Source: Lepidodermella squamata
Taxonomy: Eukaryota; Animalia; Gastrotricha
Assembly: GCA_047495785.1 (NCBI GenBank)
Contig: JBLDXI010000007.1
Span: forward strand, 2,914,001 to 2,978,000
Reading direction: 5' to 3'
Length of the DNA: 64,000 nt
Part shown: positions 1-64,000 of the stretch, one piece after another
Layout: each line of letters begins with the position of its first letter
Position numbering within the stretch: the stretch's first letter is position 1
Notes under the pieces: model-generated
Databases searched by the model: none
What the model saw: only the letters and a program-made list of their open reading frames with translations
Told to the model about the DNA's origin: nothing
Position numbers and translations under genes: made by a program

Positions 1-2
1 GA

Positions 3-1287
3 ATAAACGGGACCAACGCCGATGTAACCGTTCGAAGCCTGAAGGTCTGGGCACTGAAATCCTCATCATCGACCACAGCGCTGCCAACCACAGCTGCTGT
101 TAGAACTTACGACTTCAGCACAAATACTTCAGATTTTAATATTCCCAACTTGATAGACGGCAATATCATCCCTTTGTTAGTTTTAAGCGATCTTACAACT
201 TGCCAATACATCAGCGCGAAAGTCAGGTATTAAACCTCTCGTTAATACTAGATAGTATTGAAGAGAAATCGTATTTTCTAGATCGCCAGATTACGGAACG
301 CAAATCTTCATCACTTTGGAATTCAAGAGCTTAATCGATATCGATGCATCAGCCAGAGAGATAGAAGCCGGCGCTCAGTTGACAATTCAATGGGCTGTTC
401 GGAACTGTCCCCGAGAGGTCACAGCTCCGAGTGTGAACGAGGCCGATCGCGTATATTCTGTCAATCGCAACGACGTTTGGGTTCCGAGCATGCGATTTGC
501 TAATACGTCATCGGACCTGTACATGGAGAGCATGGCTTGGAAAGAACAAGTCCACATTGCCTACTACCCTACTACACCGAATCGAACGCTGTTTTTCCAT
601 TGGATGCGATTTGGCGTTTTGAACTCAAAGTGCAGGCTGAAGCTGCGCAAGTTCCCTTTCGACTCGCAGCAATGTGATTTCACTTTTGCGCTCGACGAGG
701 CTGATAAATTTCTGTATTTTGGCGGCTCACGATTGGCTTTCGATGGATCGCTTGACAGTGAAATGTGGCGGCTTGACGCTGCATCGAACAAACATGGCAT
801 AACCACCTCCTTGTTGCGTAAGAATGGAACGTCAGGGTACGCAATTTTCACAGTATCCTTCTCTCGAGAGCCTATGCCGTACCTTATCAACAATATGGCA
901 CCTTGCGCTATTATCATGATTCTGGTATTCGGGTCGCTGCTTTTCCAGCCGGACTGTCCTGATCGTCCAGCGTTCTCTGGAACGCTCCTTCTCAGCATGA
1001 TAGTCATACAGTCGGACGTTTTACACAAGATTCCAGAAACATCAGAATCTGTCCTCATGGCTGAGTATATTCTGATTTTATGTGGGATCAGTGGAATGAT
1101 CACCATGTATGCTGCGATCATGTTTGCTGCAACTTCTAGATACGATTTCCTTCTGGCTGACGATGGGCGATTTTCAGTTCTGAAAACAGCACTGAGTTAT
1201 GCGAGAGCGATTGATGTTGCCACATTTTGCTTTTGCATCGACATTTTCCTTGTTCTCAACGTGTACGCATCGATGGTTGTATTGTAG
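3..1287 (+). CDS. Cys-loop ligand-gated ion channel subunit, 5'-incomplete; exons <3..226 and 282..1287
   Basis: Cys-loop CRLKLRKFPFDSQQC (C-x13-C with FPFD), WVP motif and four TM helices. A 55-nt GT..AG intron (227-281) joins an open upstream frame in phase, so the TTG start at 316 in the ORF track is not the real start. Confidence 0.9.
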
Positions 1288-1484
1288 AGAGGTGAAAGGT
1301 GTCATCATAACCGGATAACTTCGTTGTTTCATGAGAACTCTGAGAAATTTGACACAGTGTATGTAAAAATTGCTCTCGCAACATGATGATATTTCGTGAC
1401 GTTGTAATTCTTTCATGTCACTTGTCCGGTACTTCATTAGACCGAAGATTCAGACTTAAGTGGGAGCTGATGTTTTAAAGTTTA

Positions 1485-2745
1485 AAGCCTAGACAAACTA
1501 ATGCAGTTAGCATGTAACGATTACTTTGCCAACTTTCAAAGTGATGACTGGGATGAGTTTGGCTTGAAAGATACCTAGCATGCCCTTTTAACCCTCCAGC
1601 GCCCACGGATGCGCGTGTCTATGTGCGCGTATACACTCAAAGGCGTTTTTCGGTGATTTGGCGTGTTTACACGTCCGACTTGGACGCGTAAACCCGCTTT
1701 TTCAAAAACTCGACGTCTATGACCGCAAGTTGCGAAAAAATTTACCAAAACGTCTCAACACGCTAATGAGGCGTCTTCACACGCAAAAATTTAGGCGTCT
1801 AAACACGCCCGTATGCTAATTTTATTCATGATTTTGGCCATTTTTATTCGGAAATCGCAGGAATGCCAACGACCTTCGCTAAAATCAACAATAATCAATC
1901 ACTCAGCTTGCAAATTAAAAAATTAAATTAAAAATGATAAAAATTAATAGTTCAGGTTTTCATTGATTAGTGATTGAATTGGCAAGGTAGCGCGCGATGT
2001 CGAAATCAGGCCGCTTGCGCAATCAATTTGATTGTTTTCGGTATTGATACCCAGCGCGGTATTCAGCAGGTTCACCTTGTGCTCTTGCGCCAGAAGCCGT
2101 GGAGATGCCAGTTGAATTGCCAGAAAAAGATCAGAATATCTCAAAAACTAAATATCGATGAAACTCTGATTTTTTCAATGCATTCAGCGCGAGTTTTATA
2201 GCTATTTTTGCCCTAGTTAATGTCTTGGGCGTCTTGTGACGCAACATTGTTCGCGTGTGAACACGCACAAGCTGTGTGACCATTGTGGCGTTTTAAGACG
2301 CCAACTTTGCGTGTTAAGACGCACCATAAGCGTGTAAACCAGCGATTAGGCACTTGCCAGCTTTGCGTCGACAGAGGGCACAGGTGTTTCAGCAAAATTT
2401 TTTTGAGGTCGATATTTTTCATCACAATCATAGTGAAATAAATTATCAGGTGAAAAGAAAAGGCTGATTGATAAAATCTGAATTTGTCGGGTATTAAAAG
2501 TGAAAAACGCGTGTATACACGCCGTGGGCGCTGGAGGGTTAATGAAGAAGTGTCGTCGGATATTAGGAAACAAGTTTTTGAAGCGATTGAAAATTCTAAA
2601 TTTCAAGAGTTGATTCCGAGAATGTCTTTCGAAAATATCTCGATCGGTCTTATTCGTTGCCTTAGTTTAATGCTGTTCAATGATATTGATCTCGTGACAA
2701 AATTTGGCGAAAAATCGCATTTCGATTTACTTAAGCAGACCTTAA
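1485..2745 (+). pseudogene. Fragment of the TPR/helical-repeat gene, split by a piggyBac MITE
   Basis: 1485-1591 matches about 4434-4535 (CAAAGTGATGACTGGGATGAGTTTG). 2543-2745 continues the match to about 4540-4740 (MSFENxS..LIRCL). It contains stops. Confidence 0.85.
1592..2538. mobile_element. piggyBac-like non-autonomous element
   Basis: 17-bp TIR CCCTCCAGCGCCCACGG / CCGTGGGCGCTGGAGGG, with TTAA on both sides (1588-1591, 2539-2542). It interrupts a gene fragment that is contiguous in the paralog. Confidence 0.92.
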
Positions 2746-2838
2746 TCCACTTCAGCAAACACTTCAGCAAACACTTATAAAAGGTTGAAATGAGTCAATT
2801 GTTCACTGTGCTCCGATTGAAAAGCTGGGGATTTTATA

Positions 2839-3816
2839 CAGTGTGATTCAGAAAGGCCGCCCCAATCACGATCAGTATTTTTTCCTCTTGTTTTTTCCCC
2901 AAAAATTTTCCAAGTCCGCGCGTGCCGACTCGAAAAATTTTTCGCAATAAAATAATAATAGCCAAGAATTAAAATAATAAATCTAAAACAACAGATAAGA
3001 CTATGATGAAATGGCGACTGACAAGAATAGATAGGCAGGATGAAGAAAAATCTCAATAGGAAACAGTTTAGCTTTTGACAGAAGATGCAAAACTACCATT
3101 TCGCATTTTGAAACTCCGAAAAACTACAATGGAAAATTGATAATTAAATGCGGACTATAACTCTAAAAAGCTAAAACTTTCGTTAAACAAATAAGGGAAA
3201 TGCATGGGAGCAGTGCTTGCTGTTCTTAAAAGCACTGAAAAAGCTGTGGAGAAACCTGAAAACAGTTTAAAATAGGACCGAAATTTGATTGATTACTGCA
3301 ATCTTTTCTGTCGTGATTGGCGTGATCGAGTTGATGCTCATGATCGGCGTGATTTGTGTGATCATAGACAACTCTATACAAATGGGAAACTAGCGATCTT
3401 CCTATAGTAAATAAATTCACACCAAAGCGTGAAAAAGTGGGCACGCGACCTTCATTTTTATTCACTCATCGCCCTATCCGCCCATAGTAATTTTTCCGAT
3501 TTTTTAATTATTATCTAAAATTCCCTGAGAAAATTTTTGCTCTATCCAAAGATATAAACAAATGAAGGTCGCGTGCCCACTTTTTCACGTTTTGGTGTGA
3601 ATTTATTTACTATAGGAAGATCGCTAGTTTCCCATCTGTATAGAATTGTCTATGTGTGTGATCGTCATGAAAAAACGCCAAAATTAACGATAACAACACG
3701 CGTTCATTCATCACAAAAAACAGGAAAAACTGATGAATCTGATCCAATTTTTTCTACGGCCGTGTCAAACACGTGCCTGTTTATGATGCGCCGGGCGCCC
3801 TTTCTGAATCACACTG
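2839..3816. mobile_element. Tc1/mariner-type MITE
   Basis: TIR CAGTGTGATTCAGAAAGG / CCTTTCTGAATCACACTG, flanked by TA on both sides. Confidence 0.85.
3363..3654. mobile_element. Nested MITE with ~90-bp TIRs (P- or hAT-like)
   Basis: Termini CATAGAC..GTCTATG, long near-perfect inverted arms and an 8-bp TSD TGTGTGAT (3355-3362, 3655-3662). Confidence 0.85.
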
Positions 3817-3970
3817 TATGTTAAGGTCTCTTTTAGAAGTTTATTAATAATCACACTTGGTGGAAGATATTTAAAAATTCAATCCACTGCCCGCCGTTTT
3901 GTCGAAAATCTGAATTTTCCGCAAACATCGATCGAGAGTAGTCATTTTTCGATACTTTTGATCTGCGAGA

Positions 3971-5986
3971 ATGTCTATTTTTGAACTTGTCTTTGGCAAA
4001 GGAAGCACGCCAGGATCATCAATTGCTAAAGAAAAGCTCCTGGAGCTGAATCAGAATGAATCAAAGTTGGACAATTTTCTCACGGACATTCGAATTCGAG
4101 CTTTTGGGGGCCATCAAGAATTCCAAACTCATAACCAGAAAATCTCAAATTTGATGCGCCTGAGTGAAGTTTTAATGCAGCAAAATCGGTTCGACGACGC
4201 ATTCAAAGCCCTGAGCCAGCTGGACTCAATGTTCGCCTGGTCCGAGTCGTTTTTCAAATTAATGTCAAAAGCATCGCTTGGATCCGGTCATTTAATAAGC
4301 TCCTTTGCGTACTCTTGGGTTTCGAAGACTACTTTCGGCGATGTTGATGCGTTGGCAGTGTGGAGAAAATTAATTTCACGATTAAACAAGAATATTAACA
4401 ATGTGTCCCCGTTTTTTCGAACTGAACTCCTTCGCCTAGACAAACTCCTGCAGTTGGAATGGGAAGATTACTTCGCCAGCTTCCAAAGTGATGACTGGGA
4501 TGAGTTTGCATGGAAAGCTACCAATGCTTGTCCTTCGAACGAAGATGAGTCGTTGGAAATTACGAAACATGTTTTTGAGTCGATTGAAAATTCGAGACTT
4601 CACCAGTTGCTACCGAGCATGTCTTTCGAAAATCTCTCGCCAAGTCTTATTCGCTGCCTTGGTGTGATGTTGTTCAACGATCTTAATCGCGTGTTGAGTT
4701 ACGGCGATAAATCGAATTTTGTCCTATCTCAAGCTGTCATCAACATTCTGGAATCTTTAGCTACGGAAGCTGGTTTCCGAGCGGCAATCATCAAGCCCGA
4801 AGCTTATGGCTTACTTTACAGTAAGATATTACTGACATTTTCTGCAATTGAGAACAATTTCGATGGCTTGAAGATGCAGCAATTTTTCAACTTGAACTGG
4901 GCCGTTAAAAATTTTCTGCTGCATCTTGTAGCAAATCCGTCGCCAGATTTTCTTCGAATTGATTCCAGCTTACAATGGCTTCGGAAAGCTCGTGAAATGA
5001 AGGTCGAGCTTGACATGGAAACTATCGACTTTATTTCTCTTTCTTTGTTAGTTATCGCAAAATCGCCTGATGAATCGATTCGGAACAAAACTTCTTCAAT
5101 GCTGGACTTTGTTGGCACTCTCTTGTCGGATGAAACTATTCTGCCGGCGGTCGCAAAAAATGGGACTTTACCTATGGCTCTCGCTATGTGTTATGACTCG
5201 GCGAATTACAGCTCGATTCAGCACATTTTTACGAAATTTCTAGATGGCCTTGAAAGAGAACAGCGATTAATTTTGTCTAATGACGTGATGTTTGCCGATC
5301 AATTTTTCAAAGCGATTGATTCATTCTATCGAAATGGCGAAAGCGTTGTTTTTCATGGTCAGCCAGCACTTCAAATATGTTACCTACTTCAGGCTGATTC
5401 TGGTCAGACAGGAAATTCATACTTCTCTCAGCTAATTTTCAAGCATCACCAATTGATCAGAAGCCTCTTCACGAAAACGGCATACGGGGCAAGTGTTGGC
5501 CTGCTCCACTCTTTGCTTCGAAGTGCCAAAGTTGAGATTCGCGAAAAATGGCGGAAATATTTTTCAGAAAGAATGTTAACGAAATTGGCGATGAAAGCGA
5601 TGCAGCATTTGATTCATTTGCAAGAGAATAAATTTCCGTTGTCCATCATGAAAATATTCAGTCGAACGCAAGATTTGAGTGTTCTCAGCGAGATTTGCTC
5701 GGTCTCCCCTCATGTCACGCGTGCGTTCACTATGAATCACATTTTGTCAATTATTCGTGTGTTCGATGAAGATTCTAGCACCTACCAAGTTCTTCATCCC
5801 TTTGAGGAAGATTTTTTCCAGGAACGGGATTTGGCCATGGGTGTTTTCCTTGCGACCGTGATTGGCCAGAATGAGGAGATCAAGGCTGGCCTTCTGCGTG
5901 TCAGGTCGATTCTTCGTGGCGTGATTTCAAAAATGGTCAAAGCTTTGCTTGAACTTGAGGAAAAGTCGAATAGCCGATCTTATTGA
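3971..5986 (+). CDS. 671-aa alpha-helical protein with an N-terminal TPR-like motif and an ARM/HEAT-like body; function unknown
   Basis: Long single-exon ORF. LMRLSEVLMQQNRFDDAFKALSQL resembles a TPR hairpin and the rest is amphipathic helices. A paralog at 8194 conserves the protein. Confidence 0.8.
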   Translation: MSIFELVFGKGSTPGSSIAKEKLLELNQNESKLDNFLTDIRIRAFGGHQEFQTHNQKISNLMRLSEVLMQQNRFDDAFKALSQLDSMFAWSESFFKLMSKASLGSGHLISSFAYSWVSKTTFGDVDALAVWRKLISRLNKNINNVSPFFRTELLRLDKLLQLEWEDYFASFQSDDWDEFAWKATNACPSNEDESLEITKHVFESIENSRLHQLLPSMSFENLSPSLIRCLGVMLFNDLNRVLSYGDKSNFVLSQAVINILESLATEAGFRAAIIKPEAYGLLYSKILLTFSAIENNFDGLKMQQFFNLNWAVKNFLLHLVANPSPDFLRIDSSLQWLRKAREMKVELDMETIDFISLSLLVIAKSPDESIRNKTSSMLDFVGTLLSDETILPAVAKNGTLPMALAMCYDSANYSSIQHIFTKFLDGLEREQRLILSNDVMFADQFFKAIDSFYRNGESVVFHGQPALQICYLLQADSGQTGNSYFSQLIFKHHQLIRSLFTKTAYGASVGLLHSLLRSAKVEIREKWRKYFSERMLTKLAMKAMQHLIHLQENKFPLSIMKIFSRTQDLSVLSEICSVSPHVTRAFTMNHILSIIRVFDEDSSTYQVLHPFEEDFFQERDLAMGVFLATVIGQNEEIKAGLLRVRSILRGVISKMVKALLELEEKSNSRSY

Positions 5987-6994
5987 ACCTGGCTGAATGA
6001 TATTCCGAAAATTTACTTCTCCCGCATTTTTGCTGTGCAATTTTTTTTCGATTGATTTTTGAGCTTATTGGAATATCACTCCAATAATATTCTGTATCTT
6101 CACTTTTTCGGCGATTTCAACCCTTTCCCAAATTGTCACTAGCAATTAATGTGTATGCCATATGCCACTGTTCTTTTTTTAGAATTATGATAATCTACTT
6201 TGGGGAACTTGATGATCCGATATCGATGTGATCGCTGAAGTTGACAGCTGAATCCAACACGGCATCGAAATCTGCGGTTCAGGCGGCTAGTTACTATTCT
6301 CTTCAAACGCGTCGATTTTCATCATCCAAGTCAGTGAAAAGCAAATAATAAAAAAGGGTTGGCATCCACTGGAGAGTTCAACCAAATTCATAAAAATGCA
6401 AAATGCGGGTGAAAGATGAGGAATTGCTTGGTATTCAACCAAAGTCTGCCGTAAATCAGGGAATCGAATTTGCCTATAGCAAATGACGTGGACTCTTGAC
6501 TTGATCTTAATCAGTCAAGGAAAGGTGGCATTCTGGTATTTCAATTGCTTATTGCTATTGATCGGATTCAACCCTCATGGTAATGAAAAACGTCTTTCCT
6601 AAGCTATTAATTAGCGCAAAATATTATTATTCACGGTGTGAACAATTGTATGAAAATGTACAAGCTGCCTTCAGTTGTATGTGTTCTACTTCAAGTTTAA
6701 TGTTGATCACTTATTTTCCGCAAAATCGAGGGCGCGTTGTTTGTTGCCATGTCTCATACGGCCAAGTTGGCTGATGCGCCCAAAAAAGCTATCGAAAGGC
6801 TATTTCAGTCTACATTTCAGAAGAAAGATCACGCCATTTTTCTGAAATGGTCGTGCTCAACAACGACTTACTCTGGGATTTAAAGCTGGGATGATCCGCT
6901 TAAATAACGTGATGGCTTCAAAGCAGCGCGAAGTTACCTTTTGGATATAGCACTTCAAAGTTTAACTAAGAATAAAAAATTTCCTGAGCTTATC

Positions 6995-7555
6995 ATGGCC
7001 AAGTTAGCTTTTTCATTTCTACTTCTTTCGATCATATACTTGCTCGAAAACTCTGTCTCGGCTACTCGGGAGGACGATTTCGTTGCGGCTGCTTACAATA
7101 ATGACACAGAAACTTTTTCAAGACTGCTCAGGCAGGGCATCAATGTCGAAGGTCGTTCGAAAGATGGCAACACTGCGTTGAACGCCGCTGCCGCCGCGGG
7201 CAATGTTGAAATAATGGCGATGCTGCTCGACAAAGGCGCGAATATCGAGTCACGTGACCTTGAAATGTCGACCCCGCTTATCAACGCAGCTTTCATGGGC
7301 CGCACCGATGCAGTTGCCCTTTTACTGGATAGAAAGGCTAAAATCGAAGCAGGCGATAAAACAGAGTCTACCGCTCTCATGAGTGCGGCATTCACGGGCA
7401 TGAAGGACACTGTTGAGTTGCTGCTTGCCCGTGGCGCCAATATTGAGGCTAAGGACAAAGACGGGACGACGGCTCTAGCAGCAGCGTACTACGCGAATTA
7501 CATGGATGTCGTCACCTTCCTGATCTCCAAAGGAGCGAATACGCAAAGCAAATAG
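6995..7555 (+). CDS. Signal-peptide + 5 ankyrin repeat protein, copy 1 (186 aa)
   Basis: ATG at 6995 gives MAKLAFSFLLLSIIYLLENSVSA, a signal peptide with an SVSA cleavage site. It is followed by 33-aa repeats such as DGNTALNAAAAAGNVEIMAMLLDKGANIE. No intron. Confidence 0.92.
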   Translation: MAKLAFSFLLLSIIYLLENSVSATREDDFVAAAYNNDTETFSRLLRQGINVEGRSKDGNTALNAAAAAGNVEIMAMLLDKGANIESRDLEMSTPLINAAFMGRTDAVALLLDRKAKIEAGDKTESTALMSAAFTGMKDTVELLLARGANIEAKDKDGTTALAAAYYANYMDVVTFLISKGANTQSK

Positions 7556-8193
7556 TACTGACTGGAAACATTAGAAGATTTTTTAGATTTTAACAGATTT
7601 CATTTCATAGCTTGAAACTGAGCAATGTTGTTAAGGGCTCTTTGATGTTTACCCGCGTTAAAACTATGAAAAACTCGGCTCGAATAGAGGTTTTGAAATC
7701 ATTACCCGTCGGCCCGATCCAACTTTTTTAAGCGACTTGAGTGGTAACTACTGCTCAGGTTCGGTTCATGTAACAGCTGGTAGAACTGTAACCGAGTCGG
7801 GTTCGGTGTAACCACAGGTGCGCAACGCATGTCGAGCTACAAGCGAACCAGCTGCAGGCAACAATTCGCGATACAAACATAGTAAATTGCATTAATTAAA
7901 ACGTTCCTAATTCGGAACAAGCCAGCCAATTTGGTTCATTGGCTCATAGAGGATGTCCATTGTATCAACTTCCTGTGTTGAAAAATACTGTCTCTTTGCC
8001 CTTAGTTTTTATAGTCGAAATTGCCCAAAATTTTCTCAGAATATTGCTTGAATATTGTTTGAACCGTGAACCGTGACACTAAAAATGCACGCCCAAAATA
8101 GTGTCATTTCAATAATTTTGAAGATTTGTTAATAAATTGTCGTGATATTTGTTCTTTGAATACTTATAGTGGCATCTTTTAACTTTTTAGATT

Positions 8194-8606
8194 ATGTCCA
8201 TTTTTGAACTCGTCTTCGGCAAGGGAAGCATACCAGGCTCGTCCATTGTTAGAGAAAAGCTTCTGCAGCTGAATCATAATGACTCAGAAGTAGAAAAATT
8301 TCTCACGGAAATTCGAATTTCGAGCTTGCGGCGGCCTTCAAGAATTCCAAGCTCGTAACCAGAAAATCTCGAATGCGCCTGAGTGAAGTTTTAATGCAGC
8401 AAAATCGGTTCGACGACGCATTTAAAGCCCTGAGCCAGCTTGACTCAATGTTCGCTTGGTCCGAGTCATTCTTCAAGCAGATGTCGAAAGCATCGTTAGA
8501 ATCCGATCATTTAGTCACATCGTTCATGTTTTCAATGATTTCGAAAACCAATTTCAGACGTCATGATCCGCTCATCCAATATGACAAGCACATGGCTGAA
8601 GCTTCT

Positions 8607-8642
<36 letters not shown>

Positions 8643-10252
8643 CCTGCTGCTAAGAGCAATTTTAATCTGTCTTTCCAAGCCGAAGTTGGTCGACTAAGCA
8701 AAATCAGAAATTTAAGTCTTGTTGATTATTGCGCCAACTTTCAAAGCCAACTTTGACTGGGACGAATTCGGTTTCAAAGTCGCCTTAACTATATTTCGTC
8801 TTCCTACAGAAGCAAACGAAGAGTCATTGGAACTTGCCAGGCCTGTTTATGGAGCAATTACATCGACATTTCAGAAGTTGATGGCAAGTTTGTCTTTCGA
8901 AAATTTGTCACCAAGTCTTGCCCGCTGCATTTGTACGCTTTTGTTCAATAATCTTCCGATTTGGCTGAGTTATCAAGAACAGTTGAATTTCGGCATGTAT
9001 AAACAAATTACCGGTATAATTTTGAAATCTTTAGCTACGGAAGCTGGTTTTCGAGCTGCAATCAACAAATCGGTAACCTATTTGCTTCTTTTTGCTTGCA
9101 TTGTCACATTTTGCACGGTTGAAGACGATTTCGATTTGAAAAATCGTGATTTTTCACCATCAGCTGGGCAGTTAAAATCTTGCTGTTGAATATTTTGGCG
9201 CATTCACCGCCTGCCTCCAAGCAAATTCATCACTGCATACAATGGCTTGATAATGCAATTGAAAAAAATGTCGCCGACTTGAGCCCGGAAAGTATCGACT
9301 TGATTTCTCTTTGCTTGGTATTGATCGCTAAGTCGCCGAATGAAAAGGTTCGGAAAACCGGCAGTTCGCTCATTCAGTGTTTTGAAACTCTCATCTCGTC
9401 GGATGAAAATAGACTGCCGGAAATCGTTCGAACGGGGACTCTACCGCTAGCTCTTGCAATTTGTTATGACGCTGCTAATTTCTCCTGGCTTCAACGCATT
9501 TTTTCGTATCTGTTCACTAAATTGGACAACAAACATCGATTAATGTTGGCGAATGACAAAATGTTCGCCGATCGATTTTACAAAACGATTGACGCCATTT
9601 TCCAAACTGATCGGAGCTTTGTTTTCAATGGCCAACTGGCCGTGCAAATTTCTTACCTTATTCAAGCTGATATTTCTGAAACTTGAAATTCGTATTTTTC
9701 TCACCTTGTCCTCGGAAATGATCAATTTATCCGGGACCTGTTCACTAAAACGGCGTATAGGTCCAGTGCTAGCCTGCTGCTCTCGGTGCTTCGATGCGCG
9801 AAAGAGGAAATTCGTGAAAAATGGCGGAAAATATTTGCAGGAAAAACGTTCATGAAATTAGCCGTGAAAGCAATGCAACACTTGGTGCACGAGAAGGCTA
9901 TATTGCTCATGAACTCTCTTTGAGCCAAATTCTCTCGATTTTCCGTGTCTTTGATGACGATGCCAGTAACCAGCCCGTCATTGATCAAACACAGGAGGAT
10001 TTTTTCCAAGAGCGTGACCTAGCAATGGGTGTTTTATTAGCGACCGTGATTGGCCTGAATGACGAGGTTAAGGTCGGCCTTCTTCGAAACAGATCGATTC
10101 TTCGCGGTGTGATTTCTAAAATGATCAAAGCTTTGCGTGAACTGGAGGTGAATTCGCCTGCCGTGATTAAAGTTGACTCACTTCGAACCAAATTGATTGT
10201 TCGCGGTAAAATTTCAAAAATTATCAAAGGTTTGCGTGAACCGCAGCAATGA
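8194..10252 (+). pseudogene. Frameshifted paralog of the 3971 gene
   Basis: Starts MSIFELVFGKGS at ATG 8194. Homology runs through ORF pieces 8373, 8719, 9180 and 9821, with about 6 frame breaks and an internal deletion near 9890. Confidence 0.85.
8613..8650 (+). repeat. (GCT)n microsatellite encoding poly-Ala
   Basis: Nine perfect GCT units plus a degenerate tail; absent from the 3971 paralog. Confidence 0.95.
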
Positions 10253-10814
10253 TCGACCTGCCGGAATATAGCCGGCCCTTGTGAACTTGAAATGATTTGC
10301 GAGAAATATGAATTTTTTGCGGTTGTGTTTTTGATCTCGGCTGTTGGAATAGACAATTCAGTTCTATATCTTGATATCTTCGGTTTTTTCACGTGCTTTT
10401 AATTTCAACTACTTTCTTGTTTAAATGTCATACTTTTCCTTTTACATTTGTTTTGGCTTAAATTATGACTAATTTTAGTTCAGCTCAGGCTGGACTGTTA
10501 AAAGCAACATTTGAATGCAACAAATTGTGAAATAAAAAGTCTTTAAAGGAATGCAATCGTAATGAGTATATAAATTGGCATAAAATCTCAAATTAATACT
10601 CTGGCCCATGAAGACTATGACAAATAAAATTACCGAAACAATTCAATCGCAGTCGCAAGCGGAAGCGGAAGATGAAGACTTCGGACCATTGCCCAAGCGT
10701 CTGAGTTGAAAGCTAATCGCCACAAATCGAAGAAAACTGGTGTTACCGTTATTGTGACGTGAATAATGATGCTGATGTTGAAATAGCTTCAACGCACTTT
10801 TTCGTATTTGTTAA

Positions 10815-11250
10815 CGAAATTGGACAACCAACAAGTGTCAATTGATTTTGGCGAATGGCAACATTTTCACCGATCGATTTGATACATGACTATGTTGAAG
10901 CCTTTTTCCAAGCTGATCGGAGCGTTGTTTTCTGCGGCCAACTGGCAAATTTCGTATTTGTAATTCAGGCTGATTTGGCGGAATGGAGGAATGGATAACT
11001 CGTATTTTTCTTTGTAATACTGTAATAGAGAGCTGGAAAACATGCAAAAGCCGCGTGCCTAGTCCGCAGGAAATTTTTGAGAAATATGGGAAAATTAGGA
11101 AATTTTCTTTCGGGAAATTCAGCAGTTGCATGATTTTGCTTGGAAAGAGTCATTTTGGCATGGAAATGTTGCGAAATTTGAAATTTGGTTCGCAGAAATT
11201 TAGCATGTTATATGAGCTTTTTCTTGGCGACTGTGATCGGCCTGATTGAC
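10815..11250 (+). pseudogene. Decayed 3' fragment of the TPR/helical-repeat family
   Basis: GATCGGAGCGTTGTTTTTCTGCGGCCAACTGGC is similar to 9609-9640, and GCGACTGTGATCGGCCTGATTGAC is similar to 10040-10063. Confidence 0.7.
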
Positions 11251-12006
11251 GCTTCAAATTAGCTTCAAATTCAACATCAAATTAGCTGTGGGAGGAAAAC
11301 TGTTTGAAGTTGGAATCATCATCTAAATCCAACAAATTGTATACAGGATCGATAAAAAGTCTTGTCAAGCCACAACAAAAATTTGCGCCTGCCGCGTAAG
11401 AAATTAAAGAGTTTTCAGAAGTTGTGTTTTCCAAGTGCCATCAGCTGTTCAGACTTCAGACTTGAATAAAATTGAAAAATTTACTGAATAATGAGAAATC
11501 GTTTCGTATTCAATTCGCCCATATTCGACGCAAGACCGAGCCGCAAATTCGAAAATCGATCTTCTATTGCGACTGGTATTCTTTTATATTTTATTTCATG
11601 TAATTCATTGAAACTGGATCGGATTCAATTTTCAGTGTGATGAAGCGACGCCTAAAAATTATTTAAAAAACTGGGTTAATATTTTAAGAAGATTTGCGCA
11701 TTCCTACTCCTCCTCGCTTATTTTTTGTTCGATTATCACCTACTTTGTATGTTGGTTATTGCGGCTGGGCTCGAAAAGTTTTTTTACGACCTACTTCTAA
11801 GCAGAATTGTTGAACTGCTCTATAAGCAGATTAGTCAAAGAAAGACCACGCAAATTCTCTGGAATGGTTATTATGATGAAAAAAGCCTAAACAGGTGGGA
11901 TAATCCGCTTTAATAACCTGATGGCTTTATAACACCGCGAAATTAGCCTGTTGGATGTAGCGCTTGAAAGTTGTTTTCCAAGTATCAAGAATATTCCAAG
12001 CGAAAA

Positions 12007-12567
12007 ATGACCAAGCTAGCTTTTTCCTTCCTTCTCATTTCGGGCGTATGTCTGCTCGAAAACTTGGTCTCGGCTACCAGGGAGGACGATTTTGTCGCGG
12101 CTGCTTACAAAAATGACACAGATACTGTTTCAAGAATGCTCAAACAAGGCATCAATGTCGAAGGTCGTTCAAAGGATGGCGAAACTGCGCTGCACGCCGC
12201 TGCCGCTGCGGGTAATGTTGAAATAATGGCAATGCTTATCGAAAAGGGCGCGAATATCGAGTCACGTGACCTTGAAATGTCGACCCCACTTCACAACGCC
12301 GCGTTCATGGGCCGCAATGACGCCGTTGCCCTTCTCCTAGATAAAAAGGCTAAAATTGAAGTTGCCGATAAAGAAGAATCCACCCCACTCATGAATGCGG
12401 CTTTCGCGGGGATGAAGGACACTGTTGCGTTGCTGGTTGCCCGTGGAGCCAATATTGAGGCTAAGGATAAAGAGGGATCGACGGCTCTAGCAGCAGCCTA
12501 CTACGCGAATTACATGAATGTAGTCAACTTCCTGATATCCAAAGGAGCGAAGGTTCCGAGCAGTTAA
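12007..12567 (+). CDS. Signal-peptide + 5 ankyrin repeat protein, copy 2 (186 aa)
   Basis: ATG at 12007 gives MTKLAFSFLLISGVCLLENLVSA. It is colinear with copy 1, and the upstream flank is also duplicated. Confidence 0.92.
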   Translation: MTKLAFSFLLISGVCLLENLVSATREDDFVAAAYKNDTDTVSRMLKQGINVEGRSKDGETALHAAAAAGNVEIMAMLIEKGANIESRDLEMSTPLHNAAFMGRNDAVALLLDKKAKIEVADKEESTPLMNAAFAGMKDTVALLVARGANIEAKDKEGSTALAAAYYANYMNVVNFLISKGAKVPSS

Positions 12568-14529
12568 CAGTGACACAGAGCATGGACAGCTTGAGTTGAC
12601 TTTGTCATGCCATATCTTGAAACATTGAACCTTGAAACTATAACTGACTACTATTAAATTCCTTATTTCTGACCAATGCTGATGTTGTTGTGGTGTTAGA
12701 TGCAGAACTTGACTGGATTTTGGCAATTTTCTAAAGTATTTGTTTACCGATCGACCTTATGTTTAAGAATTGTTCTGAATTTACAGTAGCCGATACAAAT
12801 TCGGCAACGCTAAGGTGAATCGAAGGCCATTAGAGCAATGCTTGATTTTTCAGAAATTTGTAAGCAGTGCAACTCGAATTGTGGATTCTCATTTTTCGGC
12901 CTGAGAATGAGATCGGGATGGATACGTAACCCGTTCACGCAACTCCGCACTATAACCGCGCATGTTGAATACGCCGCCTTAAAAAAAAGAAAGCACCTTT
13001 TTTAACTATTCACTTTTGGGCGACAGATTTTGCTTATCCGATTTCCTAAGCTCTCTCCGTTAAAAAAAATAGATATCCGATTATTTATTTTTGCAGGAAT
13101 TTCAGGTAACAAAAAATGGGCGGTAATTTTTTACGACATTAAATAGAGACTGCGTCCGAATGACTTTTGCCTGAATTTGTTTCAACGAAATTTCAATATA
13201 CCTCCGCCAAGCCGAGCAAAACGCATGTTGATCGATAATTTTAAGAAATTCAATTAATTCAGTGATTTCGTGAAAATTTTCCTTTTCGTGGGTTTCATGC
13301 CATTAAAAAAATTTCAATACTCCGTCGAGAATAATAATTAGCGCCATTCTTGTAAATTCACTTGATGTAAACTGTATGCTAGTCTCCTGGCTGTGAACAC
13401 GGCCGCGCGATCGCGATCTCGTCGCGGTTTCTCGCTGCATCACTCGTCACGCACCGTAACCTGCTGTGTAACCGGCTACCGACTTAATTACCAACTCCAA
13501 GCGGAAATGGTGCACTTGAGACTATGTGAAATGGTTGAAGCCGCTCACTTATAAACATTAGTCTCAAGACATTAGTGCCGCCCGTAATGATTTTGCCAGG
13601 CCGCGCATTCTTAATAATATTGCGCGCACTCGAATGCTACTAAAGAGCAAGAGAAAGAGCCGGCGAAATTTTCAACGTATTTCGACTTTCGACTGCGCGC
13701 ATCAACATCAAGAGCCCTTTCAAGATTTCTTGGAGGATTTCATGTATCAAATTATAAATAATAAACATAATGATATATGCTATTGAATAAATCGCCGGTA
13801 TTTTCGCTGCTTTTCATGCGCATGACAGTTTGAGGAACTCGCGCTAAATTCTAACCGGTAAAACTCTATTTCTTATATTTCTTTTTCCGACTCTTTGATT
13901 ATCTAGTCCCATTTTTCATCTTCGGTCGGAAAATTTGGAAACAATTTTTCAGCATATAACCTATCGATTTTGTTCATTTCGAAGAAATATTTTAAATGGG
14001 TGTGAATTTTTTCATTCGACAACCGAAAATGTGACTAAAATCGTCCGACATGAAAATATCGATTTTCTCGATTTTTCCGTGAGGACGTGCTCTTTTTAAG
14101 CACCTAATGTTGGCACCCTGAACCGGAATAATTTTATGGTGAAAGAGTTATGGCGATCTGAGTAGTCATTTTTTACTATATTTTTTTAAATATCAAAGGA
14201 AAGTCGGCAGGTTTTAGTCGGATAAAAAAAGATTTGGTCGGATGACAAAAGTACGACTGAGTTGATTAATTAATTAATCTAATTAAACTAATTGATGCCG
14301 ATATGACCTTAATTTTGCCTTAATCACCTGAGCAATTTTTTTATTTTTTTTTCGATATAATTAGCCTAAAGAGCTGCGAAATGAGTTGAACATTTATTTT
14401 AATAATTTTCCAAAAAATTTAAATTGGAAGAAGGCCATTCATCTTCCCCCTTAACATGAAAAAAATTAGGAAGATATTTGCAAACCATAATTGTGGAATT
14501 TGCTTTTTTTAGAAAATTAGTACTTTTAA

Positions 14530-15726
14530 ATGGCTGATATAATATCTGACACGGCAATATCCGCAACGATTTCACTGTGGCTGAAAGCCGGCCATTCGAC
14601 CGCGGAGCTTCACGCGATTCTCGAGCGATTCGCGAAACAAGGCGAGGCGGCTAAAATCGCAACGATCCTGGAATCAACGTACCAAATTCTCGACCTGGAA
14701 GTTGGATTATCTGTCCTGCGAAATTTCCGCTATAATGAGCACAATTTTCCGGATATCGTGAGAATCATCCAAAACGGCTGGCTGCCGGTCGATTACCCGA
14801 CCGGTCGCCGCGGCACCTCGCCGTTAATTCACATCCTGAATACCATAACTGACTATGACTACGGAGCGGGATTCAAATTTAAGATGGCTGCGTTGTTGAT
14901 CAAAAATGGAGCTAATTTGCTGGCACAAGGTCGTCTCTACGGCACCTTTTTCCGACGCGACGAATCGGACGACGTGGCAGCGTACGTCAATAAGAGTTAC
15001 GGTTGTAGTTTCCCAATTTATTACCCGATTCATTTCCTGGCGAAATTTTGGGAGTTCGGCTACGATTTAGCTAGCCTCATGATTTCATCCACACCGCCCG
15101 AGTGTTTATTGATCGATTTCGAAAAAGGATCGATTTTCTCACCGCTCTGGTTTGCATTTCAAGAACTTTCAACATTTCGCTACCAGCAATTCAGCAAGCA
15201 GAGTCCGCAAGGCCGAATTCGACTCGGCGAGAATGTTGCCTATGCAAAAATGGTCCAATGCGTTATTTTGCCTCTGTTGCGAGCCGGCTGTACCTTTTAC
15301 CCCGACCCGTTAATCGACATTATTATCGCGAATTTTTTCTCCTTTTTCCCGTTTTCGAAGCAAATTTGCGCTCGTATTTGGGATCGCGAGTCGATTTGCC
15401 TTGAGTTGTTGATTGAAGCGAGGCGGAAATCTGGCTTAACTGCTGTTGCCAAAATCACCGAAAACGTTCCCGCGTTTAATAAGGGATGCAACGACGGTTT
15501 TGTGGCGGACATCCGCGCCATGTACCCTCTGCGGCTTCAAAACATCGCGAGGATGGCTATTTTGGCCCAGCTACCTATCGGCCTGACGCAGCGGCAAGAA
15601 TCGATTCGGGAACTGGGTCTGCCGGATGATTTGACGAGCTTTTTGAATTTCGATGAATTCAACGTTCCCACACAGCGGCTGGTGAGGATGACCTGCAGAG
15701 ATGTGGATAACTTTATTTTCCGCTGA
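14530..15726 (+). CDS. SOCS-box protein, subfamily A (A1), with degenerate ankyrin-like repeats (ASB-like)
   Basis: C-terminal PLRLQNIARMAILAQLP...IRELGLPDDLTSFLNF is a BC-box plus Cul5-box. SPLIH..ALLIKNGANL is ankyrin-like. Confidence 0.85.
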   Translation: MADIISDTAISATISLWLKAGHSTAELHAILERFAKQGEAAKIATILESTYQILDLEVGLSVLRNFRYNEHNFPDIVRIIQNGWLPVDYPTGRRGTSPLIHILNTITDYDYGAGFKFKMAALLIKNGANLLAQGRLYGTFFRRDESDDVAAYVNKSYGCSFPIYYPIHFLAKFWEFGYDLASLMISSTPPECLLIDFEKGSIFSPLWFAFQELSTFRYQQFSKQSPQGRIRLGENVAYAKMVQCVILPLLRAGCTFYPDPLIDIIIANFFSFFPFSKQICARIWDRESICLELLIEARRKSGLTAVAKITENVPAFNKGCNDGFVADIRAMYPLRLQNIARMAILAQLPIGLTQRQESIRELGLPDDLTSFLNFDEFNVPTQRLVRMTCRDVDNFIFR

Positions 15727-17291
15727 AATCAATGGGAGCTTCGACATTGTCGACGAGGACATTTTCATCGTGGTTTATTCTATCTGCTTTATCTGTGCTT
15801 TATTTAGCTTTGTTCTGCTTTATTCTATCTTCTTTTAGCATTATTTTTTTTTAACAAAAAATGGTGAATAGATAATAAAAATATTGCGGCGGCGTTTGTT
15901 GTTTATGTAACATCAATATCACTAGCCTTCATTTTACTTGATTAATAAAACGCTTTTTAAGCCATTTTTAGACGGAATTTATTCGATTTTGCGTTTTGCG
16001 ATAGATGTTGTGCGGTCAGTTCACTGCTAAATTTTGGACTCGAAGAACAACAACCAAAATAGCTTCCAGCGGAGCCAAATTTGTATTTTGCTGAACCGAT
16101 GTCGAAATATGCGAAGATTCTTTTTGTGAATAATTTTACGAGCGAACTTGTAGGGAATGTTAAGCTGAATTTACTGGTGGTTATTTTTGAATTCTTGTTG
16201 TCAATGCTGACCCGCAAGAAATATCCGAAAGGTGATTTCAGGCCACTAGAAAATTCTGAAATTTTGTTCCGCTAAAAGGACGACCCATTTACAACCAGTC
16301 AGAACTTGGTGGAAAGTTGATCATTCAGGGTGGGTAATTTTGAAGTCGTTTCCCGTTTCCAAAAATTTTCAAATTTTCCAAGTTCCAAGCTTCGCAATTT
16401 TAGAGGAACAAATTTTCTATCGAAAATTTTGATTTTGGGTTTTAAAGCGTAATTTGATTTTTTTAATATCCCGAATACTACTGAGAATTACGAAGTTTTC
16501 TAGTACTATTTGCGACCGAGCAAACAGACTCGCTCCAATCGCCCCGTCGTCGACCGGAACATCGAAGACTCACAATTAAAATTTATATTGAAATTTTATG
16601 AAATAGACGTTCGACCCGGCCAACAAATTTTCGCCCGATATTCTAAACGTTAAAATTAGTGAGTTTCACATCAAATTATCATACTAGATAAAATCTTCTA
16701 TTGCATAAATTATAACTACCTGATATCTAGTTGAATAAGTTTAGCAACATTTTGAGCCCATTTGGCCCCTTGAAAGTTGCACTGTGCTGGCGGCCACGGG
16801 CCGCTAACTTATATGATAATATATTATGACATTTTTATTACATTTATTTATTTTACATTTTTTATGACATTTTTGTGACATTTACGGCCGCATGCATACG
16901 TATTAATAATTGTAAATTCTTAGCTTGAACTCGATTATAAAATTTGTATGAAGGTCCTTTTGATTATTGAGCCCCATATTTCGTCGTCAGAAGCATATTC
17001 GGAAGCAATGTTTCAACATAATTTATTGTACTGTCAAATTATTCAATTCAATTTTTGAAGAAATTTATTTGAATTATTTGAATTTTATTTATTTTATTTA
17101 TTTGAATTATGAAGAAATTTATTGCGACTCGACCCGAATTTTATTTGATCCCCTTCGCAATTTGAAAAAAAATCCGATATTATTTGCATCAAGAGCTGTA
17201 AAACAGCTTTAATCAGACGAAATATTCCATTTCCATCGCAAAACGAAATCATGGGATCTATGTGGTTTTGTTTAGATTTTCCTTTATTTTA

Positions 17292-18482
17292 ATGTCTGTC
17301 ATTTCTGACACGACAATATCCGCAGCGATTTCCGCATCGCTGAAAGCCGGCCATTCGACCGCGGAACTTCACGCGATTCTCGAGCAATACGCGAAGCAAG
17401 GCGAAGCGGCTAAAATCGCAACGATCCTGGAATTAACGTACCAAATTCTCGACCTGGAAGTTGGATTATCTGTCCTGCGAAATTTCCGCTATAATGAGCA
17501 CAATTTTCCGGATATCGTGAGAATCATCCGGAATGGCTGGCTACCGGTCGATTATCCGACCAATCGCTGCGGTATCTCACCGTTACTCCACATGCTGAAC
17601 TCCATCGCTGAAGTTGATCATGGAACGGGCATCAAATTTAAGGTGGCTGCGTTGCTGATCAAAAATGGAGCTAATTTGCTGGCAGAAGTTTCACTCCCCT
17701 CCGCCATGTTTCTACCTGACGAAGTGAGAAAAATGAAGCCGTACGTCCAGGATTGGTTGACGCTGGACCGTTCAATCTATTATCCGATTCATTTCCTGCC
17801 AAAGTATTGGGAATTCGGCCACGATATAGCTAGCCTCATGGTTTCATTCACCCCAACCGAGTGTTTTCTGGTCGATTTCAATAAGGGAATCATTTTCTCC
17901 CCGCTCTGGTTTGCATTTCTAGAATTTGCGAAATTTCGCTTCAAGCAATTCAGCCACCTGAGTCCGAGAGGTCGTGTTCGACTCGGCGAGAATGTTGCCT
18001 ATGCTAAAATGGTGCAATATGGCTTTGTACCTCTGTTACGAGCTGGCTGCCCTTTGCACCCCGACCCGCTAGTCGACGTGATGATGGTGGATATGTTGAT
18101 GTTTTTGCCGGTTGCTAAGGAAATCTGCGCTCGTGTTTGGGATCGGCAGTCAATTTTTCTCGAGTTGCTGATTATAGCCAGGCGCAAATCTGGCGTCAGC
18201 GTTGCCGAAATTCCTGTGAATATACACGCAAGTCTTACGAGATATCGCGACTGTTTTGTGGCAGACATCCGCGCCATGTACCCTCTGCGTCTTCAAAACA
18301 TCGCGAGGATGGCGGTTTTGGACCAGCTACCGATCGGCCTGACGCAGCGGCAAGAATCGATTCGAAGACTAGATCTTCCGGATAGTTTGACGAGCTTTTT
18401 GAATTTCGATGAATTCAACGTTCCCACGCAACGGCTGGTGAGAATGACCCGCAGAGATGTCGACAACTTTATCTTCCGCTGA
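17292..18482 (+). CDS. SOCS-box protein A2
   Basis: Paralog of A1. The ATG at 17292 aligns with the A1 start. Confidence 0.85.
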   Translation: MSVISDTTISAAISASLKAGHSTAELHAILEQYAKQGEAAKIATILELTYQILDLEVGLSVLRNFRYNEHNFPDIVRIIRNGWLPVDYPTNRCGISPLLHMLNSIAEVDHGTGIKFKVAALLIKNGANLLAEVSLPSAMFLPDEVRKMKPYVQDWLTLDRSIYYPIHFLPKYWEFGHDIASLMVSFTPTECFLVDFNKGIIFSPLWFAFLEFAKFRFKQFSHLSPRGRVRLGENVAYAKMVQYGFVPLLRAGCPLHPDPLVDVMMVDMLMFLPVAKEICARVWDRQSIFLELLIIARRKSGVSVAEIPVNIHASLTRYRDCFVADIRAMYPLRLQNIARMAVLDQLPIGLTQRQESIRRLDLPDSLTSFLNFDEFNVPTQRLVRMTRRDVDNFIFR

Positions 18483-19924
18483 AATTCGGTATGATAGCTC
18501 TGTGAATGAAATGTTCTTCGCAGAAAAATTATGTATCTCTTCGTTCTTGTTTTATCAACATTTTTTATTTTTTTACGTTTAGCTTTTAGCTTATTATAGG
18601 CATTTCGGATGAAATATCAATCTAACCGGTCTTCATTTTATTCCATGAATTTTGTAATAAAACGGTTTTGAGCCATTTTTTTGGTTTGGCGTTTTGTGAT
18701 GTTCTGCGATCAGTCAGCCGCTAACTTTCGGACTTATTTAGGTATTTATTCAACGAGCATGATATCCAAGAACTCTGCACAGAGTAGTCAGAGTGCCGTG
18801 ATAGTTTCTGTTCCGTTCAGGTTTCAGGTTCAGCGCGTGATGATGAAGATAAACAATCATAGTCTGAACTTGGCAGAGATCTTTGGAAAAATAAATTTGA
18901 TCTGAGCAAATTTCTTTAACTCGCTTTTCTAACGAGTCATTTTTACATATAATTAAATAATAATTTTCGCATAACTTGAATTGATCGAATTTATTTTTTA
19001 ATTGAAAACAAAGATTTCCGAAACGAAGTGATGCAAACTATTTTTTTTAGTGAAATCTTTCTTACCTAATATCACATCTATCGGGCGACATTTTTTCATC
19101 AACAATTAAGCAATTAAGCTCTCAGTAATCAGAAAACGGTTGGGTTTCACAGGAATTTCAGGTAAAAATTTCGGCTATTTTTATTGATTTCTTCCAAAAA
19201 ATCCGCAATAAGATCCGCAATTTTTTTTTGAATTTTGAAATTCGCTGACTACTGAAAACTCACAATGCTACCAGAAGGTAGAATTTTCTCCGTTCAAAAT
19301 CCGTTCAAAATTTAGCACGCGCGGGAGTCTTACTTAATTCCATTTTGTAAGCATGATGCCATTTTTTATGAAAATTCAAAAATCGTCAAAAATCAGGTGA
19401 AATTCGTCAAATCGCCAAAATTTGAGATAAATCGGAAATAACCTACACCCTTTGTATGACTCAGTAAAAAATTACAAAATTTCGGTTCAAATTATTTCAA
19501 CTATCAATTTTGCGGTCCATTTAATGTTTATCAACGTTCTCACATCTAACAAATCCTAATACTTTTTAGGGGGTTAATACCTGACAATATTTTTTAGCCC
19601 ATTTGGTCCCCTGAAAATTGCAGCGAACCGGCGGACCGCTGACTTTTATGGCATTTAACAGCACTTACGACCGCATACCTGCGAATAATTCTAAATTCTG
19701 ACCTTGAGCCTTGAACTCTATTATATTTCTGTGACGGCATCTTCGATTATTGAGTCTCATTTTTCATCTTCGGCCTTGGAAATTCGAATGCAATTTTTCA
19801 AAATATAATCTATGGGACGATCGAATTTTTTTTCGTTTCAGCTACTTATTTTTGAAGGGTCTTACTTTTAGTGGAACCGTATTTTGGAATTATTTATGGG
19901 CCTAAAATCACTATAGAATTCATA

Positions 19925-21044
19925 CAGTGTGTCCGTCAAATAATATGAGGTTATTTATAGTCCAAAAGCAACAGCAAGCGTGGCGCGTGCCAGATCTGGC
20001 GTCTCATTTTTTTCATGAGATGCAAAAAATAATACGTCAATGAAATCGAAAGCTTTATTTACTACTGCTAGTTAAAATTTGTATGCATCAGCTAGTGTTG
20101 ATGATTAAACTTTCTTCGTCTTAATTCTTTCAGGTGATAGAGAAGGTGATGTTCTGACCATCAGGAATGCTAATATTTTCCTCTTAACAAGCCGCGCCTT
20201 TAAAAATTATCTTAATTATCAGGTTCATCTCCGTCATCACCATCTTCTCCCTGAGCCGTTTCAGTTTTTTGTTTTGCAAGGGCCATTTTGAATTCGGCCA
20301 TGGCCAGTTTTACAAACCGCTTTTTTGGAATCGGGTTTCCCCTTTTTCGCTTACATCGACTTGCCCATCGACTTGGGTCTTCAACAGCCGCGGGACATTT
20401 TCTAAATTTTTTCGTAATCTTACATGTCTAATTTAATAACTGCCGTTGAAGCATAAAATGCAACAAAAGCAACAAATGCAACAAATGCAATGAAAGCAAC
20501 TAAAGCAGTTTCCATTACGACCTGGTAATCTGTTTGAAATAAGTTCCGCGTTTTGAAATAAAGGGGTAATGTCGCTTTCGCCAATTTGTGTAGCATCCGG
20601 GGCGCTATCGGCTAACCGTTATATACGTGAATTTCACATACCCGCAAGAATACGTCCAATGGCTAGTACAAACAGTTTTAACTGAATTGGATAAGAAAAT
20701 TTGCTATTTAAATGGTTATATTTTTTCCAGATATTAGGTTGACATTGTTGCGCGTTTGATCTTATTGCATGAATATTCAGGGCAACTCGTTGTCCCCAAA
20801 ACTTTAGCAATGTACAAAGCTTGCAGGTGAAAATCCCGAAGCTAATGCTTTCGTTCCGAAGAATGTTCTTTATCTTGATTAAATAATACAAATTTTGGCG
20901 GAGCAATAATTGATAGTTTTCCAGCAATGAACAACAATAGCTGTACTATCATTCAGTGCTGCGTTTTTTTTGCCTCGTGCACGACTCGTGAACAGGCGCA
21001 ATTAAAATGTTATATATAGGCTCATATTATTTGACGGACACACT
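19925..21044. mobile_element. Tc1/mariner-type MITE
   Basis: TA|CAGTGTGTCCGTCAAATAATATGAG versus CTCATATTATTTGACGGACACACT (24-bp TIR; right tip damaged). Confidence 0.8.
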
Positions 21045-21142
21045 ACTGCCTGAATTTCGTAAAAATATTCGAAAGCGACCTTTGGGTTTTATCTTGATTT
21101 GGTTCCGCTGTAAGATAATCTGCTTATTTAATTATGACTTAA

Positions 21143-21275
21143 CCCTTTCACGGCGGAAAGGACGAATTCGGAATTTCAACTTACGTAATTCACAGTTCAA
21201 TCAATTCATCAATTCAACGATTTTTTCTATCCCAATTGGCAGAATACTACTTTCGGATGTTGCCTACAAGAATCT
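21143..21275 (+). mobile_element. Truncated piggyBac MITE of the 43787/63086 family
   Basis: TTAA|CCCTTTCACGGCGGAAAGGACGAATTCGGAA matches the family terminus. No right end was seen. Confidence 0.65.
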
Positions 21276-21747
21276 GAAACTCAAATTTTATTATCACTTC
21301 CCTTCTCGGAATACGATTATTTTTAACATTTCAAACCGATGCACGTTTTCTTATTTTTTTTCAATCGAGTAAAACAATGTCTTGGGTATTTCTCCTATCT
21401 GACTATCTGACTTCACAGGCGTGCCCGGCAGGGTCCAATTGACTACCCATTTCGTTCTTTTTAAATTCCTTGGAAAACTGACAGCACAATAGCTAGGCTG
21501 GCGATGAATTCATCCGGAAGAATCTATTTTTGAAAAAATAACTGGATTGAAAATTTTAGTGAAATTGGAAACCCATGTGAAATATGCGCATCAGTCCCGC
21601 ATAGCATACGGTTGCCGATTTTCCGATTCCTTTCTTAATTTCTTAATTTGCGGATTTGCGGATTCATGTTTTCCACAATGCGAAATTTAAAATTTGCTAA
21701 CAATAATCCTGGTATCTGTGTTTTTTTCAAGATTTTTAGTATTTTTA

Positions 21748-22935
21748 ATGGCTGATGTATCTGACACGGCAATATCCGCAGCGATTTCCGCGTCGCTAAA
21801 ATCCGGCCATTCGACCGCGGAGCTTCACGCGATTCTCGAGCGATGCGCAAAGCAAGGCGAGACGGCTACAATTTTGAAAATCCTTGAGTCAACTTACCTA
21901 ATTCTCGACCTGGAAGCTGGCATCTCTGTACTGCGAAATTTTCGCTACACCGAACAAACTTACCCGGCACTCGTGAGAATCATCCAAAATTTCTGGCTGC
22001 CGCTCGATTATCCGACCAATCGCGGCGGCATCTCACCGTTAATTCACATTCTAAACTCTATCACTGACGGCGACAATGGAACGGGAATCAAATGCAAGGT
22101 CATGGCGTTACTGATCAAAAATGGAGCTAATTTGCTGGCTCAAGGTCGTCTCCCCGTCGACTGGTTTCGACGTGATGATTTGGAGAAAGTTGTCGCGTAC
22201 GTCAAGAGTTGTAGTGGCAGTCTCCCAATGTATTACCCGATTCATTTTCTGGCGAAATGTTGGGATTTTGGTCAGGATTTAGCTAGCCTCATGGTTTCAT
22301 ACAGCCCGCCCGAGTGTTTTATGGTCGATTTCGAAAAAGGATCGATTTTCTCCCCGCTCTGGTTTGCATTTCAAGAGCTTTCAACTTTTCGCTACCAGCG
22401 ATTCAGCGAGCAGAGTCCACTAGGCCGAATTCGACTCGGCGAGAATGTTGCCTATGCAAAAATGGTCCAATGCGTTATTTTGCCTCTGCTGCGAGCCGGT
22501 TGTACCTTTCACCCTGATCCGTTGCACGATGTGATTATGACGGATTTTTTCTCATTCTTCTCGTTTTCGAAGCAAATTTGCGCTCGTATTTGGGATCGCG
22601 AGTCGATTTGCCTTGAGCTGTTGATTGAAGCCAGGCGAAAAACTAGCTTAAGCGTTGCCAAAATCACCGAAAACATGCCCGTGTTTTTTAAGAAAAGCAG
22701 CGGCTGTTTTGTGGCAGAAATCAGCGCCATGTACCCTCTGCGTCTTCAAAACATCGCGAGGATGGCTGTTTTGGACCAGCTACCGATCGGCCTGACGCAG
22801 CGGCAAGAATCGATTCGAAGACTGGATCTTCCGGATAGTTTGACGAGCTTTTTGAATTTCGATGAATTCAACGTTCCCACGCAACGTCTGGTGAGGATGA
22901 CCCGCAGAGATGTCGATAACTTCATCTTCCGCTGA
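21748..22935 (+). CDS. SOCS-box protein A3
   Basis: Paralog of A1/A2. ATG at 21748; intact ORF with a SOCS box. Confidence 0.85.
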   Translation: MADVSDTAISAAISASLKSGHSTAELHAILERCAKQGETATILKILESTYLILDLEAGISVLRNFRYTEQTYPALVRIIQNFWLPLDYPTNRGGISPLIHILNSITDGDNGTGIKCKVMALLIKNGANLLAQGRLPVDWFRRDDLEKVVAYVKSCSGSLPMYYPIHFLAKCWDFGQDLASLMVSYSPPECFMVDFEKGSIFSPLWFAFQELSTFRYQRFSEQSPLGRIRLGENVAYAKMVQCVILPLLRAGCTFHPDPLHDVIMTDFFSFFSFSKQICARIWDRESICLELLIEARRKTSLSVAKITENMPVFFKKSSGCFVAEISAMYPLRLQNIARMAVLDQLPIGLTQRQESIRRLDLPDSLTSFLNFDEFNVPTQRLVRMTRRDVDNFIFR

Positions 22936-24339
22936 AAATCGGTTAATGCTCCGTGTGAATGACGCATTTTCATCGTACAAAAATTATCATTTTGTGTTGC
23001 TTTATTTATCTTCTATTATCAAAATTTTAGTAAAATGCAAACCTGTTTAAAGATTTTTTAATATTGCGCCTGCGTTTTTTGTTATATAGGTATTTCGGAT
23101 GTAACGTCATCACCACGAGCCTTCATTTTACTCAATTATAATTCCGTAATAAAACGCTTTGATAGCAATTTTGGATGCGGGTCTTTTCGATTTTGAGTTT
23201 TGTGACTTGTACAATCAGTTTGCTGCTACCTTTTGTACTTAGCGAGTGATCACGAAGATTTTAAACTTGGCAAAACTTGAGCATATTTAGGGTGGCTAAT
23301 TTTCCAAAAAAAAAAGTTTCCAAGTTCCAAGGCTTCGCGATTTTAGAGCACATTTGCTATCGAAAATGCAGATTTTGGGTTATGAGCTTAGTTTGATTTT
23401 TTCAACATATCTCGTGTCTACGAATTTTTCTGGAAGAGTAAGCTCTTCGCGGCCAAGCTGACAGACTTGCCCCAATCACTCGCCGTAGACGGGCAGATCG
23501 AGGACAGAAAATACGTTGAAACCCCGGTTTTGCGCCCTCGGGTATTCCGCATTCCGCAATTTTACGCCATGTTTTTTTGCGGCTTCGCGCAGCAATAATA
23601 CGCCAAAATACCTCGAATTCAAGGCCAAACCCGGATTTTTAGCGTATGAGCAATGGGCGTAGAATCGAGGTTTCACTGTAAAAAATTGAACTGCTTACTC
23701 GAAGACTGCTGAAGATGACCCGCGGCGATGTTGGCAACTTCGAATTTCGCTGAAATTTTGTTGCAGTTCCTCGTCGAAAAATAGCTTTTGCTTTTTGCGT
23801 AATAATTCCATCGTCAATTTTACCTATTTTTGAAAATTTTGCGCCTGATGTCTAATTTCTCATGTATTTCTTATATTTTACCATTAATCCATAATAATTA
23901 TTATTATCGAATTCAATCAATCGTTTGCCATCATTCAAATACGTCGATTCCTAATAAAACGTTGTTTTTTATATTTTTAGGTGGATTTAGTTTTGAAATT
24001 TTGCCGATTTTGCCGATTGATATTCTTGGCTCGCTGATTTTTGACACTTTATACGCCGGGAGTAAAGAATTGGTGCCGATTTTGGCTTTATTTTACAGCT
24101 TTCATTATGACAATATTTTCGTTTCAGCGAGTGGTCTTAAACTCTAATATACCAGTTGACTCTGATTCTGATTGTTTTGCAGCTATTTAACGATCGACGA
24201 ATACTTCGTAATTTAACTCTCTTAAGCTTTCCATCAGTATTTGCTCATTTCTGATAATTGATCCCAAGCGGAGAGATTTGTTAATTTGAAGGCAAGTGTG
24301 AATGGCGGACGTAATTATCGCGCAGGTGCCAAATGCGCT

Positions 24340-24435
24340 CGTAGTGCTCACCTGAGAGGCTACTTGAACGCACCTGGTTACACGCACTTGTGTTCGAATC
24401 GCGTGACGCGCATCTCGCGTGACGCGCATCTCGCT
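24340..24435 (+). promoter_or_regulatory. Candidate promoter element upstream of C1
   Basis: CpG-rich patch with a 16-bp tandem TCGCGTGACGCGCATC x2 and CACCTG boxes. The same motif occurs about 1.5 kb upstream of C2 (49703) and in the duplicate (60033). Confidence 0.4.
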
Positions 24436-26004
24436 CTTTCCGCGACTTTCTTTGCGTAATTTGTCAATTTATGTTAATTACTATCATCGCTATCCACCTT
24501 AGTTTTTCTCGTGTGCATTTTGCAAGTGAATTCCTCCGATTTTCTCATACCTGCTTTACCGCCGCGTTTAAAATCTGTAAGCTGTAAGGGGTCGTGTTAG
24601 TGATATGGCATCCCATTTTAGAATTAAGGCAGAAAATGTCTTGGGTCGCAAAACTCCTTTTAAATTTCTTGATTTTGACTTGATGCCATTCGCTTTTCAA
24701 TGACCCCAAAATTTGCGTCTTGCTTATTTTAATGCCCGCGAAATGGGCGTGCACGCATTCCGCGACCCCTACATTTTTTTAACCGCTGTTTTTCAGACTA
24801 GTTAGACAAGGGTTCTCGCGTGAAAAATAAAAATAAAAAAGTTTCATGCACACGCTAAATTCCCCGCAATGGTTACGAGCGCGCCGATGCAAATGTTTTT
24901 ATTTTTATTTTTCGCGTAATAAATCCATGCTATAGGTACATTTGATAGAAATTGCTTGCATTTTACTTTGGTGTAGAAAGCGCCTTTTAATATTCGGAAT
25001 TTTATTTCGAAATTTGGCATCAACACGCGCGGCCGAAATGTTGATTTAGTGTTTTGTGCGAAATTCCGCTTTTTTTATTTCGAGATATTTCGAGATATTA
25101 TTGCAAAAATCTCGTCTTTCTAAATGACCGCTGCAAAGTGAAAATTAGCGCTTTTTTCATTGTTTAGCTAGGCGAAAAGCGAGTCTCGGGGTCAAACAAG
25201 GCCATTCTGGTTTTTGGTTTGCAAGGATAACCTTGAGCAGTTTGACTCGTAGATTCCGAATTTCGCATCCCCATAGGCCCTACGAATCCACCTCAAATTT
25301 GAATTTGTCTTTTTTGATTATTAATTTTTTATTTTTTCCCTAATTTTTGTAAGCTTCGTATTGAAAGCTCAAACGAGGTTGTGGCATTTCGCCGGCGTGC
25401 AATAAAAGCCAAAGCCGCCCTCATTTGCCAACGCGCGCGCTCAAAAGCAGCAACAGCCATAGCAGACGCGGTCCTCGAAATCGCTACTCACATTAGTGTG
25501 TAATTGCTTTCTCTAACGTGTGCAATTTTTCAAGCGACCTTGCTACAAGAACACACCAGGGAATCGAGAATCGGGAAGCCATAGGTCCTGAACCTTAAGG
25601 TACCAGTTTTGGTGGTAATTATACGCTCGAATTTAAATTTAAATACGAATACCGACAAATTTGGTGCTTCGCCATTTTTCATTGATATTTCAATTGAACG
25701 CTGGCTGGTGAAAAGCGAACGGTGTAAAATTTTTAGAAATGTGGCCAAGCTCCACGCTGCTTTAAAAACTTGGGAAAATTAATTTAGTTTCGCGCGAAAA
25801 AAGTTCAAATTTTTCTCAAAATGTGACAAAACTGCCTCCAAACTTCTATGCACGATATCTCCATTATTCTGAGGTATTTTGCGATACGGTTTTCACTAAT
25901 AGACTCGGGCTGTCATGGCGTACAACCCTATGATCTCATTTGGAAATGTCAAAAATTTCGCTTTTTTTTTTTTAGAAATTTTTGTTTGCTAACAATTTGA
26001 AGTA

Positions 26005-29000
26005 ATGGAATTGAACGATTTTGGCATCTGCTGCCTTGAAGGCCGGTTCTCCAGCCATTGCCCGATCAACAGTGCCCAGTACAAGTCAGCCCTGACGGAA
26101 TGCGCCTTGATGCTGCTCGAGATGGCTAAACAGGTCTGCGAACCAGACGCCATCCAGCTGTTGTCTACCCACCCGACCGAGAAATTTTGCGCCGCCGTGC
26201 TGCCGCTCCGGTTTAATTCGCAATTCTACCTGCGAAATAACCGGGAGATCGGCTATCAAGCGATGAGATCGGCGAATTCCATTATCCTTCGCCTGATCTC
26301 ATCGCTTGATAGTCGCGAATTGGGATATTTCGAGCAAATCGCCGATGACTTGGGTGCTTTGATTTCCCCGCTCGATCTAATCAAGCTGCACCTGGCTGTC
26401 GACCTTCGCGAGCTGGGCATTTTCGAACGTCTTATGGACGTATTATTCATCCCATCGTGTGTCATATCCATCCTTGTCGAGACGTTTTTCGTCTGTTCGA
26501 GCCGCGATACAGCGATGACGCCGGCTGCGACTCGCATCTTGGAGCGATTGGCGGCTCAGTGGTCGGTTGGCCAGAAGTGGATGGAGTCGTTTTGGGATCT
26601 GTATAGTATTGCTTATTGGTGTAAGTTTCCATCCTACATTTTTTATTAGAATTTTAAATTATATTTTCTGAGATTTATTTTTTGTGAAATTTGTGAGATT
26701 TTCAATCTGGCTAATATTCGAAGCCTTTTAAATTTTTTAAATTTATAAAAATCGCCGATAGGCGAATAAAAAAATATACCAATCTTCAAAATGAGATGTG
26801 AATTCGTATCTAATGGCGAAAAAAATCGTAGAAAATGTCTTTGACATCGTTATAATATTAATATATCATTTCCATAGAGATCTCTATGATCATTTCTCTT
26901 TGGGATTAAAATAAGGGTCCTCCATTTAGCTGAACCAAATTTGAATTTTTGGAACTTCAGTCGAATTATGCCAAGGGCCACTCTTTTAATGATTTTTCGT
27001 CTATGATTATGAATCGTCTAGCAGGTAATGTTGATTTTTTTTAGAATTATTGAGGTCAATCTTGATACCCAAGTCAATCCGAAAAGTTATTTCAGGCCAC
27101 TAGAAAAAAGATATTCCAGATAATTTATTTTCCAAACGGTCGAAATGCCAATAATAAGCGGAATGAGTTACCATATCGGGGGTCCCGGGTTTCCTTCGGT
27201 AACTTATTAATTTCTTCTTTGAAATTGAGTCTACATGAGGTTCACGCTAAGGGTTCAAATTCGGAAAAGTAGTGGAAAAACCGGGCATCACGATTTTCCA
27301 TATTCTAGGTAAATCCTGGTCTTTAATCACTCAAGTTGAATAATTTTAATATTTGTACATATTAGTAAACAAAAATATTATTTAAAATTGAATGAGAGAG
27401 AAGGAATTTTCTGGTTTTTAGTTTTGTCCCCGGGCAATTTTCAATTTTTTTAATTTAAAATTGAGCGGCGGATAGAACTGAAAAAATCAGAAAATTCACC
27501 TAACCCAACTTTTCACTCGTTGAGGGTCATAGGAATTTGGGTGTGACTTTTTTCATCAGACATAGGTCTTCTTTTATCAGACAAATGTCTTATTTCATCC
27601 GACATCCTAAAACGTGACTTCAATTATTCGACAACAGTTCTCACTCGGAACCAAGTTTCACTGAATTTTTAGGAAATTAGGGAACTTCAAGAAAGACTTG
27701 GTGACCACGGATATCTAGCGATTCCGAAGTCGATATTGATTTGGTCAAAGGGTTATTTGGTTTAGGAATATTTTTGAGATGAAAAAGTCCTTTCGAAGCC
27801 AGGATTTCGAACAGTTTTGAACCCTTTTTTACGTCAAAGGACATCATTTTGAAGTGCCGATTCCGTCAACTCATGGGTTCCTCTAGATATTTCTGGTTTT
27901 GAAATCGATTGGAGCCACGGATCGCATATAAAGAACTGAGTTTTTAGGTTCCTGAGCTTGGCTATTGGGCAGAGATGCTCGGCAAAGTTTGAATTTAGGC
28001 GAATTTCTTGTCGGTTATTTCAAGTCACTTTTAGGATGTCGGATGAAGTAGGACATATGTCTGATGAAAAAAGTTTTTCTCAAGAATTTTTATTGGGTCG
28101 ATATATTTGCACCACTAAAAATGAGGTTCCAACACTAAATTTAAGCGCCCTGGCACTAAATTCTTCGATTCCTTGCAATTCCGGCGTTTTCGTTTATTGA
28201 TCGATATTGGTGCCCTCCCTGAACCTGGGATTTTTATTTTAACTACCTGGCGCCCTAAGCTACGTTGACTAATTATCGATGTTGGGTTCAAAGCCGGCTG
28301 ATATCGTGAAAATCACTGATTTGTTAAATCGATACTAGGAATCGATATCGGCTCTACAGGCTGAAATATAACTCATAAATTGACCGCTCTTAGCGCGAAA
28401 TACGCGAAATATGAGGGTCTATCGGTTAGGCATCATAACAAAAATTTGTAGATTCCAATGAGGACCAGAAACTTGAAAAACCATATTTATGGGGAAAATA
28501 GTGCTGGAGTCTCAAACCAAACCCTAAATTTAGGACGCGCACTTGGCACCCCCATTTTTATTATTTCAATCTTTCAAGTGTTACTAAATCGATTTTTTAT
28601 TGATTTTTTTGCAGCTGAGTTTGGCAGATTGATTGAGAATTTCGACGGAAAGGCATTTACAGCCGACGAAAAAGCTGTTGATGTTCCAAATCGCAGTAGA
28701 ATCGTCGACATCCTCATCCACAAGCTGTGCTGTTTTTCTCCAGCTAAAATATTCCCGTTCAGGGAAATGCTGTGTAGTCTGGTCAAAGTCGCTGACCGTG
28801 TTCCAGATTTCGGAATGAAGCTGTGCAGCCTATACTTAGCGGCCTCGAAGCAGCAAGGCCTCACATGGCTCGATGTTATGGAGAATTTATTTCTGCGATC
28901 AAGTACATATCAGTTGTCATTGAGCGAGTCGGTCCCCAAACTACTGTTTGCCTTGCTTAATTTAACCCGGGCTGGTGTGACCTTCAAACGTTATTTCCAA

Positions 29001-29390
29001 TGGCGCCCAGATTTTTGCGATCGCATCTTCGAGCTCATGATTGACGGCCGATTTCCCGGCGAGAAGGAAGCGCGCCTTTTATTCACGTTTTGCCTGCTCT
29101 ATTTCCGCGATTTACGCGGCTTTGACGTGCCACGGTTAGCCGCGACCTTGGACCGAGTTTGGGCGAACAATCGTAGGCCGGATGCGACAACTCGAGAGCC
29201 GGTGAAGCAGCAGATCAAATCTGTAATCTCGACGACTTACCCGTTTTCGCTCATGGGCTTTGCGAGGAAGGCGATTCTGTCTCGGCTGCCAGTTGGCTGG
29301 GAGAAGCGACCGGCAGCTATTCGCCGTCTGCCGCTCCCGGAAAGAGAGAAAAGATTCCTAAACTTCGACGACATCGCCGCGCTCGTCTAG
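26005..29390 (+). CDS. SOCS-box protein, subfamily C (C1); exons 26005..26620 and 28615..29390 (463 aa)
   Basis: Phase-1 donor T|GTAAGT and acceptor TTTTTTTGCAG join in frame, and the exon 2 start aligns without gaps to C2. It ends YPFSLMGFARKAILSRLP...IRRLPLPEREKRFLNF. Confidence 0.8.
27546..28074. mobile_element. Foldback/MITE in the C1 intron
   Basis: Imperfect inverted arms of about 80 bp (TTCATCCGACATCCTAAAA / TTTTAGGATGTCGGATGAA). TSD not resolved. Confidence 0.6.
28290..28550. repeat. Dispersed repeat (other copies at about 35150-35380 and 50620-50730)
   Basis: Shared core ATCGATATCGxCTCTxxAGG...GACCG...TCTATCGGTT. Confidence 0.6.
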
Positions 29391-30396
29391 TCCTCGAAGT
29401 CGAATTTCTGAATTCTAACTCTGTGTGCTTGTTAATGGCTTTCAAATACCTGAAAATTTTCTTCCGAAATCATGTTACATGTTCTCATATTACTGTTGCG
29501 TTGTGATTTCCATTCCAGCTTTAATGATTTTTTTTTACCTGTTCCTCATTGAATTCGGCTGAATTTGTTATTAACACTTGATACGGCTTTTGTTAACCTA
29601 CAGATTTTGCGTTTTTTTCCTAATTTTGAAAAAATAAAATTCGCACACGCTTTCTTCGTCGAATTTTCGAAATCATTCTTTCGCAATTCCTAATTCAATG
29701 TTTTTATCGATCGTTGGGAATTAATTTTTCGAAAATTCAGTAACCCACAAGAAAAAATACTGATTTTTTTGTTTTTTCGAAAATTGATGCGATAATTTTT
29801 CTGACTCACCACAGCCTGGCTGATGGTATTGTGACTTGGCCGCTGAGCCGCTGACCGCTGAGAATTATTTAATCCGAATTTAATTTTAAAATCAACAATC
29901 TAATGTTCGGCGAAATTCGATATTTCCACTAATAAGGAGGCTATAATAGCGCCCTAGGCCGTGCATTAGTTTTTCGAGTAATTACCGAGGGTCTTGCGTT
30001 TATTTGATCTTAATTACCGATGCCGCCGCCAGACAGCTGCGCAACATTTTCGAAATGGGGTCACTCAAGTGCGCGCGCTAATTAACGCTGACCTCAGGTT
30101 TGCGCGGAATACTAATAAAAGACAACAAAAATCGGTAATAAAAGAAGAGCACGCGTTTTCTTTAACCGACTTATCGTCTTTATTGAAGGGTCCTCGCATT
30201 TTTGTGAGGTTTTTCGCCTATAAACCGGTAAGTGAATGATATATCACATCAGTGGTCATTTTTCAATAATTTCGTTGATTTTAAATAATTTTCAAAATAT
30301 TTAAGAGCGTGTGCCTCAAGCTAAGTCTTATTCATTCACTCTATTTTTGCTCCGTAATTTTTTTTTGAATTTTTTATTTTAGTCTTATTATCTAAA

Positions 30397-31650
30397 ATGG
30401 CCGGAATTTCAGATCATTTGATATCTAGTGCAATCGAAAATTCGCTAAGGGCCGGCAGTCCAACCCAAGAACTCGAGGCTATTCTCCAAAGATTTGCAGC
30501 ACGTGGCGATGCTGATAAAATCATCAAAATTCTACAGTCAGTCCACCAAATTCTCGACCTGGAAACCGGCATCTCAATTCTACGCGATTTCAACTTTGAA
30601 GACGAAAACTTACCTGTGATGGAGAAAATCCTGCGCAATAAATGGCTGCCATTGCATTACCCGCGAGATTACGCTGAAACCGATTTTGGGGCGATGAGTC
30701 ACATCCCGCCCATGTTTCACCTGCTGAAATTTTTACCGTTTTTCGACGAAGACGACGTGCCAGCTAAAATCAAGGCGGTTGAGCTGATGATCGAAAACGG
30801 CTTTGACATGCTATCCCGAGCTTACCCAACCTTCGAATCGGCGGAATTTGGCGAAATACAAAAATTAACCACGTATTGGGCGGATGAAAAAGCCAAGAAA
30901 AGGCTGCCCCGACTTTACGCCATCCATTTCCTGCCGAATTGCGCTGAATTTAGCTATGATCTTGGCAATTTACTGGTTTCAGCCACCCCGCCGGAAGGGC
31001 TGGTAACCAGCCGTGGAAATCGGGTGTTTTTCACCCCGCTCTGGTCGGCTTTTCGAGAATTTTCGTCGTACTGGAAAAAAAGATTCTGCGTTCAATTTCC
31101 TGAAGCTCGAATTCGACTCGGCGAGAATGTTGCCTATGCAAAAATGGTGCAATGTGTCATTTTACCGTTGCTACGAGCTGGTTGCACCCTGAACCCGGAC
31201 CCGTTATTCGATAATTCCGACAAGAAATTCAGCGTTGATTTTGCGAAATTTCTGCCGGTCGCTGAAAAAATTTGCGCTCGAGTTTGGGGCCGCGAGTCGA
31301 TTTTTCTCGAGTTGCTCGTCGAGGCGAGGCGTAAACCCGGCTGTAATGTCCCAAAACTGTACGGAATTTCCAGAAACACGGGTAAAAATCAGGAAAAATC
31401 CATGCGGGCGAAATGCCATGGCTTTGCGGTTGAACTGAGCGATTTCTACCCGCTTCGGCTTCAAAATCTCGCCAGAATGGCTGTTTTGAAAAAGCTGCCA
31501 ATCGGGTTGAAACAGCGACAAGAATCGATCGAAAACCTGGGTCTACCAAAAAATGTGGCGAGCTTTTTAAATTTTGACGAATTCAACGTTCCGGACCAAA
31601 GTTTGCTGAAAATGAGCCGTGAAGATGTGAATGATGTCAAATTTCGCTGA
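30397..31650 (+). CDS. SOCS-box protein A4 (divergent subfamily A member)
   Basis: Colinear with A1-A3 and ends YPLRLQNLARMAVLKKLP...LGLPKNVASFLNF. Probable 5'UTR intron at 30228(GTAAGT)..30382(TTTTAG). Confidence 0.85.
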   Translation: MAGISDHLISSAIENSLRAGSPTQELEAILQRFAARGDADKIIKILQSVHQILDLETGISILRDFNFEDENLPVMEKILRNKWLPLHYPRDYAETDFGAMSHIPPMFHLLKFLPFFDEDDVPAKIKAVELMIENGFDMLSRAYPTFESAEFGEIQKLTTYWADEKAKKRLPRLYAIHFLPNCAEFSYDLGNLLVSATPPEGLVTSRGNRVFFTPLWSAFREFSSYWKKRFCVQFPEARIRLGENVAYAKMVQCVILPLLRAGCTLNPDPLFDNSDKKFSVDFAKFLPVAEKICARVWGRESIFLELLVEARRKPGCNVPKLYGISRNTGKNQEKSMRAKCHGFAVELSDFYPLRLQNLARMAVLKKLPIGLKQRQESIENLGLPKNVASFLNFDEFNVPDQSLLKMSREDVNDVKFR

Positions 31651-31838
31651 AAAAAAACAATTTCAAAAATTATCTGATTTTTTCTACAAATTGCTCAACA
31701 AATTATGCTTGTTTGATTTTTCAATTTTTTTTTCTTAAAGTTTGTCCATATATTGAATGCCATTTTATATTTCAGCCATCATAAATAAATAAAATACAAC
31801 AATAAAATTCGTTTATTTTTAGTATTTTTGAAATTGAG

Positions 31839-33308
31839 ATGGAAAATCACGATGCTTCAATTTGCCGGTCGGTGAAAAATTCCGGAAAATGTGCGATCGA
31901 TACGGCTGAATTTCGGGCCTTGATGACCGAGCAATTTAGCTGGCTCGCTGATTCTCGCCACATCGGCCTCGAAAATCTGAAGCTATCCGATGAACCCGCC
32001 GGTTCTGATTTTATCGAATTGGTCCCTGCAAATTTATTCGGACCTCTTTTTCTTGTCACAGCAAGACCTCTTGAAGTGTTGGATTCTTCAAAGGCCGCCG
32101 ATGCGGTGATCGATTTTATTAAAAACCGAAATTCGCTTCAATATTCGTCTTCGTCAAAACGAAAGTACGACTCGGAAGAATTTGTATTCGAGCCTTTTGA
32201 TGCTGCTTTACTTTATATCGCACTGTCGGCTGGTAAAATCGAATTATTTAAGCAAGTTTATTCCGCGAAGTTATCGGTTATCCCGCCTTGTTTTGCCTCG
32301 CAACTGCTGATAATGGTTTTGCAACCATCCCGAGGCTGTTTTAACGAGATTGTCAACGCCTTCAATCGAAATCACAGGTGCTCAACGGCCCTATTTCTCG
32401 CTGAAAACGGGGCGGAGCTTAATGATGCAGATGTCGAGTGTAATTTAACGAAAGAATTATTAAGGCGGAATTTTTAAATGATTTTTTCAGGCGCACTTTT
32501 TGCAATAACCTGGAATTACAAGTCTTTTGACCCGCAAAATGCGCCGGCAAAAATTGCCACGAAAAATCGGCTTCTAACGGCAATATTGGCGAATTTATCG
32601 CCAATCTCACTTGCGAATTTCGTCGAGCCTGGGAAGCTCAGCATTGTCGACGATCTATGCACTTTGTTACCTGCGATTTGTCAAAATCCGGCGATTATGG
32701 AAAAAGTTTGCGATTCAGTCGAAAAATTGAAAATTCCGCCGATTTTCGACTGGTTTCACGTGTTCAACTGTTACAGCATCGTGAATTCGCGTGACAAAAC
32801 CGCGGCTCGAGAATGTGTTAGCCTAACCTTGAAATTTATAATTCTGCCATTTTTACGCTCTGGTTTCATGGCTCACGAAAGTCTTGATTTCGTTTGCGGC
32901 AATTTTTTTATTAATTTTACCGAAATTTGGGAACTGCTCGGAACCGGGTCTGATCTAAAGCGAAACTTTTTCCTAGCCGCACTTGAGTCCAGTCAACATA
33001 GAAATCTCGATTTCAACGTCTGGTTGCAAATGATGGAAATTTGGATGCGGAGTGAATTAAGAAGCGAGGCTAAAATCGCCAAGTCAAAGCAAGAAATTGA
33101 ACATTTAAAGCGGCGATTTTCGATTTCGCTTCAAAACTCAGCTCGTTCGGCGATTTTGAAGCAGCTACCGTTCGGTTTCCACAAGCGGAAAATTGCGATT
33201 GAAGACCTGCAAATCCCGAAATGCCTCGCTAAATATCTTCAATTCGAAGACCTCAACGTGGCAGTGGATCTGTCAGAAATTAGCGGATATTGGTTTAGTG
33301 ATAATTGA
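31839..33308 (+). CDS. SOCS-box protein, subfamily B (B1); exons 31839..32439 and 32491..33308 (472 aa)
   Basis: 51-nt phase-1 intron GTAATT..TTTTTTCAG. SOCS box SLQNSARSAILKQLP...IEDLQIPKCLAKYLQF. Confidence 0.85.
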
Positions 33309-33614
33309 AATTAAAATAAATATCGATCGCAGCTTTACGTTGAACGGAGATCAAGAAGCAAATCCCGGAAATTTTGAAAAAATCGGCAAAAAATATGTCT
33401 TTATTGAAAAACGTGATTGAAAAGCTACATTTACCTTAAAATATTTGACAATATTTTTTATTTTGCTGATGAAAAATATGTATTGACCCTTACTAAATTT
33501 TGAAAAAAATCAGGAATAAATTGGTACTTTTTGATATCTCGAAATTTTTATTAATCCATTTTTTATATTCCATTTAATTGCCTTGAAAATTGTTATTAGA
33601 TTTTTTTAATCAAA

Positions 33615-36600
33615 ATGAAAAATCATGATTCTTCTATTTGCCGTTCCGTAAAAATCTCTGGAAAATGTGCGATTGATACGCCCGAGTTTCGGACTTTGAT
33701 GGCCGAACAATTCAGCTGGCTAGCTAATTCTGGGCACGCCGGCCTCGAAGACATGAAACTGGTCTCGGCGGCTGATCATTCCGATTTTATCGAGCTTGTC
33801 CCAGAAAATCTATTCGAGGGCTATTTTCTGGTCTCAACTCAACCGCAAGGCACAAGGGATCTATCAATAGCTGCCAAGGGTATTATTCAAGCTATTACGA
33901 ATCGAAATGCTTCATCGCTAAAACGGAAGCATGGCGATGATGAGGATGGCCAAGTCAAATTTGAGCCCCTTGACGCTGCTTTGCTCTATGTCGCCCTTTG
34001 TTCCGATGAATTGGCGGCTTTTCGACGAGTTTACAAGGCTAAGCTATCAGTGATTCCGCCGTGCTTCGCCTCTGAGTTGTTGATCACGATATTGATACCG
34101 AGCCGAGGCTGTTTCAACCCGACGTTGAACTCTCTCATTAGTAATCACAGGTGCTCAACGGCGCTTTTTCTCGCTGAAAACGGGGCTGAGTTTAATGATA
34201 AAGATGTCGAAAGTAAGTTCCAATTTTTTCACAATTATCTTCATCAAAATAAAATTTTGTTTTCAATTTTTTTCAATTCGGCGCTAATTTCAAGGCGAAT
34301 ATTTTGGAACTCACTAGGCCGCTGCGCAATTGCGCTAATGTGCGTACAAAGTTACCCGCCAGCACCCAAATATGAGCAAACACGTTGCAATATTGCCGAA
34401 AATCGGGTAGGAAAATTGGGGAATTATCCAAATTCGGTAAAAAAATGAGAATTACCGTAATTTGGTGTGACTTTGGTTAGTGGTGTGACATTAGCATAGG
34501 TTTTTGCGAATCATCAAAATCTTCGCAAATTGACGAGCTAACCCCCTCAATAGGGGTGTCGCCGGATAGCCAGTAACCAGTAGAAACAGGTAGTGCAGTC
34601 AAAGTAACTATCAGGTACAAGCGTGGACAGGTAACGGTGGTCAATTTCACCCAAAACACATTTTAGATGCTGATGGGGTGACTTTGTACCACTCAAATAT
34701 CGATTCCGATAACGTAGAGACCCCATGAGTGGGCTACCGTTGGATAGCCTGTGAACAGAGTGGTTCGAAAATGACATTTTATTTCGATTTCGATCGTATG
34801 GATTCCTTTGGTTAGTCACCCAAATTCTACCGGAAATCGAACTTTTAAAGAAACTTTACCTGTACATTTACATTTTATACTCGGTAATAAGTCGGATTGG
34901 TGTACATAAGACACATCTAGGCCTGGCTTCCCTTGGACTATCCAGCGGTATTCCACTCATGGGTTCTTTACCTTGCCGGTTTCGATATTTGAGCGGCCAA
35001 AGTCACCCCCTTTTTGTCATGTCAGAGTCACCCCGCCGGCCAAAGTCAACCCAAATTACTGTATCTTGCCTCTCTTTTTCCTGATACTTTATAATTCTTT
35101 GAGCAAAACCTGATTTTTAACGTGCGAAAAATTGACGATGGTTGGTTTCACGACGGCTGATATCGGAAATATCAATGATTTGTAAAATCGATACTTGGAA
35201 TCGATATCGCCTCTGCAGGCTGAAGTGCTCCCGCAAACTGACCGTTCATAGCGCAAAAATGACGCAATATGAATATCTATCGGTTAGGCATGATAACAAA
35301 GAATTTGAGAGTCAGGTGCAGGCTAGATACTCGAAAAAACATATTTATGGGAAATTTGGTGCTGGAACCCATTTTAATTCCGCCTGTTCATTCCTATTAA
35401 TGGCAATCTTGTTCGATGAATCTCATCAGAAATGTAAAACCTGAATTTAGTGCGACCCTGTTATTTCTCATGTTATAAGGAGGATGGAGGCATCCTTGAT
35501 GTTTAACCCTTGTCGGAACTTTAGGGGCCTCGGAGGCCCCGGGGTTAACTTTCGCGTAATTTTCTCTGAAACGATAGCAGATTCTACCTTGTCGTTTTAG
35601 GAATGCCTCAATGACTTAGTTACTATCATTTTCATAACAAAAAATCGGGCACCGGACCTATTACGTAATAGTTGTGGGGCGTTAATTGAGGCAAGCCCTC
35701 AAAATCCAACAGGGGCCTCTCAGGCCCCATAGGAATTTATTTCTTCATTCGATTTGTTCAAACGCTAATATCATGTCATAATTGGTGGTTGTGTCCATAC
35801 TCATTAACTATCTATCATGATCAACTAATTCACACTTATATTCAAGGTTTATTGCCATCTAATTAGGGCGTTACGTAATATAGCTAATTTGCTAATTAGT
35901 TAATTACTAATTGATCAATTTATTAGTTTTGTCACTGAAATTACTAAAATCTTATTAAAACTATTAATTATGATGATTAAGGTGGATATTGGCGTTAATT
36001 CAAGGGGTTTATTCATGTCAAAAACTGAAAAATGCATACTGATAACCCCTTACAATAGAAAGTCCAGTCATTTATGTTTTTGGTTTACTGATTGATTGAT
36101 TTCTTATCGATTCCTAATTGGTAATGGAGTTGATCGAGAGTGTTATGCCCAGGCTGCTTGGCCGATAGATGGGACGGAGTGGGGATGAAATGGGCTTTTT
36201 AGGGGCGATAGGGTCCCCGGTTAAGTCAAGCAATGAAAAACGAGGATTATGCTCCTCTTAGAATGACAGGTCTCATTAATCGATCGATTTTTCTCGATAC
36301 GGTAGTCCAAATCGATACGACTTTCTTGCCATCCCCCGACTATTTTGATCTCCCGAAGTCATACCAACTATGCTGACGTAGTTTACTTCTACTATATGCT
36401 TGTTTTTATGAAAAAAAGAAGAGGGGCCTGTCAGGCCCCTATAGGTCTGCTGTGTAAGTTTAACCCAAGAGTCCGACAAGGGTTAAACCCTAAAAAAACT
36501 GTTTTATTTTATTTAAATAAAAAATTGAAAACTTTAATTATATTTTAATTGAAATGTTATTTTCTCGAGAATTCTCGTAACTTCCAAAAATCGGCCAAAC

Positions 36601-37502
36601 CTCACTTGTTGTTGTATTATCAACAAATATTATACTAGCGAAAATTGTTTGGTAAAATTTCTAATTATTCATTGATTTTTTCAGGTGCACTTTTTGCGAT
36701 GACGTGGAATTTTAAAACATTCAACTGGCAAAATCTGCCGGCGAAATTGTTGACCAAAAGTCGCTTGTTATCAGTAATACTACCGAAATTGTCTTCAAAG
36801 TCGCTGGCAAATTTCGATGAAAATGGAAAGCTAAGCATTGTCGATGATTTGAGCGCACTCTTACCTGCGATTTGCAACCACCCTGCGATTATGGAGAAAA
36901 TCTGCGAGGCGATTCAACACTCAGCGAGCCAACCGATTTTCAACTGGTTTCACGTATTCAACTGCTACGACATAGTTGAGGCACGCAATGAAACTGCGGC
37001 TAGACAACGTGTTAGTGTCACTTTGAAATTTATCATTCTGCCGTTTATACGATCTGGCTTCACGGCTGATGGGAGTCTTGATTTGTCTAACGAAGAATCT
37101 CTGGCTAATTTTATCGAAATTTGGGAACTACTTGAAACTGGGTCTGAATTGCAGCAGAAATTTCTGGCGTCTGCCCTTCAATGTCTAAGTAAAAGAGCCG
37201 TGAATTTTTCGGCCTGGTTACGCTTGGCTGAAGACCGGATGCGGAGTCGAGGAAGAGCCCAGGCTGAAATAGATCAAATGAAGAAGGAAATCGATATTTT
37301 AAGGCGGCGATATGTTGTTATCTCTCTTCAAAATTCAGCTCGTTTGGCAATTTTGGGACAACTACCACACGGCATGAGCAAGCGCAAATCGGCTGTTTAC
37401 GATCTTCCTATTCCGAAATGTCTCGCGAATTATCTTCAATTTGATGATCTCGATTTTACTGTTGATTTGTCGAAAATTAGTGCATATTGGTTTGATGTTT
37501 GA
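33615..37502 (+). CDS. SOCS-box protein B2; exons 33615..34212 and 36685..37502
   Basis: Same intron position as B1 (A|GTAAGT..TTTTTTCAG); in frame; SOCS box with LPIP. Confidence 0.85.
34455..35061. mobile_element. Tc1/pogo-type MITE in the B2 intron
   Basis: TA|CCGTAATTTGGTGTGACTTTGG ... CCAAAGTCAACCCAAATTACTG|TA; absent from the homologous B6 intron. Confidence 0.75.
35507..36482. mobile_element. piggyBac-like MITE in the B2 intron
   Basis: TTAA|CCCTTGTCGGA...TCCGACAAGGG|TTAA. Empty-site equivalents lie at about 46635 and 57290. Confidence 0.9.
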
Positions 37503-37689
37503 TGATATTTGGATTGAATATTGATTGCATGTCTTCATGTTTTCTTTTCATGTAATTAACAATTGAACAATTGAACAATTGAACAATTGAATTAACAATA
37601 CAGGTGCGTGAATCAATTGTCTAATTAGAATACAAAATAAAAATAATTGAAATTGAACGCGTTTAGTTTTAGTATTTTTTAAAATTGAG

Positions 37690-38388
37690 ATGAAAAATCA
37701 CGATTCTTCGATTTGCCGCTCGGTGAAAAAATCCGGAAAATGTGCGATCGATACGGCTGAATTTCGGGCCTTGATGGCCGAACAATTTAGCTGGCTAGGT
37801 GATTCTCGTCAAATCGGCCTCGACAATGTGAAGCTGTCGCAGCTGAAATCGACGGTTCTGCTTTTATCGAATTGGTTGTTCACTGAAACTTTAAGCGGAC
37901 CTTATTTTCTAATCTCAGTAAGAACTCGAGCGTTGAATTTATTAGAGGCCGCCTATGCGGTAATTAATTTTATTACAACCGAAATTCGCTACATTATTCG
38001 TCTTCGTCAAAACGAAAGCACGACGACGAAGAATTTTATGGTAATCTGGGAGCTGCTCGGATACCGATCTGATCTACAGCGAAAAATATTCCTCGAGTAC
38101 GGTCAAAGGAAAAATCTCGACTTCAACGTCTGGCTGGAAATACTGGAAATTTGGATGCGGAGTGAAATCGCCAAATCGCCAAGTCAAAGCAGGACATTGA
38201 ATACAGTATTTGGAGCGACGATTTTCGATTTCAGCTCGTTCGGCGATTCTGAAGCTACCGTTCGGTTTCTAAAAGCGTAAGTCTGCGATTGAATCCCTGC
38301 CAGTACCGAAAATTTCTCGCTATTTTGAAGATTTTAAAGTGGCAGTGGATTTTTCAGAAATCAGCGGATGTTGGTTTAGTGATAATTG
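37690..38388 (+). pseudogene. B1-type pseudogene (B3) with an internal deletion
   Basis: Mid exon 1 (GAAGAATTT) is fused to mid exon 2 (ATCTGGGAGCTGCTCGG); several frameshifts. Confidence 0.85.
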
Positions 38389-38509
38389 AAATAAATAATT
38401 AACCCACGCAGTTTTACGTTGAACTGAAATCACTGAGTAACTTCCGTGAAATTTTGAACAAAGTTGAAAAGTTGGCAGCGCGGCACAAGGAACCTCAAGG
38501 CATGTTTAG

Positions 38510-38955
38510 TGCTGTCTAACCCGGACTCTGGTAGCGCCGGGCAAAACAGTCCGGTTAAGACAAAGTCCGGATTATTTTAAATCGGAATGAGTCCGTCCGT
38601 ATTAGGAAATATTAGTAAAAAATTACGTTAACTTTCACGTGATTTTTCAAATCTTCGAAGTTCGAAGTCATTCAAGTCATACCTTTCCTCATAAAAATTG
38701 AACTAAATAACCCTTGGTACTAAATCCGGGATGCTTGCCCGATTGCAAAATTTTAAATTGTTGAGGTGTGCCTGGCAGGTGCTTGCATTTTACTCCAAAT
38801 GGTCTACAAAATCGACCTTTTTCATGCCTAACTCAGACCCCGAAATCCGTCCGGTTTATACCACCAGTCCGGTTCAGCCAGTAAATTTACTTTGTCAAGT
38901 CGACTCTTTTGGATCGAGCCAACCAAAAGCATCCGGTTTAGACAAATTACACTGT
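38510..38955. mobile_element. Degenerate TIR element, duplicated at about 44290-44717 and 55220-55600
   Basis: TGTCTAAxCCGGA at the left end versus TCCGGTTTAGACA...CACTGT at the right end. Confidence 0.5.
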
Positions 38956-39349
38956 CTTTATATTTTGCTTATAAAATAAAACTTTCAGCTCAACTTTCCG
39001 CTTTCAACAAACAATAACTTGTTGAAGAAATGTGTACACGTAGGCGATGTAGGTTTTTATCGTTACACAGACTGCAGTAAAACTTATTGCCATGAATCCG
39101 TCTAGTAGTATAGGGTTTACAATGATTAAACGTCAGAAGAGTAATATATAGGCATACTTATTGCTTATTATTCATTCAGCTTACTTTTACAATTTCAAAT
39201 TCTTATTATTATCATTTTTTACTGTTAACACATTAGTATTCGCTTAACTGTAGAAAAACTGTGGCTATATAGCTTCTAAAATGCTCACGTATTTTCCCCC
39301 GCCCCCTTCCCCATAGAACCTCCTATTTAGTCCACAAATAAAAAAGGGT

Positions 39350-40364
39350 GTACATTTTCCTACCATCAATTTTGGGACTTTCACCATCAAATTTCGTCTT
39401 TTAGCAACGAAACCAATGTCGCCATCAATTTAGGTACTTTCGCCAGTGTAACTTGCGTGACGAGTAGTAAAAGGCACTGCGTAAACTGCTAAGCTTTATT
39501 TATTTATTTATTTAAGAGCACAAATCCCAAAGTTGAGAGCTCGCAGAAAAGAAAGTTTGCTTGAATCAAAAATGAGTAGCAGATTATCTTGTCAATTCGG
39601 TCCGTTTCAGCATCAGTATATCCGTATATCAGTAAATATATATTTACAAAAAGCCGTAAACCTTGCACAATGAGCCCGGCCGCCAGCCGCTTCCGAGGCC
39701 ACGGAGAATCCAATATGGCGTCCGGTGACATCGGTCACGGCGGCAGCCGTCTCATATATCTACCAGGCCGCGGATCGCCGCCGTCACGGCTCGGCGGGCA
39801 GCCGGTGATCGGCGTCGCATTCGCTTCACCGGTGGCCAGCTGTGCCGCGTTGCGTAACGGCGGTTACAGCCAGCAAAATGGTTTTTCTCGCCAACAAATC
39901 CGAAAATACCCGCTAATTAAGCCCAGAGTTGTTGCCAAAAAGCGTGCCAAATCGTTGGCGCGGGCGGTTAAGTCTGATTTGGGATTTTTCGCATGTCAGT
40001 TTTGAAGTAAAAGTTTTACTTAACTCAATTACATGAAATTCTACATGAAATTTTAATTTACTTCTTACCTTATAGTATTACCCTAAAACTGACATGAGCA
40101 AGCTCTAATTCCTCTGCGCTAACGATGGCACGCCACTTGGCTATGTTTTGAACAACTTTAGGCTAAATCAGCGGGTATTTTCGGATTTGTTGGCGAGAAA
40201 AGCCATTTTGCTGGCGAAAGTACCTAAATTGATGGCGACATTGGTTTCTTTGATGGTGAAAGTCCCAAAATTGATGGTGAAATTTGAATTTTCCGGTTTG
40301 ATGGTGAACGTCTCGAAATTGATGGTGAAAGTCCCGAAATTGATTGCAGAAAGCATTTTCCCCA
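39350..40364. mobile_element. Foldback-like insertion with ~21-bp subrepeats
   Basis: Absent at the homologous sites 45125 and 55980, and flanked by the direct repeat AATAAAAAAGG(G)TGT. The left arm (39362-39446 plus 39869-39925) is the reverse complement of 40160-40280. The unit is AAATTGATGGTGAAAGTCCC. Confidence 0.75.
39447..39868 (-). mobile_element. Solo LTR (422 bp)
   Basis: TGTAAC...GTTACA termini and a perfect 5-bp TSD GCCAG (39442-39446, 39869-39873). AATAAA runs lie on the minus strand near 39500. It splits the arm of the foldback element. Confidence 0.85.
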
Positions 40365-40506
40365 ATAAAAAAGGTGTTCCTCCAGTTAAATAACCACTCG
40401 CATGCATACCAACCTCTACACATAGCCACATTTTTTACAGTGTTAAAATTAGATGTTACGATGCTGCTGCACGAGGAAAAAATCAGAAATCAATCAACAT
40501 ATCAAA

Positions 40507-42780
40507 ATGGAGGAAGATCACGACTCTTCTATTTGCCGTTCCGTGAAAATGTCTGGAAAATGTGCGATTGATACGCCCGAGTTTCGAACTTTAATGGCCG
40601 AACAATTCAGCTGGCTAGCTAATTCCGGGCACGCCGGCCTCGAAAACATGACACTGGCCTCGGCCGCTGACCATCTCGATTTTATCGAGCTTGTCCCTGA
40701 AAATCTTTTCGAGGGCCACTTTCTGGTCTCAACTCAACCGCAAGGTACGAGGGATCTATCAATAGCTGCCAAGAGTATTATTCAAGCTATTGTGAATCGA
40801 AATTCTTCATCGCTGAAATTTGAGCCCCTCGACGCTGCTTTGCTCTATGTCGCCTTTTGTTACAATTATTTGGCGGTTTTTCGACGAGTGTACGCGGCTA
40901 AACTATCAGTTATTCCACCGTGTTTCGCCTCAGCGTTATTGATCAAGATGATTCGACTGAGTGGCAGCTTGGACATGTTAAATATTTCATGTTTCATGTG
41001 AATATCTTTAAATATTTTATTAGAGATCACCACTGCTCAACGGCGCTTTTTCTAGTTGAAAGCGGGGCGGAGTTGAATGATAAAGATGTCGATAGTAAGT
41101 GACGATTTCTTTTCATTTAAATTGATGTATTAGATACCAATGTATTTCTCCAAAATCAAAATTGGGGTTACCGAAAGTAGAGGTGCAGCGGTTATAATTA
41201 AAAGCTCGGCCCGAACCGGCGGGCCGGGCCGTCAAACTTCTGACGAGGCCCGGGTTAACCCGGGTTTGACCGCGGTTAACCGAATTAACCGTTATATATT
41301 TGAAAATTCTGAAAAATCGATCAAAATCGATGATCGATTATCGATATTCGATAATTCGGTATACAGGATGACAAAATGGATTGAAAATACGGAAAAGATT
41401 TTCAGCCCCAACCGTTCACAGATGAGCGTTTGGCAAGGGGGTCCCATATCTTCTTTCTGAGTGATCGAGCTTCAGCGATTTTTCGCAAATCGATAGTATA
41501 TGAAAGTATTGGCAAATTTGGTACCGCTGGAAAGCCCATGAAGCAAGCTATTTTTCAGGGAAGTTTTTATATTTTTATCAGTTATGCACAAATTGATATT
41601 CGGGGCTAAAGCTCTAAGTGTCCAAATTTGGGGTGTTTTTGGGCGTGTCACGGTAAAGAGCGGCAGAGCGAAAAATTATATTTCTCAATTTTTTGAAAAC
41701 CAGATGATGCGCCATCTTTTCATAATTTCATGTCCAAATCGTACCAATTCTGTTTTTGATCGCCAAAAATCAGGTAAAAATCGATAAATCGGGGCTCACC
41801 TTACACCTTACACCTTACTCCTGGAATAGAACTGATTTTTTATTGTTAATCATCGAGAAACATGGTTTTGTCCATAATTTCCTGCTCTTACTGTATTGTT
41901 ATATGTTATGAAGCGGACAATTTTTCCCAATGATTAGTTCATTTTTTCAGGAGCACTTCCTGCGATTATTTGGAGTTTCAGACCAGTCAGCGGCCAGTAT
42001 CAGTCGGCGATATTGTGGACAAAAAGTCGCCTGTTATCGTTAATGATACCGAAAATGCCTCCAACGTCGCTGGTAAAATTCCATGGGGAAAGGGGCCTTG
42101 TCGATAATTTGAGCATGCTATTACCTGCGATTTGCAACCATCCTGTGATTATGGAGAAAATTTGCGATGCATTTCAACACTCAACGAGCCGACCGACTTT
42201 CAACTGGGTTGACTTCTTCATTGGCCGCGTAGTATTTACGTCTGCCAATGAAACTTTGGCTAGAGAATACGTCAGTCTTACTTTAAAATATATCATTCTA
42301 CCACTTTTACGGTCTGGCTTCACGGCTCGCAAAAATCTCTATTCGTCTCACAACCCAGAGAGCTGCATGGTTACTTTTCGCGGCATTTGGGAACTACTTA
42401 AAAATGAGTCTGAATTGCAGCACAAATTCCTGGCGGCTGTCCTTCAATGCGTCAGCGAAAGAACGTTTGACAGTTGGTCAAGCCGGATGGAAGCACTTAC
42501 GCTATGTCAAGGAAGAGCCCAGGCTGAAATCGATCAAACGAATAAGGCACTTGAAAATTTTAGGCGGCGATATTTCAACTCTCTGCAAAATTCAGCTCGT
42601 TTCGCCATTTGGAGGCAACTACCCTGGGGCATGAGTAGGCGCAAATCGGCTATTGACAGCCTGCCTCTTCCGAAATGTCTCGCGAATTATCTTCAATTTG
42701 ATGATCTCGATTTTGCTGTTGATTTGTCGTATATGAACGCAGTTTGGTTTGGTAATGTGAGTGGTTTAATAATGTGGTGA
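40507..42780 (+). pseudogene. SOCS-box gene B4 with a frameshift near 41000; exons 40507..41094 and 41951..42780
   Basis: Full-length homology to B2/B6, but a net +2 nt in the variable patch gives TGA at 40999. A weak 47-nt intron (40977-41023) or a sequence error could rescue it. Confidence 0.65.
41178..41660. mobile_element. One-ended hAT-like remnant in the B4 intron
   Basis: Homology to the B6 intron stops exactly at TAGAGGTGCAGCGG. GC-rich subterminal palindromes (CCCGGGTTAACCCGGG) follow, but no right TIR was found. Confidence 0.45.
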
Positions 42781-43071
42781 TGGTGGTGCGGTCGAGCGGT
42801 CGGGTATTTTTTAGCTGATTAATTAGATGGAGATGAATGAAAAATACAGGCAAAAACTACTACCACAACAAAATTCACCACCTCACCACCACACCATCGA
42901 CGCAGCAAATAAAAATGGACTTCGACCCTGCAAACCCGGCCTACAATGTCATGTTTTCTTTTCATGTAATTAACACTTGAATACAGGTGCGTGTGTCAAT
43001 TGTCTAATTAGAATGCAACATTAAAATAATTGAAATTGAATGCGCTTATTTTTAGTATTTTTGAAATTGAG

Positions 43072-43750
43072 ATGAAAAATCACGATTCTTTAATTTGCCG
43101 CTCGGTGAAAAAATCCGGAAAATGTGTGATCGATATTTCGGGCCTTGGTGGCCGAAAAATTTACCTGGCTAGCTGATTCTCGTCAAATCGGTCTCGATAA
43201 TTTGAAACTATCCGCTGAAACCGACGGTTCTGATTTCATCGAATTGGTTTTTGAAACAATTTTCGGTCCTCATTTTCTAGTCTCTGCAAGACCTCAAGTC
43301 TTGGATTCATCAAAGGCCGCCGATGCTGTTATTAAATTTATTAAAAACCGAAATCCGCTAAAATATTCGTTTCGTCAAAACGAAAGCACGATGACGAAGA
43401 ATTTCATGGAAATCTGGAAGCTGCTCGGATCCGGATCTGATCTACAGCGAAACATTTTCCTTGATTCTGGTCAAAGGAAAAATCCCGAGTTCAAAGACTG
43501 GCTGGAAATGCTGAAATTTGGATTGAAATCGCCACATCGCCAAACAGGAAATTGGATATGTCGGGCGACGATTTACGATTTCGCTTGAGAGTTCAGCTAG
43601 TTCGGCGATTCTGAAGCAGCTACCTTTCGGTTTCAGCAAGCGTAAAGCGACGATTGAATCCTGCCGATACCGAAATGTCTCGCTAATTATCTGAAATTTG
43701 AAGATTTCACCACGGCAGTTGATTTGTCAGAAATTAGCGGATATTGGTTA
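43072..43750 (+). pseudogene. B1-type pseudogene (B5)
   Basis: Carries the same internal deletion as B3, plus different frameshifts. Confidence 0.85.
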
Positions 43751-43786
43751 AAATTAAATTATAACAATTAACTAGAGCAGTTTTAA

Positions 43787-44206
43787 CCCTTTTACGGCGG
43801 GAAGGACGATTTCGGAACTTCGAATTTCAACAACTTCGAAAATTCAAGATGAAATTCAGAAAATTGAATTCGATGAATTCTTGATGGCCCTTTTGAGGAA
43901 TTGCTTTTCGATGTTGGCTACAAGGTTTTGAGACCAGGAAACTGTTATCTTGCATGGTCAGGACATACTAGCAAAATAGTCAACCGAAGATTGAAATTTC
44001 GATTTTTTCAACTTTAAATCGCATAGGTTTCTGATCATTTTTTGATCCAACACAAAATACCACCGTTTCCGCCATAGTCTCATTGACCTTTGTGTGATAG
44101 ATAAAGACAAACGGATTCCAAAATCGTCATCAGGGCCTTCGAAAATCCCTAGAACTGCCGTCAAATATTTTTTCTCTCGCAGATAAATAATTCCGCCTTG
44201 AAAGGG
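43787..44206 (+). mobile_element. piggyBac-like MITE
   Basis: TTAA|CCCTTTTACGGCGG...CCGCCTTGAAAGGG|TCAA. The empty site is at about 38410 (GCAGTTTTACGTTGAAC). Confidence 0.85.
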
Positions 44207-45236
44207 TCAAGTTGAACTGAGATCACAAAGTAACTTCCGGGAAAATTGCAGAAGTTGGCAGCGTGGCAGAAGGAACCTCCAGGCTTGTGTAGTGCTGTCT
44301 AAACCGGACTCTGGTCGCGCCAGGCAAAACATTCCGGTTAAGACAAAGCACGGATTAGGAAATATGAGTAAAATATAAACTAAACTTCAGGATTTTTCCT
44401 ATTATTTTTGGAAGTTCGGAGTCATTTGAGTCATACCTTTCCTCATAAATAATTGAACTACATAGACCCTTGGTGCCAAATCCGGGATACTTGCCCGATC
44501 GAAAAATTTCTAATTGTTGAGATGTCTCGTGACTGGCAGGTGCTTGCATTTTTACTTCAAATACCCTACAAAATCGAGCTTTTTCATGCCTAACTCAGAC
44601 CCCGAAATCCGTCCGGTTTATACCACCAGTCCGGTTTAGCCAGTAAACTTACTTTGTAAAGTCGACTCTTTTGGATCGAGCCAACCAAAAGCGTCCGGTT
44701 TAGACAAATTACACTGTATTAATATTTTACTTGTTACTTATAAAATAAACCTTTCAGCCTAACTTGCCGGTAAGAAGCTTTCCGCTTTCAACAAACAAGA
44801 ACTTGTTGAAAAAGTGTGTGCATGTAGGCGACGTGGGTTTTATCGTTACACAGACTGCTGTAAAACTTATTGCCATGAATCCGTCCAGTAGTATACGGTT
44901 TACAATGAGTTAACGTCAGAAGAGTAATATATAGGCATACCTATTGCTTAATATTCATTCAGCTTACTTTTACAATTTCAAATTTTTATCATTATCATTA
45001 TTTTTTACTGTTAACACTTTAGTATTCGCTTAACTGTAAAAACGCTGTGGCTATATAGCTTCTAAAATGCTCACGTATTTACCCCCGCCTCCTCCCCCAT
45101 AGAACCTCCTATTTAGTCCACAAATAAAAAGGTGTTCCTCCAGCTAAGTAACCACTCGTGCTCAATACCAACGTCTACATATAGCTACATTTTTTTACAG
45201 TGTTGGTAAAAATCTGAAATCATTCAAAATATCAAA

Positions 45237-48200
45237 ATGGAAAATCACGATTCTTCTATTTGCCGTTCCGTGAAAATGTCTGGAAAATGTGCGATTGATA
45301 CGCCCGTATTTCGAAATTTAATGGCTAAACAATTTAGCTGGCTAGCTAATTCCGGGCACGCCGGCCTCGAAAACATGAAACTGGCCTCGGCGACTGATGG
45401 CCGCGATTTTATCGAGCTTGTCCCGAAAAATATGTTCGAGGGCCACTTTCTGGTCTCAACTCTACCGCAAGGCACGAGGGATCTATCAATAGCTGCCAAG
45501 GGTATTATTCAAGCTATTACGAATCGAAATTCTTCATCGCTGAAGCGGAAACATGACGATGATGATGATGATGGCCAATTCAAGTTTGAGCCCCTCGACG
45601 CTGCTTTGCTCTATGTCGCTCTTTGTTTCTGTGAATTCGCGATTTTTCGACGAGTTTACACGGCTAAACTACCAGTGATTCCACCGTGTTTCGCTTCCGC
45701 CATGTTGAACAGGATGCTTCACTTTGACAGTTTTGATGACAGCTGCTCAACGGCGCTTTTTTTAGTTGACAACGGGGCGGAGTTGAATGCCAAAGATGTC
45801 GACAGTAAGTGACGATTTCTTTTCACTGAAATTAACCGAGGGAATGTATTAGATAACAATCGTATTTCTCCAAAATCGAAATTGGGGTTGCCGAAAGACA
45901 ACAATTTTGGAAAATGTGCACTAAAAGTATTGTTCAAGAATTTTGGAACAGTAGCCACAGGCCGGAACCATCAGGTTTTGCGGGCAGTGGAGGCTTTAAA
46001 TTTACATAGTTTTCTCAACAATTTCTTCGTCCCATCACGATTTTCAAAAAAAATGATCTGAATTTCCATTCCAACCCTTTGCGATTATCGAATATGTTTG
46101 AAACTCTCGAAAGGTCTCACAAGTCAAATGAAAAATGAAACACCCTGCATCCTGCGATGTATTCTAGCTTGGCATCTTATGAATATTCCGCTAAGAATAT
46201 TTCATTTCATTTTCTGCTATTGAAAAGCCGCTGATTTCGTGTTTTCTTGAAATTTGGCAGGCGACTAGTAAAAATTGTGAGGTCGATTTTCGAATGCGTA
46301 ACTGTGCAATATTATGCTGAATAGTGTCCAAAATTATCCGCCAATTTTCTAAAAAACGACTAAAAATCGAAGAACGATAGTAAAATTGGGAAATTATTCA
46401 AGTTTGCTGCAAAAATGTCTCTTGTCTCCCTTTATCCTGTTATTTCATCATTTCTAAACCTAATTTTTAACCTGCGAAAATCATAGCTTCGCGCTGTAAG
46501 CCACTCCTCGAAACCTTCTGTGGATTTCAATTCCGTCAGACCAATTCCTAATTTTGACAATTTTGTTAGATGAATCTCACCTGAATATGGGCGACCAGGT
46601 TAATTTTCTCACGATATAAGGAGGATAGAGGCGTCTAAACCCCAAAGAAACCTGAATTCGAGTTTTATCTTCAGAATTACTAGGAAATTGTAAAAAATAA
46701 ACCAAAAATCACTTTTAACCTATATTATTTTTACTTAGCTCATAGCTCGGGGAAAATCTCCCAAAAAATTAATAATTCTGGGACGAAAATTGCAAGAGTA
46801 TCCTAAGACAGGGGTTCTCAAACTTTTTCGCGGCGGTGCCCCCATTTGGGGCACGCGACCAAAATAAGTAGACAGCTTCGCAAAAACATCTCGTAAAGCT
46901 GGGTGGCGCTTGTCAGCAACTTCTTTCAAAGACATAATACGCGAAGCGTCAGGAAGTAGTTGTTGAGCCGCTCTCATTTTGATTAAATCGCTTTTTAAAC
47001 CAGCTTTGGGGATGCGAAGGCACGTAGATAGTTCTGTTCTATCAGCATCGCTGAGACAGAGAGGGCCTGTCATGAATCGACAATAGAGTCGCAGCCTCTG
47101 GAAATCCAGGTAGCCAAAGCGTAGGCCAAACTCAGCCTTGACAGCTTCGAGACACACAAAAAAAGTCGTTCCTAGCCGCAGAAGCTGATGTAGCGCTACA
47201 CTCATTGACAGTCGGAAAATGGGACCAATCAATCGAATCCTCTTCCAAGCTGTCGATCAGCAAATTGAGCTTGAGTCTGAACTGGGGGATGGCAGTGACC
47301 AAATCGATCAACGTGTTATTCTTGCCTTGCAAAGCCGTGTTGAGCCCTCATTTTATTGCAGACAACGCATTACACACACGCACAAGGAGTTCGTTTTGCG
47401 TTTTATGAATGAGAAATAAGAAAACTGGAAACGGACAAAAATGGGCCGGCGTGCCCCAAGTCGCACGCATTCCCCGTCGGCCCTTCAAAATGCCCCAAGT
47501 CGCACGCGTGCCCCAGTTTGAGAACCCCTGTCCTAAGAGCGCCACTCGTTATCGAAAGAAGATCCATCGATTGGTTTTTGCAGGGCATTTACCTGAAGTT
47601 CAGGTGAAAATCGGGTAATTTCGGACTAAAGAAAATTAGTGAAAATTAGCAGAGTGAAAATTATATTTCTCAATTTTTTTGAAAACCAGATGATGCGCCA
47701 TCTGTTCATCATTTCATGTCCAAATTGTACCCAAAGAAGAGAATTTCACGACAAACACGATGGTTATTTTTTCGTAATTTTAGGATTTTTTAAACGGGTC
47801 AAAATTCATTTCACAGTTTTTGAGGTTGCAAATAAAATTCAAAATCGACAGGAATAACAGCGAAATTGAAGCACCATTTTTTGAAGGATTCTCGTTGGAA
47901 AAAACCATTACTTTTGGATTGGACATCTTAGCAAAACATGTGATTCACGCGCAAGGTTCGCGCTGTGTTCTGGTTTAGATTCATGCGCATGAATCACGTG
48001 GTTGTTTGTGTCTGTTTTGCTAACAAGCAAAAATTAATGGTGTTTACCACCGAGAAACTTCAAAAAATTGTTATAATTCAGTAAAAAATCGTTGAAGGTC
48101 AAAATTGGGCTCAAAAGGGAGCTCACCTCCAGGCGCGGTTAGATCCATCGACAATCGTTTCAATTTCACTTTCATTCTTGTCGATGATTTTCCATTTCAT

Positions 48201-49553
48201 TTGCAAGCTCAAAACCTATAAAGGACATTTTGAGCAATTTAAAAAAATCTTAAAATCACGAAAAAATAACCATCTCGTTCCTCTCAAAATTCTCTTTCGG
48301 GTTCTATCAACAAACTTGAGAGAACCAGCTCTGATTTAACGAAATCGATCGAATGAAAATCCACTTCTTTGTTTACTCTCCCACCGAAATTCGGACATCT
48401 TTTCATGATTCAGCTGAACATCTGCGACCCATGGTGTTCCGCTCTTTTCTCGTGAGTAGTCAGTCTATCTTAAATTATGTCTATGGTAGGCAGTCTATCC
48501 TAAATTATGTCTATGGCATTAGCCAATTCTGTTTTCGATCGCCAAAAATATAAGATAAAAATCGATAAATCGGGGCTCAACTTACACACCTTTGCACCAA
48601 AAACCATCGATTCCTGGAAAAGAACTGATTTTTAATTTTAATCATCGAAAAACATGGTTTTGTCCAAAATTTCCCGCGCTTTTGCTGTATTGTTATATTT
48701 TATGGAGCGGGCAATTTTTCCTAATAATTCATTCAATTTTTCAGGAGCTTTCTTTGCGATTGTTCGGAGTTTCAATTCACTCAGATACCAGTATCAGTCG
48801 GTGAAATTGTTGACAAAAAGTCGCCTGTTATCGTTAATGATACCGAAAGTGCCTCCAACGTCGCTGCTAAATTTCAATGGAAAACGGGATTTTGTCGATA
48901 ATTTGAGCATGCTATTACCTGCGATTTGCAAACATCCTGTGATTATGGAGAAAATGTGCGATGCATTTCAACACTCAACGCGCCGACCGACTTTCAGCTG
49001 GGCTGAGTTCTTCATTCACAGACATGAATATAGCGCTGCCAATGAAACTTTGGCTAGAGAATACTTCAGTCTTACTTTAAAATATATCATTCTACCACTT
49101 TTACGGTCTGGCTTCACGGCTAGTGAATATCAGGACCCATGGTTCTGTATGATTAATTTTAGCATCATTTGGGAACTACTTGGAAATGGGTCTGAATTGC
49201 AGCACAAATTCCTGTCGGCTGTCCTTCAATGCATCAGCGAAAGAACGTTTGACGGTTGGTCTAGCACGATGGAAGCACTTAGGCCCTGGGGTCGAGGAAG
49301 ATCCCAGGCTGAAATCGATCAAACGAATAAGGCACTTGAAAATTTAAGGCGGCGATATTTTTTTTCTCTTCAACATTCAGCTCGTTCCGCAATATTGAGG
49401 CAACTACCCTGGGGCATGAGCAGGCGCAAATCGGGTATTGATAGCCTGCCTCTTCCGAACTGTCTCGCGAATTATCTTCAATTTGATCATCTCGATTTTG
49501 CTGTTGATATTTCGAATATGAATATGAACGCAATTTGGTTTAGTGATAATTAG
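45237..49553 (+). CDS. SOCS-box protein B6; exons 45237..45804 and 48745..49553 (458 aa)
   Basis: Conserved phase-1 intron; in frame; SLQHSARSAILRQLP...LPLPNCLANYLQF. Confidence 0.85.
46809..47530 (-). mobile_element. hAT (Buster/Charlie-type) internal-deletion derivative with a transposase remnant
   Basis: 16-bp TIR CAGGGGTTCTCAAACT and an 8-bp TSD TCCTAAGA with central TA. Minus-strand LNTALQGKNNTLIDL..FRLKL..FP and HPALRDVFAKLSTYFG resemble the C-terminal half of a Buster/GTF2IRD2-type transposase. Confidence 0.9.
47730..48303. mobile_element. Long-TIR MITE in the B6 intron
   Basis: Imperfect inverted arms of about 110 bp (GATGGTTATTTTTTCGT / ACGAAAAAATAACCATC); absent from the B4 intron. 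Confidence 0.65.
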
Positions 49554-51218
49554 AATGAATATATTGATTGCATGTCTTCATGTTTTCTTTTCAGGTAATT
49601 AACACACTTCTATATACAGGTGCGTGAATAAACTGTGTAATTAGCTCGTCGAGAGCGCGCTCAAGTGGGTGTGTGCGCACCCTGTTCACCTGTGTTCACA
49701 TTGCGTGACGCGCATTCGCGTGTGCGCATATATCCACTTCACACCCACTCCGCCCTAATTTTCAATTGTTGCTGTTGATGTTTTGTTGTCATTGCTATTT
49801 GCTCAGAGAATAAAAACTACTTTTATTTCTTATTGTTCAAGTTTTATGAAGTCACCGATTTTTAAGGTGGTCGCGCTGTTTTTCCCCGGTCAGTCATCAT
49901 ATCGCATCGGAATTGCCATTTATTAGCCGAATATTCACTTACCACTAACACTCGTTATATTTATTTTCAATTTTTTCCACTTTTTCATTGGTTCAACTTG
50001 CAGAAAATACCGCAGTAGCCGTCCGCGTTAAACCTGTTTTTTTTACAGGAAAACACAATTTAAGCATATGATTTGTCTCCCTTTTATGTCAGAAAACTGG
50101 CTCTTTAAAATGCGGGTTATTTCGCCGAGTTCGAAACCAATATTTCTAGGTTTCATGAGCCGGTTGTCCGCCTTGAATTCAACGCCTGTTTTCCATATTT
50201 TTCCTCAGTTCTTATTTTCGTTCGATGATTTTTGAAAATTGAACCCCAACGGTCTCCATTATTCCGGCGCTAAAATTGATTTTTTTTCGATTCTTTGAAA
50301 TTTTCTGGATTCTTTTCCTGATCTCCATTGATGCTGCCCCCTAGCCAACATAGGATTTGGTTATTTTCGCTACCTAGTACGATCACCCAGTTAGGGTTAG
50401 GATTGGTTAGGTAGGTAGTTTAGGCACACAGTAAAAAAAAGTTCGCTATTTAGCACTTGGCATTTAGCACAGCCGGTTATTTAGCATAAAAATTGAAACA
50501 ATTTCTTTTATACAATTTTTATAATTTTTACCTATAATTTGCTATTTATCGCCTCGAATTTCATTTTTTGGTAATTAGAAGCTTCAATTTTTCGACTAAA
50601 TAGGAGGCGAAATCGATAATAGAAATCGATATCGGCTCTGTATAGGTAGAGGTACATAGAAGTTCATAAACAGACCGCCGATGGCGCAAATTAAGCGTAA
50701 CCGTTAAATCTATCGGTTTTGAAGTATGATGACGAAATTGAGATTGTGCAGCACCCCATTTTTTGTCTGGAAAAAGCTTAGGTTGCCGAATCGATATGCC
50801 GAATAATATATAATTTCTCTCATTTTATGCTTTTTAAGCCCCATTTTTCTGGTATTATTTCGTATTTTTTGAAAGATTTATGCTCTAAACTCTAGTAAAA
50901 AACTAGTCGCATTAGCTTGATACTTCAGGATAACCTCAAGTCGTGCAACCAGAGATCAAAATTTTGATTTTTGCTTAAATTAAAATCTTTTGAAAATTCA
51001 AAAACATTTTCATACAATTTTAAAATTTAATTTTTTTAATTTGTTTTTTTTCGTGAAATTGTTGCTCAAAATATTTCCAAATTTACAACCTTGGCAGACA
51101 TACCTTCGCCCTTCGGCAAAACTGTTTTGAAGCCTTTATCGACTCGCGTCTCAATTCTTAATCCTCAATAATGAATTTTTTATGAATTAGGTATAGATAT
51201 TTTGAATTCGAAACTGAA

Positions 51219-53013
51219 ATGGAGCTGAATTGTTCACCCGAAATGTTCTGCGTTGCTTTGAGAAAAACGGCTGAAATGCTTGTATTGAGGGCGAGAATAA
51301 CAGCCGTTGAACATGAAGTGGTCAGCATGTTGTCACTCACTGCAGCCGAGAACTATGCCGTATGCCTTGTACCTCTGCGCTTCAGCGGAAAATTCTACAT
51401 AAAGCATAGCATGTATGTTGGGCCCCTGTCTAAGGTTACGATAAATCAATTCATGCTCGACTACATTGCTACACTGAACGACGAAGAGCTAGCGGAGCTG
51501 AACCGAATCGGCGAAAATCTTGGCCGAGTGCCGATTTCTCCTCTCGGCCTCATCACACTTCATCTCGCCGTCGATCAGCGTGATTTCTCGTATTTTCTGC
51601 ACGTGGTCGAGGCGGAACATGGCGAGACAGAACTGCCGCGCTGCGTCCTTGCCGTCCTTGCTGAGACGTTTTTCATGTCGACTAAGAGAGATGAGCCGTT
51701 CACCAAGTCTGCCGTCGATATCCTCGAGTATTTGGCCGCAAGGTGGAGAATTGGTGGCAAGTGGCTGGCGCCGATCATTACGGAGCATCCTTTTTACTCG
51801 CGTGAGTTATATAAATTAGAAATCAGTGTAATTGGAATTTTTATGTTTTTTCCGTGTTATCAAAAAAGTTTCTCTGCAATTTTGTTAATCTAATCCTGAT
51901 TTTGATACTTGGAAAAATTCTCTTTCCAAATAAATTCTCCTGTTTTTCGAAATTTGGTCGATAAAAAGTGAAAACTCACAAAGCGTCAAAAATCATCCAA
52001 ATTTAAAAATCGTAAATGTTTTCGATCGCCAAAAATCAGGGGAAAATGTTAGAATCATCAAAACTTAAAAATAAATTGGCAATCACCTTGCACGCCTTAG
52101 TAACCTTAGTCACCCCAGTTGACGGTTTGTGACTTCATATTGATTTAAAAAATCCCAATAAATTTGGTCCAAAAGCGGGTAACATTACCGAGCATCGGGT
52201 TTTCTGCGGTAAAATCGCAGATAAAGCATGGAAATTGCTTCAAAAGATTATTAAATTATTTTGAAATTTTTTCCAGATCTACTTCGCTGTTTGTTCGCCG
52301 ATTTTGACCGCCATAAATTCAGCGATGAAAGCGCAGCCATCGACCGCCCGAACCGCTCGAAAATCGTCGATATCCTGATCGACAAATTCAGCCATCTGCC
52401 AGCCGACATCTTCCCCTTCGACCTGATAATAGGGCAGATGGCCGTATGTCGTGCTAACATCCCGGATTATGAGACCAAATTGTGCCGCCTGTATGCCATC
52501 GCCTCGAATTCTGCCAACTGGAACTGGCCGCAGCTCTTTTTCGAGTATTATTGGAAAGGCCCGAAATATTTGCGAGTCATACTCGAAATCGCCCTGGTCC
52601 TATTGAAAGCCGGCTTTACTTTCCCTCTCACATCCACTCTGCAAGCATTCTGGGCCAAGAACCTAACCGAGGCCTTTAGCAACCGATTCGCCAATGACGC
52701 CGAATGGCAGTTGTTTGCCAAGATTTTTCTGCTCTTCTTCAACAACTTGGATTTTGACCTGAACAGCGTCACGATAGAACCTGTCCTCTACTGTCAAATT
52801 ACTCTTAAGGAACGTTTGTTGGCTAGTTGCGGGGCGGTGTACCCGTTCTCGCTTCAAGATTGCGCCCGCCGAAGCGTCGCCCGTTGCCTGCCGGTTGGCC
52901 TCATTGAGCACAAGCTGGCTATCAACAGTTTACCGCTGCCGGGCCGATTTCGCGACTTCCTCAACTATGAAGATCTCGAGGCTGCTCTCAAAAACATCTT
53001 GATCAGAAATTGA
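51219..53013 (+). CDS. SOCS-box protein C2; exons 51219..51801 and 52277..53013 (439 aa)
   Basis: Phase-1 C|GTGAGT..TTTTTTCCAG joins in frame. It ends YPFSLQDCARRSVARCLP...INSLPLPGRFRDFLNY. Confidence 0.8.
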
Positions 53014-53938
53014 TCTATCAATTCTTGTAGGAACCATTTCTGTCGCTGTTACTTTGATGATAATCTGTTATTTTACGGCAATTACCGAATTACAAGGCAG
53101 TGTAATTCTGTGTTTTTCAAACCCCCGGCAACCTCTGCTCTCAATTCAGGATTTGCCTTATGATTAGTTTTGATGAAAACTAAAGGTAAAAATGCTTCTT
53201 AGGCACTTACAGGCGCCACATTTTTGTTCTTATTTTTGTTTCAGTGGGCATCAGTTATACTCTTTTTCTAGTTCTATCTGTCGATGAATTCACAAAAATC
53301 TAGAATTTTCGCTCAAAGGCACGTGGCCTCTTTTTCGGTTCTGCCCTATAATTTTTCGAAATTCCATCAACCAATATTCAGGTTTTGCCCTTTATTCAAC
53401 CATGCCTTATATTTCGGTATTGGTTTTTTTCATCGTTTTCATCGCTCTTCTACTGCGGAATTAGTTCTTAAAAGATTGAAAATCGTTTTTTTCACAAAAC
53501 GATTAATCTTTTAATTAATCTTCAATTTCGAATTAATGCTTACCAGGTAAAATTCAATTGAATTTTTGGGTTAATAGCATGCTGATGATATGACAATACA
53601 TCTTGATTTTGACTTGAGTGTCGAAACTTTCAGCTTGTTTCATTTTGATCATTTCGACTGCTCTTAATAATTTTTGAAAAATCTTAAAATTTTTTCAAAA
53701 TTTTGCGGAAAATTTGATTTGATCTTTTTCGCATTATCTTTGTTTATGTTGAACTTTTTTCGTTGCGATACCTGAGAATTAATTTCATTGAATGCTCAAG
53801 ATCAAAACATATCCGGTTCGCTGTTTCGCTGTCGGAAATTTCAGCCTTTTTGTGTTTTCGTTAATCAGTTTTTTAGTAAATAATACCAAAAATGTTGTTT
53901 TTTGAATTTTATTTTAGTTGCGCTGATTTATTTTTGAA

Positions 53939-54564
53939 ATGGAGCCAAATACCGTGTGTTGCGTCGGTAGCAACGACATGTTTTCCAACTGCCCGATTCA
54001 GAGCGACGAGTATTGCCTCGCGTTGGTTGACACCGTTGTGATGCTGATTAACATGGTCCGAGATCAAATCGCCGACCCGCAAGTTCTCGAACTGCTGTCA
54101 TCGCATACGGCTGAGAAATTCACCGCCTGCCTGGCGCCCTTGAGCTGCAATAATTCCGGGTATTTTTTTGTCGGATCGCTCTCAAATCGGCTACCCAGGA
54201 ATGCAAGCTGTGAATTCTACAATTGCGAATTTTATCGCTACTCTGGACGTTTTCGAGCTGGACAGCCTCGAACAAATCTCAGGGTCGAGCAACTGGTGGG
54301 TTGCGCCCCTCGACCTAATTCAGCTGCATTTAGCGGCTGATCTTCGCGATTTCGACTCGTTTCAACGCTTGATGGACGCTTGGCAAGACCGCATCTCGCC
54401 ATGCCTCGTCTCGATTTTAACCGAGTCATTCTTCGTCTCGACGTGTCGCTTCGAACCGTTCGCGCGAGCGGCGGCTCATATAATGGAGCGTTTAGCATCG
54501 TTGTGGAAAATTGGCCAGTGCTGGATGCAATCGTTTCCGAGAATTCACCCTTTTGCTTATGAAT
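53939..54564 (+). pseudogene. Orphan exon 1 of subfamily C (C3)
   Basis: Homologous to C1 exon 1, with a +1 frameshift in the T7 run at about 54165. The donor T|GTAAGT is intact, but there is no C-type exon 2 before the duplication junction at 54954. Confidence 0.75.
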
Positions 54565-56068
54565 GTAAGTTTCAACTAGGTTGAGAACTCATTTATTTGT
54601 AATGTTTTAATTTTACTAATTTTCCATTCTCAAAATTTAATTTGTGAAATTTACTTACCTATGCATCTATGCATACAGTGAAAATCAGAAGTTACGTTCG
54701 GTCAGGAATTTGTTGAGTTGGATCTAAAAATATCTAACACGCGCCCGAACTATTTTTAGATCCAAGCTTGGGTTAAATTCAGCTAAAAAATGAAAAGTGT
54801 AACTCGGACAGACTAAGAAGTTTTGAAAGTTGTAAAAATTGAATATTCATAAGGTGCTAATTAATATTCCGAAGCCCTCAAAGTTGGTGATTATCTCAGA
54901 AAAATTCCGGAAAAATTATTTTTGATTTACCGTTACCTTATGAGCTATGTTTGGAAATTCAGAAAATTGAATTCGATGAATTCTTGGTCGCCCTTTTGAG
55001 GAATATTGCTTTTCGATGTTGGCTACAAGGTTTTGAGACCAGGAAACTGTTATCTTGCATGGTCAGGACATACTAGCAAAATACTCAACCTAAGATTGAA
55101 ATTTCGATTTTTTCAACTTTAAATCGCATAGGTTTCTGATCATTTTTTGATTCAACAAAAAATACCACCGTGTCCGCCATAGTCTCATTGACCTTTGTGT
55201 GATAGATAAAGACAAACGGATTAAGACAAAGCACGGATTAGGAAATATGATAAAATATAAACTAAACTTCAGGATTTTTCCTATTTTTGGAAGTTCGAAG
55301 TCATTTGAGCCATACCTTTCCTCACAAATAATTGAACTACATAGACTCTTGGTGCCAATTCCGGGATACTTGCCCGATCGAAAATTTTTAATTGTTGATA
55401 TGTCTCGTGACTGGCAGGTGCTTGCATTTTTACTTCAAATACTCTACAAAATTGAACTTTTTCATGCCTAAACCGGACTCAGACCCCGAAATCCGTCCGG
55501 TTTATACCACCTGTCCGGTTTAGCCAGTAAATTTATATTGTAAAGTCGACTCTTTTGGATCGAGCCAACCAAAAGCATCCGGTTTAGACAAATTACACTG
55601 TCTTTATATTTTGCTTATAAAATGCAACTTTCAGCTCAACTTTCCGCTTTCAACAAACAAGAACTTGTTGGAGAAGTGTGTGCATGTAGGCGATGTAGGT
55701 TTTTATTGTTACACAGACTGCAGTAAAACCTATTGCCATGAATCCGTCGAGTAGTATACGGTTTACAATGATTAAACGTCAGAAGAGTAATATATAGGCA
55801 TACCTATTGCTTATTATTCATTCAGCTTACTTTTACAATTTCAAATTCTTATTATTATCATTTTTTACATAAGTAGTCACTTGACTGTAAAAAAAAAACC
55901 TGTGGCTATACAGCTTCTAAAATGCTCACGTATTTACCCCCGCCCCCTCCCCCATAGAACCTCCTATTTAGTCCACAAATAAAAAAGGTGTTCCTCCAGC
56001 TAAATAACCACTCGTGCTCAATACCAACGTCTACATATAGCCACAGTTTTTAACAGTGTTGATATTAG

Positions 56069-59000
56069 ATGTTACGATGCTTGCCGCGGAAAAAATCAGA
56101 AATCACTCAACATATCAAAGTGGATGATCACGACTCTTCTATTTGCCGTTCCGTGAAAATCTCTGGAAAATGTGCGATTGTTACGCCCGAGTTTAGTACT
56201 TTGATGGCTAAACAATTAATCTGGCTAGCTAATTCCAGGCACGCCGGCCTCAAAAACATGAAACTGGCCTCGGCGACTGATCACCGCGATTATATCAGGC
56301 TAGTACCAGAAAATCTTTTCGAGGGCTGTTTTTTGGTCTCAACTCTACCGCAAAGCAAGAGGCGGAATCTGCCAATGACTGCCAAAGGTATTATTCAAGC
56401 TATTACGAATCGAAATTCTTCATCGCATGATGATCGAGTCAAATTTGAACCCCTCGACGCTGTCTTGCTCTTTGTCGCTCTTTGTTCCGATGATTTGGCG
56501 ATTTTTCGACGAGTTTACACGGCTAAACTACCAGTGATTCCACCGTGTTTCGCCTCTACTTTGTTAAACAGAGCGTTAAACTATTTCTATGATGACAGCT
56601 GCTCAACGGCGCTTTTTTTAGTCGAAAACGGGGCGGAGTTGAATGATAAAGATGTCGACGGTAAGTGACGATTTCTTTTCACTGAAATTAAACGAGGGAA
56701 TGTATTAGATACCAATCGTATTTTTCCAAAAATAATGATCTGAATTTCATTTTGCGATGATCAAATATTTTTGACACTCCTGAAAGGTCTCTAAAGTCAG
56801 AGAAAAATGAAACACCCTGCGATGTATTCTAGCTTGGCATCTCTGAATATGCCGCAAAGAATATTTCATTTCATTTTCTGCAATTGAAAAGCCGGTGATT
56901 TCGTGTTTTTCGAAGTTTGGCAGGCGACTGGTAAAAGTTGTGAGGTCGATTTTCGAATGCGTAGCTGTGCAATATTATGCCAAATAGTGTCCAAAATTAT
57001 CCGCCAATTTTCTGGAAAACGACCAAAAAATCCAAGATCGATAGAAAAATTGGGAAATTATTCAAGTTTGCTGCAAAATTGTAAAATTCTCTTGTTTCAT
57101 AATTTCTAAACCTAATTTGTAACCTGCGAAAATCTTAGCTTCGCGCTGTAAGCCACTCCAAACTTCAGTGGATTTCAATTCCGTCTGACCAATTCCTTAT
57201 TTTGACAATTTTGTTAGATGAATCTCACCTGAATTTGGGCGACCCAGTTAATTTTCTCTTGATATAAGGAGGATAGAGGCGTTTCTGATGTCTGTAACCC
57301 AAAGAAACTTGAATTCGAATTTTATCTTCAGAATTCAGAATTGACTAGGAAATTGTAAAAAATAAACCAAACATCACTTTTAACAGCCTACCGACATTAT
57401 CTTCCCGAAATTTTCACAAACAGGACATGTTTGCCCCCCGACTTTGTCCCAACGTCAATTTATTCCCAATTTATATTTCCGATTTGACATTGCCTATTCG
57501 ACATTAGCGCAATTAATTTTATAATTTTTCGTTTAATTACTAACGACATTTAGACTATTGATTCCCGACACTTTCGCCTTGAAAAAAATGTTGCCTTGGG
57601 AATAACAGGTGCATGGTTGTATTTATTGTCGAGAATACTATTCAGCGTTCACATAGCATGAGTGAATCCAAAGTTGAATAAATTAGATGTTTTAGTCGTC
57701 GGCGGTTGTTTCGCTGCTAGCTATCGCCCGCTGGATATAGCTGGATATATAGGATAGGTCGTTGCCCACAACACCTGGTTCCACGCCCACACCTGGTAGA
57801 AGACCTGGTAGAATTGCGGCATCTGTTAAGATTACTAACAGTACTTTTAGCTAGAATAATCCCAAAAACCACGGCCCCAAAAACCCCACGGTCACTTATA
57901 ACAGCTTATCAGGTTATTAGCCCGGGCGTTTTTAGAAAATATTTGGCAAAAGCAGAATAAAAGAGGAGTTCTTAGGGTATCGAATGCCGCTTTCCGCAAC
58001 TCCGGACGATTTTACTTCGATTCATGGCTAATTTTTTAGTCACCCAGACACCCGGCCGGAATTAGGGAACGGTGTGTCCTAATTTCGGCCACCTCATCCA
58101 GGTGCGCTTATACCACTAATTTGGTATCGTTAGATTTGTCTCAAAAAGCTGACTTAAAAACCGCCTTTGTTGCTTCACCTGTGAGCTTTTCCTTGACGAC
58201 GTGTTGCCTGAAACTCAAACTTGTTTTGACAGGTACAAGTTTGATAACTTGTTTTCTACCTAATAGCCTAACTGCGGTTGACTTTCTAAAATTCTGGAAA
58301 AATATCTAAAAATCCCTTGCCTCCTGCAGAGTATCGATTTTGTTTTCCCGAATTCAACTCCACTATTGACTGCTAATTTTTGGAATCGAACCCTCGAAAA
58401 CCCTAAAATTGGCCCTCTCGATCTCTTCACCTGGGCGGTTTTAGATAGAATTTTTTATCAGCTTCGCTGGTAAAAATTGAGATGAAAGCAGTAAACTTTA
58501 AAGAGCCAATTTCAGGTATATTATACCTGCTAAGTAGCGGTAACGGAGCACTCGAGAAGCGAAATGAGCCCGCTCGCTCGCATTTAGAATTATTTTTTTG
58601 CGATCACGTGCTTGAAAAATCATGAAACAGATGGGCTCAACAATGCAATTTTCTTGAATTGCGTGAATATAAAACTGCTGCACAGCACTTCGTGTCCAAA
58701 TTTCGGCCGGTGGCCGAAGTTAGGGCGCAGCAGCCGAATTTAGGAAGTGGCCGAAATTAGGGCTCCCTCCTCTACTTAATGCCGATGAATATGCAAATGA
58801 ACGTGTTGTCCAACATTAGCCAATCTGTTTTCGATCGCCATGAATCAGGTAAAAATCGAAAAATCGGGGCTCACCTTACACACCTTTTGCACCAAAAACC
58901 ATCGATTCCTGGGAAAGAACTGAAGATTTTTCATTTTAATCATCGAAAAACATGGTTGTGTCCAAAATCTCCGGCCCTTCGGCAAAATCTCCGGCAAAAT

Positions 59001-59882
59001 CTCCCTGTATTTTTTTATGTTATGAAGCGGACACTTTTTCCTCATGATTCATTCAATTTTTCAGGAGCGTTTTTTGCGATTGTTCGGAGTTTCAATTCAC
59101 TCAGATACCAGTATCAGTCGGTGAAATTGTTGACAAAAAGTCGCCTGTTATCGTTAATGATACCGAAAGTGCCTCCAGCGTGGCTGCTAAATTTCAATGG
59201 AAAACGGGACTTTGTCGATAATTTGAGCATGCTATTACCTGCGATTTGCAACCATCCTGTGATTATGGAGAAAATTTGCGATGCATTTCAACACTCAACG
59301 AGCCGACCGACTTTCAGCTGGGCTGACTTCTTCATTGGCCGCGCAATATTTGCGTCTGTCAATGAAACTCTGGCTAGAGAATACGTCAGTCTAACTTTAA
59401 AATATATCATTCTACCACTTTTACGGTCTGGCTTCACGGCTGGCGAAAATCTTTACTCGTCTCACAACCCAGAGATCTGCATGGTTACTTTTCGCGGCAT
59501 TTGGGAACTACTTAAAAATGAGTCTGAATTGCAGCACAAATTCCTGGCGGCTGTCCTTCAATGCGTCAGCGAAAGAACGTTTGACAGTTGGTCAAGCCGG
59601 ATGGAAGCACTTACGCTATGTCGAGGAAGATCCCAGGCTGAATTCGATCAAATGAAGAAGGCAGTTGAAAATTTAAGGCGGCGATACTTTTTTTGTCTTC
59701 AAAATTCAGCTCGCTCCACAATATTGAGGCAACTACCCTGGGGCATGAGCAGGCGCAAATCGGCTATTGACAGCCTGCCTATTCCGAAATGTCTCGCGAA
59801 TTATCTTCAATTTGATGATCTCGATTTTGCTGTGGATTTTTCGAGTATGAATATGAACGCCATATGGTTTAGTGATAATTAG
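56069..59882 (+). CDS. SOCS-box protein B7; exons 56069..56660 and 59065..59882
   Basis: The family ATG is GTG at 56120, and there is an in-frame upstream ATG at 56069. Splice sites are intact and the SOCS box has LPIP. Confidence 0.75.
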
Positions 59883-60393
59883 AATGAATATATTTATTGC
59901 ATGTCTTTATTCTTTATGTTTTCTTTTCAGTTAATTAACACTTGAATACAGGTGCGTGAATAAACGGTGTAATTAGCTCGTCGAGAGCGCGCTGAAGTGG
60001 ATGTGTGCGCACCCTGTTACCTGGGTTCCCATTGCGTGACGCGCATTCGTGTGCGCGCATATATCCACTTCACACCCACTCCGCCCTAATTTTCAATTGT
60101 CGCTGTTGATGTTTTGTTGTCATTGCTATTTGCTCAGAGAATAAAGACTACTTTTATTTCTTATTGTTCAAGTATTATGAAGTCACGCTGTTTTTCCCCG
60201 GTCAGTCATCATATCGAATCGAATTGCCATTTATTTGCCATTTATTAGCCGACACTCGTTCCATAATTTTTCAATTTTTCGACTTTTTCATTGGTTCAAC
60301 TTGCCGAAAATGCCGCAGTAGCTGTCCGCATTGAGCCTGTTTTTTTTACAGGAAAACTCAAATTGAGCATATGATTTGTCTCTCTTTTATGTC

Positions 60394-62107
60394 TCCGTCA
60401 GTTAGTTCTCCGTCAGTCAGCGTATGATTGCCGATGCTGTGTCACGCCTCAAGCCGTTCAAGGCTCCCGGGTTGGATGGTATCAGCCCCGTCTTCTACAA
60501 GTGGGGTGGACCGGTGCTGCAGCGCCACCTCCGGCACATGTTCAACCTGAGCCTCGGATCGCGCTTCGTACTGCCCGACTGGAAGGAAGCTGCTGTGATA
60601 CCCGTGCCGAAAGCTGGCAAGCCGTTGGAGTCCATCGTGGCGCGTTGGTTGGGCGAGTTTTTGGAGAGCCACCACGCCCTGCCCGACAACCAGTATGCGT
60701 TCCGCGCGCACCACTCTGCACCCGATGTCCCTTTACGCGTCGCCCACGCCGTTCACCTTGACCGTTCTCGACACCGAAAAGTGATCGCTGTTGGCCTGGA
60801 CGTCCAGGCGGCTTACGATTCCGTGTGGAGTGCTGGCCTAGCGTTCAAGCTTGCTAAACTGCCGCTTCCTCGAAACCTCGTTTGGTGGCTGACCGATTTC
60901 CTTCGCGATCGCAACTTGCAGGCTCGTGTTGCGGGCTTCCTTAGTCGACAAGTTACCGTCAACTGCGGCGTGCCGCAAGGCTCGCCGCTGTCACCGCTGC
61001 TCTATATCGTTTACACTTCCGATCTGATGACCGCGCCGGCTGCCCCGGGGTGTTATCTCGATGCCTATGCTGATGACCTAACTGTTGTCGGTGAAGGGGT
61101 GGATTTTCCTGACGCTGAGCGTGCTACCCAGGATGAGATCGACCGGATATCAGCGTGGGCCCACGAGTGGCGGCAAAGGTTTAATGCCTCCAAGAGTGAA
61201 GTGATGCCATTCGCGTGGCACAGCTACGATGCCCGACTAACACTCGATGGCTCGGCGATCCCGCAAGTCCCAGTCATGCGCATCCTTGGTGTCCATCTCG
61301 ATGCTAAGTTGACCTGGAAGGCCCACATGGACCGCGTTATCACCCGCTGCACTCGCAATTTATCGCACTTTCGCAGTGTCTGTCGAGCCCCTGGCCTTTC
61401 TCGCCGGTGGCGCCGAACCGCGTATCTAAGTCTCGTTCGAACCACGTCAACGTATGGTAGCATCGTTTTCTGCACTCCACCCAAGTGGCAACTCAAGCGC
61501 CTTGATGTCCTTCAGAACGATTTCCTTCGGGCTCTACTGAACGTCCGCCGCGATGACCGCGTCAGAGTCACGGGCCTCGAACGTCGCGCTGGTCTCCCGC
61601 GTTTCTTTGAACAGACGCAGCGCCGTTACGCCGACAACGCCGTCCGCTTCGTCCTCCCGATCCGCGAAGCTGTCGAGCAACCACGTCTCTCTGCGAACCC
61701 GGTGCCCCGGTCTCCGCTGGCCCTGATCGCCAGCAGGCTTCCTCGGGGTCCTCTGCCCACCTTCGGTGTGTGATCGTTCCGTGTCTCTTCCGTCTTTCTA
61801 CATCTTGTACGTCTTGTCTTGTATAATCCTGGTTCCTCTTCTCCTTTCTTTTCTTTTTCTTCCTGCTGCACTCCTTCTGTTCTGATGTACCCATTACATG
61901 TAATCTTCTGCATACGATAAATATTCCTTTAGCTCGCCCACTAGCGTCCTCAGCGCACTGCCGCCGGCAAGCGCATGTCGTCTCGCAACCGCGTGCCATC
62001 TCTGTCATTTTGTATATACTGTTCGAAAGAAGGGAATTTATTATGTTATATTGTTCTTTTATTTTTTTGTGACTGATGGACAAATAAATTTGAATTTACA
62101 ATTTAGA
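60394..62107 (+). mobile_element. 5'-truncated non-LTR retrotransposon (LINE)
   Basis: 8-bp TSD TTTATGTC (60386-60393, 62108-62115), with the empty site at about 50083. The 3' end is AATAAATTTGAATTTACAATTTAGA and the body is GC-rich. Confidence 0.93.
60424..61773 (+). CDS. LINE ORF2 remnant: reverse transcriptase domain without the endonuclease
   Basis: Motifs KAPGLDGI, WKEAAVIPVPK, QYAFR, LDVQAAYDSV, GVPQGSPLSPLLY, YADDL and LGVHLD. Confidence 0.92.
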   Translation: MIADAVSRLKPFKAPGLDGISPVFYKWGGPVLQRHLRHMFNLSLGSRFVLPDWKEAAVIPVPKAGKPLESIVARWLGEFLESHHALPDNQYAFRAHHSAPDVPLRVAHAVHLDRSRHRKVIAVGLDVQAAYDSVWSAGLAFKLAKLPLPRNLVWWLTDFLRDRNLQARVAGFLSRQVTVNCGVPQGSPLSPLLYIVYTSDLMTAPAAPGCYLDAYADDLTVVGEGVDFPDAERATQDEIDRISAWAHEWRQRFNASKSEVMPFAWHSYDARLTLDGSAIPQVPVMRILGVHLDAKLTWKAHMDRVITRCTRNLSHFRSVCRAPGLSRRWRRTAYLSLVRTTSTYGSIVFCTPPKWQLKRLDVLQNDFLRALLNVRRDDRVRVTGLERRAGLPRFFEQTQRRYADNAVRFVLPIREAVEQPRLSANPVPRSPLALIASRLPRGPLPTFGV

Positions 62108-62665
62108 TTTATGTCAGAAACCGGCTCTTAAAAGTGCGGGTTATTTCGCCGAGTTCGAAACCAATATTTCTAGGATTCACGCGCCGGTTGTCCGCCTTGA
62201 ATGCAACGCCTATTTTCCATATTTTTCATAATATTTTATAAAAAAATATTTTTCATATTTTCCTCAGTTCTCATTTTCGTTCGATGATTTTTGAACATTG
62301 AACCTCAACGGTCTCCATAATTTCGGCGCTAAAATTGATTTTTTTTGATTCTTTGAAATTTCCTGGATTTTTTTCTTGATGCTGCCCCCTATACTAAAAA
62401 TGTTAATACAATTTCAAATTTAAATTTTTTTAAATTTAATTGTTAATTTAATTGTTATTTTTAATTTGTTAATTGTTAATTGTTAATTCGTTTTTTCCAT
62501 GAAATTGTTGCTCAAAAAATTTCCAAATTTTCAACCTTGGGCAGACACACCTTCGCGCTTCGGCAAAACTGTTTTGAAGCCTTCATCAACTCGCGTCTCA
62601 ATTCTTAATCCTCAACAATGAATTTTTCATGAATTAGGTATAGATATTTTGAATTCGAAACTGAG

Positions 62666-62860
62666 ATGGAGCCGAATTGTTCACCCGAAACGTTCTGCGT
62701 TGCTCTGAGAAAAACGGCTGAAATGCTTGTATTGAGGGCGAGAATAACAGCCACTGAACCTGAAGTGGTCAAAGTGTTGTCACTCACTGCAGCCGAGAAC
62801 TATGCCGTGTGCCTTGTACCACTGCGCTTCAGCGGAAAATTCTACCTAAAGCATAGCATG
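62666..62860 (+). pseudogene. Interrupted copy of C2 exon 1
   Basis: Near-identical to 51219-51413. Homology stops after AAGCATAGCATG and does not resume in the window. Confidence 0.8.
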
Positions 62861-63085
62861 AAAGATACTTTAATCCGCAGCAATTTTTTTTTCTCGCAGT
62901 ATCACTTTCTTTTCGCAGCAAATCAACGTTTTTTCCGCAGTAAATGCTAATTGAATAACTAATTGAAATAATATAGCCACCGAACTATATTAAGGCTATT
63001 CAATATTTAAAATCACGCCAGGTGATTGTAGCGAGCACAATTTGACGCGACATGAGCGAGTGGAACGACGGCTTAAGGTCTTTAA

Positions 63086-63784
63086 CCCTTTCATGGCGGA
63101 ATTATTTACCTGCGGGAGAAAACATATTTGACGGCAGTTCTAGGGGTTTTAGAGGGCCCTGATCACGATTTTGAAACCCGTTTACCTCTATCTATCACCG
63201 TTAATGCTGTAAACTGGCTGAAATCGTCCTATCCGCCCAGCTGATTTCAGCAGATTTTTCGAACACCCTAATTTCTGTGACAGGTGCCTCCAGCTTTAGA
63301 ATTTTATATTACAAATTACTCCCATGAATGTCCCCAAAATTCTCCCTCACTCAAATCGCCGAACACATTCAGTTTAAAAAAGTTTCAGAGGCTCAGCATT
63401 CAGATCCGAATTCAGCTTTTCCAGTTTATGCTCGCGACAGTTTTTGCAGCACAAAAACCACGCACTCCGCCTGTATGAGTCCTGGCGGATAGGACGATTT
63501 CGGCCGGTTTGATTAAATCTCAATAGCGCCGTCATTTTTAATTTCCAACTCGAAAAAATTTACACAGAGGTCAATGAGACTATGCGGACACGGGGGTATT
63601 TTTTGTTGGATCCAAAAATGATCAGAAACCTATGAGATTTCAAGCGGCGCCCTGGTCTCAAAACCTTGTAGCCAACATCGAAAAGCAATATTCCTGAAAA
63701 GGGCGATCAAAAATTCATCGAATTCAATTTTCTGTGAATTTTCAAAGTCGAAATTCCGAAATCGTCCTTCCCGCCGTGAAAGGG
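63086..63784 (-). mobile_element. piggyBac-like MITE (43787 family, inverted and longer)
   Basis: TTAA|CCCTTTCATGGCGG...CCGCCGTGAAAGGG|TTAA. The internal sequence is the reverse complement of 43787-44206 plus about 360 extra bp. Confidence 0.9.
63211..63510. mobile_element. Nested inverted-repeat element
   Basis: 27-bp inverted repeat AAACTGGCTGAAATCGTCCTATCCGCC / GGCGGATAGGACGATTTCGGCCGGTTT. Confidence 0.6.
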
Positions 63785-64000
63785 TTAACAAATTGTTTTT
63801 CACATGTTAAACTCGCGACTTGATCAACTGCCAAATTCAATTACTAAAATATATGAATTATTTATGCCGTCTCCATCAACAATTGTAAGATCTTCCTACG
63901 GGAGGCAGCGAATGCTCGAGGGTCAAATGTATCTCACTACATGTACCCCGTACATGTATCCCGTATGTCTCCGTACATGTACGTGTATCCCGTGAAGAAA

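Follow-up and report, generated by a model that had tools for sequence, protein, structure and literature searches.

The region from 14530 to 62860 of the window (the 64-kb stretch of DNA that was analysed as a whole) is likely a tandem array of co-oriented paralogs for ASB-like proteins, built from a degenerate ankyrin solenoid, a SOCS box and a tail, and evolving by birth-and-death. Lineage-specific expansions of cullin-RING receptors are a recurring, poorly understood theme, documented for F-box and BTB adaptors. A full-text literature search found no relevant paper on expansions of SOCS-box/ankyrin (ASB) adaptors. The expansion is real and unusual, and the architecture itself, of the ASB type, is already known. 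The array yields curated gene models, an ankyrin fold assignment drawn from structure prediction and, for an animal that has been little sampled, a first piece of expression evidence.

Array organization

Fifteen loci, all on the + strand, form a 48-kb head-to-tail cluster in the tblastn map and in a motif scan of all six frames. Their order is A1, A2, A3, C1, A4, B1, B2, B3psi, B4, B5psi, B6, C2, C3, B7 and C2', exactly the order and co-orientation given in a preliminary description, and neither approach found a family copy on the − strand of the window. The start points in the tblastn map are those of the gene models below, with both exons placed separately for C1, B2, B4, B6, C2 and B7; B7 starts at 56120 in the map. 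Ten loci are intact (A1–A4, B1, B2, B6, B7, C1 and C2) and five are decayed (B3psi, B4, B5psi, C3 and C2'). A1–A4 lack introns, the other six intact genes have one phase-1 intron each, and the splice models of the two-exon B and C genes all close in phase. The three subfamilies belong to one superfamily, being alignable by tblastn outside the SOCS box too, and the N-terminal part of B matches the N-terminal ankyrin region of a profile of A and its relatives (E 7e-5). With paralogs only 75–93% identical in DNA, the array is no artefact of duplication in the assembly.

The subfamily A genes are intact single open reading frames: A1 (14530–15726, 398 aa), A2 (17292–18482, 396 aa, 72% identical to A1), A3 (21748–22935, 395 aa) and A4 (30397–31650, 417 aa, 49% identical to A1). 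The 3' end of A3 is almost the same as that of A2, with dS for the pair at 0.125 in the SOCS box and tail versus 0.47 overall, which suggests possible gene conversion between the two ends.

In subfamily B, B1 (31839–33308; exons 31839–32439 and 32491–33308; 472 aa) is intact, with a 51-nt phase-1 intron, GTAATT...TTTTTCAG. B1 is ruled out as a pseudogene because its in-frame stop sits inside this GT..AG intron. B2 (33615–37502; exons 33615–34212 and 36685–37502; 2472-nt intron; 471 aa) and B6 (45237–49553; exons 45237–45804 and 48745–49553; 2940-nt intron; 458 aa) are intact, as is B7 (56069–59882; exons to 56660 and 59065–59882; 2404-nt intron), which has GTG at 56120 where the family has its Met codon and an in-frame ATG upstream at 56069. 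In B4 (40513–42780) the frame changes within exon 1, near 40998–41023, and exon 2 (41951–42780) is intact; the gene is probably a pseudogene, unless splicing removes a 26-nt GT..AG segment. The frame change brings the intact copies to ten, not 11, and removes B4 from the full-length set that had been proposed. B3psi (37690–38386) is B1-like, with an internal deletion that fuses N-part residues ~1–96 of B1 to C-part residues ~146–276, in tblastn pieces of different frames; a frameshift lies ahead of the SOCS box and the ORF at 37690–38280 stops early. B5psi (43072–43759) is internally deleted in the same manner, frameshifted, and 80.8% identical in DNA to B3psi over 37597–38376.

Two subfamily C genes are intact: C1 (26005–29390; exons 26005–26620 and 28615–29390; 1994-nt phase-1 intron; 463 aa) and C2 (51219–53013; exons 51219–51801 and 52277–53013; 475-nt intron; 439 aa). 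C3 (53936–54584) is an N-terminal exon alone, in two tblastn pieces of different frames, and tblastn found no C-part or SOCS exon downstream of it before B7. C2' (62666–62860) is a C2 duplicate reduced to its opening 65 codons, 89% identical in amino acids to C2 residues 1–65. It is cut off at 62860, where the underlying DNA duplication (51033–51413 and 62480–62860, 92.9% identity) ends.

Between B7 and C2' lies a block of 55% G+C with a LINE-type reverse transcriptase ORF (60424–61773, + strand; Pfam RVT_1, E 2.9e-22), which is outside the ASB-like family. Other non-family ORFs inside the array had no Pfam match, and the array therefore contains no second, intermixed gene family. An Rfam scan of the window gave no match, and a tandem-repeat scan found just two short two-copy repeats.

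A shared SOCS box

Judged from sequence, the C-terminal module common to these proteins is a true SOCS box: its BC box is canonical throughout, and so is its Cul5 box in B and C, B1 excepted. The preliminary description had called it a SOCS box and suggested a check against Pfam SOCS_box (PF07525), which proved to be the top or only family in all 11 retained C-termini (E 1e-3 to 3e-9). Against a gathering score of 23.5 bits, seven of the 11 reach 25.1–37.3 bits, among them A2 (25.2), B2 (27.5), B4 (35.1), B6 (37.3), B7 (29.2) and C2 (25.4), and four fall slightly under it at 19.5–23.0 bits, including A1 (22.3), B1 (22.9) and C1 (23.0). The C-terminal motif described earlier, L-x3-A-R-x2-[IV]-x3-LPxG-x7-[IV]-x2-LxLP/IP-x5-[FY]L, also recurs in 11 of 11 copies that keep a C-terminus; elsewhere in the six frames of the window it is absent, except for a Cul5-box remnant in B5psi at 43661–43699. 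Of the ElonginC-contacting BC box, defined as [S/T/P]-L-x3-[C/S/A]-x3-[L/I/V], the core L-x3-A-x3-[I/V] is present in every one of the 11, with L and A invariant and the residue before L being S in six, R in A1–A4 and C in B7. Searched with a profile of the 11 boxes, PDB gives ASB8, SOCS4 and SOCS2 as the best-matching chains, and all members carry a conserved tail of ~8–27 residues beyond the box.

Against the consensus L-P-phi-P-x2-phi-x2-[Y/F]-[L/I], the Cul5 box is canonical, LP[LI]P...[YF]L, in B2, B4, B6, B7, C1 and C2. Its first proline is lost in the others, where LGLP or LDLP (A1–A4) or LQIP (B1) replaces LPxP, making the choice of cullin uncertain for subfamily A and B1. These substitutions could mean that the proteins bind ElonginB/C without forming an active Cul5 ligase, acting instead as inhibitors or decoys, or that they work with a different cullin, above all in subfamily A; the tail is in keeping with such a role, as the box of the matched ASB8 chain ends ~4 residues from its C-terminus. 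We consider this quite improbable, however, because B and C, B1 excepted, have the textbook motif LP[LI]P-x2-L-x2-[YF]L, the whole-length structural match of the A1 model is to ASB–ElonginB/C complexes, and conservation within the A family is highest in the SOCS box (dN/dS 0.09–0.25), as expected of a working interface.

Predicted ankyrin-like fold of the N-terminal region

The N-terminal region is, in the predicted structure, an irregular and degenerate ankyrin-repeat solenoid of ~330 residues. An AF2 model of A1, from an alignment that included canonical-ankyrin relatives, reached pLDDT 86.9 and pTM 0.88, and its top five Foldseek matches were ASB9 and ASB8. ElonginB/C-bound ASB8, ASB9 and ASB7 match it over model residues 1–377 (VIA Z 12.2–12.7), at 12–18% identity, whereas other ankyrin proteins score Z ≤ 11.1 and align just to ~residue 334. 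All Atlas matches were ankyrin proteins, the best by query coverage being an ASB16 cluster. The family profile matches ANK chains at E 1e-25 and recognises members missed by Pfam ankyrin models; the A family alone gave no such match. Pfam ankyrin models had no match among the window's own family proteins, and hhalign gave no match between the A family by itself and a canonical ankyrin protein of the window; predicted structure is thus the basis of the ankyrin assignment. A PDB sequence search with the A-only profile returned chance matches only, and an AF2 model from the four A paralogs alone (pLDDT 46) was unusable outside residues ~20–130.

Since ASB8, ASB9 and ASB7 are the best matches of the A1 model, we regard the family as ASB-like and its members as probable ElonginBC-Cul5 substrate receptors. 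We file it as ASB-like rather than under a named ASB, its identity to solved ASBs being 12–18%. The variable N-terminal recognition module of the preliminary description is indeed far more divergent than the SOCS box, but its predicted ankyrin-like character makes it a known architecture.

Apparent expression of B2

A contig of a transcriptome-like run (X2, presumed RNA) joins 34212 to 36685, GT..AG, precisely the predicted intron of B2. The joint is missing from the DNA run X1, and X2 has zero depth over 35486–36649, inside the intron. With this joint at the exact intron, B2 appears to be expressed and spliced. Silence of the array had earlier been named as evidence against its proposed role; a transcript joint is instead present in the presumed RNA run. 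For A4, 40% of sampled words occur in X2, a word-share hint.

Turnover and selection

On the evidence of its copies, the array evolves by birth-and-death, as had been proposed: five of 15 are decayed, and tandem paralogs are 75–93% identical in DNA, with contiguous tandem segments as the units of duplication. Stable one-to-one orthologs, named earlier as evidence against an immune repertoire, are not the pattern here. Pairwise NG86 dN/dS between paralogs ranges from 0.21 to 0.72, with no gene-wide value above 1. It is lowest, 0.09–0.25, in the SOCS box plus tail of the A family, and reaches 0.62–0.72 among young B paralogs. In 30-codon windows it is 0.9–1.65 at a few places, resting on small substitution counts.

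It is tempting to speculate that the array is a diversifying repertoire for innate immunity or surveillance, in which receptors send pathogen, virus or transposon proteins to degradation in an arms race. This special case of the ASB-like array would fit the tandem birth-and-death with its five decayed copies of 15, a recognition half much more divergent than the SOCS box, and the dN/dS of the young B paralogs, with windows up to 1.1–1.65. We nonetheless hold it to be unlikely, as relaxed constraint after duplication accounts for the same numbers, the local peaks are based on few substitutions, the A-family ones lying in a loop (121–165) and in the linker ahead of the SOCS box (301–345). Nor did the literature search on SOCS-box/ASB expansions find a precedent. 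The wider form of this idea, a large germline-encoded ASB-like CRL5 repertoire of dozens to hundreds of genes spread over many arrays, whose diversifying ankyrin surfaces would deliver foreign proteins to the proteasome, is similarly doubtful.

The array is interrupted by repeats and a LINE, and its genes might be the cargo of transposable elements, or amplified by them, rather than host genes duplicated in place. However, an inverted-repeat scan of the window found small MITE-like elements in introns and spacers, and no TIRs flanking any gene copy. The array also has the G+C of its flanks and no transposase-like ORF, and its duplication units are contiguous tandem segments. A transposon origin is thus extremely improbable, and we reject the cargo reading for this window on the absence of flanking TIRs.

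Discussion

We favor a model in which the array encodes ASB-like receptors duplicated in place. If these proteins work as ASB and SOCS proteins do, their BC box ([S/R]-L-Q-x-x-A-R-x-x-[IV]) should bind ElonginC and their LP[LI]P Cul5 box should bring in Cul5-Rbx2, with the ankyrin surface presumably presenting a substrate for ubiquitination. The three subfamilies would have arisen as segments were duplicated locally again and again and the copies then diverged and decayed, under relaxed purifying selection, strongest on the SOCS box of the A family.

The description of the family as lineage-specific needs qualification. The expansion stands, yet distant relatives exist in metagenomic eukaryotes, and A separates from B and C among them. 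No record of the exact A1 sequence was found in the protein collections queried, so this genome's proteins are absent from those collections. A phmmer-type search of 5.8 billion proteins with A1 gave no match, its word prefilter being too insensitive for this family, and the profile version returned one sequence already in the alignment and two generic ankyrin proteins. Public protein sets did contain relatives, though few: 28 clusters (P0001–P0028) on metagenomic eukaryote contigs (ENA ERZ23486787, ERZ27332993 and ERZ27333047), which match the C-terminal half and SOCS box at E down to 6e-19. They are of similar length, and what they share is the SOCS box together with profile positions ~163–380, where the LPLLRxG...PDPL repeat lies. 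Among ten relatives scanned, all have SOCS_box, and five have Pfam ankyrin at E ≤ 0.01, some reaching the gathering score. In contrast to the array, some of these relatives thus keep Pfam-detectable ankyrin repeats; overall identity is ~15–27%, and they occur singly or in adjacent pairs amid housekeeping genes rather than in a 15-copy array.

Vertebrate ASB1–18, with ankyrin repeats and a SOCS box, are substrate receptors of ElonginBC-Cul5-Rbx2 ligases; their structures include 3zkj and 6v9h for ASB9, 9ogd for ASB8 and 8y1u for ASB7. The architecture predicted for the array proteins is theirs too, with a SOCS box at the C-terminal end of an ankyrin solenoid, and ASBs are the best whole-length structural matches of the A1 model. 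ASB8 is closest to the array's SOCS-box profile, including the L-x3-A-R signature. However, the array proteins are 12–18% identical to ASBs, their repeats have degenerated beyond what Pfam Ank models recognise, and they have the extra conserved tail and, in subfamily A, a partly degenerate Cul5 box. Vertebrate ASBs are also dispersed single genes, unlike this large tandem array with pseudogenes.

As predicted for the array proteins, an ankyrin recognition domain is coupled to a short C-terminal cullin-adaptor box in FEM1, with its Cul2/VHL-type box, and in poxvirus ANK/PRANC proteins, with their F-box-like motif. FEM1B and FEM1C match the A1 model in the ankyrin part only (Z 9–9.6, to ~residue 335), and the array's own box, which Pfam classes as SOCS_box and which has an LPxP Cul5 motif, is neither PRANC nor a VHL box. 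Separately, an insertion of giant-virus or poxvirus-like ANK genes is ruled out by host-like G+C and by spliceosomal introns, one of them spliced in presumed RNA.

The F-box and MATH-BTB families of nematodes and plants are birth-and-death expansions of cullin substrate receptors, for which positive selection on the recognition domain is a reported hallmark. Like the array, they combine a constant cullin-adaptor motif with a divergent recognition domain and form tandem, co-oriented clusters of many paralogs and many pseudogenes. Here the adaptor is a SOCS box of CRL5, rather than an F-box of CRL1 or a BTB of CRL3, and, where positive selection is reported for those families, dN/dS in the array is 0.21–0.72 with noisy window peaks. 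If the repertoire were directed at pathogens, ubiquitin-based intracellular immunity would gain a third class of adaptor; recognition of foreign proteins would make it the SOCS-box counterpart of the intracellular surveillance proposed for F-box and MATH-BTB proteins. If it is not so directed, it still clearly exemplifies rapid turnover among CRL5 receptors. This animal seems to have enlarged its set of CRL5-type receptors in much the way that F-box and MATH-BTB receptors were expanded in nematodes and plants.

Organization of the array and its genes

The preliminary description had proposed a co-oriented array of divergent SOCS-box genes in a particular order between 14530 and 62860, and both the order and the orientation hold. 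Mapping by tblastn, with one query for each of subfamilies A, B and C, gave 15 loci in exactly that order. A six-frame motif scan of the window found the SOCS-box signature 11 times, along with one remnant of the Cul5 box, all on the + strand; the signature was found neither elsewhere in the window nor on the – strand. The suggested Pfam search agrees, with SOCS_box (PF07525) as the top or only match for all 11 C-termini (E-values 1.2e-3 to 3.2e-9), seven of them reaching the gathering score and four falling just short of it. Self-BLAST resolves tandem segmental duplicates of 75-93% identity, all in direct orientation, which shows the array to be real rather than a product of misassembly. Ten copies are intact and five are decayed.

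The window is eukaryotic DNA of ~40% G+C that also carries, by Pfam, a Cys-loop channel fragment, ankyrin genes and a LINE reverse transcriptase; no Rfam families were found in it. That the genes arrived as transposon cargo or as a viral insertion is unlikely, because the G+C of the array is host-like and its introns are spliceosomal. Cargo is further disfavored by a search of the array that found neither a transposase nor terminal inverted repeats flanking the gene copies. No second gene family was found interleaved in the array.

Genes A1-A4 lack introns and have 395-417 codons, whereas in the B and C genes the coding sequence is interrupted once, by a phase-1 GT..AG intron. Once this is removed, B1, B2, B6, B7, C1 and C2 all form full open reading frames of 439-472 codons. 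An in-frame stop in B1 might be read as the mark of a pseudogene, a reading we reject since the stop sits within a 51-nt intron (32440-32490). The same intron site holds 2.4-2.9 kb in B2 (34213-36684), B6 (45805-48744) and B7 (56661-59064), all on the + strand, where it has been enlarged by interspersed repeats; one of these, at 35098-35291 in B2, has the very high depth of ~46,000 in X1, a DNA run. Exon 1 of B4 changes reading frame at ~40998-41023. Splicing out 26 nt with GT..AG ends would restore it, but even the shortest confirmed intron is twice as long, and B4 is therefore taken to be a probable pseudogene. Two further copies, B3ψ and B5ψ, have an internal deletion in common as well as frameshifts, and C3 and C2′ are N-terminal fragments.

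Neighboring sequence and spacers

Upstream of the array, window positions 3971-12567 hold a duplicated gene pair, each copy consisting of an orphan and an ankyrin gene. The first orphan (3971-5986) encodes 671 aa, all helical, with Atlas features leaning weakly toward ARM/TPR/UNC45-like repeats and no Pfam match; the second (8194-10156) is broken across at least five frames. The first ankyrin gene (6941-7555) encodes ~200 aa, with a hydrophobic N-terminal leader followed by four canonical ankyrin repeats, and the second (11971-12567) is intact and 78% identical to it. An open reading frame at 316-1287, extending past the window start, has weak Pfam matches to Cys-loop ligand-gated channels (Neur_chan_LBD, E 1e-8; Neur_chan_memb, E 2e-4).

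Some consecutive co-oriented genes of the array are separated by just 188-307 nt (31650-31839, 33308-33615, 37502-37690 and 42780-43072), and most start codons in the array have a polypyrimidine tract and AG within 10-25 nt upstream. Together these features could reflect trans-splice acceptors and possibly polycistronic transcription. Small MITE-like elements occupy spacers and introns of the array (39405-40252, 27568-28073 and 47737-48296), with terminal inverted repeats of 42-58 nt that are 83-98% complementary. Between B7 and the shortened C2′, a block of 55% G+C (60001-62000) in a 40% G+C background contains the LINE-type reverse-transcriptase reading frame (60424-61773; Pfam RVT_1, E 2.9e-22).

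Identity of the encoded proteins

Outside the SOCS box, Pfam finds no match in the array proteins, and A1 alone found none among 5.8 billion proteins. In an exhaustive search of 1.84 billion cluster representatives, a profile built from A1-A4 matched 28 proteins (best E 6e-19) from eukaryotic contigs in ENA metagenomes. Nearly all of these match over profile positions ~163-380, which span the C-terminal half and the SOCS box. SOCS_box is present in all ten relatives scanned, and five of the ten have N-terminal Pfam ankyrin matches at E<=0.01, only some of these above the gathering score. Joining the A sequences and these relatives in one profile matches ankyrin structures at E 1e-25, ASB7 and ASB9 (ankyrin repeat and SOCS box proteins) among them. 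Among PDB chains, the SOCS-box profile alone ranks ASB8 (E 0.026), SOCS4 and SOCS2 highest, and ASB8 and the array SOCS boxes have the L-x3-A-R signature in common.

By BLAST, the three subfamilies align over their C-terminal ~140-250 residues. The N-terminal part of B also aligns with the first ankyrin-like repeats of the joint profile (E 7e-5), and that of C aligns weakly at the same repeats (E 1.7e-3). A, B and C are thus one superfamily.

AlphaFold2 modeled A1 with pLDDT 86.9 and pTM 0.88 from a 38-row alignment, and with pLDDT 46 from a four-row alignment. The top five Foldseek matches of the model are ASB9 and ASB8, and its Atlas shape matches are all ankyrin, an ASB16 cluster having the best query coverage. 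VIA-align places ASB8, ASB9 and ASB7 at Z 12.2-12.7 over residues ~1-377 (225-269 residues aligned, rmsd 3.3-4.6), values that by themselves are not decisive for repeat proteins. Other ankyrin proteins reach Z <=11.1, and their alignment ends at ~residue 334, ahead of the SOCS box. We regard it as decisive that ASBs alone match the model through the SOCS box, and on this modeling the array proteins are predicted to be ASB-type SOCS-box receptors in function and architecture, a known kind. Their sequences appear too divergent for assignment to any named ASB, and their putative repeats escape Pfam.

Probable transcription of B2

B2 appears to be transcribed and spliced. In X2, a transcriptome-like run labeled only 'RNA?', a contig connects 34212 directly with 36685; the 2472 nt that it leaves out have GT..AG ends and are exactly the predicted B2 intron. 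Depth in X2 is present over both exons and absent over intron part 35486-36649; it is non-zero over the repeat-bearing part of the intron, such as 35098-35291. X1 spans the intron without the 34212-36685 joint. The X2 contigs on B2 exon 2 have zero mismatches and therefore come from the same organism. Of the sampled words of A4, 40% were found in X2.

Evolution of the subfamilies

Nei-Gojobori dN/dS is 0.28-0.46 within A, with 0.29-0.59 in the N-terminal half versus 0.09-0.25 in the SOCS box and tail. It is 0.21-0.25 for old B pairs and 0.62-0.72 for the young trio B2/B6/B7; the C1/C2 comparison is saturated. In 30-codon windows, A reaches ~1 at 121-165, a low-confidence loop, and at 301-345, the linker ahead of the SOCS box, and B has a few spots at 1.1-1.65, each of them based on small counts. 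These values are in keeping with relaxed purifying selection after duplication, and they neither demonstrate nor rule out site-specific positive selection.

The SOCS box and tail of A2 and A3 (18270-18482 and 22723-22935) are almost identical, with dN 0.012 and dS 0.125. As dS is 0.47 overall, gene conversion of this 3′ end is suggested. When the metagenomic relatives were included in a maximum-likelihood tree, B and C formed one clade (99/97) and A another (100/100), with long branches and a poorly resolved backbone between them. Because the two clades separate among these relatives, the subfamilies may predate this species, whereas growth in copy number within each of them is local. Unlike the array genes, the metagenomic relatives occur as lone genes or as pairs surrounded by housekeeping genes.

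A probable ligase receptor family

Every member has the BC box core L-x3-A-x3-[IV], and the Cul5 box LP[LI]P-x2-φ-x2-[YF]L occurs in most members of B and C. Characterized SOCS-box proteins use these two boxes to bind ElonginC and Cul5. By analogy, the BC box would contact ElonginC and the Cul5 box Cul5, leaving the ankyrin solenoid to carry the substrate. The cullin partner is less certain for subfamily A and B1, because the first proline of their Cul5 box is missing.

A full-text literature search of limited coverage found no earlier account of such an expansion among SOCS-box/ASB genes. That the array serves as an immune repertoire, as first proposed, seems to us improbable. At the genome level, its genes behave like those of the expanded F-box and MATH-BTB families.
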